A DNA stretch of 55,841 nucleotides. Origin: Chiloscyllium plagiosum. Taxonomy: Eukaryota. A model generated the notes under the pieces. The model saw only the letters and a list, made by a program, of their open reading frames with translations, was not told the DNA's origin and did not search any database. Within the stretch, counting starts at the first letter, position 1, and the number at the start of each line of letters is the position of its first letter. Of this stretch, positions 1 to 55,841 are shown in pieces. The DNA lies in the NCBI RefSeq assembly GCF_004010195.1, contig NC_057753.1, positions 11,948,330 through 12,004,170 of the forward strand, given 5' to 3'. The translations under genes and the position numbers were made by a program.

Positions 1-250
1 CCATGACCCACGCAGGACACTCAATGACACACACAGGACACTCAATGACCCACGCAGGACACTCAGTAACCCACACAGGACACTCAATGACCCGCACAGG
101 ACACACAGACCCACAGACACATTCCCTCACACACAAACACACTGACCCACAGACACATTCCCTCACACACAAACACACTGACCCACAGACACACTCCCTC
201 ACACACAGACACAGACCCACACAGACACGCATACACAAACTGACACACAC
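1..250. repeat. Compound minisatellite (21-bp then 36-bp units, CA-rich) downstream of ZNF-A
   Basis: TCAATGACCCACGCAGGACAC about x5, then GACCCACAGACACATTCCCTCACACACAAACACACT about x3. Confidence 0.85.
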
Positions 251-282
251 AGAAACACGATCTGCCTGTAACTCTGTCCATG

Positions 283-897
283 TCAGGTGCAGCCGAGAGG
301 TTTGCCCTGGCCGTGAGCCCGCTGGTGTTTCAGGAGGCTGGACGACTGAGTGAACTCCTCCCCGCACTCGGAGCAAGCGAGCGGCCGGTGCCCGGCGTGA
401 ACCTGCCGGTGTGCGCTGAGGTTGGCCGGGCGCCGGAACCTCTTCCCGCAGGCGGCGCAGCCGAACGGCCTCTCCTCGGTGTGCACCCGCTGGTGCGCCA
501 CCCGGGTGGACGACTGGGTGAAGCCCTTGCCGCACACGGCGCAGACGAAGGGCCGCTCGCCGGTGTGCACCCGCCGGTGCACCGACAGCTCCGAGGACTG
601 CTTGAAGCGCTTCCCGCAGGACGGGCACTGGAAGGGCCGCTCGCCGGTGTGCACCCGCCGGTGCGTGACCAGGGCCGAGGATTTGGTGAAGCCCTTCCCG
701 CAGACCGGGCACGCGAAAGGCTTCTCCCCCGTGTGACTGCGGCGGTGGATCTCCAGCTCCGAGGGGTAGTTGAACCCTTTCCCACAGTCCTCGCATTTCC
801 ACGGCTTCTCCCCGGTGTGGGCCCGCCGGTGGATTTCCAGCAGGGAGGGGTAGTTGAACCCTTTCCCGCAGTCCACGCATTTCCACGGCTTCTCCAT
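283..897 (-). CDS. Tandem C2H2 zinc-finger protein, 7 fingers, about 204 aa, no recognisable effector domain (ZNF-A)
   Basis: Seven CxxC-x12-HxxxH repeats with TGEKP/TGERP-type linkers. ATG at 897 is in strong Kozak context (GCGCCATGG) and the protein starts MEKPWKC like its paralogs. Confidence 0.9.
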
Positions 898-1104
898 GGC
901 GCGCTCTCTCTCTCTCTCCACTCTCAGCGGTGAGAGGTCTCTTTAGGCTGTTGAACTGGTCAAAGCTCTTTCCACAGCCAGTCCATTGCTAACTCTCCCA
1001 CTTGAGTGGACGCATGTCTTGTTGCCTTCCTCGTCAACGCTGACATTTGAAAGATAAGAACGAATATTTCAGCTTCCCATCTCAAGGGTCAACAGCATTC
1101 GCGT

Positions 1105-2215
1105 CATGAGAGTCATGCAGCACGTGTACACACCCTTCGGTCAAACCTGTCCGCACTGACCGGATATCCCAAATTAATCTTGTCCCATTCGGCCCATCTC
1201 CCTCTAAACCCTTCCTGTTCATGTCCCCATCCAGATGCTTTGTCAATGCTGTCATTGTACCAGCCTCCACCCCTTCCTCTGCGTGGAAACGTTGCCCCTC
1301 AGCTCCCTTTCCCCTCTCACTTTAAACCTACGCCCCTCTATTTCTGGATTCCCCCACCCCAGGGAAAAGACCGTGTCAGTTTACCCCTATCCATGCCCCC
1401 CTCATGATTTTATAAGCCTCGATGAGGTCACCCCTCAGTCTCCAATGCTCCAGGGAAATCAGCCCCAGCCTCTCCATCTAAACCCTTCCTATTCATGTCC
1501 CCATCCAGGTGCCTTTTAAATGCTGTCATTGTACCAGCCTCCACCACTTCCTCCGGCAGCCCATTCCACACATGCACCACCCTCTGCGTGGAAAAGTTGT
1601 CCCTCGGGTCCCTTTTAAATCTTTCCCCTCTCAGTTTAAACCTCTCTCCTTGGCTAAAATGAAAAGACCTTGGCTAATCACCTTATCCACGCTCCTCATG
1701 ATTTTATAGAGTTATAGAGATGTACAGCGTGGAAACAGACCGTTCGGTCCAACTCGTCCATGCCAACTAGGTTCAGCTGCCAGCACTTGGCCTATATCCC
1801 GCTCAACCCTTCCTATTCACATCCCCATCCAGAAGCCTTTTAAATGCTGTAATTGTACCAGCCTCCACCACTTCCTCTCGCAGCTCGTTCCGTACATGCG
1901 CCACCCTCTGCCCCTTTTAAATCGTTCTCCTCTGACCTTAAACCTTTGCCCTCTAAGTTTTGGACTCCCTCTACCCTGGGGAAAACGACCTCTGCTATTC
2001 ACTCTATCCGTGCCCCTCACGGCTTTACAAACCTCTAGTCAGCCTCCGACGTTTCAGGGGAAAACAGCTCTCGACTATCCAGCCCCTCCTGAGAGCTCCA
2101 ACCCCGGCCTTGTCAATCTTTTCTGAACCCTCTCAAGTTTCGCAACATCCTTCCAGTCGCAGGGATACCAGAAATGAACGCAGTATTCCAAACGTAGCCT
2201 CACCGATATTCTTGA
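1105..2215 (-). mobile_element. Stacked CR1/HER1-type LINE 3' fragments inside the ZNF-A leader
   Basis: Repeated CR1 3'-end motifs (GTACCAGCCTCCACCACTTCC, AAACCCTTCCTATTCA, ACAGACCCTTCGGTCCAAC-like). Confidence 0.85.
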
Positions 2216-3879
2216 CAGCCGTCCTGACGATTGAAGATCTTGACGTGATGTTCCGTTTGGGTTTCTGATCCCTCAATGCTCCTCTAATCCCCTGAGAAGA
2301 GAGTTTGACAAAAGTTAGCCACATATGCACAGTATGCAAACACAGAACAGCCAATTCAAGTTTCCATGGAACATGGTTTCCATTTAGTTGATGGCCATGT
2401 GGTTAGCACTGACGCCTCACAGCACCAGTGACCCAGGTTCGATTCCACCCTAGGTCTGTGGGAAGTTTGCACATTCTTCCCCATGTCTGTGTGGGTTATT
2501 TCCCACAGCCCAAAAGTGTGCAGGTGACGATGGATTGGCCAAGCTACATTGCCCTATAGTGTCCAGGGATGTGCAGACTTCATGGATTAGACATGGGAAA
2601 TTCAAGGTGATAGGGTGGGATGTTCAGTGCAGACTCGATGGGCCGAACGGCCTGCTTCCACACCATAGGGGTTCTGTGATTGCTCCCCCAGAAACCTGGC
2701 CCCACACACTTGAATGTTAAATATTTTACAAGCCAATTTCTCAATGCTGCAACAATGTCTCCCACTTTAAGCCACTTGGAAAATAAAAAGGGATATGGAG
2801 GAAATACCCACCTACTGGTGACATTGCACTTTTAGCTCTAATAGATAGAAACAGATTGAAGGGACTATGGGCCCTTCTCTCACAGCTGCCCCTTCTCCTT
2901 AATCCCACTCCTGCTTTCTCCCCAAAACCCTTGATTTCTTTAGCCGCAAGGGCCATATCCAGCTCCCTCTTGTCTAACAAACTGGTCCCGAAAAGTTTTC
3001 CGTGGGAGAAATTTCTCCTGCTTCACATCCCCGAGAGTAAAAATTCTTCCTCACATCAGTCCTGAATGGCTTATCCCTTATTCTTCAACTGGGAAGAAGG
3101 CATTTGGTACACTTGTCTTTATTGGTTAGTGCATGGAGCATAGAAATTGGGATGTTGTAGCTGTACAGGACATTGGTTAGGCCTTGTTTGGAATACTGCA
3201 TGCAATTCTGGGGGCGAGGGTCTCCCTTCTACAGGAAGGATGGTGTGAAACTTGAAAAGGTGCAGAAAAGATTTACAATGATGTTGCCAGGGTTAGAGGG
3301 TTTGCGCTGTAGAGAGAGGCTGATAGGTGGGGGCTCTTTATCCTGGAGCGTCGGAGGCCGAGGGGTGACCTTATAGAGGCTTATTAGAGTCATGAGTGGC
3401 ACGGAGAGGGTAAATAGCTAAGGGCTTTGCCCCCCCCCCAAGAGTGGGGGAATCTAAAACTAGAGGACATAGGTTTAACGCGAGAGGGGAAAGAATTGAA
3501 AGGGACCAAAGGGGGTGCACCCAGGGGGTGGTGCGTGCATGAACTGAGCTGCCACTGGAAGTGGTGGAGGCTGGTACAATTCCAGCATCTAAAAGGCACC
3601 TGGAGTGGGGACATGAATAGGAAGGGTTTAGGGGGAGATGGGCCGAATGGGACTAGATTCTGCTGAAGGGTCAGTTTCTAAGATGCAATGAATTTCTCTT
3701 CTTGAACTGACAGTTCTTTGTGCATTTTGCACCAGCCTCTGGGTAGGCAGCACCTTCCTTCAATCCCCTCCAAACCTCCAGCCCTTAAACCCCTGGTCAT
3801 TGAGACTCCTTCCCAAATGGGAAACTATCTCACTCTCTCCCCTGCCTGCGCCCCTCAGCCTTCTCTGCTCTCAGCAGCC

Positions 3880-4790
3880 TCCTGACGTGGACCCGGGGTC
3901 AGGTACCTCGATCCCGGGTGTCCGCTGCTGGACTGAGGGGTTGCATGAGGCCTCTCTGCCCATCAGTTCCCATTCCTCTCCCTCTTCCGCCTGCGCACGG
4001 CCACCGTCGCCCGTCACAGGTCCCGCCCACCTCCTCCACCCCGATTGGTTGGAGGACCAGCCGCGCGCCCCGGCTCCTCCAGGCCCGCCCGCCCACCTCC
4101 TCCACTCCGATTGGTTGGAGGTCCCGACTCCGCGGGCTCGGTCCTCCAGCTCCGCCTATCCTATTCACTCCGATTGGTTGGAGGACCAGCCGCGCGTTCC
4201 GGCTCCTCCAGGCCCGCCCGCCCACCTCCTCCACTCCGATTGGTTGGAGGTCCCGACTCCGCGGGCTCGGTCCTCCAGCTCCGCCTATCCTATTCACTCC
4301 GATTGGTTGGAGGACCAGCCGCGCGTTCCCCCCCCCCCCCCCCGACTACTCCAAGCCCGGCCACCTCCTGCACTCCGATTGGTTGGAGTTCCCGAATCCA
4401 CAGGTTCGGTCCTCCAGCACCCGCCTATCTCATTCACTCCGATTGGTTGGAGTACCAGCCGCGCGCCCTCACATTTTGCGACCCCGCCCACCTCCTTCAC
4501 GGTGATTGGTTGGAGGACACCGCCCCCCCCCAACAAACACAAACACACTCACGCGCGCGCGCTGACACTTCCAACCCGCCCACCTCCTTCATCCTGATTG
4601 GTTGGCGGACTCCCGACACCGCAGGCGCCGTCCGCCAGCCCTTCACTCCGAATGGCTGGAGGACCACACTCCGCCCACTCGGTCCTCCAGCCCCGCCCCC
4701 CCACCACCACCGGCTGTCAATCACCCCGGCTTCTCCACCCAAGAAGGGGGCAAAAACGGTCTGCGTCATCAGTGTGCGCCAGAGAGACAC
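3880..4790. promoter_or_regulatory. CpG-rich, probably bidirectional promoter between divergent ZNF-A and ZNF-B; array of CCAAT and GC boxes
   Basis: GATTGGTTGG at about 4041, 4107, 4170, 4236, 4299, 4375, 4439, 4503 and 4595, with CCGCCC/CCGCCT boxes; 129-bp higher-order period; high CpG. Confidence 0.75.
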
Positions 4791-4950
4791 AGAGCAAAGG
4801 GGGACTGAGGCTGGGAATAGAGGAAAGCAATGGTGGGATGGGTTTGAATTTCAGTCCAGGCAGGAAGGGGGGATTGTGTGGGGCCCGGATTTGCAACCCT
4901 GGAGGAACAGGAAAGCAAAAAGAAATGGGTCCTCCAGAAAGTGTCTACTT

Positions 4951-5161
4951 GGTGACCTCCCTGACATGGTGACCTCCCTGACATTGGTGACCTCCCTGAC
5001 ATGGTGACCTCCCTGACATTGGTGACCTCCCTGACATTGGTGACCTCCTCCCTGACATTGGTGACTTCCCTGACATTGGTGACCTCCCTGACATGGTGAC
5101 CTCCCTGACATTGGTGACCTCCCTGACATTGGTGACCTCCCTGACATTGGTGACCTCCCTG
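4951..5161 (+). repeat. 17-18-bp minisatellite GGTGACCTCCCTGACAT(T) x12 abutting the predicted 3' splice site of ZNF-B
   Basis: Twelve near-identical units counted; followed by TGCAG|TGTGTTAGAAGAGAGG, which resembles the exon-2 starts of the paralogs. Confidence 0.95.
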
Positions 5162-5439
5162 TGCAGTGTGTTAGAAGAGAGGGTTTAAAAGGCGCATGAG
5201 TCCAGCCCAAACCATACACCAGCGTCTGGTTGAGGTTAATTGGGATCTGAACACCCCAGAATCTGAATGTGGAAGGAGAGACGTTTGTGGGGAAACCAGA
5301 GAAGCGCTGAGGTGCGCAGCCGAGGAGGTAGAGCTTTTACTAGTTGCGCAGCTTGGAATAACTGCCTGGGTTTGCAGTGATGAGGGAGTACCTATGTGTA
5401 CTGTGCGTGGACAACTGATTATCCAGCTGGGAGAGCAAG

Positions 5440-6651
5440 ATGGAGAAACCGTGGAAATGTGGAGACTGTGGGAAGGGCTTCAGTTACCCCTCTCAACTGG
5501 ATATTCATCGTCGCAGACACACTGGAGAGAGGCCATTCACTTGCACGCAGTGTGGGAAGAGGTTCGCTTATTCATCCAGCCTGTACTTACACCAGAGGGT
5601 ACATGCTCGCAAGAAGCCGTTTGCCAACCTTGGTGGTCGGGAACAGTTTGCTTCATCAAACCTGATGGGCCGGGTTTGTTCTGATCAGAGGCCTTTTAAA
5701 TGTTCTGACTGTGAGAAGGGCTTTAAAAGCAAACAGGAGCTGCTGAGACACCAGCGCACGCACACGGGCGTGAGACCTTACACTTGCACCATTTGTGGAA
5801 AAGGATTTGCTCAGTCATCCTACCTGCTGACACACCAGCTTGTTCACACTGATGAGAGACCTTTCCCATGTTTGGACTGTGGCAAGCATTTTAAAAGTAA
5901 AAATGACTTGCAGTTCCATCAACGCATTCACACTGGGGAGAGGCCGTTCTCCTGCTCCCTGTGCGAGAGGAGATTCCGGCGTTTATCCCAAATGCAGACG
6001 CACCAGCGAGTTCACACTGAGAAAAGACCTTTCAAATGTTCCAACTGTGACAAGAGCTTTAAAAGCAAGCAGGATCTGTTGACACACCAGCGGGTTCACA
6101 CTGGGGAGAGGCCATTCACCTGTTCTGTGTGCGGAAAGCGGTTCACCCGATCGTCCAATCGTCTGAGACACCAGCGCGTCCACACCGGGGAGAAGCCGTT
6201 CGCGTGCTGCGTGTGCGGGAAGGGGTTCACTGATTCTCCGCAGCTTCTGATCCACCAGCGCATTCACACCGGGGAGAGACCGTTCACTTGCTCTACGTGT
6301 GGGAAGGGTTTCACTCAGCCGTCCCAGCTCACTGAACATCAGCACGTCCACACTGACCAGCGGCCCTTCAAATGCCCCGACTGCAAGAAGAGCTTTAAGA
6401 GCAGGAAGTATCTGCTGATGCACCGGCAGGTTCACACTGGGGCGAGACCTTTTACCTGCCTGGTGTGTGGGAAGAGGTTCACTCAGTCGTCCCACCTGCT
6501 GAGACACCAGCAGCTTCACACTGGGGAGAGGCCGTTCACTTGCTCTCGATGCGGGAGGGGATTTGCTCGGTTATCCAACTTGCTGAGACACCAGAGAGTT
6601 CGCAAGTGTGTACTGAGAGGGGATTCTGTTGTCAGTCCTGTCCAGGATTGA
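5440..6651 (+). CDS. Tandem C2H2 zinc-finger protein, 403 aa: 12 canonical fingers, 1 variant terminal finger and 1 degenerate finger (ZNF-B)
   Basis: Uninterrupted ORF of Kruppel-type fingers starting MEKPWKC; AATAAA at 6741-6746. Confidence 0.93.
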
Positions 6652-6834
6652 CAACGCCCATTTGGACAGTTGAGCCTGCCTTAACCGCTGTAAATCTTCA
6701 TTGTAACTGGTCTGGTGCTTAACGTGCTGGGTAAAGTTCAAATAAATGTTGGGGAATCTGTTTGACCGGCCTGTGTGTGAATGAAAGGCTGCGCAGGCTT
6801 GCAGGGGGCGTTGAACAGCCTACTCCAATTTCCA

Positions 6835-7990
6835 TGCCTTAAGAACCAGAGCAGATCCCCTCAAAATATTTTAAGGTAGCCTAGACCCTAACTTTTTTTT
6901 CTTATTTTAAATGTACGTGTGAAGTGCCGTGTCCCAGCTGCAAGCCACTCGGTATTAAGCTAAACACCATTTATTTAAAGTCAAAATGCAACTAAAGGAA
7001 GAGTTTAGAATAACTTAACTATTGAAAAACTTAACAGATTAATAGATACAGTACCGATTATGCGTTAACTTCCAATATAATATGGAGGAGATTTATCAGG
7101 ATGTTGCCTGGTCTGGAGGGAAGCTCTCGTGAGGAAAGACTGAGAGACTTGGGTCTGTTCTCATTGGAAGGAAAAAGGCTAAGAGGGGATATGATCGAGA
7201 CACACAAGGTGATCAGAGGATTAGATAGGGTAGACAGTGAAAGTCTTTTTCCTAGGATGATGACGTCAGCTTGTATAAGGGGGCATAACACAAATTGAGA
7301 GGTGATAGACAGATGTCAGAGGCAGGTTCTTTACGCAGAGAGTGGTAAGGGTGTGGAATGCCCCTACCTACCAATGTAGTTAACATTTGGGAGATTTAAA
7401 CAATCCCTGGATAAGCACATGGATTATGATGGGATGGTGCAGGGGGATGAGCTTAGAATAGTTCACAGGTCGGTGCAACATCGAGGGCCGGAGGGCCTGT
7501 TCTGCGCTGTATTGTTCTATGTTCTATACCATCCCATAAACCCACCCGCTTGACAAAAAGGCGAATTCAGGCACAGATTCTCACATACGGTTCTCCAGTC
7601 CAGAAGGGAAAAATCATCCAGAGGAAACTCAGAGGGAATAGCAGCCAGGAGACATTTACTGAAGCGCCCAACTCTGTTGAGACCCCACCAGCTTCTGGTG
7701 TTACTGAGCAGCCAAAATCCAAGAATCCTGATCTGGGGGATTGGCTGTTAAACAAAACCCTCGGGCCTCCCGCTCTGCTCTGGCTCTCGTCCGCTCTGCT
7801 CCCCTCTCAGCTGCTCCACTCCGCACCCAGGCCTTCAGCCAGCTCCAGGTCTCCAGCCTGCTCCGCTCCAGGTCTTCAGACAATCCGCTCCAATCCAGGA
7901 CTCTAGCCCACTCCATTCCAGGCCTCCAGCCCGCTGCGCTGGCAATGATTAAGAAAACATAAGTTCCGTACATAATAAAAAGGGACAGCA
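6835..7990 (-). mobile_element. Probable solo-LTR-like repeat, split by a CR1 3' fragment (7082-7526, +)
   Basis: Non-coding segment ending GGGACAGCA; nested CR1 encodes MLPGLEG...LGLFSLE...RLRGDMIE and has a (TTCTA)n-like tail. Confidence 0.45.
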
Positions 7991-8330
7991 ATGTGGGGAG
8001 TTTTTACTTACACCTAAACTAGATTGGTAGTTTATTAGGGTCAGTACAGAGTGTCTCGACAAGGAGCTTGTCGAATGCACTTGACATGGTTTTCTAGAGC
8101 CACATGTTCTGGAAGCAATTGGAACGAAGGCTGAAGGAGACTTTGTGGTACAGTAGGGTTAATGGATGGTCCCAGAGTAAAGGCAGTAGTGACCAGAAGG
8201 CGGGTCAATTTTACCTCCAGTATGAAAGGTAGAAGCAAAGGCGTCAGACAAGTATTTTAAATTTAAGAAGGAGCTGAAAATGTGTTGCTGGAAAAGCGCA
8301 GCAGGTCAGGCAGCATCCAGGGAACTGGAG

Positions 8331-8367
8331 AATCGACGTTTCGGGCATGAGCCCTTCTTCAGGAATG
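8331..8367 (-). ncRNA. Minimal hammerhead ribozyme motif (family 1)
   Basis: Reverse complement CUGAAGA-A-GGGC(UCAU)GCCC-GAAA-CGUC. Confidence 0.75.
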
Positions 8368-8477
8368 AGGAGAGTGTGTCCAGCAGGCTAAGATAAAAGG
8401 TAGGGAGGAGGGACTTGGGGGGGAGGGGCGTTGGAAATGTGATAGGTGGAAGGAGGTTAAGGTGAGGGTGATAGGCC

Positions 8478-8808
8478 NNNNNNNNNNNNNNNNNNNNNNN
8501 NNNNNNNNNNNNNNNNNNNNNNNNNNNNNNNNNNNNNNNNNNNNNNNNNNNNNNNNNNNNNNNNNNNNNNNNNNNNNNNNNNNNNNNNNNNNNNNNNNNN
8601 NNNNNNNNNNNNNNNNNNNNNNNNNNNNNNNNNNNNNNNNNNNNNNNNNNNNNNNNNNNNNNNNNNNNNNNNNNNNNNNNNNNNNNNNNNNNNNNNNNNN
8701 NNNNNNNNNNNNNNNNNNNNNNNNNNNNNNNNNNNNNNNNNNNNNNNNNNNNNNNNNNNNNNNNNNNNNNNNNNNNNNNNNNNNNNNNNNNNNNNNNNNN
8801 NNNNNNNN
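8478..8808. other. Assembly gap (N run)
   Basis: 331 N. Confidence 1.
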
Positions 8809-9520
8809 GGAGGGAGTGGTCTTTTCGGAACGCTGATAGGGGAGGGGAGGGAAATATATCGCTGGTGGTGGGGTCCGTTTGGAGGTGGCGGAAATGACGG
8901 CGGATGATACGCTGTACATGGAGGTTGGTGGGGCGGTGGGTGAGGGCAAAGCTGAGTGAGTTGAAGTGAGTGGGATATTAGACTGGGAGGTGGATTGGTA
9001 AACAAGCCAATGGCAGACACTTAAACAGATATTCACTGTCGTTACACAGAATTTCCAGGGAGAGATCTCACCATCCGTGATGAACTGCTGACGTTAAGGA
9101 AGGCATTGAACTCGAGAAAACACACAAGGACAGTACTAATACACTTAACAGTAGGGCCCTGGGTAGTGCAGAACAGAGGAACCTAGGGGATCAGGGACCT
9201 AATACTTTGAAGTTTGCATCACAGGTTCACAGGGTGGTTAAGGCATTTAACACGCTTGCCTTCATTGCACAGACCTTTGAGTATCGGAGTTGGGACATGA
9301 CATTAAGGTTGTACAGGTTGTTGGTGAGGCTCTCCTGGAGTACTGTGTCCCATTCTGGCCGCTCTGTTATAGGAAGGACATTGTTAAGGGGTGGAGAGGG
9401 TTCAGAAGAGAGTTACCAGGATGTTGCTGGGTGTGGAGGGCTTGAGCTGTAGGGAGAGGCTAGATAGACTGGGGACCTTTTTTCACTGGAGCGTAGGAGG
9501 TTGAGGAGGGACCTTTTAGA

Positions 9521-9840
9521 GATTAGATTAGATTACTTACAGTGTGGAAACAGGCCCTTCGGCCAACAAGTCCACACCGCCCCGCCGAAGCGCAACCCAC
9601 CCATACCCCTACCCCTACATTTACCCCTTACCTAACACTACGGGTAATTTAGCATGGCCAATTCACCTGACCCTGCACATCTTTGGACTGTGGGAGGAAA
9701 CCGGAGCACCCGGAGGAAACCCACGCAGACACGGGGAGAACGTGCAAACTCCACACAGTCAGTCGCCTGAGGTGGGAATTGAACCCGGGTCTCTGGCGCT
9801 GTGAGGCAGCAGTGCTAACCACTGTGCCACCGTGCTGCCC
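9521..9840 (-). mobile_element. HE1-type tRNA-derived V-SINE, full length
   Basis: Pol III A box TGGCACAGTGG and B box GGTTCAATTCC, V-SINE core, (TAATC)n tail. Confidence 0.9.
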
Positions 9841-9900
9841 GATGTTTATAAAACTGAGGGGTATAGGTAAGGTGAATGGCAGGTGTCTTTTCCCTGGGGT

Positions 9901-11612
9901 GGGCATGGTGGCGCAGTGGTTAGCAACGCTGCCTCACAGCACCAGGGTGCCAGGTTCGATTCCTGTCTCAGACGACAGTCTCTGTGGCGTTTGCACATTC
10001 TCCCCCGTGTCTGCGTGGGTTTCCTCCCACAGTCCAAAGATTTCTAAGGGTGGATTGGCCATCTTAAATTACCCATAGTGCCCAGGGATGTGCAGGTTAG
10101 GGTGGATTAGCCATGCTAAATTACCCATAGTGCCCAGGGAAGTGTAGGTTAGGGTGGATTAGCCATGCTAAATTACCCATAGTGCCCAGGGATGTGCACG
10201 TTAGGGTGGATTAGCTATGCTAAATTACCCATAATGCCCAGGGATGTGTAGGTTAGGGTGGATTAGCCATGCTAAATTACCCATGGTGTCCAGGGATATA
10301 CTGGTTAGGGTGGATTGGCCGTGCTAAATTGTGCATTGTGTCTGGTTAGGGTGGATTGGCCGTGCTAAATTGTGCATTGTGTTGAGGGACGTATAGGTTA
10401 GGGTGGATTAGTCAGGGGAAATATAAAGTAACAGGGTAGACGAATGGGTTGGGAGTGGGCTTCTCTTCAGAAAGTTGGTGTGGACTGCTTGGGCTGAATG
10501 GCCTGTTCCCACACCGTTGGGATTAAAGCTCGAGGAGAAAGATTTTAAAGAAGTCAAGGGGCAACTTTCTTTTTCCACAGAGGCTAGTTCGGCTGTGGAA
10601 TGAACTTCCCACAATTTCTTATGGAATACCTACAGTATAGACACATGGCCCTCTGGCCCAACAAGTCCACGCCGACCCTCTGACGAGGGAATCCCACCCA
10701 TTCCCCTACATTTACCTCTGACTAACGCACATTCGCCCCCGGATTTTGCAAGGGTTTCCTTCCACAATCCAAAGATGTGCAGGTTAGGGTGGATTGGCCG
10801 TGCTAAATTACCCATGGAGCCCAGGGATGTGCAGGTTAGGGTGGATTAGCCGTGCTAAATTACCCATAGTGCCCAGGGATGTGTAGGTTAGGGTGGATTA
10901 GCCATGCTAAATTACCCATGGAGCCCAGGGATGTGTAGATTAGATGCCCTATAGTACGGGAACATGCCCTTCGGCCCAACAAGTCCACACCGACCCTCGG
11001 AAGAGTAACCCATCCAGACCCATTCCCATAACCCTATATTTACTCCTGACTGATGCACCGATCACTACGGGCAATTTAGCATGACCAATTCACCCAACCC
11101 TCATACGATGGCTCAGTGGTTAGCAATGCCAGGGACCCGGATTCGATTCCCGCCTTAAGCAACTGTCTGTGTGTAGTTTGCATATTCTCCCCGTGTCTGC
11201 ATGGGTTTCCTCCGGGTGCTCTGGTTTTCCCCGAAGACGTGCAGGTCAGGTGAATTGGCCATGCTAAATTGCCCGTAGTGATCGGTGCATCGGTCAGGAG
11301 TAAATATAGGTTATGGGAATGGGTCCGGATGGGTTACTCTTCCGAGGGTCGGTGTGGACTTGTTGGGCCGAAGGGCCTGTTCCCGTACTATAGGGCATCT
11401 AATCTACACGTCCCTGGGCTCCAGGGGTAATTTAGCACGACCAGTCCACCCCAATCTGCACATCTTTGGATTGTGGAAGGAAACCCTTGCAAAATCGGGG
11501 GTGGGGGGCGAATGTGCAACGTCCACACAGAATGGAATCCGAGGCTGGAATCGAATCCGGGGCCCTGGTGCTGTGAGGCTGCAGTGCTATCCGCTGAGCC
11601 ACTGTGCTGCCC
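9901..11612. mobile_element. Cluster of HE1 SINE copies with an internal 52-bp tandem amplification (10050-10410, 10790-10935) and an inverted duplication
   Basis: Unit GTGGATTAGCCATGCTAAATTACCCATAGTGCCCAGGGATGTGCAGGTTAGG repeated; inverted arms at about 10730-11096 and 11249-11515. Confidence 0.85.
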
Positions 11613-11834
11613 AAGTTCTCTGAGCTCTGCGAATTGACGGGCATGTGGATGGGAAATGTTGAGAGGCCCATGGGCCAGACACAGGCAGGCCGGACTAGTT
11701 TAGTTTGGTCAGCACGGACGAGTTGGACTGAAGGGCCTGGTTCCATTCTGTGTGACTCTGTAATTCCTCCTTTGTTCTGTTTTGCAGAGGGCAGACAGAG
11801 ACTATTTGAGCTCAGTTATTGCTGATTTACCATT

Positions 11835-14150
11835 TCGAGCTGTGCAGCACGGGAACAGACCCTTTGCTCCAATTCATCCCTAACCCCAAACGAAATGAGT
11901 CCCATTTGCCTGCGTTTGGCCCGCATTCCTCTAAACCTTTCCTATTCACATACCTGTCCAAATGTCATAGAGTCATAGAGATGTATAGCACGGAAACAGA
12001 CCCTTCGGTCCAACATGTCCATGCCGACCCAGATATCCCAACCCAATCTAGTCCCCCTGCCAGCACCCAGCCCATATCCCTCCAAACCCTTCCTATTCAT
12101 ATACCCCTCCAGATGCCTCTTAAATGTTGCAATTGTACCAGCCTCCACCACATCCTCTGGCAGCTCATTCCATACACGTACCACCCTCTGTGTGAAAAAG
12201 TTGCCCCGTAGGTCCCTTTTATATCTTTCCCCACTCACCCTAAACCTATGCCCCTCTAGTTCTGGATTCCCCGACCCCCGGGGAAAAGACCTTGTCTATT
12301 TACCCCTATCCATGTCCCTCATAATTTTGTAACCCTCTAGAAGGTCACCCCTCAGCCTCCGACGCTCCAGGGAAAACAGCCCCAGCCTGTTCAGCCTCTC
12401 CCTGTAGCCCAAACCCTCCAACCCTGGCAACATCCTTGTCAATCTTTTCTGAACCCTTTCAAGTTTCACAGCATCTTTCCGATAGGAAGGAGACCAGAAT
12501 TGCATGTAGTATTTCAACAGTGGCCTAACCAATGTCCTGTACAGCCGCAACATGACCTCCCAACTCCTGTACTCAATACTCTGACCAATAAAGGAAAGCA
12601 TACCAAACGCCGCCTTCACTATCCTATCTACCTGCGACTCCACTGCTGTAACTGCACCTGCATCCATCACTTCCTCTGGCAGTTCATTCCACACACTGCA
12701 TGAAAACGTTGCCCCTCAGTTCCCTTTTAAATATTTCTCATCTTAAAACTATGCCCCTTAGTATTGAAGTGCCTGCACTGTAGGGGAAAGACTGTGTCTG
12801 TTCACCCTATCCATACCCACCCCCACGATCATATAAACCTCTATAAAATCACCCCTCGCCACTCCAGTGGAAAAAAAAAGGCCCGGCCTCTCCTTATACC
12901 TCAAAACCTCCAGTCCCAATGGCATCCTGGTAAATCTTTTCTGAGCCCTCTCCAATTTATTAATAACCTTCCCATAGCAAGGTGACCAGAACACACTGAA
13001 CTTACCGATGACAAAAGCTGTCACTGAACTGTCTGAACCTGCACAGGTCACGTCAAACGCTGAGACAATTGGTCTCTCTCACACCGTCCCCGGGACAGCG
13101 AGTTAACATTCCCAGTGAAAACATGGTGGTCTTGACGCTCTGGTGTTGTCGAGGATTCAGGACCCCTCTTGTTTTCTCCGTCATCTGGGAGCTGTTGACT
13201 TCCTCCCCGTTCCCACAGAGCAAGTCCTCTGTTCTCAGCTCTGTTGGGTCCTTTCCCAGTGTTCAGATCGAGAATACGTTCTGCGAATAAAGCAACAAGC
13301 CACAATTTCCTCCTTGACATCTGCCAACCATTGTAACCCAGAGAGTAACCGTAAAGTTGCATATCATGGAAACAGACCCTTTGGTTCAACTCGTCCAGAC
13401 CGACCAGATCTCCCAAATTAATCCAGTCCCATTTGCCAGCATGTGGCTTACATCCCTCTAAACCCTTCCTATTCATGTGCCCATCCAGATGCCTTTTCAA
13501 TGTTGTATTTGTACCAGTTTCCACCACCATCTCTGGCAGCTCATTCCATACATGCACCATTCTCTGTGTGAAAAACGTCCCCCTCTAAATCTTTCCCCTC
13601 TCACTGTAAACCTATGCCCTCTACTTTTGAACTCCCCTCACCCCAGGGACAAAGACCTTTCCTATTCACCCTATCCTTGCCTCTTCAATGATTTTTTCAA
13701 CCTCTGTAAGGTGTCATCCTCTGACGCTCCAGGGAAAACAGCCCCAGCCTCTCCCTATAAGTTCAAACCCTTCAATCCTGGCAACATCCTTGTAAATCTT
13801 TTCTGCACCCTTTCAAGTTTCATAATGTAGCAGGGAGACGAGAATTGAATGCAGTATTCCAAAAGTGGCATCGCCAATATCCTGTACAGCCGCAACATGA
13901 CCTCCCATCTCCTATGCTCAATGCTCTGACTAATAAAGGGAAGCATACCAAATGCTTTCTTCACTATCCTGTCTACCAGTCACTCCACATTCAAGGACAT
14001 ATGAACCTGCGCTCCAAGGTCTCTTTGTTCAACAACACTACACAGGACCTTATCATGAGGTGTATAAGTCCTGCCCTGATTTGCCTTACTAAAATGCACA
14101 TTTATCTAAATTAAACTCCATCTGCCACTCCTCAGCCCATCTGATCAAGG
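11835..14150 (-). mobile_element. CR1/HER1-type LINE fragments, interrupted by unique sequence at 13000-13340
   Basis: ORF fragments such as [41 protein letters not shown] and FFTQRVVRVWNELP. Confidence 0.9.
13048..13280 (-). CDS. Candidate coding exon 2 of a predicted two-exon 136-aa ORF
   Basis: Acceptor TTGCTTTATTCGCAG| at 13281; only the phase-1 frame is open, to TGA at 13048; downstream donor CG|GTAAGT at 13005. Confidence 0.4.
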
Positions 14151-14279
14151 TCTCACAACAGAAATAAGAGAAACAATAAAGTTATTGATACGTACGCAGC
14201 CATAGTATTCGATGTTTATGTATTTGTTCAAAAGCCTGAGAAAATAGATTGCCCCCAGGATTCTTATTTCGTTATTACA

Positions 14280-15190
14280 GCCTTGGTTCAAACATGGACA
14301 AAAAAACATGAACTCCAGCGGTGAGATGAGGGCGAATCAGGAGACCAACTCTCCTCTGATTAGAGGTATCTTTAACACAAAGGAAGGTGGCGGTGATTGT
14401 TAGAGGTCAGTCATCTCAGCTCCAGTGCACCTCTGGCTGGTGTTCCTCAGGGTTGTGTCCAATGCCCAACCGTCTTCAGCTGCTTCATCAATTACCTTCC
14501 TTCCATCAGAAGGTCAGAAGTGGGGGATGTTCGCCGATAATTGCACAATGTCCAGCACCATTCACCACTCCTCAGATACTGAAGCAGTCTGTGTCCAAAC
14601 GTAACAGGATCTGGACAATATCCGGACTTGGGCTGACGAGTGGAATGTAATATTTGTGCCACGCAAATGCCAAGGGACGCCCGTCACCAACAAGATCACT
14701 GCTTGATGTTCCAATGATGTTGTGATTGTTTATTTTGTCTTTATTCTGGGAGGGATGGAGGGAGGGGGTTGGGGGTGGGTGGTTATCATTCCCCAGAAAC
14801 TGGACTAGCCACAAAATGCAGTGGCTACACACAGGAGGAGGTCAGAGGCTAGGAATCCTCGTATCAAGTCTCCTGCTTTCCAAAAGGAGGGAATATGGAT
14901 GAAGGGCGGGCAGAAGGGCTTAGGTCAATTCGGCCTCATAACTGGCACAACTTGATTGTGCTTTTTGAGGAAGTAACCAAGAAGATCGATGAGGGCAGAG
15001 TGGTAGACATTGTTTACTTGGGCTTAAGTAAAGCCTTTGACAAGATTCTGCATGGCAGACTAATTAGTAAAGTTAGATCACATGGGATTCAGGGAGAGAT
15101 CACCAATTGGATACAAAATTGGCTTAATGGCAGGAGACGGAGGGCGGGGTGGAGGAAAATTATTTTTCAGACTGGAAGCCTGTGACCAGG
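14280..15190 (+). mobile_element. Degenerate LINE reverse-transcriptase fragments
   Basis: GVPQG/SCFIN/MFADNCT-like segment and FEEVTKKIDEGRVVDIVYLGLSKAFDK. Confidence 0.75.
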
Positions 15191-15317
15191 AATCAGTGCT
15201 AGCTGAAAGGTGAAAGATCGCATTTTCAAATAAACCTCTTGGACCATGACCTGGTGTAATGTGATTTTTGACCCTGGTTTCTCTGCAGGGATGCTGCCAG
15301 ACCTCCTGAGCTTTTTT

Positions 15318-15601
15318 GATTAGATTACTTACAGTGTGGAAACAGGCCCTTCGGCCCAACAAGTCCACCCAGACCCATACTCCTACATTTACCCCTTCAC
15401 CTAACACTATTGACAATTTAGTGTGGTCAATTCACCTAACCTGCACGTTTTTGGATTGTGGGAGGAAACCGGAGCACCCGGAGGAAACCCACGCAGACAC
15501 GGGGGAGAATGTGCAAACTCCACACAGAGAGTCGCCTGAGGCAGGAATTGAACCCGGGTCTCTGGCGCTGTGAGGCAGCAGTGCTAACCACTGTGCCGCC
15601 C
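15318..15601 (-). mobile_element. HE1 V-SINE
   Basis: A/B boxes, V core and tail. Confidence 0.9.
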
Positions 15602-15949
15602 TTTTCCAGCAATTTCTGCTTTGAAAGACAATAGGTGCAGGAGTAGGCCATTCTGCCCTTCGAGCCTGCACCACCATTCATTATGATCATCCTCAATCAG
15701 TATCCTGTTCCTGCCTTATACCCATAACCCTTGATTCCACTCTCCTTGAGAGCTCTATCCACTGTTTCAGAATGATGTAAAGGTGGGCTGTGATTTTTTG
15801 GTAGCTGCATCAGTCAAGTCAATCGTTTTATACCTTGTCCCCATTGCAACTCATTTTGAAATTCAATAATATTGCCAGCTCATATGGGTGGGTGCAGTGA
15901 CCCCAACGTTGCCCAGATCATGGAACACACTATCCATTATGTAGCACAC

Positions 15950-16330
15950 CCCCTTCTGCGCATGCGTCGTCAGCTCAGAGAAAGGGGTGGGGGGGAAGAG
16001 ATCTACTTTTACGGACATGCGCTGTGAGGGGGGTTCCAAACGGCGCATGCGCATTATCGGGCACTGCGGGTTCAGGAGGCTCACGCATTTCAGCTCCGCG
16101 CCTGGAGGAGGAGCGTGGACGGCTGTCGGAAAGTAACGGAGGTGAGGGGAGGGGAGGGAAGGAGGTTGTAGGAGCCCGCAGCGGAGGTTTCAGGCCCCGA
16201 ATAAGCGGCTCCCGGGGCCTCCGTCGGCGCAGAGCGAGCACCAGCGGGGCAACGGCAGCCATCTTTGTAGGGGGCAGCGGGCAGCAGGGCGCATGCGCCG
16301 CCCCGCCCCGCCTTCAGACGGGAGCATGTT
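15950..16330. promoter_or_regulatory. CpG-island promoter with three NRF1-type GCGCATGCG motifs; overlapping plus- and minus-strand first exons
   Basis: GCGCATGCG at about 15958, 16043 and 16289; + donor GAG|GTGAGG at 16142; - donor TGC|GTGAGC at 16084; YY1/Kozak-like AAGATGGC on the minus strand. Confidence 0.75.
16085..16262 (-). CDS. Candidate coding exon 1 (MAAVAPLVLALRRRRPRE...RRGAEM) of a predicted 136-aa ORF
   Basis: AAGATGG Kozak context just downstream of an NRF1 motif; 178 nt to a phase-1 GTGAG donor. Confidence 0.4.
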
Positions 16331-16650
16331 TTGGTGCACCCTTGAGTGTCACCAAAGTTGAGTTGTCTTGAACTGCACCCAAAGTTTGCTGCTCCCTTGA
16401 TGTGAAGTTCATCTAGCCTTACAGAGCCATGCTAACTGAATTGCTTGAATAAATGGAGAGCTTTTCAGTTATGTCTGTAGTCTTAATCAACGTTTACCAC
16501 TTCAATTACTAATGATCTCAAGTGCAAATACTGTCACTTATGCTTTTCATTGAATTTATGAGTTTTAGTTCACAATGGAAGTCTTCTATTTGTAGCACCT
16601 GACCACATCTCCTACGTCAACGTCTCTCATGTATAGCACTAGTTTTGAAG

Positions 16651-17180
16651 TTCAAAGTTTGGGAGAAGATTTGTAGCTCGGGTGCTCGTTGCTGTGGTTC
16701 TGTTCGCCGAGCTGGGAATTTGTGTTGCAGACGTTTCGTCCCCTGTCTAGGAGACATCCTCAGTGCTTGGGAGCCTCCTGTGAAGCGCTTCTGTGATCTT
16801 TCCTCCGGCATTTGTAGTGGTTTGAATCTGCCGCTTCCGGTTGTCAGTTCCAGCTGTCCGCTGCAGTGGTCGGTGTATTGGGTCCAGGTCGATGTGCTTA
16901 TTGATCGAGTCTATGGATCAGCCAGGGAATTCCTAGAGGCAATGGCACTCATCCACAGATTCAATCAATAAGCACATCGACCTGGACCCAATATACCGAC
17001 CACTGCAACGGACAGCTGGAACTGACAACCGGAAGTGGCAGAGACAAACCACTATAAATGCCGGAGGAAAGGTCACAGAAGCGCTTCACAGGAGGCTCCC
17101 CAAGCACTGAGGATGTCACCTAGACAGGGGACGAAACGTCTGCAACACAAATTCCCAGCTCGGCGAACAGAACCACAGCA
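16651..17180. mobile_element. Fold-back Penelope-like element with ~218-bp inverted arms, 13-bp TSD and a hammerhead motif on each strand
   Basis: TSD ACTAGTTTTGAAG at 16638-16650 and 17181-17193; arms 16688-16905 and 16964-17182; loop encodes an AREFLEA.../SINKHIDLDPIY GIY-YIG C-terminal-like peptide. Confidence 0.85.
17104..17143 (+). ncRNA. Minimal hammerhead ribozyme motif (family 2); mirror copy at 16726-16766 (-)
   Basis: CUGAGGA-U-GUCACCU(AGAC)AGGGGAC-GAAA-CGUC, stem I GCA/UGC; the mirror copy has the fully pairing stem GUCUCCU/AGGGGAC. Confidence 0.72.
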
Positions 17181-17906
17181 ACTAGTTTTGAAGGGCACCA
17201 TTCACTGCTGCTATGTAAGATTCTTTTAGCAAGATCCCACAACTGACTCGAGTTAAACAACCACTTGATCTGTTTTTGGTAGTTATGAGTGGAAGAAATG
17301 TTGATCAGAATATAAGAAAAACACTCACCTCCCCTTTTTAGTGTTACGATCATTTTCTAAAGTACATTGAGCAAATGGAATTGGACGTTCATTGTAGTAT
17401 CTAATCAGAAAAACACTTGATTAGTCAAGCCCTTTCACATGTGTACTGTTACCGTTCCAGCCTACTTAAACGAGAGTATGGTTGTTAGAATCATCCCTGG
17501 GAATGTTGGTTCAGTTGGAAAGTTGGGAAATTCCTCTCCCACTCTTCCCTCTGCTCTCCCCCCCCCCCGCCCCCACAAGGAGGCCCATTTAGACCCAGAA
17601 CTGGGTCCCTGAAAGGGAATTAGTGAAGCAGTTGGGATTTTGGTATTAACGAATAAAATAAAAACACTGCAGATGTTGTAAACCTGAAACAGAAATTGCT
17701 GGAGAAGCTCTCAAGAGGTCTAGCAGCATCCTTGGGAGAGAAGGCAGGGTTAAAGTTGGACATTCAGAAGCGTTTGTTTGTGACATTCCAGCAGCTTTCA
17801 CGTCAACCTTTTCTTTCGCTGCTTCCTACAAATTCTGAGTCGTTCAGCTCAGATTCACTCTTCATTCCTTGTTTCATTTTTATTTGTTTCAAGTCAGTTT
17901 TACCAG

Positions 17907-19311
17907 GGGCTTGGAAAAGAGAGGGGATCTCAAACCGCCACGTTAGGATCGGACCGGGCCGCTGAATTTTATCACGACCTGCACACCCTCGGACTTTGAA
18001 CATGGAAGGGAAAAGGAGCGTCCATGGCGGAGAGAAACTGCACGTGTGTTTCCGTGTGCGGTCACTCAGATGGTCATCTGGCCTCTTGGAGCACGCGTGC
18101 AGCGGCGTCGGTGGGGGAGAAGCTGTGGCAACGCGGGGACTGCCAGGAGGGGTTCACTTACCTGTCTGAGCTGGAAGGTCACCCACGGGGTCACGCCCAG
18201 CAAAGGCCCTTCGTCCGCTCCGCCTGTGGGAAGGGATTCTCTCAGTCGTCCACGCTGCTGACTCACCAGAGGGTTCACTCCGATGAGAGACCTGGTCTGC
18301 GGGATGGCCTTCAAAATTCCCTGGGAGCTGACGCGTCACCATCGCGTCCACGCCGATGAGAGTGCTCTCGGTGCAGGCCCGGCTTCCGGCGATCTCCGGC
18401 CTCATGGTCCACCAGCGGCTGCACACGGAGGGGGAGAGGCCATTCACCTGCGCCGCGTGCTGGAAGTGCTTCAGGGGCAGCACGGTGGCTCAGTGGTTAG
18501 CACTGATGCCTCACAGCACCAGGTTCCTAGGTTCAATTCCCGCCTCAGGCGACTTGACTGTGTGGAGTTTACACATTCTCCCCGTGTCTGCGTGGGTTTC
18601 CTCCGGGTGCTCCGGTTTTCCTCCCACAGTCCAAAGATGTGCAGGTCAGGTGAATTGGCCACGCTAAGTTGCCCGTAGTATTAGGTGCATTAGTCAGGGT
18701 AAATATAGGCTAGAGAAATGGGTCTGGGTGGGTTACTCTTCGGAGGGTCGGTGTGGACTTGTTGGGCCAAAGGGCCTGTTTCCGTACTGTAGAGAATCTA
18801 ATCATTCAGTCGTGCCACCTCGGGAGGCCCTTCGGACAGAAGGCCCTTCGCGTGCCTGGAGTGCGGGCAGCACTTCAACAGCTCGGGGGACCTGATGTCC
18901 CTGCAGCGGGTCCACTCCGACGCCAGGCCTTTAGGCTGCCCGGTCTGCGGGAAGGGCTTCAAAGACTCCCGAGATCTGACACGCCACCAACACGTGCGCA
19001 CACAGACGAGAAACCTCTAAAGTGCTCTGACTGCGGCGCGGGCTTCAAATGGGCGTCCGACCTGGTGGCCCACCAGCGGATTCGCCTGCCCCTGAGCGCG
19101 GGAAGGGCTTCACCACCAAGTCCAACCTGCGGAAACACCAGTGGGTCCACACTGGCGAGAGGCCGTTCGCCTGCTCCGAGTGTGGCAAGGAGTGCACCGC
19201 CTTAGCTGCCCTGCTGGCCCACCGGTGGGTCCACACCAGGGAGAGGCCGTTCCCCTGATCCATCTGCGGGAGGCGGGTCACTTCTTCCGGCACCAGCGTC
19301 TTCACAAGTGA
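17907..19311 (+). pseudogene. Tandem C2H2 ZNF pseudogene (frameshifts, lost Cys/His, HE1 insertion)
   Basis: Finger remnants in shifting frames ([33 protein letters not shown]); paralogous acceptor TACCAG| at 17906; AATAAA near 19396. Confidence 0.85.
18475..18803 (+). mobile_element. HE1 V-SINE inserted within a zinc finger
   Basis: A/B boxes; interrupts CAACWKCF; short TTCAG duplication. Confidence 0.9.
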
Positions 19312-20439
19312 CAGTGGGGGTGGGTTGGATTTTTGCTGTTATCCCGCAACCAGAATGTGACCGTGTACATCAGGGGGTCTGTTTCTGCTGATGTTAATAA
19401 ACCCCAGCCCAGAGAGAGGTCATAGAGGTGGAGCACCTGGAGGAAACCCATTCAGACATGAGCAGAACATGCAAACTCCACACACATACATTCACAGAGA
19501 TGTACAGCACGGACACAGGCCCTTCGGTCCAACTTGTCCATGCTGACCAGATATCCTGAACTGATCTCGTCCCATTTGCCAGCACTTGGCCCGTGTCCCA
19601 CTAAACCCTTCCTATTCACCTACTCATCCATGTCAATACTTGGGATCAAAGTCATATTAATCAGCCTCGTGTTAAACACAGCAATCTTTTGAACCATTTC
19701 ATCTGCTTGCCCTTATCGATCAGTGCGTTAAGTAGAGGAGTTGGGAGGTCATATACAGGACATTGGTTAGGCCACTTTTGGAATACTGCATTCAATTCTG
19801 GACTCCCTGCTGCAGGAATGATGTTGTTAAACTTGAAAGGGTGTAGAAAAGATGTTGCCGGCGTTGGAGGGATTGAGCGACAGGATTGTAGAGCGCAGAA
19901 ACAGACCCTTCGGTCTAACTAGTCCGTGCCAACTGGACATCCTGAATTAACCTAGTCCCATTTGCCTGCATTTGTCCACATGCCTCTAAACCCTTCCTAT
20001 TCAAGTACCCATCCAGGGGAGAGGCTGGGGCTGTTTTCCCTGGAGTGTTGGAGGCTGAGGGTTGACCTTATAGATGATTACAAATCGTAAGGGTCATGGA
20101 TAGGGTGAATAGTTGAAGTCTTTTCTCTGCAGGAGCTGAGTCCAAAACTAGAGGGTATAGGTTTAAGATGAGAAGGGAAAGATGCAAAAGGGACCTGAGG
20201 GGAAACTTTTTTACTTAGGGTGGTGTGTGTGTGGAATGAGCTGCCAGAGGAAGTGGTGGAGGCTGGTACAATGACAGCATTTAAAAGGTGGATGGGGGCA
20301 GGGATTGGAAGGGTTTAGAAAGATATGGGCCAAGTGCTGGCAAATGGGACGAGATTAATTTGGGATATCTAGTCAGCATGGATGTCTTGGACCTAAATGT
20401 CTGACTCTGTGCTGAACGTCTCTATAATTGCAATTTATT

Positions 20440-20949
20440 TATTTTTTCTTTTAGATGATAAATGCTAACCCAGCAATGACCATATTCCGTGAATGATAAA
20501 CAAAATACTGTTTCACCTTAACTTTGCTCATAATGACAATATGCTTAACATTGTGAGTTTCACTTTTATTTATTTTTTATTAGCACTCCTCTTGTTTTTT
20601 TTATTAACCCCCACACTACCGCCTAACTGCGATAGTGCTTATTTTTTCCCCAGCACCCATGGTGTGTGTGTGTGTGTGCAGGTGTGAGACACAAACTGCA
20701 CGAATCTTTATTCAAATTCCACCACCAGGAAGATAGGAAAACACCCGGGTGGCCAGGGTGCCCTTCACATCAAAGGGCAGTGCTGTGTGATCAAAACAGT
20801 GAAGGGGAGGGGAAGGACTAAATCAAAATAGAGTTGGAGGGAGAAATGATGCACTCCACTCCCTGCGGTGCCCACCTCTCCCTGAACAACTCCAGGGTGT
20901 TGGTCGACACCACGTGCTCCTTCTCCAAGGACACCCGGGCTCTAACGTA
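20440..20949 (-). mobile_element. 5'-truncated Tx1/L1-clade LINE 3' end with 16-bp TSD
   Basis: Minus strand reads YVRARVSLEKEHVVSTNTLELFRERWAPQGVECII...*; A-rich tails; TSD ATAA(T/C)TGCAATTTATT at 20424-20439 and 20950-20965. Confidence 0.7.
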
Positions 20950-21879
20950 ATAACTGCAATTTATTGAAATTGAAGTCGTTAGGTGAATCAATGGCTAATT
21001 TAAAAAGAAAATGTTTGGTAAAGCTTGTTAAATAAGTCTTTTTTTTGGAGAGTTTGTGACACTGCAATTTTGCAACATGACAAACTTGTGTTAAATTCAT
21101 CAATCTATAACCCCAGCAGAGTTGAAATATATTTGGAATAAATGATGGGTACGTAAGTTGTGACAAAAAGAATGTGACTTTTTATATATATATATACTAA
21201 TATGTATATATTAGTATTATGTTTGGATTTTTGGACTGGGTGGTGAATGTTTTTTGTGTGGGATTTAGAGAAAAACAAGATTAGAGGGTGTCCTGATGTT
21301 AATAAACCCCACCCAGAGAGAGGTCATGGGGGGGGGGGAAGCACCTGGAGGAAACCCACGCAGACACGGGAGGGGGGGGAGAACATGCAAACTTAATTTA
21401 GTGTGAGTCAGAGAGCAAACCCCCTGGAATGTTAATGGAAAATTGTTTGAGACTGTGGGGGAGTAAGAATTGAAAGGCACCGGTTTGCTTTTGATTTGGA
21501 ACAACTAAGGTTTGATTTTAAAGTTGGAAATATCATGAAAATGGGAAAAAAAAAGGGTCAGTTTTGAAGCGGACCCAAATGGGGTCAGAAGCAAATGTAA
21601 TTTCTCTCAAATATACAAGCATATGACAGTTTGCGGAAAGCACAGTTATGGTGGTATGAAGCTCCAGACCAGGAGTGTTTTGATGATTAATTGTCATTTT
21701 ATTTAAAGTCTGACAAAGTCTAAGCTTTCAGTTTTGTGAGGATTTATGATTCACGGGACAGAAACAGACAAATTGATCTTGAAGATTTGATATAGAATAG
21801 ATATTTCTCTGAATTTGAATCACTGGGAGGTGATGGCATTGGGGAATAGATGAGACTTTGTTTACCTGTGTGTTTTAGT

Positions 21880-22196
21880 GGGCGGCACGGTGGCACAGTG
21901 GTTAGCACTGGTGCCTCACAGCACCGGAGACCCGGGTTCAATTCCCGCCTCAGGCGACTGACTGTGTGGAGTTTGCACGTTCTCCCCGTGTCTGCGTGGG
22001 TTTCCTCCGGGTGCTCCGGTTTCATCCCACAGTCCGAAGATGTGCAGGGTCAGGTGAATTGGCCGTGCTAAATTGCCCGTGGTGTTAGGTAAGGGGTAAA
22101 TGTAGGGGTATGGGTGGGTTGCGCTTCGGCGGGTCGGTGTGGACTTGTTGGGCCGAAGGGCCTGTTTCCACACTGTAATGTAATCTAATCTAATCT
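21880..22196 (+). mobile_element. HE1 V-SINE, full length
   Basis: A/B boxes, V core, (TAATC)n tail. Confidence 0.9.
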
Positions 22197-22315
22197 TTTA
22201 AAGCATGTTTTACATTTAGATAACTAGGTTTGTTTCATTGTATTCGTTTTATATAATAAACTTCCGTTTTATTGTTGAAGAAAATCTACAGCCTTGTATG
22301 ATTATGTTTCAGTAA

Positions 22316-22513
22316 GTGCTGAAAATGTGTTGCTGGAAAAGCACAGCAGGTCAGGCAGCATCCAAGGAGCAGGAGAATCGACGTTTCGGGCATGAGCCCT
22401 TCTTCAGGAATGTCGATTCTCCTGCTCCCTGGATGCTGCCTGACCTGCTGCGCTTTTCCAGCAACACATTTTCAGCTCTGATCTCCAGCATCTGCAGTCC
22501 TCACTTTCCCCTC
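22316..22513. mobile_element. Short fold-back PLE-derived element with the hammerhead core in its loop; 13-bp TSD
   Basis: TSD TATGTTTCAGTAA at 22303-22315 and 22514-22526; ~65-bp inverted arms; family-1 hammerhead at about 22376-22412 (-). Confidence 0.85.
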
Positions 22514-23224
22514 TATGTTTCAGTAAATGATGACTGTGTTAAATAAAAGGAAAAATATATGATCCATAAAGCAGGACTTTATTCTGGGATCTGCATAATC
22601 CAATCATAATACAAGTTGCCACGGCAATTTAATGAGGCGGGGGGGGGGGGGGGGGTGGAAACAGATAAGTCACTAAACATTAAATTTTACTTATCCACCT
22701 TTTGAATAGTCAGACAGCACAGAAACAGACACTTCAGTCCAACCAGTCCATGCCGACCGTAATCCCAAACAAAACTAGTCCCATCTGCCTGCTCCTGGGC
22801 CATATCCCTCCAAACCTTTCCTATTCATGTATATATCCAAATATCTTTTAAACATTGTAACCATGCCCACACCCACCACTTCCTCAGGAAGCTCAGTTCA
22901 TATATGAACCACCCTCTGTTTAAAAAAAAGTTACCCCCTCATGTATTTCATAAATCCCTCTCCTCTCCTTAAAAATATGCTCCCTTGACTTGAAATTCCC
23001 CTACTGTAAAGAAAAGGCAGCTACCGTTAACTCTATCTGAACTCCTCATTATTTTATACACTTTTATAAGGTCACATCTCAACCTCCTGCGCTCCAGTGA
23101 AAAAGTCCCAGCCTAAACAGCCTTTCTTTCCAACTCAAACCTTACATACCCGGGTCCAGATGAGGTGGAAGACTCCCCACCCTGAAGGATATTATTGAAC
23201 TAGTTGGGTGAAAGAGTTAAGTGC

Positions 23225-25262
23225 AAGAAGGATTTTATACCCTTGTTTAAGAGGGGTAGCAGGGATAATCCAGGTAATTACAGACCTGTGAGCCTGATGT
23301 CAGTGATAGGGAAGCTACTGGAAGCGACAGGATATATACCAATTTTGGAAGAAAATGGGCTTATCAGTGATAAGCTACGTGGTTTTGTTCAGGAAAGATC
23401 ATGCCTTACAAACCTAATAGAATTCTTTGAAGAGGTGACAAGGTTGATTGATGAGGGTAGGAATGTAGATGTGATATACATAGACTTCAGTAAGGCATTT
23501 GATAAGGTTCCTCATGGTAGGCTGATGAAGAAGCTGAAGTCACATGGGGTCCAGAGTGTACTAGCTGGATGGATAGAGAACTGGTTGGGCAACAGGAGAC
23601 AGAGAGTAGGAGTGGAAGGGAGCTTCTCAAAGTGGAGACCTGTGACCAGTGGTGCCCTACAGGGATTCGTGGTGGGACCACTGTTGTTTGTGGTATACAT
23701 AAATGATTTGGAGGAAGGTGTAGGTTGCCTCATTAGCAAGTTTGCAGGTGGAGTAGCAGATAGTGAAGGGGACTGTCAGAGAATACAATTGACAATAGGT
23801 GCAGGAGTAGGCCATTCTGCCCTTCGAGCCTGTACCACCATTCAATATGATCATGGCTGATCATCCTTAATCAGTATCCTGTTCCTGCCTTATCTCCATA
23901 ACCCTTGATTCCACTATACTTGACAGCTCTATCCAACTCTTTCTTAAATGAATCCAGAGACTGGGCCTCCACTGGTCTCTGGGGCAGAGCATTCCACACA
24001 GCCACCACTCTCTGGGTGAAGAAGTTTCTCCTCATCTCTGTCCTAAATGGTCTACCCCATATTTTTAAGCTGTGTCCTCTGGTTCGGCACTCACCCATCA
24101 GCGGAAACATGTTTCCTGCTTCCAGAGTGTCCAATCCTTTAATAATCTTATATGTCTCAATCAGATCCCCTCTCAGTCTTCTAAACTCAAGGGTATACAA
24201 GCCCAGTCGCTCCAGTCTTTCAGCGTAAGGTAGTCCCGCCATTCCAGGAATTGACCTCGTGAACCTATGCTGGACTCCCTCAATAGCCAGAATGTCTTTC
24301 CTCAAATTTGGAGACCAGAACTGCACACAATACTCCAGGTGTGGTCTCACCAGGGCCCTGTATAGCTGCAGAAGAACCTCTTTGCTTCTATACTCAATCC
24401 CTCTTGTTATGAAGGCCAGCATGCTATACAGCAGAAATTCGATACATTAGAGAGTTGGGCAGAGAAATGGCAGATGGATTTCAATCAGGACAAATCCGAC
24501 CTGATGCATTTTGGAAAATCCACGAGCGAACTATACAGTAAATGGAAAGATCCTGGGGAAAATTGATGTACAGAGAGATCTGAGTGTTCAGGTCTATTGT
24601 TCCCTGAAGGTGGCAACGTCGGTCAGTATAGTGTTCAAGAAAGAATACAGTATGCTTTCCTTCATTGGATGGGGTATTGAGTACAAGAGTTGCAGGTCAA
24701 GTTGCAGGTGTATAAGACATGGTTCGGCCACATTTAGAATACTGTGTATAGTTCTGCTCATCACATTACCACAAGGATGTGGATGATTTGGAGACGGTGC
24801 AGAGGAGGTTCACCAGGATGTTGCCTGGTATAGAGGGTGCTAGCTGTGAGGAGAGGTTGATTAGAATAGGATTATTTTCATTGGAAAGAGGGAGGTTGAG
24901 GGGGGATCTCACTGAGGCCTACAAAATCATGAGAGGTGTACACAGAGTGGATAGCAAGAAACTTTTTCTCAGAGTAGAGGACTCAATCATGAGGGGTCAC
25001 GAGTTCAAAGTGAGGGGGCAAAAGTTTAGGGAAGATATACTTGGAAAGTTCTTCATGCTGAGGGTGGTGGGGGCCTGGAATGCGTTGCCAGTGGAGGTGG
25101 TAGAGGCGGGAACGATAGTGTCATTTAAAATGTATCTAGACAGATACATGAATGGGCAGGGAGCAAAGGGACACAGATCCTTAGAAAATAGGCTGCGGGT
25201 TTAGATAGAGGATCTGGATCGGTGCAGGCCTGTTCCTGCGCTGTAATGTTCTTTGTTCTTTT
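23225..25262 (+). mobile_element. CR1/HER1 LINE ORF2 (RT) remnant with a nested opposite-strand CR1 3' end (23790-24425)
   Basis: PLFKRGSRDNPGNYRPVSL, YIDFSKAFDKVPH, GPLLFVVYINDL; nested 183-aa CR1 C-terminal ORF on the minus strand. Confidence 0.92.
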
Positions 25263-25500
25263 TCAAAGTTCTGGATCAGTTGTACAATCTACGAAAAATT
25301 CTCCCTTGCAGGATTGAGGTAGGAGATATATGTGAACACCATGTCCAAATTCCCATCCAGGTCATCCACGACCATGTCCAGTACCACAACAGTAGAAACC
25401 TCCTGCATTAAAATGCTGGGAAACCTGAAGCCTGTCCCCAGTCCCGCTTTAAGCTCCATCCCAATCCCACCAATTCTAACAAATGTTTTAATTTTTAAAA

Positions 25501-25952
25501 TGATTTGGAGGAGCCGCTGTTGGATTGGGGTGTACAAAGTTAAAAATCACACAACACCAGGCTATAGTCCAACAGGTTTAATTGGAAGCACACTAGCTTT
25601 CGGAGCGCCGCTCCTTCATCAGGTGGTTGTGGAGTACACAATTGTAAGGCACAGAATTTATAGCAAGAATTTACAGTGTGATGTAACTGAAATTATACAT
25701 TGAAAAATATCATGATTGTCTGTTGAGTCTTTCATCTGTTCGAATACCATGATACTTTCACTTCTTTCATGTGTAAATCACAAAACTTTTTTTTTTAGAA
25801 GTCGTATTCTCAGGTTAGCTGTAACAACTGGTGTTAGTGAGACAATATGTTGAAGGTGTTAGCCCCCTGTGTTCTCTGTCTATGCCATGATGTTTAGATT
25901 TGATTCTAATCTAAAGAGTGAGATAACAAGAGTTTTACATGAATTCATGCAG
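25501..25952 (-). mobile_element. Penelope-like element 3' fragment with hammerhead motif (family 3)
   Basis: Flanked by TTTAATTTTT(T)-rich duplication; hammerhead at 25590-25626. Confidence 0.65.
25590..25626 (-). ncRNA. Minimal hammerhead ribozyme motif (family 3)
   Basis: Reverse complement CAC-CUGAUGA-A-GGAGC(GGC)GCUCC-GAAA-GCUA-GUG: canonical core, 5-bp stem II, stem I CAC/GUG. Confidence 0.8.
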
Positions 25953-26119
25953 TTTAATTTTTCAAAAAATACCTAATCCTTGTTTTCAGATTACTCCATG
26001 GTCTTCCCCTCTCCCCAGACAAACCTCAACCCTTCCTTCAATCGAAGGTCAATAATCATATTCATTTGATTGGAAGCAAACTGCTTGACTTGGAGGAAAT
26101 TGACAGGACATTCCTCCAG

Positions 26120-26520
26120 GCTAGCCTGCAGCGCAGGCGCAGTGCGGGCCCACTGTCCAAAGAAATGGCCCTGGGCGGGGGAGAGAGAGAGAGAGAGAGA
26201 GACACACACTGTCCGGAGCAGGCGCAGTGCGGGACCCACGCGCCCCTCCACCGTCCTGAGCAGGCGCAGTGCAGCAGACGCCGACTGTCGGGGAGGTGCT
26301 TCTCGCCCAGATCCCGAGCCGGTTGCCCTGGAAACCATTGCACCCGGAGAGGCTGGGGGAGGGGGCGGGACTCCGGGGACCGCGCGCCTGGCCCTGCAGC
26401 CTGGAACCCGAGGACGTCGCCGACGAGCTTCGCGATTCCTATTGGTCGTTTCGGGACGGCTCCAGCCAACGCCCCCCATTGTGGACGTCACGATGCGGAA
26501 GTTGGCCATTGAGGTGCAGA
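26120..26520. promoter_or_regulatory. CpG-island promoter with no adjacent intact gene
   Basis: GCAGGCGCAGTGC x3 (near 26131, 26216, 26258), RFX X-box-like GTTGCCCTGGAAAC 26322-26335, GC box, ATTGG, CRE-like GACGTCAC 26484, ETS CGGAAGT 26496. Confidence 0.65.
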
Positions 26521-26554
26521 GTGGAAGTCCCTCCTCTCTCTCTCATGTCTGGGA

Positions 26555-27020
26555 GCAATGACTGCAGATGCTGGAAACCAGATTCTGGATCAGTGATGCT
26601 GGAAGAGCACAGCAGTTCAGGCAGCATCCAACGAGCAGCGAAAGCCCTTCATCAGGAATAAAGGCAGTGAGCCTGGAGCGTGGAGAGATAAGCTAGAGGA
26701 GGGGTGGGGAGAAAGTAGCATAGAGTACAATGGGTGAGGGGATGAAGGTGATAGGTCAGGGAGGAGAGGGTGGAGTGGATAGGTGGAAAAGGAGCTAGGC
26801 AGGTCGGACAAGTCATGGGGACAGTGCTGAGCTGGCAAGTGTGGCTGTGGTAGCGAGTTTGTTTCACGACATGGTTGAAGAGCTTCAGGGCAGAAGAAAT
26901 GACCTGGGAGTTGCAGTGGGAGAGGGACTCCCCGAGATTCTCGTAGAGAGAGGAGGAAAACTTCTTCAAGGCAGGCATCCTTGGCAAGAGGATTCGCAGT
27001 AGGGTTAAAGTCAACGAGCA
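26555..27020 (-). mobile_element. Penelope-like element fragment with a partly deleted hammerhead (CUGAUGAAGGGC...)
   Basis: Terminal sequence similar to family-1 elements (ACTGCAGATGCTGG...GGCAGCATCC) with a purine-rich segment like 8370-8477. Confidence 0.6.
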
Positions 27021-27324
27021 AAGCGATGTCTGCCCTCTTCCATTTCTCACCCTGGGGAGGAGAAAGAAGGAATACTGTTCCCTTGCAGCAACTGAAGTGA
27101 ATCTAGATTCAGGTATGTTTGTGCCTGGCTGTTAAATACATCCCATGCCCTTTGTTCTCTCAGCTTAACACAATTTTAGGTGGGGGATGGGGTGGTTCTC
27201 CAGGAAGTTGAAGAGGGCATAGGACAGAGCTGTGTTGATGTTGTTACATTGTACATTAGTTATAGTGTCCCAAGTACATCGATTATCATTTCTTGTCTTA
27301 TATCCAAATATCATGTGATGACTT

Positions 27325-28795
27325 GCAAAGACTGATTAAGAATAATCAACATGGCTTTGTGCATGGGAAATCATGTCTCACTAGCTTGAGTGAGTTTTTT
27401 GAAGAAGCAAAGAAGGGGATTGATGAGGGCAGAGCGGTGGACATGATCTATATGGATTTCAGTAAGGCGTTTGACAAGGTTCCCCATGGGAGAATGGTTA
27501 GCAAGGTTAGATCACATGGAATACAGGGAGAACTAACCATTTGGATACAGAACTGGCTCAAAGGTAGAAGACAGAGGATGGTGGTGGAGGGTTGCCTTTC
27601 AGATTGGAGGCCTGTGACCAGTGGTGTGCCACAAGGATCGGTACTGGGTCCACTGCTTTTTATCATTTATGTAAATCATTTAGATGTGAACATAGGAGGT
27701 ACGGTTAATACGTTTGCAGATGACACAAAAATTGGAGGTGTAATGGACAGCAAAGAAGGTTACCTCAGATTACAACAGCATCTTGATCAGATGGGCCAAT
27801 GGGTCGAGGAGTGCCCAATGGAGTTTAATTTAGATAAATGTGAGGTGCTGCATTTTGGAAAGACAAATCAGGGCAGGACTTACACATTTATTGGTAAAGT
27901 CCTGGGGAGTGTTACTGAACAAAGAGACCTTGGAAGGCAGGTTCATATTTCCTTGAAAGTAGATTTACAGGTAGACAGGATAGAGAATGGGCGGCACGGT
28001 GGCACAGTGGTTAGCACTGCTGCCTCACAGCGCCAGAGACCCGGGTTCAATTCCTGCCTCAGGCGACTGACTGTGTGGAGTTTGCACGTTCTCCCCGTGT
28101 CTGCGTGGGTTTCCTCCGGGTGCTCTGGTTTCCTCCCACAGTCCAAAGATGTGCAGGTCAGGTGAATTGGCCATGCTAAATTGCCCGTAGTGTTAGGTAA
28201 GGGGTAAATGTATTGCAGCTGTGCAGGACTTTTGTTAGACCACTTTTAGAATATTGTGTGCAATTCTGGTCTCCCTCCTATCAGAACAATGTTGTGAAAC
28301 TCTAAAGGGCTCAGGAAAGATTGACAAGGATGTTGTCAGGGTTGGAGGGTTTGAGCTATAGAGAGAGGCTGAACAGGTTGGGGCTGTTTTCGCTGGAGTG
28401 TCGGAGGCTGAGGGGAAACCTTATGGAGATTTAAAAGATCATGAGGGACAGGGATAGGGTACATAGACAAGGTATCTTCCCTGAGGTGGGGGAGTCCAGA
28501 ACTAGAGGGTTTGGGTTTATGGCGAGAGGCGAAAAATTTAAAAGGAACCGAAGGGGCAACTTTCTCACACAGACGGTGGGGCGTGCATGGAATGAGCTGC
28601 CAGAGGAAGTGGTGGAGGCTGGTGCAATTGCAGCATTTAAAAGGCATCTGGATGGGTTTATGGATAGGAAGGGTTTAGATAGATATGGGCCAAGTGCTGG
28701 CAAATGGGACGAGATTCATTTGGGACATCTGGTCGGCATGGGCAAGTTGGACCGAAGGGTCTGCTTCCATGCTGTACATCTCTGTGACTCTATTC
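27325..28795 (+). mobile_element. CR1/HER1 LINE ORF2 (RT) plus 3' UTR, interrupted by an HE1 SINE (27989-28212)
   Basis: QHGFVHGKSCLT, YMDFSKAFDKVPH, SGVPQGSVLGPLLF, FADDTKIG. Confidence 0.95.
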
Positions 28796-29058
28796 TGTAT
28801 CTGAAGTTGTTATTGTGAAGAATTGTAAGAGTTTTAAAGGAATGTGTTTTGTGGGTACCTGGACTTGTTTAAAAGGGTAGCTGAAAGGATCTTTCAGATA
28901 TAGAGTCTTTTTCAAACAAAGCATTGCCTCTGAATCGCATGATTTAGTCTGATTGCTTGGACTCGATTTGAGAAAACAGTACTGAATTTACGAGTAACAG
29001 AGATTGAACAGCATTCAAAAGGCGGTTGGAGATTGTTCTGGGTTAGTTGGGAAAAAGG

Positions 29059-29185
29059 AGAAAGTGAGGGCTGCAGATGCTGGAGATCAGAGCTGAAAAT
29101 GTGTTGCTGGAAAAGCGCAGCAGGCCAGGCAGCATCCAAGGGAACAGGAGAATCGACGTTTCGGCCATGAGCCCTTCTTCAGAAA
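29059..29185 (-). mobile_element. 127-bp PLE-derived mini-element consisting of a hammerhead motif plus 3' tail; 16-bp TSD
   Basis: TSD TTAGTTGGGAAAAAGG at 29043-29058 and 29186-29201; the element 5' end is immediately before CUGAAGA. Confidence 0.85.
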
Positions 29186-30634
29186 TTAGTTGGGAAAAAG
29201 GCCTGGTGAGGAATGAAAGCCCCTATTTAAAGTCTCTCCGTAGCCCTTAATTCCTTTACTGTTTAAAAATGTATCTGTCGTAGAGTCATAGAGATGTACA
29301 GCATGGAAACAGACCCTTCGGTCCAACATGTCCGTGCCGACCCAGATATCCCAACCCAATCTAGTCCCACCTGCCAGCACCCGGCCCATATCCCTCCAAA
29401 CCCTTCCTATTCATATACCCATCCAAATGCCTCTTAAATGTTGCCATTGTACCAGCCTCCACCACTTCCTCTGGCAGCTCATTCCATTCCCATACCACCC
29501 TCTGTGTGAAAAAGTTGCCCCGTAGGTCCCTTTTATATCTTTCCCCTCTCACCCTAAACCTATGCCCCTCTAGTTCTGGACTCCCTGACTCCAGGGAAAA
29601 GACTTTGCCTATTTACCCTACCCATGCCCCTCATAATTTTGTAAACCTCTATAAGGTCACCCCTCAGCCTCCGACGCTCCGGGGAAAACAGTCCCGGTCT
29701 GTTCAGCCTGTCCATTTCTGAACAGCGTTGTTCTGAATCCTAAGTGTACACCTGAAGAGGGTCTGGAAGATTGATAGATGTGTTTCTGGAACGAGCAGAG
29801 TCTGCCAAAACTCCAGACACAACTCGACATTTGGTGATCTGGCAACACTATACCGACACTATGTGAACATGACACCCTCTTTTATCTTTCAAAAGTACCC
29901 ACTATTAATCAAAAGTGTTTATTTTTAATCCAAAAGGTGATGGTGAGAAGCCTAATCTTCTTTCATTGACAGGTATATGTTTGTCTTTTTTCAAGAGGGA
30001 AACATTTACACGTCTCTGTTTCAAACCAGATGAACAGCTTTGACAAAACGAGTCGTTTTTAGCAATACTCCAACTGTGTTGATCAGTTCTGCACCTCCAT
30101 GAAGTAAGATTTGCAGTCAATTTTATGATGATTAAAGAAATCTGGTTGATGGATTTTATACTTCTGTAATCCTTTGGGTTTTGAGCATTACTGGGAAGAC
30201 CAAAAATCCCAAATATCCTGCACCAGAGTGAGTTGCCCGGCCATTGCAGAGAGCAGTTAGGAATCAACTACATTATTGTGATTCAGGGATCACACCTTGG
30301 CTGGGTCAGAGAAGGATGGTGAATTTCTTTCTCTAAAGGTTATTAGTGAACTGGATGGATTTTTGCAAAATCAAAGACTAGTCATGTCACTGTTACTGAG
30401 ATTAATTTGATTCCCTACAATATGGATACAGGCCCTTTGGCCCAACCAGTCCACACCGACCCTCTGAAGAGTAACCCACCCAGACCCATTTCCCTCTGAC
30501 TAATGCACCTAACACTGCGGGCAATTTAGCACGGCCAATTCACCCTGACCTGCACGTCTTTGGACTGTGGGAGGAAACCGGAGGAAATCCACGCGCACAC
30601 CATGAGAATGTGCAAACTCCACACAGACAGTGTA

Positions 30635-30962
30635 AAGTGAAGCTGTTGTCTCCTGCTTTCTATTTATATGCTTGTCCTGGATGGGGTTCCTGGGGATTGT
30701 AGTGATGTCATTTCCTGTTTGTTTTCGGAGGGGGGAGGTCGCCACTGACGATGTTACCTAGCCAGGTAATGAAACGTCTGGATATCAAACCTACAGCTCA
30801 GCGAGCTGGGGATTGTAGTGATGTCATTTCCTGTTTGTTTTCGGAGGGGGGAGGTCGCCACTGATGATGTTACCTAGCCAGGTAATGAAACATCTGGATA
30901 TCAAACCTACAGCTCAGCGAGCAAACCTACACCCTAAACCTCAACCTGAGCTACAAACTTTG
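30635..30962 (+). mobile_element. PLE 3' fragment with a 116-bp tandem duplication giving two hammerhead motifs (family 4)
   Basis: Units 30690-30805 and 30806-30921; CUGA(C/U)GA-U-GUUACCU(AGCC)AGGUAAU-GAAA-C(G/A)UC at 30745-30778 and 30861-30894. Confidence 0.8.
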
Positions 30963-30979
30963 CATTATAGAGAGAATCT

Positions 30980-31107
30980 TTGAGAGAAAGTGAGGGCTGC
31001 AGATGCTGGAGATCAGAGCTGAAAATGTGTTGCTGGAAACGCGCAGCAGGTCAGGCAGCATCCAAGGAACAGGAGAATCGACGTTACGGGCATAAGCCCT
31101 TCTTCAT
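30980..31107 (-). mobile_element. Family-1 PLE mini-element with a degenerate hammerhead
   Basis: Near-identical to 29059-29185; flanks CATTATAGAGA and CATTATCGAGA. Confidence 0.75.
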
Positions 31108-32479
31108 TATCGAGATAATACCTACATTTGGCTATATTCTGAACACTCAGCACCGAAAAAAAACCCTTCAGTCCTCCCAATCCATACTAGACATGATTCC
31201 AAACTAACCTCGTCCCACCTGCCTGCGACTGGCCCATATCCCTCCAAACGTTTACTGTTCATGTACTTATCTAAGTGTCTTTTAAACGTTGTAACTCTTC
31301 CAGCATTCACCACTTCCTTAGGAAGTTCATTCCTCACACGAACCACCCTCTGTAAAAATTTGTCCTTTTAAATCCCTTGCCTCTCATTTTAAAAACACAC
31401 CCCCTCGACTTGAAATTCCCAGGGAAAATACACCTACTGTCAATCTTATGTACTGTATACACCTCATGATTTTATAGATCTCTATAAGGTCACCTCCCAT
31501 GCTCCAGTGAAAAACATCCCAGCCTAGCTTCATAACTCAAACCTTCCATACGTGGTAATATCCTGGTAAATCTCTTCCTCACCCTCTCCAGCTTAATTCT
31601 TCCTGTAACTGAGCAACCAGAACTGCATTCAGTACTACAGAAGAGTCCTCACTCATGTCCTGTACAACGTCAACAATTGAATTTATCCTGTGAACCATGG
31701 ACAAGTGGGACTTGAAAGAGAGAGAGGCCATTTTCTTTGATTTGTCACATGTACCTAAGTAGAGTGAAAGGTTTTGCTTTGCATGTAGTGCAGGCAGATC
31801 GTACCATACAAAGTGCATCAGGGTAATGGAAACAGAGTGAGGAATACAACATTATAGTGGCTCGGTGGTTAGCACTGCTGCCTCACAGCGCCAGGGACGC
31901 AGGTTCGATTCCAACCTGTGTGGAATTTGCACATTCTCCCAGTGTACGCGTGGGTTTCCTCTGGGTGCTCCGGTTTCCTCCCACAATCCCTAGATGTGCA
32001 GGTGAGGTGAATTGGCCGTGCCAAATTGCCCATAGTGTTCAGGGATGTGTACGTTAGGTGAATTAGTCAGGGGTAAATGTAGAGTAATGGGGAGTGCGTT
32101 TGAGTGGGATACTCTTCAGAAGGTCAGTGTGGGCTGAAGGGCCTGTTTCCCACACTGTAGGGATTCTAAGGAACGTGCACCAAGAGCCAGATTGACATTT
32201 CAGTTTAAAATTGGAGGGGTCCATTCAGAAATATAACAACAGAGTTTGTGTGGAGTTTGCACATTCTCCCCGTGTCTGTGAGGGTTTCCTCCCACGGTCC
32301 AAAGATGGGCGGGTCGGGTGAACTGGCCATGCTAAAATTGCTCGTAGCGTTAGGTGCATTAGTCAGGAGTGAATGTCGGGGAATGGGTCTGGGTGAGTTG
32401 CGCCTCGGAGGGTCGGTGCGGACTTGTTGGGCCGAAGGGCCTGCTTCCACACCGTAGGGAATCTAATCTTTAAAAAGAA

Positions 32480-32760
32480 AAAGACAGCGGGGAGGAAGCT
32501 GTTCTTGAATCTGTCGGTATGTGTGTTTAAGCTTTTGGATCTCCTGCCCGAAGAACATGGTTGTAAGAAATGGTGGGAGCGTTGGCTGTCTTTCCGAGGC
32601 AGCGAGATGGAAGGTTGGTTTGCGTTAGGGACCGCAGCCTCTCTCAGTGCTGTGCCCCGCGGTGATGCATCCGGAGAGAATGCTTTCGATGGTGCACCGA
32701 TAAACATAGGTAAGAGTGTTTGTGGACTTGCCGAATCTCCTTCGCCTTCCTGAGGAAGTG
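32480..32760 (-). mobile_element. Rex1/Babar-like LINE 3' fragment
   Basis: YRCTIESILSGCITA and SGRRSKSLNTHTDRFKNSF peptides. Confidence 0.7.
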
Positions 32761-33124
32761 ACATGGTCAACAGGAGTCCTAGCTGACATGTCGCAGCACA
32801 ACCCAGTCGGGCTCATATCCCTGCAAGTTAATTCCTCTCGAGTGCTGACCCAGTTTCATTTAGGAATCGTTGACCATCCACAGCCATCACCTTCGTGACC
32901 CTCGACCCCATTGTGAGAAACGGCAACACCTTCGGGAATGTGTAACCTTCAAACTAACCGAAGGGTCTGTTTCCGCACTCTTTAGCCAACAGAGTTTTAC
33001 ATGCGAATGTACCTGCCCCCCCGCACGAAGACTTTGAGGTATCTATGTCATGGACGGGGATTGGTATGGGATCTCCAGGAGAAAGGAGGGACAAGAGGGC
33101 GGGGCAGAGATTGTACATGTTTTG

Positions 33125-33572
33125 GGGAACGTAATATCACGCCAAGATCCGAGAGTGTCACTCGATTCCCTGGAACGCGACTATCGTTGGCTTTTGAATT
33201 GAGGCGAAATAATTGTCTGAAGGTTTGGAGCCTGGAGATGCACTGAGGCACAGGACACATCCTATTGACCGTGCTCCAGCTCACTGACTGCAGAGAGAGC
33301 TTTGACTGTACTGTGGGACACTGTGTACAGTCCTTTCTGCTGTTTCGTCAACGCGAAATGGCTGTGATGCAACGGACGAGGTAGGTGAACGCTGTTTGTA
33401 AAAAGCAAACTTTTGCATGTGTGTTTCCTAGTATGCGATTCCACCCAGTCCTCCCATCTCCTGACCCACCAGCGGCTCCACGCCGGGGAGCGGCCGTTCC
33501 CCTGCCCCATGTGCGGGAAGGGATTCGGTGATGCTTCCCACCTGTCAGCTCACCGGAGCGTTCACAACTGAT
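33125..33572 (+). pseudogene. ZNF relic: family leader plus about 1.5 fingers
   Basis: ATCACGCCAAGAT...CACTCGATTC leader; [42 protein letters not shown]. Confidence 0.75.
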
Positions 33573-33828
33573 TGACCAGTGGGGCGGAGGTGGGCAGGGG
33601 GTATCGAATTCTGCTGTGCCTCTCCAGGACCGAACCGCACTCTGACAGCAAGTGTGCTTCTTTCTTGCTGGACTGGTCGCTCTGCATCCCCTTCCCCTGC
33701 CGCTTAGAGTCGTAGAGATGGACAGCACGGGAACAGACCCTTCGGTCCAACCCGTCCACGCCGACTAAATATCTTAGCCTGATCTAGTCCCATTTCCCAG
33801 CACTTGGCCCATATCCCTCTAACTCCTT

Positions 33829-34197
33829 TGGGGCGGCACAGTGGCTCAGTGGTTAGCACTGCTGCCTCACAGCACCAGGGACCTGGGTTCGATTCCAGCC
33901 TTGGGCGACTGTCTGTGTGGAGTTTGCACATTCTCCCCGTGTTTGTGTGGGTTTCCTCCTACAGTCCAAAGCTGTGCAGGTGATGGTGGATTGGCCGTGT
34001 TAAATTACCCATAGTGCCCAGGGACGTGCAGGTTAGGGTGGATTGGCCGTGCTAAATTGCCCATAGTGTAGACAAGTGCATTAGTCAGTGGGAAACGTAG
34101 AGTAACAGGGGAATGGGTCTGAATGGGTTACTGTTAGGAGGGTCGCTGTGCACTTGCTGCGCCAAAGGGCCCGTTTCCACACTGTCGGAATTCTAAG
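33829..34197 (+). mobile_element. HE1 V-SINE
   Basis: A/B boxes and V core. Confidence 0.85.
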
Positions 34198-34499
34198 ATA
34201 TGTTTCCGACAAAAAGCAGGCCTGAAAGTGGAAAGGAGACCAGGATAAGACCACGCGCAATAACATTCAATGGGCAAGCGGGTTGATTTCCCTACTCCCG
34301 CTCCTTAATACCTGTGATTCAGGGGGAAAGAAAGAACTTGTGGACGCTGGAAATCTGAAACACAAGCAGAGATGGCTAGAGAAACTCAGCAGTGTCCGTG
34401 GGGAGGGAAAGCAGAGAGAATGTTTCAGGTGCGGGGACCCGTCTTTGGAACTGACGTTTCATCAATGCAGTCAGACTGAGACACGGTTCACGTTATCAT

Positions 34500-34700
34500 C
34501 TCCTGGATGTAGGTTTGCTCGCTGAGCTGGAAGGTTCATTTTCAGGAAGTTTCGTCACCCTACGAAGTAACATCTTCAGTGAGTCTCCGGCCGAACATGT
34601 TACCTAATATGGCGACGAAACGTCTGAAAATGAACTTTCCAGCTCAGCGAGCAAACCTACATCCAGAACCTCAACCTAAGCTACCAGTCCTCTCAAAGCT
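34500..34700. mobile_element. Fold-back PLE fragment related to family 4 with a degenerate hammerhead (34541-34581, -)
   Basis: Inverted arms CTGGATGTAGGTTTGCTCGCTGAGCTGGAA.../...TTCCAGCTCAGCGAGCAAACCTACATCCAG. Confidence 0.75.
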
Positions 34701-34719
34701 CACTCATTATCTACTCTCT

Positions 34720-34975
34720 CACAATGGGGAGGAGATGTTTTAAATGTCCAGAATGCAAGGGGTTCTGGGAACTTTGGAGTGGACTGATGTCCCATCGCTG
34801 TGTGCATGCTGATGAAAGAGCATGCGGGAATGGGTTCAAGCTGTCATCTTGCCTCACTGTACTGCAGTGAATTTGCACTGGAGGGGGTGTGTGTGGGTTC
34901 AGCTGCTGCGAGTATGGGGAGGGGATTCACGCAGTCATCCCACCTGCTGAGACAGCAGCGAGCTCACCAGGAACC
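34720..34975 (+). pseudogene. Highly degenerate ZNF relic
   Basis: FKCPECK...HRCVHADER and [17 protein letters not shown] remnants. Confidence 0.6.
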
Positions 34976-36019
34976 GGAAATTTTACTGTTAGTAAAATCC
35001 ACAACTCGAGAGTGTTCACTCCAGTCACTGCAGTGGTCGGATTGCTGTTATTTTAAATTCACTCGTGGAACGTGAGAGTTATTGCTCAGGCCTGTGTCGT
35101 GTTGGCTAAAAAAAAAATGATACCATCAGGGTGGCAAGGTGGTTAGCACTGCTGCCAGACAGCACCAAGGACCCGGGTTCAATTCCAGCCTCGAGCGACT
35201 GTCTGCGTGGAGGAGTTTGCATGTCTTACCCCACCCCATGTCTGCGTGGCTTTCCTCCCACAGTCGAAAGATGTGCAGGTTAGGTGGACTGGCCCAGGCC
35301 AGGCCAAATTGTCCCATTGTCTCCAGGTTTGTGTAGGCTAGGTGGATTAGCCATGGGACATGCAGGGTTACGGGGAAAGGCTGCAGGGCTGCTCTTCGGA
35401 TGGAGCATGGTCTCGATGGGCTGCTTCCACCCCGTGGGGATTGTATGATTTAAGGGTACATAGAGATGTCCAGCATAGAAACAGACCCCTTCGGTCCAAC
35501 CCGTCCGTGCCGACCAGATATCCCTACCCAATCTAGTCCCATCTGCCACCAGCCCATGTCCCTCCAAACCCTTCCTATTCATATACCCATCCAGATGCCT
35601 CTTAAGTATTGCAATTGTACCAGCCTCCACCACATCCCTCTGGCAGCTCATTCCATACACTTACCACCCTCTGCATGCAAAGGTTGTCCCTTAGCGCTCT
35701 TTTATACGTGATAAATGAGCAGTTGAAGTACAATACATAAGCAACTCATTTCGACTGGCGGGGGGGGTGAATCTGTCTGACCTTGGAGAGGTCGGTCCAC
35801 TTGTGCGGTCGACACGGGGGCTACCTGGCCTCGTCACCTCACCTACTTTGGAGGGCTTGAAAAGTCCTGAAGTCATTCCAAAATGGGATTCAGCACGTAA
35901 CCTTCGCTTCGGACTTTTCGCCATCCAGCTGGACTATTGTGGAGTCGGAGATTAGACCCCACCCCCTTGTGTCAACACCCTCAAAGGAGGCAGTAAAAAG
36001 ACTCGGCTGTTTGTGCAGA

Positions 36020-36178
36020 CAGAGGAACAGCGATTATCCGAAGGACATGGGCAGAGAGAATTTCGTTCCGTTAATCAAATGCTGGATACAATCGTTAGCT
36101 ACGCATCGGGACTTCGCGATCGTGTTTGAATCATCCAAAATTCGGTTAATTGAATGCCGGATAATCGAGGTTCCTCTG
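36020..36178. mobile_element. MITE with ~21-bp terminal inverted repeats (Tc1/pogo/Tigger-like)
   Basis: CAGAGGAACAGCGATTATCCG ... CGGATAATCGAGGTTCCTCTG (2 mismatches). Confidence 0.75.
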
Positions 36179-38659
36179 GATGTGTATATTACGTATTTTA
36201 AGTGAACAGATTTACTCACAAGATTGCCTATGTCTCTATATAAAGTCGGTTAAGTTAATAAATTTGCTTCCTGTTAAAAATGCTCATACTTGCTTGCATT
36301 AATTTTGATCAGACCTTACAGCCTAACAACACAGCCAGCACCTATTACTCATCCTTAGTTGCCCAGAGGACATTAAAGAGCAACCAGGTCTCCTCAAATT
36401 TCTATAAGGCTGAGGGGTGACCTTATAGAGGTTTATAAAAATCGTGAGAGGTGCGGGTTGAGGTAATAGTCAAGGTCATTTTCCACAGGGAGGAGGGGGG
36501 TGGGGGGAGCCCAGAACTGGAGGGTGTCGGTTTAAGTTGAGGGGGGGGGGGGGGGAAAAAAATTTAAAAAAGGGACCTAAGGGGTAACTTTTTCAGGGGA
36601 TGGTGTGTGTGTGGAACGAGCTGCAACAGGTGATGGAGGAGGCTGCTACAATTACATCAACATCTGGATAAAATGGGGCTAGATTAACGTAGGATATCTG
36701 GTCGGCCTGGACGCTTCGGACCAAAGGGGCTGTTTCCATGCTCTCTGCCTCTAACCACACTTCTCGTGGGTCGATAGATACGAAGCTGGAAAAGCACAGC
36801 CGGCCAGGTAGCACCCAAGCAGGAGGAAAGTCTGCGTTTCAGGTGGAAACTCTATGTCCTGATCTGCTGTGCTCTTCCAGCTTCACATCTACCAAGTCTG
36901 ACTGCCAACATCTGCAATCCTTACGGTCTCCTAGCTACATTTCGTATGGGTCTGGACAATGATTGCAGATTCCCCCGCCCCGCGGTACGTGTGTGAACCA
37001 GATGGGTTTTCTGTACAGCCAACGTTTTCTTAACCAGCATCCTCAGCAGCAAAATTGTGCCGTTGTGCAGATACCCCTGATAAATCAAGGAGGTCCACAC
37101 CGTCAAATATAATCGTAAAAACGCCCACATTAAGGAATAGAAAAGTAATGCAGGAGAGGGGTGTACACGTCACTGTTATACTTTATTTATGGCATAAAAT
37201 CACTTAAATGGTAATGCAACTGTGCCTTGAATGAAACTTATCAACAGAGAGCCTCATCACTTGCACGCTCAGCTGACAACTCAGACGTGGTGTCATTTGA
37301 GGAGAAATTGACATTTCGCGTGGCCATTATTGAACAAGTATATTTACGCTGATGTACATAAAAGGCTATAATAACTGGACAGAATAATACAGTAAACTTT
37401 GCAGTATTTGAGGTACATAATTGTTGCCGGTGATCAAAACAAAAACGTTTGTAAGAATTACAATCGACTGTGTTTGTGCGTGACCACCATGAAGCTAGTA
37501 AAAAAAAAAGGCAGCAAAAATTCAGTGAGTTTAAAATTGCCTCACCTGCCATGTGCTGGAATCATAGATTGGGTTCTGGATGACACATTACCATAAGGTT
37601 ACCTGTAGCTTCCGAATCTGCTGCTAAATCACATCCAGGACTGAAACATATTCTTAGAGTCAGAGAGATGTACAGCACGGAAACAGGCCCTTCGGTCCAA
37701 CCCGTCCATGCTGACCCAGATATCCCAACCCAATCTAGTCCCACCTGCCGGCACCTGGCCCATATCCCTCCAAGCCCTTCCTGTTCATATACCCAGATGC
37801 CTTTTAAATGTAGCAATTGTACCAGCCTCCACCACTTCCGCTGGCAGCTCACTCTATATAAGTACCACCCTCTGCGTGAAAAAAATTGCCCCTTAAATCT
37901 CTTTTATATCTTTTCCCCTCTCACCCTAACCCTATGCACTCTAGTTCTGGACTCACCCAGCCCAGGGAAAAAAAAAGCTGTCTATTTATCCTCTCCATGC
38001 CCCTCATGATTTTATAAAAGTCACCCCTCAGCCTCCGACGCTCCAGGGAAAACAGACCCAACCTGTTCAGTCTCTTCCTGTAGCTCAAATCCTCCAAATC
38101 TAAATTAAACTCCATCTGCCACCTCTCAGCCCGTTGGCCCATCTGATCAACTCTAGCTCAGTTATAGGACTCAATACTCTCAAATGAAGTCAAATTAAAT
38201 CAGTTGGAACAAATTACTGCAGATGCTGGGATCTGTACTGAAAGCAACAAATGCTGGAGATCACAGCAGGTCAGACATGCAGGGAGTGTAAGCTAACAGA
38301 GTCTCGGTGACTCTTCCAGATCAGTTATTTGTTGTTTAACACACATGATGAAGAATTTCTTTTTGATATGTATAACTGCATTGTGTATTCATGGTTCTTC
38401 ATACTGGATATGCCAACAAATGGAAACATTCTGTCCACATAAAACTGTCTAACCCGTTCAGAATTTTAAAGGACAAACATGTCTTCTCTTGGTTCGAGTT
38501 TGCTGTGTGTAAATAGCCCTGCCTGACCTGCTGCGAAAGGTGCTTACAGACTCCATCCCAGTCAGTCCACGATTGAAATTTAACAGAATCCCCGCAGCAT
38601 GGAAGCAGGCCATTCAACCCATGCCGACCCTACGATAGAGCAACCCCACCCCCCCCAAA

Positions 38660-39620
38660 GCATTTAGGACCATTTGGCGTGGCCTGTTTGGCACAGCCTA
38701 TTTTGCCGCAGACCCATTTAGGTGGAGAAGTATTTTGGCGCAGATATACGGTAGTCATCAACGAAAATCAGCATAATAGTAGAATTATTAAATGGGTAGT
38801 TTCCACTAGTTTGTAGTTATTATTAAAATAACTAGTCAAAAGCAAAACAAACTGCAGAGGGAACTTTACAAGTGATTGATGAGTGCCTAGAAAATTTGTC
38901 GGAAGCTTGCCAAGAAACGATGCCCTAACAACAGAGCGCTGAAGAAAATGGTTTGTAGGACAAGGAAAGAAATTGCTGCTTACCCAGTAAATCCAAGAAA
39001 TTTAGAAGAACTTGTAATTCCAGATAGCTTTAAAACATATTCTATTAATGAATATAACGAAGAACAATTTTTTACTAGCCGACAGCGGTAGCACCACCTG
39101 CAGAATTCTTATATTCGGAAGAAAAAAGAATGCAGAGTTTCTGAAACAATCAAAAAGGTTATGTGTTGATGGAACGTTCAAAATTTCCCCACCTCTGTTT
39201 TCAGACGTTTATGTTATTTTAGGAGAAATACATAAAAGTGTGTTCCCACTGTTGTATGCTTTAATCCCAAATAAGTTACGAACAATAAATTATTTGAAGT
39301 GGTTCTGGAAAGACAGCCTGAACACCGCCCTGACATTATCAACTGTGACTTTGAACTTGTACATCTTGTAGCAGGGCACGATATTCCGTTGTAATTAAAG
39401 AAATTCAGGGAATTTAATGGGTTATTTTTTTTTATATAAGTTTTGAGGAACCACGGTTACAAGTGGACTAATCACAGACTAAATGCAGTTGATACAGAAA
39501 TAACTGGAAACTATCCATTAAATAATTCTACTATTATATTGTCTTTCTTTCATGACTACCGTATATCTGCGCCAAAATGAGTCTGTGGAAAAGTAGGCTG
39601 CGCTGAATGGTCCCACTCCA
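38660..39620 (+). mobile_element. Mutator-like (MULE) DNA transposon, internally deleted, with long TIRs
   Basis: TIRs share TTTTGGCGCAGATATACGGTAGTCAT...ATAATAGTAGAATTATT; peptide ILIFG...LCVDGTFKISPPLFSDVYVI...VFPLLYALIPNK; candidate 9-bp TSD CCCCCCAAA/ACCCCCAAA; inserted into an HE1 SINE. Confidence 0.85.
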
Positions 39621-40694
39621 ACCCCCAAATCCTGCATTTCCCTTTTGCTAATCCACCTCGCCTGCACATCTCTGGACACAAAGGGGCAATTTAGCGTGGC
39701 TAATCCACCCTAACCTGCCCATCTTTGGGCTGTGGGAGGAAGGCCGTGCAGACGCGGAGTGGGGGGGGGGGGGGGGGGGAAGAATGCACAAACAGACACA
39801 GTCGCCCGAGGCTGGAATCGAACCCGGGTCCCACGTGAGGCAGCAGTGCTAACCACTGAGACAGTGTGTTCTGCAATTGTCTGTCCTCTTGCTCACTGGG
39901 CTGAGGATGACCACATTCACGTCCTCCACCATGTTGCTCCGTGTAAAGATGTCAGCCACGCGAATCAAGAGTCTCCTCCCCAATGCAGGCCTTTCACCTT
40001 ATCTTTAATGTTGCCTTGTCTCTCTGATGCTCTCACAGTTAGTTACCTGCTGAGGTAACTTCTGAGACAAACACACAAGAGCAGAAATCAGGCCATTCAG
40101 CCGATCGGGTCAGCTCCAACATTCAGTCGTGGCTGATAAGCTTCTCAACCCCATGCTCCCCAGAACCCTTGATATTCAAGAACCTATTTAACTCAACCTT
40201 AAACATGCTCTGTGACCTGGCCTCCACAGCCTTCTGTGGTAGTGAATTCCTTAGATTCACCACTCTCTGGCTGAAGAAGTTTCTTCTTATCTCCATTCTA
40301 AAAGGTCTCTTCCCTCTACTCTAAGGCTGTGCCCTCAGGTCTTAGACTCTCCTACCAATGAGAACACCTTCCCAGCATCTACTCTATCCAGTAGATTTAG
40401 TACTCTGTATGTTTCATTCCCTCCGCCCCCCCCCCATATCCTTCTAAACTCCATTGAGGATAAAACCAGAGTTCTCAAATGTTGCTCATGTGTTCAGCTT
40501 TTCATTCCTAGGACCATACAACCACATCCTATGGTTGTGAATTTAACATCTGCTTCCTATCTGTTGAAAGAAATACTTGCCGGTTCCCTGTTGGACGTCC
40601 TGAGTCTGCATCATGTATGTACGGCCTCCACTGTTACCAGACACCAATAAGGGGAAGTGTTCCAGCATGTTCAGGATATTAAAAGACAATACCA

Positions 40695-42460
40695 ACCCTG
40701 GCAACATCCTTGTCAATCTTTTCCGCAGCCTTTAAAGTTTCACAACGCCTTTCCTGTTGCAGGCGAAACCGGAACTAAATGCAGTATTCCAAAATGTGGC
40801 CTCACCGATGTGCTGCACAGCTGCATCACGACCTCCCAACTTCAGTACCTGATCTACTGACCAATAAAAACAAGTGTACCAACAGTCACCTTCACTGTCC
40901 TGCCTACCTGCGATTCCACCTGCAAAAGGAACTATGAACCTGCACCCCAAGGTCTCTTTGCTCAGCAACGTTCCCCAAGATCCTGCTATTAAGTAAGAGT
41001 CCTGCTCTGATTCGCCCTTCCGAAACGCAGCACCTCTCATTTATCTAAATTAAACTCCACCTGCCACTCCTGAGCCCTTCTGATGTACTCAGAGCTGACC
41101 TTCATTGTCCGCTGCACCAATTTTAATGACATCTGCAAACTTATTAACCATTCCTCTTGCGTTCACATCAAAATCATTAATATTAAAGTGTCAGGAAGGC
41201 AGTGGACCCAGCACCAATCCCTTGTGGCACAACACTAGTCACAGGCCTCCAGTCTGAAAAGCAACCCTGTGTCCCCTACCTTCAAGCCAATTTTGTATCC
41301 AAGAGCGAGCTTTCCCTGTGATCTCACCTTGCTAACCAGTCTACTGTGCGGAATCTGGTCAAATGCCTTGCTTAGGTCCACACAGACAATGTCCAACTCT
41401 CTGCCTTCAATCTTCTTCAAAAGACAATCAAATTATTTACCCAGCTTTATGCACTTTAAGACATCCAGCACCTCATCCTCTCTGATGTGGACACTTAAGA
41501 CATCACTATTTATTTCTCCAGCTTCCTTATCCTCGTTTAGTATCTCGCCCATCTCTCTTGCAGTTGCACACAGAGGGCCTTGTTGATCTTTTGCGGGGGA
41601 TGGGGGGGCTCCCCTCTCCCTGATTCCTCTTTTGTCATTGATATATTTGTAGAGTCCCTTTGGATTCTCCTTCAGCCTTTTTGCCCTCATGATTTCCCTC
41701 TTCAGCATATTCCTCCTGGCCTTGAGGGATTCGCTCTATCCCCAGCTGTCCAGACCTGCCACAATGCCTCCTTTCTCTTGACCAGGGCCTCAAATTCTGT
41801 CATCCAGCATTCCCTACCAACCTTGGCCCTTCATGCTAACAGGAACGTACTGCCTCTCATTCTTGAAGGCCTCTCACTTTCCAGCCGTCCCTTTACCCGC
41901 GAGTATCTGCCCCGGTCAGCTTTTGAAAATTCTTGTTAAAATTGGCAAATTTAGAACTTTAAACTTTTTGATATATCTATTGTGTTTCCATAACTAATTT
42001 TGACAGGAACAAAATTACCAGTGGCCCCAAAGAGCTCCCCCCACTGACCTCAGTCACTCGTCCTATTTCCCAAGAAAAGGTCACATTCTGCTCCTTGTCT
42101 GGTGCGTACATCACACACTGAATGGTGACATTTTCCTGTACACACTTAAATTCCTTTCCATACAAGCCCTTAATACTGTGGCAGCCCTAGTCTATGCTTG
42201 GACAATTAAAACCCCCTTACCATCATGAGCCTATCATTCTTACAGATAACAGATCTCCTTTCAAACTTGCTTCTTGAATTTCCCACTGACTATTGGGGTG
42301 GGGGGTGGGAAGGGAGGGCCCCACAATACAATCCCAATTCGGTGATCATCCCTTTCATATCTCAGTTCCATCCAGTGGATGTACTTCCAAGAATATCTTC
42401 CCATAATGTCATCCCTAACCAAAAACACCACTCTGAACGGGGAACAACCCTCCACCTCCA
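40695..42460 (-). mobile_element. Old CR1 LINE ORF2 remnant
   Basis: VDLSKAFDQIPH, LKENPKGLYKYI, EMGEILNE fragments. Confidence 0.85.
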
Positions 42461-42517
42461 TCCTCGGTCTCCTACCATCAAGCCAACTTTGGCTAGCTCT
42501 CCCTGGATCCCACGTTT

Positions 42518-43156
42518 TTAGATTAGATTAGATTACTTAGTGTGGAAACAGGCCCTTCGGCCCAACAAGTCCACACTGACCCTCCGAAGAGCAACCAACC
42601 CACACCCATTCCCCTGCATTTTACCCTTTCACCTAACACTGCGGGCAATTTAGCATGGCCAATTCACCTAACCTGCACATTTTTGGACTGTGGGAGGAAA
42701 CCAGAGCACCCGGAGGAAACCCACGCAGACACGGGGAGAATGTGCAAACTCCACACAGACAATTGCCTGAGGCGGGAATCGAACCCCAGTCTCTGGCGCT
42801 GTGAGGCAGCAGTGCTAACCACTTTGCCACCGTGCCGCCCACAAACGTTAGCCAACCTTTACATTACATTACATTACATTACAGTGTGGAAACAGGCTCT
42901 TCGGCCCAACAAGTCCACACCGACCCGCTGAAGCGCAACCCATCCATACCCCTACATTTACCTAACACTACGGGCAATTTAGCATGGCCATTTCACCTGA
43001 CCGGAACATCTTTGGACTGTGGGAGGAAACCGGAGCACCCGGAGGAAACCCACGCAGACACGGGGAGAACGTGCAAACTCCACACAGTCAGTTGCCTGAG
43101 GCGGGAATTGAAGCCAGGTCTCTGGCGCTGTGGGGCAGCAGTGCTAACCACTGTGC
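42518..43156 (-). mobile_element. Two head-to-tail HE1 V-SINEs (42518-42840, 42858-43156)
   Basis: Two SINE bodies with different tails, (ATTAG)n and (ATTAC)n on the + strand. Confidence 0.9.
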
Positions 43157-45088
43157 TTACTCAGCAGTCTATTGACTGCCCTGCCTTCATCCACCGTTTC
43201 GGTCACCTCTTCAACATAAACTCAATCAAGTTTGAGACACACGATTTCCGACAGCGTTGAAACACGGGAACGTGTGAAATAACAGACGGTTCAGGTGCTG
43301 ACTGGGATGGAATGACTGGGCAGACAGGGAACGCCAGGTATAACACAGCACTGTCACCCAGCTGTAGGAGCTCCAAATGGTCTCATTCAAATCACTCAAT
43401 GGGATTCCCCAGAGGCTCAGAAATACACAAAGATACATCTACACACTCTTGATGAAACACACACACACACACACACCCAACTTAAACAGGCACATTCACA
43501 TACACACTGAACTTCCTGTCCAATTGGACGGCCAACAGCAACCCCACTGTTCAATTGGTTCGTTAAAAATCTTGGTACCTGGAAGCTCATGATGCCAGAG
43601 AAAGCAGTCTAAGGATCGTGCGAGAGACTGACCTTCCAAGTTCACTTCCGTTCTCTGAAACTGTTTAATCTACACAGAGTGAGCAATGACACATTAACAA
43701 TGACACCCGGCGACCAACCCCCAGTCAGAGATTGCGCTCGACACAGGAAACATTAGCCTCTACATGTCCTGTCGAAATCACAGACGATACTAAAACCGCA
43801 CAAATGTGATGATGAAGGGAGATGAGAGAGAAAGACGATGGCGCCGTTGCGATTTGGTGATCAGACGCTCCGGTGAAATCAAACTGATGGAAGTTGCATC
43901 GTCGCTTATAATTTACAAACAGAATTGCGACGTCCGTGTGCTGCCTCACTCACATCTTCCGTGAACATCGCATTGGAGATTTAAGAGCAAGTGGCCCCAC
44001 TGCATCTTGCACAAAATCACTTTCGCCACACAGGCACGCCTGCTCTTGAATAGTTTGCCCCAGCTCAGAGGGACGTTACAGGGACCACTACTTCCGAATG
44101 ACACTGCTCTATCGCCACAGGAAACAGGAGCCCATTGTCCAGGCTGACCCTCCACTGAGGGACTACTGCCCAGAGACAGGCAGCATCCTTCATGTAGGGC
44201 ACGTGGCAGCTCTGAAAACACCACCTTCCAATCCCTCTTTGTAGAGGCAAGCCCGTAAAAGGAAAAGCCTTCCCTTAAATCAGCACCTCCCGGTCAGAGG
44301 AGAAGGGTTCATCTTTCTGCTGGTTTCTCAAAATGCGCACAGATGCTTCAATTATCTTTTCAAATCGAATCAAAAAGCCATTCTGCGTTTTACAGGATGT
44401 GTGTTTTTTTTTAAAATATTCCACCTTGCACAAAAAAAAGGTCACTTTTCCCCCCCGCTGTTTGTTCTTCAGGTAACTTTGCAAATAACTATAATAAAGC
44501 TGAAGACACACAGAAGACTAAAGACAGTTGTTTGGTCGCTCAGAACTTGAGGATTTGAAAAAAATAAAAAGATTCGTGTTGCTCTAATGAGCATGAGACC
44601 ACGCAAAAAAAAAAAAGCTGTAACAAAATGCGCCATTTTTCAAGCAATTGCTGAGAGCAAAATAGTTAGCCTTCGTCGTTAAGCTGCAGCTTTGACATTC
44701 CTTGACCAAAAATATTTGGGAGATTGTTCCTCTGATGATCTATTGGCACAGAACCACAGTCTGCAAGCAGATAAGAGCATTTTAAAAGTGACCCCCGTCA
44801 CACTGAGTAAGATGTCCCCGTCGTTTCAATCATCGTTCTTTCGTAATGTGACAGTTTAGCGTATCCTCAAGTTCTGGGAAAATAAAAAAGGTCATGTCGG
44901 AATTGAAAACGTTAACTCTGTCCTTCTCTCGGGATCCGATGAGTCACTTCCAATATTTTCTGTCCCACAAAATAGTAAACTTCAGCCAGTTTATTGAGTC
45001 GTTAACATTGGCAGACGCAAACCTAATGACGTCAGTTGCATCTGAGATGGACAGTCTACTGTCAGCACAGAAAAGCAGTGCAGTCTGG

Positions 45089-45679
45089 TTACCTATGGAT
45101 TTGCTGGTGTCTCAGGAGGTGTTGCGATTGAGTGAACTCCATCCCACAGACCGAGCAGCTGAAAGGCTGATCCACACTGTGGACCCGCTGGTGTGTCAGC
45201 AGCTGGGATGACCACGGGAATCCTTTCCCGCACACGGAGCAGGTGAACGGCTTCTCCCCCGTGTGAGTGCGCCGGTGCTCCTGGAGGTCGCTCGCCTGCC
45301 TGAAGGTCTTCCCGCAGGACGCGCACCTGTACGGGCCCTCCTTCGTGTGGAAGTAGTGGTGCGACTGGACGGCGTCTATCTGATCGAACCTCTCCCCGCA
45401 CACGAAGCAAGCGAACGGCTTCTGCCCCGTGTGAATCCGCTGGTGCTCGGTGAGCAGGGAGGAAGACTTGAAGCCGTGCCCGCAGGTCGTGCAGCTGAAC
45501 GGCTTCTCCTCGGTGTGGACCCGCTGGTGCAGGGAAAGGCCGGACGACTGAGTGAACCTCCTCCCGCACTCGGAGCAGGTGAACGGCCTCTCCCCGGTGT
45601 GAATGCGCCGGTGTATATCCAGCCGGGACGAACAAGTGAACCTTTTACCGCAGTCCTCACACTTCCACGGTTTCTCCAT
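45089..45679 (-). CDS. Tandem C2H2 zinc-finger protein, 7 fingers, about 196 aa (ZNF-C)
   Basis: MEKPWKC start in GCGCCATGG context; 7 fingers; acceptor TTCCTTTTCCAG| at 46004; minus-strand AATAAA at 44990-44995. Confidence 0.9.
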   Translation of the reverse strand: MEKPWKCEDCGKRFTCSSRLDIHRRIHTGERPFTCSECGRRFTQSSGLSLHQRVHTEEKPFSCTTCGHGFKSSSLLTEHQRIHTGQKPFACFVCGERFDQIDAVQSHHYFHTKEGPYRCASCGKTFRQASDLQEHRRTHTGEKPFTCSVCGKGFPWSSQLLTHQRVHSVDQPFSCSVCGMEFTQSQHLLRHQQIHR

Positions 45680-46129
45680 GGCGCTGGTTGTGTGTGTCTC
45701 TCTTGACCGCACGAGTGATTCTTTCACCACTGAGAGTAGTGGGGTACTGTTTCAGGCTATTCAGGCTCTTGGCACAGTGAATGCGCTCGAACACCCTCCC
45801 TTGAGAGTGTGTGCGTGTGTCTCAGTGCTTTTCCACTCTCACCTGATTGAAATGTTCTCCCCTGTACACAATAGAGGAACGTTTCTCCTTCCACATTCCA
45901 AACCTGACAATCGCCAAATACCTGATGAATCGAGCAACTCTATTCAATCTTGATGTGATGCTTGGTTTCCATTTCCCAACTTCAAATCATATCCTTCCGA
46001 TACCTGGAAAAGGAACATATAAAATGATTAACTGTACACAGAGCTAGAGATTCAGAACAACAATTACAGTTACTTCAGAATAGTATTTTTCTCCGCCTCT
46101 TGTTCCCTCAAAGTTACAAATCCTCATCC

Positions 46130-47085
46130 CATACAGTTTCTTCCCACAGAACTTTTCCTATTCACGTATCTATCCAAAAGTCTTTTCAATGTTATAACTG
46201 TTCCCACACCTACCACTTCCTCTGGCAGCTCATTCCAAATGTGAACTACCTTGTGAGAGAAAAAGTTGTCGCTCAGTTCCCTTTGAAATCTATCTTTCTC
46301 CTCTCCCCCTAGTTTCAAACAGTCCCACCCTAGGGAAAAAGACCTGCACTGTTCACCTTATTTATGCCCCTCAGGATTTCATAAGCTTCCACAAGTTTGC
46401 CCCTCCGCCTCCCACACTCCAGTGACAACATCCAAGTGAATCTTTTCTGAACCCTCTCCAATTTAATAATATCCTTCCTATAGCGGGCCGACCAGAACTG
46501 TGCACAGTACTCCAAAAGTGGCCTCGTCGAAATCCCTGTACAACATCAATATGATGTCCCAACTCCTATACTCAAAAGGAATGAGCAATGAAGGTGAGTA
46601 TGCTAGATGGCTTTTTAACCACCCTATCTGCGATGCAACTTTCAAATAACTATGCTCCCGAACACCTAGGACTCTCTGCTCAAATACAACAGCATTTAAA
46701 AGGCATCTGGATGGGGACATGAACAGAAAGTATTTAGAGGGATATGGGCCAAATGGGACTAGATTAATTGGGAATATATGGACAGCTCGGGCAAAGTGTG
46801 TTTCCATCCTATAGATCTCTATGATAACACTACCTTGAGCTCTGTCATTACCTGTATAATTCATTCTCTTGTTTTTTTTAACCAAAATACAACACCTCGC
46901 ATTTATCCAAATTAAACTCCATCTGCCACTCCTCAGCCCACTGAGCCAAATCGATTAAGAACACTTTGCAGTCAAGATAACCATCCTCACTGTCCAATGG
47001 ATCACCAATTTTGGTGCCATCTGCAAACTTACCACACTTTCGATATTCACATCCAAATCATTTACATAAATGACCAACAGCAAAC
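46130..47085 (-). mobile_element. CR1 LINE fragments in the predicted ZNF-C intron
   Basis: EYCAQFWS, ERVQKRFT and VVHIWNELP peptides. Confidence 0.85.
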
Positions 47086-47639
47086 CCAGTTATAGAGTCA
47101 CGGGGTTGCATAGCACAAAAACAGACTAGTCGCAGCACCAGGGTCCCGGGTTCGGTTCCAGCCTCGGGCACATTCTCCCCGTGTCTGCGTGGGTTTCCTC
47201 CCACAGTCACAAAGATGTGCAGGGCAGGTGAATTGGCCCTGCTAAATTGTCCAGAGTGTTAGGTGCATTAGTCAGAGGGAAATGGGTCTGGGTGGGTTAC
47301 CCCCCCGGAGGATCGGGGGGGGGGGGGGTGGACTGGCGGGGCCGAAGGGCCCGTTTCCACGCTGTAAGGAATCTAACGTAACCTCATCCCTGCCGACTAG
47401 ACGCCCCAAATTAATCCAGTTGCATTTCTCAGCACTTGGCCCATAGCCCTCTACACCCTTCCTATTCACGTATCCGTCCAGATGCCTTTTAAGTGCTGTC
47501 ATTGTACCAGCTTGCCCCTTTTTAAATCTTTGCAATCTCACCCTAAACCCATGCCCTCCAGTTCTGGGCTGAGCTGTTTTATTACCTCCCCCCCTTCCCC
47601 CTTAACGTATGACAGAGCACACCCACCACCAGGCCCTGA

Positions 47640-48500
47640 CCTGAGCCAGGGTTGCCTCAGATATTTCCAGAGAAGGAGGACGCAGCACCCCCATCTTGCA
47701 AGCTGCAAACCAGGGAAGCTGCCAACCCGGAAACGGGCTTGCAGTCACGTGACCACCACACCCGGGGGTCGACTGCACCGCCACGCGCCGCCGGCTGATT
47801 GACGGCGGCCCCCAGCCAATGGGGAGGGGGCGGCCCGATGACAGGCAGGCAGGGTCCCGCCAACCAGAGCGCGGCACGGGGGCGGGGGGGGCGGGGCTTG
47901 CGCCACCAAAGTGCCCGGATGCGGCCGTTCCACCCGCAGAGTCACCGACCGTGAAGCCCAGACAAAAGCCCGAGCGGTCGCTGCCCTCAGGAACAGCGGA
48001 CGGGTGGCGTGCGATTCCGAGAACGAGGCCTTTACCACGCCGGGTGTTTATAAAGCCCTCCTTACTTCACCCGATGGCCTGGACCCGTCCTTCCGCGTCC
48101 GACGGAACGACTCGATCGCAGCGCGACGTCCGGAGCGAGCGTTTCGAGTCGGATCGGGTCCCGGCCGTGCGCATGCTCCTCGCCGCGGAGCCCCGGGTGG
48201 GGTGGGGGGGGGAGGAGGAGGAGGGTGATGGACGGCGCGTCTCGGCCAGTAAGGAGGGCCGAGGGGGCGGGGCTGGCGACGCGCCGGCCAATCGGCACGA
48301 GCGGGGCCGGCGGACCGGGCGGAGCCGCCCAACCAATCGGAGTCAAAGGGACGGGCGGAGCCGGATCGAACCAATCGGAATGAAAGGATGGGCGGGGCTG
48401 GAGGACCGAGCGGGGTGCTGGTCCTCCCAAGCGCTGGGTGGGAGTGGATGGGCGGGGCTGGAGGACCTGGCGAGCGGCTGGTCCTCCAAGCAAATGGAAT
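47640..48500 (-). promoter_or_regulatory. CpG-island promoter region of ZNF-C with two candidate first exons
   Basis: CCAATCGG at about 48288, 48333 and 48371; GC boxes; TGCGCATGC near 48168; donor GAA|GTAAGG at 48065; GTCACGTGAC 47744-47753; CCAAT 47816; donor CAG|GTCAGG at 47640. Confidence 0.75.
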
Positions 48501-48868
48501 GAGCGCAGCAAACAAAAGCTGAAATTGACTCAGGAGAAACAGGAAGAAAACATTTCGTTTTGATCCTGCTGCAAGAACTCACGGCACGCTTTTTGGGGGG
48601 GGGGGTGCAAAAAAAAGGTGGCATTTTATTTATGCTGGATCAAAGTGGTTCGATTTGACTTGCATTGTCGCATTTAATCGGATTTATGATTGTCACACAC
48701 GTCCCTGGGTGCAGTGGAAAGTTTTGTTTTGCATGCAGCACAGGCAGGGTGACTGAGGGGAGGGGAGGGGGCGAGGAATACAAAGCTACGAGCTGCAGAG
48801 AAAGTGCACAAAAAGCAAGTTCGACGTGAGATTCGGGAGGTCCATTCAGCTGTTCAATGACAGGTAAG

Positions 48869-49437
48869 TGTTAGAAACGAAAATCGCTTCTCAATAATCG
48901 CTCTAGACAAATTCAGGAAAACAAAGTTTTATTAACAAGTCAAGTCTGCAGAGTCGGGCACCCTTAAAGAAAAGGCGCGCTGAGGCTTACAAAGTCTCCA
49001 TTATTTATAGGACAAGTCCCTCCTCTCCTTGGCTCCAACAAGCCATGAGGTTCACATTCTTAAAAACATCATTATTTTTATCACAAAGTCTGCAACAAAA
49101 GGCTCCAGAGTCTCCAAAGTTTGTTGTTTTTCTCACCCTGTAGTCTTATCAGTCAAAAGCTTTAATCTTGAAACAGATGTCTCAAGTCGTACTCCCATCC
49201 TGGAGTCTTATCAGCGAAGGACTCATCCTTCTCTGCTGTGTGAATGGCTTCATTAATCAAGAGCCTGCTTGCTTTTACTATAGCTCACAAATTGTCAGCA
49301 TTCTGCACAATTTAAACTACTCTACTTTTGAGTATATAAAATGGTTGTTAGAAAAGAAACAAAGGTTTTGTCTTTTATTATAGATCAGTCTGTGGTCCAG
49401 GCACATCTTAAAGTTTAAACCGAAATTACCTCTTACA
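48869..49437 (-). mobile_element. Solo LTR (ERV- or Gypsy-type), 569 bp
   Basis: TG...CA ends (TGTTAGA/TCTTACA), 4-bp TSD TAAG at 48865-48868 and 49438-49441; minus-strand TATAAA near 49005 upstream of AATAAA near 48930. Confidence 0.8.
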
Positions 49438-49579
49438 TAAGCGTGCAGCCAGCAGTAAAGAAAGGCAAATGGTATGTTCACTATCCTACCTCCTTGCGAC
49501 TCCACTTTCAAGGAGCTATGAACCCGCACTCCAGGGTCTCTTTGTTCAGCAGCACTCCCCCCGGGACCTTAACCATTAA

Positions 49580-50480
49580 GTGTTGGCCCTCATTGCGAGA
49601 GGTTTTGAGTACTGGAGCAGGGATGTGTTGTTGCAGCTCTGCAAGGGCCCCGGCGAGGCCACGTCTACAGTACTGTGTGCAGTTTTGGTCTCCTTTTCTG
49701 AGGAAGGATGCTGTTGCTCTCTAGGGAGTGCAGCGAAGGTTTGCCAGGTGTTGGCGGTTCTGATGCATGTGGAGAGATTGACGAGGTTAGGATCGTTTTT
49801 TGCAGGAGTTCAGATGAGCAAGGAGGGATCTGATAGTGACTTATAAAATTCTCACAGGACCACACAGGGTAGATGCCGGGAGGATGTTCCCTCTGGTGGG
49901 CAATTGAGTTGGGTGATTAGCCGTGATCGTGATGAATGAAATCTTGGATTATTGTGTACAATTCAGATGTCCCTCCTATAGGAAGGATGCTGTGAAAGTT
50001 GAAAGAGTTCAGAAAAAATTTACAAGTATTTGCCAGAGTTGGAGGATTTGAACTACAGGGAGAGGCTGAATCGACTGGGGCTGTTTTCCCTGGAACGTTG
50101 GAGGCTGAGGGGTGACCTTATAGAGGTTGATAAAATCATGACGGTCATGGATTCGGTAAATAGACAAGGCGTTTTCCCTGGGGTGGGTAAGTCCAGAACG
50201 AGGGGGCATAGGTTTAAGGTGAGAGGGGAAAGATTTAAAAGGGACCTAAGGGGCAACTTTTTTCACGCAGAGGGTGTTGCATGTATGGAATGAGCTGCCG
50301 AAGGAAGTCTTGGAGAGTGGTAAAATTACAACATTTGAAAAGCATCTGGATCAGTATATGAATAGGAAAGGTTGAGAGGAATATGGACCAAGTGTTGGCA
50401 AATGGGACTGGATTAGGTTAGAATATCTGGTTGGCATGGATGAGTTTGAACAAAGAAGGGTCTGTTTCCATGCTGTATGC
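49580..50480 (+). mobile_element. CR1 LINE 3' fragments
   Basis: LQYCVQFWSP and RLNRLGLFSLERWRLRGDLIEV peptides. Confidence 0.85.
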
Positions 50481-51612
50481 TTCCTCCCATCCAGTATCCT
50501 GCAAAGAACTCTTAATTCCTCAATCTCTGTCACGTCTGCCTGGATGAGGAGACATTCCACTCCCAAGCATCCCAGGTGTCCACCTATTTTGAACAACATG
50601 CTTTTCCCCCTCTGTCATCCAGGACAACACTCCACCGCACCTCCTCCATTCCCTGCTCCACTGCTCTAAATCCCCCGCCCCCCCCGCCAAATGCAATAAA
50701 GACAGGATCCCCCTTGTTCTCACTTACCACCCCACCAGTCTCTGCATTCAACTTAACATCCTTAAACACTTCTGCCAACTCTAATTAGACCCCACCCACC
50801 AAGAACATCTTCCCCTCTTTACCCTTCTCTGCCTTCCGCAAGGACCGCCTTCTTCGCCAATCCTTGTTTGGCACCACTCTCCCCTCCAGTACCCTGTAAA
50901 AGATGCAAAACCTGGCAGCAACCACCCCCCCCTCACCTCCATTCAGAGCCCCAATACAGTCCTTCCAGGTGACACAGAGGTCCACCTGCATCTCCTCCAA
51001 TAGAGTTTGCTGTATCCAGTGCTTCTGATGTGGTCTTCTCTGTATTGGCGAGACCAAGTATAAATTCAGGGCATCTCAGCCAGGCCCGCAGGGGCCGACC
51101 TGACCTCCCAGTCACTGCCTATTTCAATTCCCCCTTCCCACTCCCTTTCCCAACATGACCATCCTTGGCCTCCTCCATTGCCACTGCAAATCAGACCGCA
51201 AATTGGAGGAGGAACAACACCTCATCTTCTGCCTGGGCAGTCTACAGCCTGGAGGATTCAACATTGAGTCCTGCACTTTCAAAAAATCCTCCCTTTCCAT
51301 CCCCTGGCTCCCTTTCCAACCCCTTCCTCTCCCTTCCATTCCTCTGATCGACCCTTCCTTCCAGCTACCAACCGGATAGATCGCTCTCATCGACCGATCA
51401 GGCCTTACCCTCTACTTGTGTTTGCCTATCCCGACCTCACCGTTCTGCCCCTCCCCCCCACCCAAATCTCTCTCTCACTTCCCTCCTCCCCACCCCCCAC
51501 TTTATCTGGAGCTCCCCAACCCCTAGTCCTGAAGAAGGGTTACACCCAAAACATTGACTTCTCCACCTCCTGATGCTGCCTGGCTTGCTCTGTTCTTCCA
51601 GCCTCCTGCTTG
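50480..51612 (+). mobile_element. Penelope-like element 3' half (GIY-YIG endonuclease remnant) with a decayed hammerhead
   Basis: FQVTQRSTCISSN..CIQC..CGLLCIGETK and RKLEEEQHLIFCLGSLQPGGFNIE; CTGAAGAAGGGTTACACCCAAAAC near 51529. Confidence 0.85.
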
Positions 51613-52426
51613 CCTACCTTCCATGAATAGCAGAGCAGGCTCGAAGGGCCGAATGGCCTCTTCATGCTCCTGTCTTCTACGTTTCTGTGCCAGGGAAGGA
51701 GAGATGTTGATCAGTTATACTGGGGGCTATGCGTAGGCAAAAATGTGTTGCAAAAAACCCCAGGTGGGGTGGGTAATAGACAAGGAACAAAGTGATCATG
51801 TTCTAAAATAGTTAAACTCAATGCTGGGTCCTGAAGATGATGAGGCACCAAACAGAAGATGAGATTCATCTCAGCCTGGCCTCCCCTGTCAACAGCATAA
51901 TTACCACCTCTTCCTTGCCGCTAACAATTCGAGTCATAGAGATGTATAGCACAGACCCTTCAGTCCAACTCGTCCATGCTGACCAGATATTCGAACCTAA
52001 TCTGGTCCCATTTGCTACAACAGTTCTGAAGAAGGATCACAAAACGTTAACTCTGTTTCTCAGTGTCCAGACGCCGCAGTGTTTCTGCAGAAATCTTTGT
52101 TTTATGGTGGCATTTAACAAAGTTTATAAAGTGAAGGTTTGTGTCTGTGACTGCCACAGTATCATCGATTGTCGTAAAATCCTAAAATATGCAACAAAGT
52201 TTTCTTTAAAAAGTGTTGGAAAACTCAGCAGGCGTGGATGGCACGGTGGCTCAGGGGTTAGCACTGCTGCCTAACAACGCCAGGGACTCTGGTTCGATTC
52301 CACCCTCAGGCAGCAGTGTACATACGTTCTCCCCTCGTGTCTGAATGAATTGAATTTATTGTCACGTGTACCAAGACGCAATGAAAAGCTTTGTCGTGCG
52401 AGCAATACAGGCGGATCACAGAGTTA

Positions 52427-52720
52427 AGATTACTTTACTTTACAGTGTGGAAACAGGCCCTTCGGCCCAACAAGTCCACACCGACCAAACCACCCATATC
52501 CCTACATTTACCCCTTACCTAACACTATGGGCAATTTAGCGTGGCCAATTCACCTGACCTGCACATCTTTGGACTGTGGGAGGAAACCGGAGCACCCGGA
52601 GGAAACCCACGCAGACACGGGGAGAATGTGCAAACTCCACACAGTCAGTCGCCTGAGGTGGGAATTGAACCCGGGTCTCTGGCGCTGTGAGGCAGCAGTG
52701 CTAACCACTATGCCACCCAC
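52427..52720 (-). mobile_element. HE1 V-SINE
   Basis: V core, B box and tail. Confidence 0.88.
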
Positions 52721-52724
52721 GAAG

Positions 52725-53245
52725 TAGCATACATAGTAAATAATAGGTAAACAGAGGCAAAAACAAAAACACTGGGACAGGCAAATGTTAAGAGTTTGTG
52801 AGTCCTTTCAGTATTTTAACAACAGTCAGGTAGAAACTGTTACAAAACTGGCTGGTGCGTGTGTTCAGGCTTCTGTACCTTCTCCCCGATGGTAGAGGTT
52901 GTCGAAAAACATTGCCAGAGTGGAATAGATCCTTGAGAATGCTGGTGGCCTTTCCTTGACAGCGGGGCCTGGTAGGTGGATTCCATAGATGGGAGGTTGG
53001 GCCTTTGTGATTGTCTGGGCCGAGTTCACCACTCTCTGTAACCGTCTCCGATCTTGAATGGTACAGTTGCCATACCAGGTAGTGATACATCGAGACAAGA
53101 TGCTCTCAATGGCGCACCTGTAAAGATTGCCAAATTTCCTCAGCTGTCTGAGGAAGAAGAGACATTGTTGGGCCTTTGTAACCAGTGCGTGCACATGAAG
53201 AGTCCAAGAAAGCTTGTTGTGGATGACCAGTCCCAGGAGCTTGAC
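52725..53245 (-). mobile_element. Rex1/Babar-like LINE 3' fragment
   Basis: KAQQCLFFLRQLRKFG, YRCAIESILSRCITTWYGNC, LPSGRRYRSLNTRTS. Confidence 0.85.
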
Positions 53246-54379
53246 ACTGGGTTGGTCTGCATGGGTTTCCTCTGGGCAGTCCCGTCTCCTCTCACAGATG
53301 TGCAGGTCAGGGTGGATTGGCCATGCTAAATTGCCCCGTAGTGTCCAGGGATGTACAGGCTAGGTGGGTTAGCCATGGGGAAACGCAGGGTTACAGGGAT
53401 CGGGTAGGGTGTTGGGTCTGGATGGGATGCTCTTTGGAGGGTCGGTGTGGACTCGATGGGCTGAAAGGGCCGCTCCCACCCTGGAGCGACACCACGGACT
53501 GTCTGGAGAAAGAAGATAATTTAATGTTTCGTGCCTGGTATGACTCTTCTGCACCACCAGTGTTGCCGAAATGTGACTCCAGACCCACAGCAACGTGGGT
53601 CATTTTGCAACGCCTTCTGGAACGGTCCTGATAACTAAACGGTCTGAGTGGCAATTGGGGCTGGGCAACAAATGCTGGCCTTGCCAGGATGCCCACATCC
53701 CAAGATAGAATAACGAAACCAAAATCAGAATCAGGAGTCCAAGTCACTGGAGGGGGGGAGCGGAAGTAGACTCATCCCCAGCAAAATGCAAGCATTGTGA
53801 TCACCTGTAAACTTGCTGGTTTGTGAGCAGATTGGATTAACTGAGCAATTTATTTCCTACCCTTGGAGCAGATGAATAGCCTCTCCCCAGTGTTCAGACA
53901 GATTAAGTGAACACTTCTCAAACTGGACTCCTAGAGCGGGACAGCACAGACCCTTCAGTCCAACTCATCCATGGCCGATCAGATATCTTTGATGAATCTA
54001 GTCCCATTTGCCAGCACTTGGCCCAAATCCCTCTAAACCCTTCCTGTTTGTATACCCATCCAGATGTTGTAATTGTACCAGCCTCCACCACAACTCTATG
54101 ATTTGAATGCCACCTGCTGTGAAGTGACTTTTGAATTCAACAAAAAAAAATCCAGAGGTAAAAGCACGCCTACTAGCATGCATGTCACCACTTTTAATTA
54201 ATATAAAAACCCCTCGCGGTTTCCTTTGAAGGCCAGGAACTTATCGTTGTTAGCTGATCATGTCATTCAGATCCACGGCAGCGAAGTTGATCCTCTTCTT
54301 TTTTTTTTAAACACCAAAACGAAGTTTATGACAGGGTGAATTCCACACGTCGAAAATATACTCGGAGGGAAGTGGCAGT

Positions 54380-54959
54380 GTAAGGACAACAATCTGCCCA
54401 TCGACGTCAGCAAAGTGAAGGAGCTGGTCAATCATTTCAGGAAGTGGATTGGCAGACACGCCCCCGGCCTAGTGGTGATGGGTCGACAGCGTCAAGTCCC
54501 TGGGGGTAACGAACACCTACCATCTATCCTGGTCCACCCATGTCGATGTGACGATCAAGAAAGCACAACAATGTCTCTATTTCCTCAAGAGGCTAAGGAT
54601 ATTCAGCATGACCACAGCGACTCTGACCAATTTTTATAGATGCACCATATAGAGCATTCTATCTGGATGTATCACAGTGTGGTTCGGCAACTGCTGTTCC
54701 CAAGACCATAAGAAACTAGAGAGTTGTTAATGCAGCCCAGTCCGTCATGCACACCAACCTTACGTCTATTGACTCCATCTATATTTTCCGCTGCCTCAGG
54801 AAAACAACCAACATAATCAAAGACCCGGTTGTACTCCCTTTCACCCTCTTCTGTCGGGCAGAAGATATAAACGTTTGAATACACGTACTGGCAGTTTCAA
54901 GAACAGCTTCTTCCCCGCTGTTATCAGATTTTTGAACGGACCTCTCAAATGTTCATTCT

Positions 54960-55004
<45 letters not shown>

Positions 55005-55085
55005 CTGTGTCCTGCTCCCTTGATGCACTTTGTATGGTATGGTTGCCCTGGGTAGCAGGCACATCACACTTTGCACTGTATCTAC
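54380..55085 (+). mobile_element. Rex1/Babar-like LINE 3' fragment with a (CT)n microsatellite at 54962-55000
   Basis: KKAQQCLYFLKRLR..TNFYRCTI-SILSGCITVWFGN and FKNSFFPAVIR homology. Confidence 0.8.
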
Positions 55086-55094
55086 TGCATATAG

Positions 55095-55510
55095 CAGAAT
55101 ATTGCCAGGAACAGAGATTTCCTGTTCTAAAGAGAGGCTGGATAGGCGGGGACCTTTTTTTTTCCCACTAGAGCATAGGAGGTTGAGAGGTGACATTATA
55201 GAGATTGATAAAATCATAAGGTGAATGACAGGCATGTTTTTCTTAGGGTGGGGGATCGCAACAGTGGGGGACATTTTTAAGGTGAGGGGAGAGGCACGAG
55301 GGGCAATTTTCTTTACGCAGAGGGTGGTTTGCATGTGGAGTGAACTTCAAGAGGAAGTGGTGGATGCAGGTATAGTTACAACATTTAAAAGAATTGAGAT
55401 AGGTACATGAATAAGGAATGTTTAGAAGGATATGGGGCAAGCACAGGCGGTCAGGTATTCAGCAAGAATTGATTGGACTGAAGGGTCTGTTTCCATGCCA
55501 TATGACTCTC
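55095..55510 (+). mobile_element. CR1 LINE 3' fragment
   Basis: LEHRRLRGDIIEIDKII and FFTQRVVCMWSEL. Confidence 0.85.
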
Positions 55511-55841
55511 CGAACCTATCTCGGTACACGTGACATCAACAAATCCAGCAATCAATAAAGAAACAAAAGTACTCAGTTTGTCATTAGCTCTGAATTTTCT
55601 GTTCAATGTTATGTTACAAGTCTCACCGAAAACACTTGCAAGTGGGTGCAATGTCTAATGCCAGGTAAGACAATGACAAATGCACACCAAATCCAACAAA
55701 CTCTCGAAATTTATACAGTTTGAATCCCCATATTTTTTCTTATTTCATTGTTTGCCCCCATCCTCCGCTTACGTCATTCATTTCCTTAAGACTGATCCCA
55801 CAACTTCTGTTTATCCGGCCTTGTCCGTGACAAATGCCTAT

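What the first reader, a model, noticed from the sequence alone, without database searches (positions are those of the whole stretch)
283..45679. Effector-less tandem ZNF family with an invariant atypical first finger (MEKPWKC.DCGK.F...S.L.IHRR.H)
Seen: all three intact ORFs start MEKPWKCxDCGK. ZNF-A has this finger twice, and the pseudogene retains a decayed copy (EKLWQRGDCQEGFTYLSELEGHPRGH). The DNA-contacting positions of the following fingers vary widely. No KRAB, SCAN or BTB domain is visible. Intact genes sit beside relics, consistent with birth-and-death evolution in a TE-rich cluster. Established: KRAB-ZNFs in tetrapods are rapidly evolving TE repressors with a constant effector and variable fingers. 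Inference: the conserved first finger may be a protein-interaction module of an analogous chondrichthyan TE-control system.
Basis: partly seen in the sequence, partly recalled or inferred. Interest (0 to 1): 0.72.

Follow-up and report, generated by a model that had tools for sequence, protein, structure and literature searches.

The report
Shark zinc-finger family's constant lead finger
These shark genes belong to a family of zinc-finger gene regulators that carry no separate repressor domain but all keep one unusual, strongly conserved finger at or next to their front end, which may be the docking part that does the job the KRAB domain does in land vertebrates.

Summary
Observation largely confirmed, with two corrections. 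Three intact ORFs (897-283, 5440-6651, 45679-45089) start MEKPWKCxDCGK. The finger is not invariant, and it is finger 2 in the pseudogene and in a second ('MEGK') subfamily. For ZNF-C, contigs of two probable RNA runs splice a non-coding exon 1 onto the finger exon, with in-frame stops before the ATG, so that transcript has no effector exon. The finger is a shark-wide hallmark: 32 of 42 array segments (window plus public models of eight genera) carry it, always first or second. It is under purifying selection (pN 0.12, pS 0.74 between window genes) while the adjacent leader of decayed fingers has drifted. Acidic helix +5 occurs in 27/28 copies versus 0/189 downstream fingers; one skate model keeps the helix signature. 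Its excess conservation over the next finger is modest (0.61 vs 0.52) and partly an array-edge or ascertainment effect. Best reading: a ZNF-only family whose constant finger is a docking module (about 0.4); TE repression is untested. The expansion is already counted in print; I found no description of this finger.

The parts
283..897 (-). ZNF-A ORF, 204 aa, 7 C2H2 fingers; signature ('W') finger twice
817..897 (-). ZNF-A W finger copy 1 (copy 2 at 733-813)
938..985 (-). decayed out-of-frame finger in the ZNF-A leader
   Evidence: nhmmer E=0.0095; aligns to the ZNF-C leader, z=7.0
4017..4694 (.). CpG island with 9-10 tandem GC-box/CCAAT-box units between the divergent genes A and B; inferred bidirectional promoter
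   Evidence: function inferred
4949..5161 (+). 18-bp minisatellite (11.8 copies) directly before the predicted ZNF-B acceptor
5167..5439 (+). ZNF-B leader, decayed spacer and fingers; in-frame TGA 8 codons before the ATG; acceptor at 5166/5167 predicted only
5440..6651 (+). ZNF-B ORF, 403 aa; W finger 5440-5520; AATAAA at 6741
15900..16300 (.). CpG island with GCGCATGCGC motifs, likely promoter of pseudogene D
   Evidence: link to D inferred
17907..19310 (+). pseudogene D, MEGK subfamily: acceptor, leader, ATG 18002, decayed MEGK finger, frameshifts, stops
18117..18194 (+). decayed W finger of D, second finger of that gene
18474..18805 (+). SINE inserted in D's finger array (end approximate); 20 copies of 150 nt or more in the window
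33120..33570 (+). relic E: family leader plus the last two fingers; W finger absent, no start codon in the finger frame
   Evidence: leader aligns to C, z=13.6
34720..34970 (+). relic F: decayed internal and last fingers
45089..45679 (-). ZNF-C ORF, 196 aa, 7 fingers; W finger 45599-45679; strong Kozak context; AATAAA at 44995
45680..46003 (-). ZNF-C exon-2 leader: decayed spacer and fingers, in-frame stops, three short uORFs
46004..48065 (-). GT-AG intron of ZNF-C, 2062 nt, filled with repeat fragments
   Evidence: joint in contigs of runs X1 and X2
48066..48194 (-). ZNF-C exon 1, non-coding for the ZNF (one 35-codon uORF); 5' end may extend further
48250..48500 (.). CpG island with the same GC-box/CCAAT/GGTCCTCCAG units as the A/B promoter
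53806..53888 (-). relic G: single decayed finger
   Evidence: nhmmer E=1.7e-05

Best explanation
These are members of a large elasmobranch family of tandem 'zinc-finger-only' genes. Shown for ZNF-C: a CpG-island promoter, a non-coding exon 1 and one coding exon whose 5' part is a decayed spacer and decayed fingers. Shown by comparison: translation starts either at MEGK, one finger upstream, or at a Met standing in the linker position directly before the signature (W) finger; fingers upstream of the W finger are dispensable, the W finger is kept. Shown: it is under purifying selection at positions outside the usual base-reading set (hairpin K-C-G-D-C, helix +1 Pro, +5 Glu/Asp, +8 Arg) while helix +3 varies. 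Inferred: it no longer reads bases in a gene-specific way but offers a constant surface for a protein partner (co-repressor or other chromatin factor), so the effector sits inside the finger array, and the variable downstream fingers select DNA targets. Inferred by analogy only: the targets include retroelements and the outcome is silencing.
For: Splice joint 48066/46003, GT-AG, in contigs of two runs from two organisms with 1-2 other letters in about 550; no upstream ATG is in frame or overlaps the main ORF. W finger at array position 1 or 2 in 32 of 42 segments, never deeper. W vs downstream fingers: E/D at +5 27/28 vs 0/189, Gly after Cys1 22/28 vs 0/189, Pro at +1 26/28 vs 11/189, Arg at +8 21/28 vs 11/189. 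Between window genes pS 0.74, pN 0.117 for W fingers (5 pairs) against pN 0.326 for other fingers (162 pairs); the 141 nt before the ATG score near shuffled level in 2 of 3 pairs, so this is not recent copying of the 5' end. Mean identity 0.74 vs 0.61+-0.02 for random downstream fingers, 0 of 1000 draws reaching it; cross-genus, non-structural positions 0.61 vs 0.52 (next) vs 0.44 (next but one), bootstrap of the difference 0.015-0.16. A skate model (P0268, Amblyraja) has another array consensus but a first finger with the same helix: identity 0.65 to W fingers, 0.46 to other shark fingers; 0 of its 13 later fingers carry the Pro/Glu pair. The family spacer is read in different frames by different gene models, and the sequence upstream of it differs in each, so no shared effector exon is visible.
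Against: No partner, binding or repression is shown. The excess over the next finger is small and follows a gradient from the array edge (W > next > last > interior). With one array per genus the difference to the next finger was zero or negative in 8% of draws, and in the 4 arrays it all but vanishes (0.59, 0.53, 0.56). Most homologs were collected with queries containing this finger, and 15 of 28 arrays are Heterodontus. ZNF-C lacks the Tyr-Pro pair. The one stingray model seen (P0089, Hemitrygon) lacks the finger. Helix +3 varies as base-reading positions do. RNA support exists for C only, from contigs that drop rare isoforms; acceptor-like AGs lie 4 and 50 nt before C's ATG. The first repeat of mouse PRDM9 is also distinct and evolves apart, without being an effector (PMC3890296, passage).
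Confidence: 0.4

Rival explanations
1. The W finger is a constant nucleic-acid or structural module: it caps and stabilises the array, or grips backbone, nucleosome, RNA or a shared DNA triplet and sets the register for the variable fingers. The family then works by occupying DNA, with no recruited effector.
For: Canonical beta-beta-alpha fold predicted, helix starting at the conserved Pro (pLDDT 87). Net charge still positive, +1.5 vs +2.3. -1 (Tyr 23/32) and +2 (Ser 28/32) are also conserved, and +3 varies.
Against: An acidic residue at +5, absent from all 189 downstream fingers, is hard to square with backbone contact (inference). It also works as finger 2 behind an intact finger in the MEGK subfamily, so it is not simply an N-terminal cap.
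Confidence: 0.27
2. Array-edge effect plus ordinary fold constraint: all genes descend from one founder, unequal crossing-over reshuffles interior fingers but spares the unit next to unique flank, so it keeps the founder's residues with no special role.
For: Conservation gradient from both ends. The MEGK finger is also distinct and conserved (0.69, n=7). PRDM9 first-repeat precedent. The weak signal in the 4 least-biased arrays.
Against: Synonymous sites are near saturation while surface residues are kept. Fingers upstream of it decayed repeatedly while it stayed. The skate finger keeps the helix residues although its hairpin and array consensus differ (one sequence).
Confidence: 0.2
3. A hidden effector exists: a shared short coding exon (FiNZ- or KRAB-like) is joined in frame in other isoforms or in the functional minority of members, through the spacer or a cryptic acceptor close to the ATG.
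For: The spacer is acidic and Ser/Thr-rich and runs in frame into the MEGK finger in P0006 and P0220, as the spacer of a two-exon effector-ZNF gene would. Acceptor-like AGs 4 and 50 nt before C's ATG.
Against: Spliced contigs of C carry a non-coding exon 1. The spacer is read in another frame in P0027 and in both frames in P0141, and holds a TGA in C. Sequence upstream of it is unrelated among the models that include it.
Confidence: 0.1

Closest known systems
KRAB zinc-finger genes of sarcopterygians
   Same: Lineage-specific tandem poly-C2H2 clusters, one finger exon, constant front part with variable fingers, relics among retroelements.
   Different: No KRAB domain or effector exon; the constant part is itself a C2H2 finger. 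KRAB families are reported lost or absent in cartilaginous fishes (PMC8455134 passage; PMC11603059 passage).
FiNZ-ZNF genes of cyprinids (Wells et al. 2023, PMC10547256)
   Same: Independent fish expansion with a family-wide N-terminal constant; proposed TE repressors; acidic residues noted in the constant part.
   Different: FiNZ is a 28-aa non-finger domain on its own upstream exon (section 4 read). Here exon 1 is non-coding and the constant is a finger. TE repression was tested for FiNZ genes, not here.
'ZNF-only' polydactyl genes (category in PMC3971581)
   Same: Tandem C2H2 arrays with no KRAB, SCAN or BTB domain; hundreds per vertebrate genome (table passage).
   Different: That category is defined by absence; the passages seen give no family-wide signature finger, and 'shark' does not occur in the text.
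First repeat of the PRDM9 finger array
   Same: A first finger that differs markedly from the rest, evolves differently and is not predicted to read DNA (PMC3890296 passage).
   Different: One gene with its own KRAB-like and SET domains; here the finger is shared by many paralogues that have no other domain.
Public shark models named 'zinc finger protein 239/271/850-like'
   Same: Same family: W finger, MEGK finger, leader and promoter motifs are visible in them.
   Different: Names are automatic; many models fuse several tandem genes or read into non-coding leader.
ZNF644 and WIZ
   Same: Multi-finger proteins that bring a silencing enzyme (G9a/GLP) to DNA without KRAB (PMC4365668, abstract and passages).
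   Different: Single-copy conserved genes with spaced fingers; the passages seen map binding to a terminal region, not to a named finger. A functional precedent only.

Membership tests
KRAB-ZNF | N-terminal KRAB domain on an upstream coding exon | tested here: not met
   No KRAB hit; C's exon 1 is non-coding and stops precede the ATG
KRAB-ZNF | Tandem C2H2 array in a single exon, clustered paralogues and relics | tested here: met
KRAB-ZNF | TRIM28-dependent repression of TEs | not testable with these tools
   needs tethering and ChIP
FiNZ-ZNF | 28-aa acidic FiNZ domain on its own exon, in frame with the array | tested here: not met
   No in-frame upstream exon in C's spliced form; no FiNZ profile was run; A and B not RNA-tested
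SCAN- or BTB-ZNF | SCAN or BTB domain before the fingers | tested here: not met
   the ORFs begin with a finger
ZNF-only polydactyl genes | Tandem C2H2 fingers with TGEKP-type linkers and no known effector domain | tested here: met
Elasmobranch W-finger family (defined here) | Signature finger at array position 1 or 2 | tested here: met
   32 of 42 segments carry it, all at position 1 or 2; the 10 without are mostly later pieces of broken or partial models, plus one stingray model
Protein-binding C2H2 fingers | Demonstrated binding to a protein partner | not testable with these tools
   no eukaryotic cofactor can be supplied; needs pull-down
TE-targeting ZNF arms-race systems | Positive selection on positions -1, 2, 3, 6 among orthologous fingers | tested here: inconclusive
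   dN/dS about 1.0 at these positions vs 0.33 overall, but across non-orthologous fingers of three old paralogues
TE-targeting ZNF arms-race systems | Binding enriched on TE families | not tested
   no motif prediction or binding data

The most novel reading that the evidence does not exclude
Sharks and skates run a KRAB-independent TE-silencing system in which a C2H2 finger was co-opted as the effector: hundreds to thousands of ZNF genes lost their upstream coding parts, moved their start codon up to this finger, and use its Pro/acidic/Arg helix face to recruit one shared co-repressor, conserved since the shark-batoid split.
Probability: 0.27. Interest if true: 0.82.

Novelty: new variant of a known kind. 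Interest (0 to 1): 0.52.

Why it matters
Shark and skate genomes hold hundreds to thousands of tandem zinc-finger ORFs (315-3586 in the seven elasmobranch assemblies seen in the Wells et al. supplement) but lack the KRAB system, and how these proteins act is open. A 28-residue family-wide finger with three or four diagnostic residues gives one small bait for tethering and pull-down and one marker to annotate the family, whose public gene models are often fused or extended into non-coding leader. If it is only an edge effect, the result still defines the family and corrects its annotation.

Tried and rejected
No whole genome is held for this window, so family size in this species was not counted. 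A degenerate finger-1 DNA pattern found 0 stretches in metagenome contigs and 0 in viral contigs. A predicted homodimer of B residues 1-61 with zinc gave 'no answer' (score 0.00, alignment not used); it is counted neither way. The ESM Atlas returned generic C2H2 clusters only, and the PDB sequence search generic finger arrays. The search with the P0006 leader region gave 26 hits, of which one other shark model held the leader. No run is on record as an RNA holder; of the two single-cell raw-read runs X19 gave 733 reads from about 2% of the run and no read across the joint, and X20 gave none, so start site and expression level are unknown. The high summed contig depth at 45453-45669 was not used, since it can come from the generic linker. 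Recent gene conversion of the 5' end was rejected for the three window genes. 3' tails align above shuffled level in 1 of 15 pairs only (D-E). and one search used a ZNF-A start off by one base; this was corrected. Literature: ten searches; the literal motifs [17 protein letters not shown] and PWKCEDCGK occur in 0 papers. The library lacks most subscription papers, three Wells supplement files were not searched and bioRxiv supplements are closed, so a prior description cannot be excluded.
Full report
WHAT IS THERE. A six-frame scan finds three intact tandem C2H2 arrays: ZNF-A 897->283 (-, 204 aa, 7 fingers), ZNF-B 5440->6651 (+, 403 aa, 12 full fingers, a 13th with the last His replaced, one decayed unit) and ZNF-C 45679->45089 (-, 196 aa, 7 fingers). 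Each begins MEKPWKCxDCGK; A carries the finger twice. A finger profile also finds a broken gene D (17907-19310, split by a SINE) and relics E, F and G. Pfam gives finger-type families only. The surroundings are repeat-rich: 46% of non-ZNF bases have a self-hit, one SINE has 20 long copies, and two frames match reverse transcriptase. The closest homologs of finger 1 are shark proteins (73-85% identity in 4 of 13 hits, at most 62% in the other 9), so this is a shark locus.

TWO CORRECTIONS. The finger (here 'W finger', from the Trp before the first Cys) is not invariant: 69-88% identity in the window, helix +3 is L, E, Q or R, and C lacks the Tyr-Pro pair. It is not always first: in D an ATG at 18002 opens MEGKRSVHGGEKLHVC and a decayed finger precedes it. 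Public shark models show both layouts, a 'MEK' type (P0121, P0122, P0128, P0175) and a 'MEGK' type (P0027, P0095, P0141, P0226, P0241).

IS THERE AN EFFECTOR EXON? For ZNF-C, contigs of two runs from two organisms (X1, X2; RNA by guess) join 48066 to 46003 across a 2062-nt GT-AG intron, with 1-2 other letters, and run on through the ATG. The joined leader has four upstream ATGs, none in frame with or overlapping the ORF; the ORF's ATG has a strong context. In-frame stops lie 15, 8 and 24 codons before the ATGs of A, B and C. So the spliced form seen encodes fingers only.

THE LEADER IS A GRAVEYARD OF FINGERS. The 5' part of the coding exon is homologous among family members (C-E z=13.6, A-C z=7.0, B-C z=4.2; 3 of 10 pairs exceed every shuffle) and reads as a spacer followed by decayed fingers. 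Gene models that stray into it read the spacer in frame (P0006, P0220), in another frame (P0027) or in both (P0141), each with unrelated sequence further upstream: DNA-level descent, not a fixed peptide. Models of the MEK type show the tail of a finger, then the linker with Met where Gly normally stands (15 of 32 W fingers have Met there). I infer that the start codon moved downstream more than once as upstream fingers decayed, and stopped at, or one finger before, the W finger. Relic E, which kept the leader and the last fingers but lost the W finger, has no start in the finger frame; one case only.

HOW CONSERVED IS IT? A profile of window pieces against 1.84 billion representatives returned mostly long arrays of any animal; 11 of the best 150 held a finger with this Trp, 8 of them shark models (Carcharodon, Heterodontus), each a fusion of several tandem genes. 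Pooled with the named shark hits and the window, 32 of 42 array segments carry the W finger, always at position 1 or 2; the 10 without are mostly later pieces of broken models and one stingray model. P0193, named Heterodontus only afterwards, was left out; it has one copy with Cys for Trp and one decayed copy. Mean identity is 0.74 among W fingers, 0.67 for the next finger, 0.58-0.60 inside, 0.63 for the last; random downstream sets give 0.61+-0.02. On 28 arrays with two or more later fingers, cross-genus pairs and 16 non-structural positions, the values are 0.61, 0.52, 0.44 and 0.49; the bootstrap range of W minus next is 0.015-0.16. Against this: one-per-genus draws give no excess in 8% of cases, the 4 arrays give 0.59/0.53/0.56, most hits were collected with W-containing queries, and 15 of 28 arrays are from one genus. 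The excess is real but modest.

WHAT STANDS OUT IS WHICH RESIDUES ARE KEPT. Against 189 downstream shark fingers: Glu/Asp at helix +5 27/28 vs 0, Gly after the first Cys 22/28 vs 0, Tyr at -1 20/28 vs 3, Pro at +1 26/28 vs 11, Arg at +8 21/28 vs 11, Asp before the second Cys 27/28 vs 23. Position +3 varies freely. Between the window's genes synonymous sites are near saturation (pS 0.74) while pN is 0.117, against 0.326 for other finger pairs, and the adjacent leader has drifted (5 non-independent pairs of 26 codons). That is purifying selection, not recent copying. A skate model (P0268, Amblyraja radiata) has a different array consensus and a different hairpin, yet its first finger keeps the Pro/Ser/Leu/Glu/His/Arg/Arg helix (identity 0.65 to W fingers vs 0.46 to other shark fingers). 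It is one sequence. The fold is predicted as ordinary beta-beta-alpha with the helix starting at the Pro. Positions -1, 2, 3 and 6 are the base readers (PMC3971581 passage); +1, +5 and +8 fall on one other face by helical periodicity (inference, not measured on the model).

MECHANISM. Best reading (0.4): a ZNF-only family in which the W finger is a constant docking surface for a protein partner and the downstream fingers choose targets. The gene anatomy and the selection are shown (I put them at about 0.85); the docking role and any TE silencing are inferred. Rivals: a constant nucleic-acid anchor or structural module (0.27); array-edge retention without special function, with PRDM9's first repeat as precedent (0.2; PMC3890296 passage); a hidden effector isoform (0.1).

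WHAT IS KNOWN. Wells et al. (PMC10547256; passages, section 4 and supplement rows seen) count 315-3586 ZNF ORFs in seven elasmobranch assemblies and 475 in a chimaera, and describe FiNZ for cyprinids; 'shark' does not occur in their main text. KRAB families are reported lost in cartilaginous fishes (PMC8455134 passage), and PMC11603059 (passages) places only PRDM9 there. ZNF-only genes are a known category. ZNF644 and WIZ show KRAB-free recruitment of a silencing enzyme (abstract and passages). Ten searches, including the literal motifs, found no description of this finger; the library and supplement gaps limit that claim. The family fails the KRAB, SCAN, BTB and FiNZ membership tests, yet its layout (constant front, variable fingers, clustered birth and death) resembles theirs.

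VERDICT. A real, shark-wide feature, visible in public gene models but apparently undescribed; a new variant of a known kind. Interest 0.52.

Noticed in passing
window 4017-4694 and 48250-48500: The promoters of A/B and of C share a repeated GC-box + CCAAT-box + GGTCCTCCAG unit (about 65 bp, 9-10 copies between A and B). The same motif shows up, mistranslated, in Carcharodon and Heterodontus gene models P0159 and P0193, so the promoter unit is also family-wide.
   Followed up: partly
window 4949-5161: An 18-bp minisatellite whose unit contains a branch-point-like CTGAC stands where ZNF-B's polypyrimidine tract would be; no consensus donor was found at 4650-5000, so B's splicing is unclear.
   Followed up: no
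window 5413-5439 region; P0225, P0226: B has an in-frame TGA 8 codons before its ATG inside the last decayed finger; frameshifted readings in two Heterodontus models imply a TGA at the same place, and P0220 has Arg there, which suggests an old shared CGA-to-TGA change.
   Followed up: partly
window 26000-26500: A CpG island with repeated GCAGGCGCAG motifs and no adjacent intact gene; perhaps the orphan promoter of relic E.
   Followed up: no
P0027, P0095, P0141, P0220, P0226, P0241, P0006: The MEGK finger is a second family-specific finger (mean identity 0.69, n=7) ending in HK[C/R]SH, with Cys in 3 of 7; it could be a second module.
   Followed up: partly
window 6595-6651; P0193, P0246: B's C-terminal tail resembles the tails of two Heterodontus models (..DSAVIAAVNH.QD), which looks like read-through into a shared 3' UTR when the usual stop after the last finger is lost.
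   Followed up: no
window 43500-44792: A contig of run X1 extends well past C's AATAAA at 44995, suggesting a longer 3' UTR or unspliced RNA.
   Followed up: no
window 10047-10943: Tandem arrays of a 52-bp unit that looks like an internal part of the local SINE.
   Followed up: no
window about 8567-8897: A run of 331 N (assembly gap) lies between ZNF-B and pseudogene D.
   Followed up: no

Follow-up and report, generated by a model that had tools for sequence, protein, structure and literature searches.

The hammerhead motifs scattered through this zinc-finger (ZNF) gene cluster are very probably minimal hammerhead ribozymes (min-HHRs) at the 3′ ends of Penelope-like elements (PLEs), copies that are truncated, mirror-image or non-autonomous included. 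They are likely to act weakly, as dimers or with an element protein, on element RNA rather than on host transcripts. The PLE min-HHR class is already known; the motifs described here enlarge it by additional families, present in a very high number of copies. The original prediction, which had read the motifs in the window (the whole stretch of 55,841 nt analysed here) as minimal type-I hammerheads of the Penelope kind, is supported in that respect. The motifs do not form an independent set of RNA genes; they are ends of retroelement insertions.

A loose pattern, CTGANGA-N4-30-GAAA, matched the window 14 times against 5.27 expected matches, and 0 of 100 shuffles reached 14. A strict descriptor, in which CUGANGA (with or without a bulge) is followed by a helix II that has 4 bp or more and ends at G12, and then by GAAA-NN-U-H, returned seven sites, compared with a mean of 0.007 and a maximum of 1 in 300 dinucleotide shuffles. 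Together with two copies that carry one helix II mismatch each, these sites confirmed the predicted recurrence of the hammerhead core:

8335-8362, minus strand: strict minimal hammerhead
16730-16763, minus strand: strict minimal hammerhead
22380-22407, minus strand: strict minimal hammerhead
25594-25622, minus strand: strict minimal hammerhead
30745-30778, plus strand: strict minimal hammerhead
30861-30894, plus strand: strict minimal hammerhead
34546-34579, minus strand: strict minimal hammerhead
17107-17140, plus strand: hammerhead with one helix II mismatch (A.G)
29155-29182, minus strand: hammerhead with one helix II mismatch (GGGC/GGCC)

About five loose matches would be expected by chance, and five of the 14 are not distinct hammerheads (two at 37008-37046, one each at 38939 and 44447, and a longer alternative at 34540-34579). 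Nonetheless, the reading of the motifs as chance occurrences of a short sequence is refuted by the excess of strict sites and by genome copy counts: exact copies of the four core sequences number 13,610 in the 3.56-Gb genome (6858, 4040, 871 and 1841), and reversed-pattern controls for all four gave 0 genome matches.

The full core (C3 U4 G5 A6 N7 G8 A9...G12 A13 A14 A15.1...U16.1 H17) is present in nine window copies. A bulge after A9, that is, an unpaired nucleotide separating 9 from 10.1, was the best fit in 7/7 strict matches, and the extra A or U predicted to follow CUGANGA is present. At 15.2-16.2, family 3 has the 4-nt palindrome AGCU and the other three families have ACGU, as had been proposed, except that the copies at 30861 (ACAU) and 34546 (ACUU) deviate and are non-palindromic. 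A stable intramolecular helix III is absent, with just A15.1-U16.1 around a 2-nt CG or GC insert, and pairing of the palindrome is possible solely between two copies. The proposed stem II pairings also held, with the exception that GUCUCCU/AGGGGAC is peculiar to the copy at 16730 and is not family-wide; GUCACCU, which gives the A.G mismatch, occurs in 100/100 exact family 2 copies among the matches listed. Further stem II variants (GGGUC/GACCC, GAGC/GCUC and GUUGCCG/UGGUGAC) exist, so the "at least four families" of the original prediction stand as several covarying families with additional stem variants beyond four. The Rfam hammerhead models, which had been put forward as a check, gave no match, whether at their gathering thresholds or at E up to 10, in the whole window or in its 221-nt and 71-nt pieces.

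Across the 313 kb of sequence examined, roughly every 4 kb holds one incidental hammerhead copy. The motifs are very numerous and of several families, as claimed, but such a density is normal in this genome and does not set the ZNF cluster apart. In the incidental copies, identity at the 11 core nucleotides was 446/466 cells and in the flanks 3130/3652 (Fisher p 3e-11), with N7 and loop II free to vary; this excess of core over flank conservation belongs to the core alone, as the whole hammerhead region is conserved no better than its flanks (1219/1466 vs 3130/3652). Covariation was counted by script at anchored positions in 69 unique variants (71 minus two chance matches), because a MAFFT alignment across families misplaced the short stems. 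Helices I and II paired in register in 455/552 cells, compared with 28-50% when the partner was slid, and two-sided (compensatory) changes were found in 7/8 helix I/II pairs, bearing out the predicted covariation of the stems. Pair II.1 is G-C in 45 variants and G-U in 18.

Within the window, the hammerheads sit in the following insertions and fragments, among them the four decayed copies, which were found where the original prediction had placed them:

8271..8477, minus strand: family 1 "long" copy, consisting of ∼115 nt of PLE 3′ UTR, ATTC, hammerhead 8335-8362 and tail
16651..17182, both strands: family 2 head-to-head insertion, left arm minus (16730-16763), right arm plus (17107-17140)
22318..22512, minus strand: family 1 hairpin insertion in which a long-tailed inverted arm is followed by a forward arm with hammerhead
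25501..25952, minus strand: family 3 non-autonomous element of ∼452 nt, hammerhead 25594-25622, helix III palindrome AGCU
26556..26650, minus strand: family 1-like fragment, decayed hammerhead ∼26593-26650
29055..29189, minus strand: family 1 5′-truncated solo copy, hammerhead 29155-29182 with one helix II mismatch
30690..30960, plus strand: family 4 copy with 116-nt tandem duplication, units 30690-30805 and 30806-30921
30980..31106, minus strand: decayed family 1 solo copy, hammerhead 31078-31106 with C3 missing and A13 replaced by U
34503..34684, no single strand: family 4-like hairpin insertion, hammerhead 34546-34579 (minus) with ACUU
51527..51602, plus strand: old family 1-like copy, hammerhead 51529-51555 dead

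Cleavage of the long family 1 copy is predicted between 8335 and 8334; the sequence upstream of this copy, 8478-8808, reads N. The two arms of the family 2 insertion are 94% alike, each with a GIY-YIG-like ORF end, hammerhead and tail, and the whole is flanked by the target-site duplication tagttttgaag (16640-16650 and 17183-17193). In the family 1 hairpin insertion, the hammerhead at 22380-22407 occupies the apical loop, and an approximate target-site duplication, ttactgaaacata, lies at 22514-22526 and 22303-22315. The family 3 element is likewise bounded by a target-site duplication, ttttgaaaaattaaa (25953-25967) and ttttaaaaattaaaa (25486-25500). In the 26556..26650 fragment, an internal deletion took away the core's 3′ half. 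The family 4 tandem holds two same-strand hammerheads, 30745-30778 (ACGU) and 30861-30894 (ACAU), with an inverted piece of ORF end immediately upstream (∼30646-30720); its predicted fold is not distinctive (z -1.2). At 34503..34684, the plus-strand partner (∼34597-34630) is truncated and has lost CUGANGA, and in the dead 51529-51555 copy G12 has become A and ACGU has become ACAU.

What ties these motifs to PLEs is an RT and GIY-YIG-like ORF, which in families 1, 2 and 4 either immediately precedes the hammerhead or overlaps it. At the family 1 locus L031, an RVT_1 ORF (E 6e-8) precedes the hammerhead; a weak GIY-YIG match (E 0.005, ...IIYCIRCTRCGLLYIGE...) follows RVT_1, and the hammerhead comes ∼290 nt further on. 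The upstream ORFs of families 2 and 4 end in ...VVYKIPCKDCHKHYVGQTGRKLATRIHEH... and extend into the hammerhead, with the stop codon TAG at the edge of loop II. Pfam GIY-YIG matches were obtained in 3/15 family 4 loci and in four ORFs altogether, with E 0.003-0.009 and every one below the Pfam cut-off, and a YIG/YVGQTGR...EH motif is visible in the ORF ends. The top ESM Atlas clusters for the ORFs scored 0.95-0.96, with GIY-YIG in 15-27% of their members; a profile of the ORF ends against the PDB found no GIY-YIG structure. Among the loci examined, no complete element was seen whose two terminal repeats each carry a hammerhead, and none with one in the 5′ terminal repeat. L031 was considered as such an element and rejected, its upstream motif being a separate hairpin insertion with its own target-site duplication. 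For family 3, no ORF partner was identified among the loci examined. A link to LINE-like RTs (L058 and L063) was rejected because the ORFs concerned are part of adjacent elements, while homology between family 3 copies stops ∼330 nt upstream of the hammerhead.

Comparison with the PLE min-HHRs, in the portion of Cervera and de la Pena 2014 (PMC4209133) available to us, reveals the same core and unpaired nucleotide after A9, the same G10.1-C11.1 pair with a helix II of 4-7 bp and a helix I of 3-4 bp, and the same palindrome, ACGU or AGCU, where helix III would otherwise be. Shared as well are the many covarying families per genome with thousands of copies, the opposite-strand pairs a few hundred bp apart and the association with an ORF for RT and GIY-YIG, the latter domain being putative here. 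All these features match PLE terminal-repeat min-HHRs, and therefore the kind is already known; it is also treated by Lunse, Weinberg and Breaker (RNA Biol), as summarized in the consulted part of PMC6765202. Against the same portion of PMC4209133, the differences are that the families and the genome studied here are not named there, that families 2 and 4 have the ORF stop codon inside the hammerhead, and that most family 1 copies are stubs starting 4 nt before C3. In the Poseidon PLE PAc of Anolis carolinensis, according to the sections of PMC11167929 consulted, hammerhead and ORF also overlap, although it is the start of the PAc ORF that overlaps helix II, as opposed to the ORF end here. A protein-centred annotation would class the hammerhead stubs merely as repeats.

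Animal non-LTR retrozymes, i.e., non-autonomous repeats in tandem whose self-cleaving transcripts circulate as small circular RNAs, offer another frame. They too carry type-I hammerheads on non-autonomous PLE-derived units, as family 3 does with its 452-nt element and target-site duplication, and family 4 has its two-unit tandem of 116 nt; moreover, a 2026 preprint, in its available part, derives retrozymes from PLE terminal repeats and reports them in its one sampled chondrichthyan (10.64898/2026.07.22.740005). However, retrozymes form tandem arrays with canonical hammerheads and circular RNAs (PMC7229834; 10.64898/2026.07.22.740005, as far as the consulted text goes), whereas the hammerheads here are dispersed and minimal. 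Tandem arrays were not found, the window holding only that one duplication, and same-strand pairs within 200 nt are rare, with one each in families 1 and 3 among the first 100 places listed per family. As the majority of copies are scattered one by one or form inverted pairs, have target-site duplications and adjoin PLE ORFs, we regard a retrozyme identity as highly improbable.

The PLE origin is also legible in the way the copies begin and end. In family 1, 21/29 readable copies start within 6 nt upstream of C3, 12 of those 21 behind an inverted arm. Target-site duplications flank the insertions, and head-to-head arms have their tails pointing outward; among the first 100 places listed for family 2, there are 12 minus/plus pairs within 1 kb and no plus/minus pair. 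(For family 2, a gapless measure of 5′ extent was uninformative, the window reference copy containing a 1-nt indel.) According to the sections of PMC11167929 consulted, the Anolis PAc enzyme starts reverse transcription internally, and it cuts and extends the two strands of the DNA. Such initiation inside the tail would explain why tails here are either short or long, and two-strand cutting and extension fits the head-to-head insertions. New copies would arise by target-primed reverse transcription starting inside the tail, and hairpin insertions would form when both DNA strands prime on RNA, as Anolis PAc does in vitro. The family 1 stubs may be copies of an RNA with its 5′ end ∼4 nt before C3. 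Selection would act on master elements only, with inserted copies decaying neutrally, presumably quickest at the two CpGs of the core.

The role of the hairpin insertions could instead lie in supplying small-RNA pathways with long, perfect RNA hairpins, the hammerhead being incidental. The segment 22312-22480 (minus) has a predicted fold of -143.3 kcal/mol (z -21), and sub-threshold Rfam miRNA-precursor matches occur at 22348-22446 and at 34521-34648, the latter with 45.8 bits where the gathering score is 90. Yet these scores lie far below gathering, any long hairpin would give such matches, and the hairpin shape is accounted for by the insertion mechanism, leaving this reading with hardly any probability.

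A further suggestion of the original prediction was that copies inside introns or UTRs might act as active cis-cleaving ribozymes on host ZNF transcripts. Two C2H2 zinc-finger arrays provide the context:

5419..6651, plus strand: C2H2 zinc-finger array ORF
45089..45751, minus strand: C2H2 zinc-finger array ORF

Every hammerhead copy except the dead one at 51529 is downstream of both arrays. In favour of cutting, family 1 and 4 sequences appear in raw polyA RNA reads in both orientations, there is one same-strand pair 116 nt apart (30745/30861), and mammals have hammerheads in host-gene introns and 3′ UTRs (PMC6155905, in the part consulted). That sole same-strand pair, however, has a mismatched dimer helix III because its second copy reads ACAU. 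Single min-HHRs are published as non-cleaving and their dimers as weak cleavers (PMC4209133, in the same portion as above). Most window copies are single, are mutated (several of them in the core or a stem), or pair C17 within a predicted 65-bp hairpin, a stem of -143 kcal/mol. Read ends do not accumulate at the predicted cut in the 471-nt stretch inspected, a single-cell polyA library giving low power. Since the copies near the ZNF genes stand alone, bear mutations, lie on the wrong strand or are held within long hairpins, cutting of ZNF transcripts by window copies is unlikely, and as a general account of the motifs we consider it very improbable. Most window copies are likely inert, the risk to host transcripts is small, and the hammerhead finding does not bring to light a new RNA system or any danger to the expression of ZNF genes.

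Indirect evidence for cleavage of the element RNA itself comes from elsewhere in the genome. At seven independent loci outside the window, the 3′ end of U6, with five T, is joined directly to G1.1 of family 1-type tails, G1.1 being the predicted cleavage site at all seven, and at least one hairpin insertion carries the U6 junction in both arms. RtcB ligation of U6, which ends in a 2′,3′-cyclic phosphate, to a 5′-OH end would give such a product (PMC6789731, in the part consulted). These junctions suggest that the ribozymes cut in vivo, and cleavage after GUC (or CUA) may take place there at some level. Four of the seven belong to the GATTTT subfamily, which has variants with ACUUU before the cut site (at least nine loci with GAAACTTT), and here template switching through U-run microhomology could mimic the junctions; for the GATTCTCC and GATTTCG junctions this alternative is not available. 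For PAc, hammerhead mutants had no effect on insertion in vitro and no RNA-seq ends lay at the cut site, according to the consulted sections of PMC11167929. It is a serious possibility, if one we hold just short of probable, that Penelope hammerheads cut in germ-line cells, that the 5′-OH RNA is ligated to U6 by an RtcB-type reaction before Penelope copying, and that stubs and hairpins are two-strand-primed copies of a short 5′ leader RNA. The junctions and the sharp 5′ ends make both in vivo cutting and the template RNA of stubs and hairpins testable. In the U6/LINE-1 chimeric pseudogenes (Moldovan et al. 2019, PMC6789731, in the part consulted), a retroelement RNA is similarly fused at its 5′ end to the U6 3′ end before being retro-copied, but here all seven junctions fall at one position, the predicted ribozyme cut, and the partner is a PLE, not L1.

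To locate hammerheads in the window, we used a strict descriptor in which CUGANGA, with or without a bulged base after it, leads into a helix II that has 4 or more bp and ends at G12, followed by GAAA-NN-U-H. This returned seven matches, whereas 300 dinucleotide shuffles averaged 0.007. The motif is indeed present at the positions that had been proposed for it. Two further copies carry a single mismatch in helix II:

8335-8362, minus strand, strict hammerhead match
16730-16763, minus strand, strict hammerhead match
22380-22407, minus strand, strict hammerhead match
25594-25622, minus strand, strict hammerhead match
30745-30778, plus strand, strict hammerhead match
30861-30894, plus strand, strict hammerhead match
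34546-34579, minus strand, strict hammerhead match
17107-17140, plus strand, hammerhead copy with one helix II mismatch
29155-29182, minus strand, hammerhead copy with one helix II mismatch

With the loose pattern CTGANGA-N4-30-GAAA, 14 matches were found where 5.27 are expected by chance. The suspected decayed copies near 26640, 31075, 34600 and 51529 proved to be true relatives with deletions or core changes. The Rfam hammerhead models gave zero matches in the window and in short pieces of it, an expected result, since these motifs lack a closed helix III.

The same motifs abound elsewhere in the 3.56-Gb genome, where the four core sequences have 6858, 4040, 871 and 1841 exact copies and the reversed-pattern controls none. 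Hammerheads encountered incidentally, that is, at loci picked for a different family or at other places in the window, amounted to 73 matches in ~313 kb, a rough density of one per 4 kb; the density in the window is ordinary for the Chiloscyllium plagiosum genome. Counting exact cores only, the window holds 6 copies in its 55.8 kb, where the exact counts for the whole genome predict 0.21 (Poisson p 1e-7), an excess which probably reflects the choice of window and young copies rather than an effect of the zinc-finger (ZNF) gene cluster.

The 73 incidental copies, each scored against a natural reference copy, also served as our sample for sequence constraint. At the 11 invariant core positions, 446 of 466 cells matched, as against 3130 of 3652 in the flanks (Fisher p 3e-11), a contrast which, given that the cells are non-independent events and the matches mix subfamilies, reflects differences between master elements. 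A lack of such a core excess was among the outcomes named as counting against the original proposal. The motif as a whole, including stems, loop and N7, did no better than the flanks (1219 of 1466 cells), with N7 and loop II varying most. The prediction of covarying stems was likewise borne out. Once two chance matches had been removed from the 71 variants found, 69 unique ones remained; in these, 455 of 552 cells in helices I and II formed standard pairs in register, compared to 28-50% with the partner slid by 1-2 positions, and seven of the eight pairs showed two-sided changes; for example, pair II.3 occurs as G-C, A-U, U-A and C-G, and pair I.1 as C-G and A-U. The motif was correctly recognized as the minimal hammerhead that Penelope-like elements (PLEs) carry, a kind already known, of which the families in the window are further members.

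What did not hold up is the idea that these motifs stand apart from retroelements: the copies sit in insertions, the longer of which, in families 1, 2 and 4, run into an open reading frame (ORF) for a reverse transcriptase and a GIY-YIG-like domain. Among 30 family 1 copies, three forms occur, namely stubs starting a few bases 5′ of CUGA; head-to-head insertions, in which an inverted shorter or longer copy precedes a forward copy and target-site duplications flank the pair; and longer copies, which share upstream sequence and extend back into an ORF. At L031, a family 1 locus, the ORF contains an RVT_1 domain (E 6e-8), then a cysteine-rich stretch, then ...IIYCIRCTRCGLLYIGE..., which matches GIY-YIG weakly (E 0.005); the hammerhead lies ~290 nt downstream of the ORF. 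The ORF upstream of the hammerhead in families 2 and 4 terminates in ...VVYKIPCKDCHKHYVGQTGRKLATRIHEH...; Pfam GIY-YIG reached E 0.003-0.009 in L070, L073 and L081, all three below the cut-off, and the clusters that neighbour this ORF end in the ESM Atlas are metazoan, 15-27% of their members having GIY-YIG. The PDB, searched with a profile of the ORF end, gave no GIY-YIG structure. Reverse transcriptase followed by GIY-YIG is described as the defining arrangement of EN+ Penelope-like elements (PMC4209133; PMC8557442). We saw no hammerhead in a 5′ terminal repeat; a second motif at L031 was considered for this role and proved to be a separate hairpin insertion. Positions 8478-8808 of the window read N, as does sequence upstream of long family 1 copies at many loci, which restricted how far the ORFs of full-length elements could be analysed. 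Family 3 is represented in the window by a 452-nt element without an ORF, bounded on both sides by a 15-nt duplication; LINE-like reverse transcriptases near two family 3 copies were assigned to neighbouring elements.

In families 2 and 4, the ORF runs directly into the hammerhead, both at L036, L042-L045, L049, L071 and L081 and in the window (17095-17125 and 30735-30765). CUGANGA and helix II's 5′ arm double as the final codons of the ORF, T-E/D-D-V-T. Its stop codon, TAG, straddles the boundary between helix II and loop II, taking up the stem's final base plus two bases at the start of the loop. In these families the core is therefore constrained both as coding sequence and as RNA.

An effect on host ZNF transcripts had also been proposed, which goes too far: all copies except the dead one at 51529 lie downstream of both ZNF arrays:

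5419-6651, plus strand, ZNF array
45089-45751, minus strand, ZNF array

The window (23204-23860, plus; 27266-28165, plus; 52865-53359, minus) also contains two fragments of RVT_1 and one ALKBH8_N-like ORF, a type known from the ends of LINE ORF2. They are unrelated to the hammerhead copies, and two of them lie on the opposite strand.

Family 1 copies have sharp 5′ starts, at most 6 nt upstream of C3 in 21 of 29 readable copies, 12 of these 21 sitting behind an inverted arm. The common start coincides with helix I's 5′ edge (ATTC), not with the predicted cut. We infer that the stubs would be copies of a short leader RNA with ATTC at its start. Among the first 100 family 2 matches listed, there were 12 minus/plus pairs within 1 kb and zero plus/minus pairs, so that tails in paired copies always pointed outward. 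Tails come in short and long versions, with alternative end points. The Anolis PAc element is described as cutting and extending both DNA strands, with reverse transcription starting inside the tail (PMC11167929), and the outward-tail pairs, alternative tail ends and sharp 5′ starts seen here fit this biochemistry as reported there.

As for cleavage, published accounts describe minimal hammerheads as inactive when single and weakly active as dimers (PMC4209133), and PAc cleavage as requiring protein while being dispensable for insertion in vitro (PMC11167929). The predicted cut sites are GUC^G in family 1, GUC^U in families 2 and 4 and CUA^G in family 3. The hairpin at 22312-22480 (minus) has a folding energy of -143.3 kcal/mol (z -21), and C17 is among the paired bases of its long stem. 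PolyA single-cell RNA reads under the same species label cover families 1 and 4 in both orientations, at depths of ~100-730 per orientation and up to ~67, respectively; no places of molecule starts or ends were reported in these reads, a library type with little power. At position 31093, T>C appears in 68/317 RNA reads of one orientation and 8/199 of the other; in run X15, whose library type is unrecorded, it makes up <1% of the depth. A difference between subfamilies or the editing of RNA from hairpin repeats may account for it.

Hammerhead cleavage leaves a 5′-OH. RtcB is described as ligating U6 RNA with a 2′,3′-cyclic phosphate end to 5′-OH RNA (PMC6789731). Across 30 U6 loci, the U6 3′ end ran straight into G1.1 of a family 1-type tail in two and into the PLE ORF interior in two others; it abutted a tRNA-like SINE head in 11 (L087, L094, L095, L099, L104, L107-L112) and was followed by tRNA-like sequence in one (L090). 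U6 chimeras with pol III-type RNAs thus seem common in this genome. A BLAST search with the natural L089 junction yielded eight junction-spanning rows at seven independent loci, all with five T followed by GATT..., and all in the family 1 superfamily because the search was seeded there. The tails at these junctions are GATTTTCC, GATTTTGCC, GATTTTGCT, GATTTTACT, GATTTCGAAG, GATTTCGCTG and GATTCTCC, and the L106 hairpin carries the U6 junction in both arms. The GATTTT subfamily has GAAACTTT before the cut site in at least nine loci, and microhomology between U runs could give rise to look-alikes of 4 of the 7 junctions. Finally, a family 1-type sub-subfamily has GAAACTTT^GATTTTCC instead of GAAACGTC^G (L133, L135, L137-L139, L141-L144), with U at position 17 and without the palindrome. 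Many of its copies are 100% identical over 48 nt, in a search whose query favoured T before the site and which gives no frequency; their number suggests that this group was amplified without a dimer helix III.
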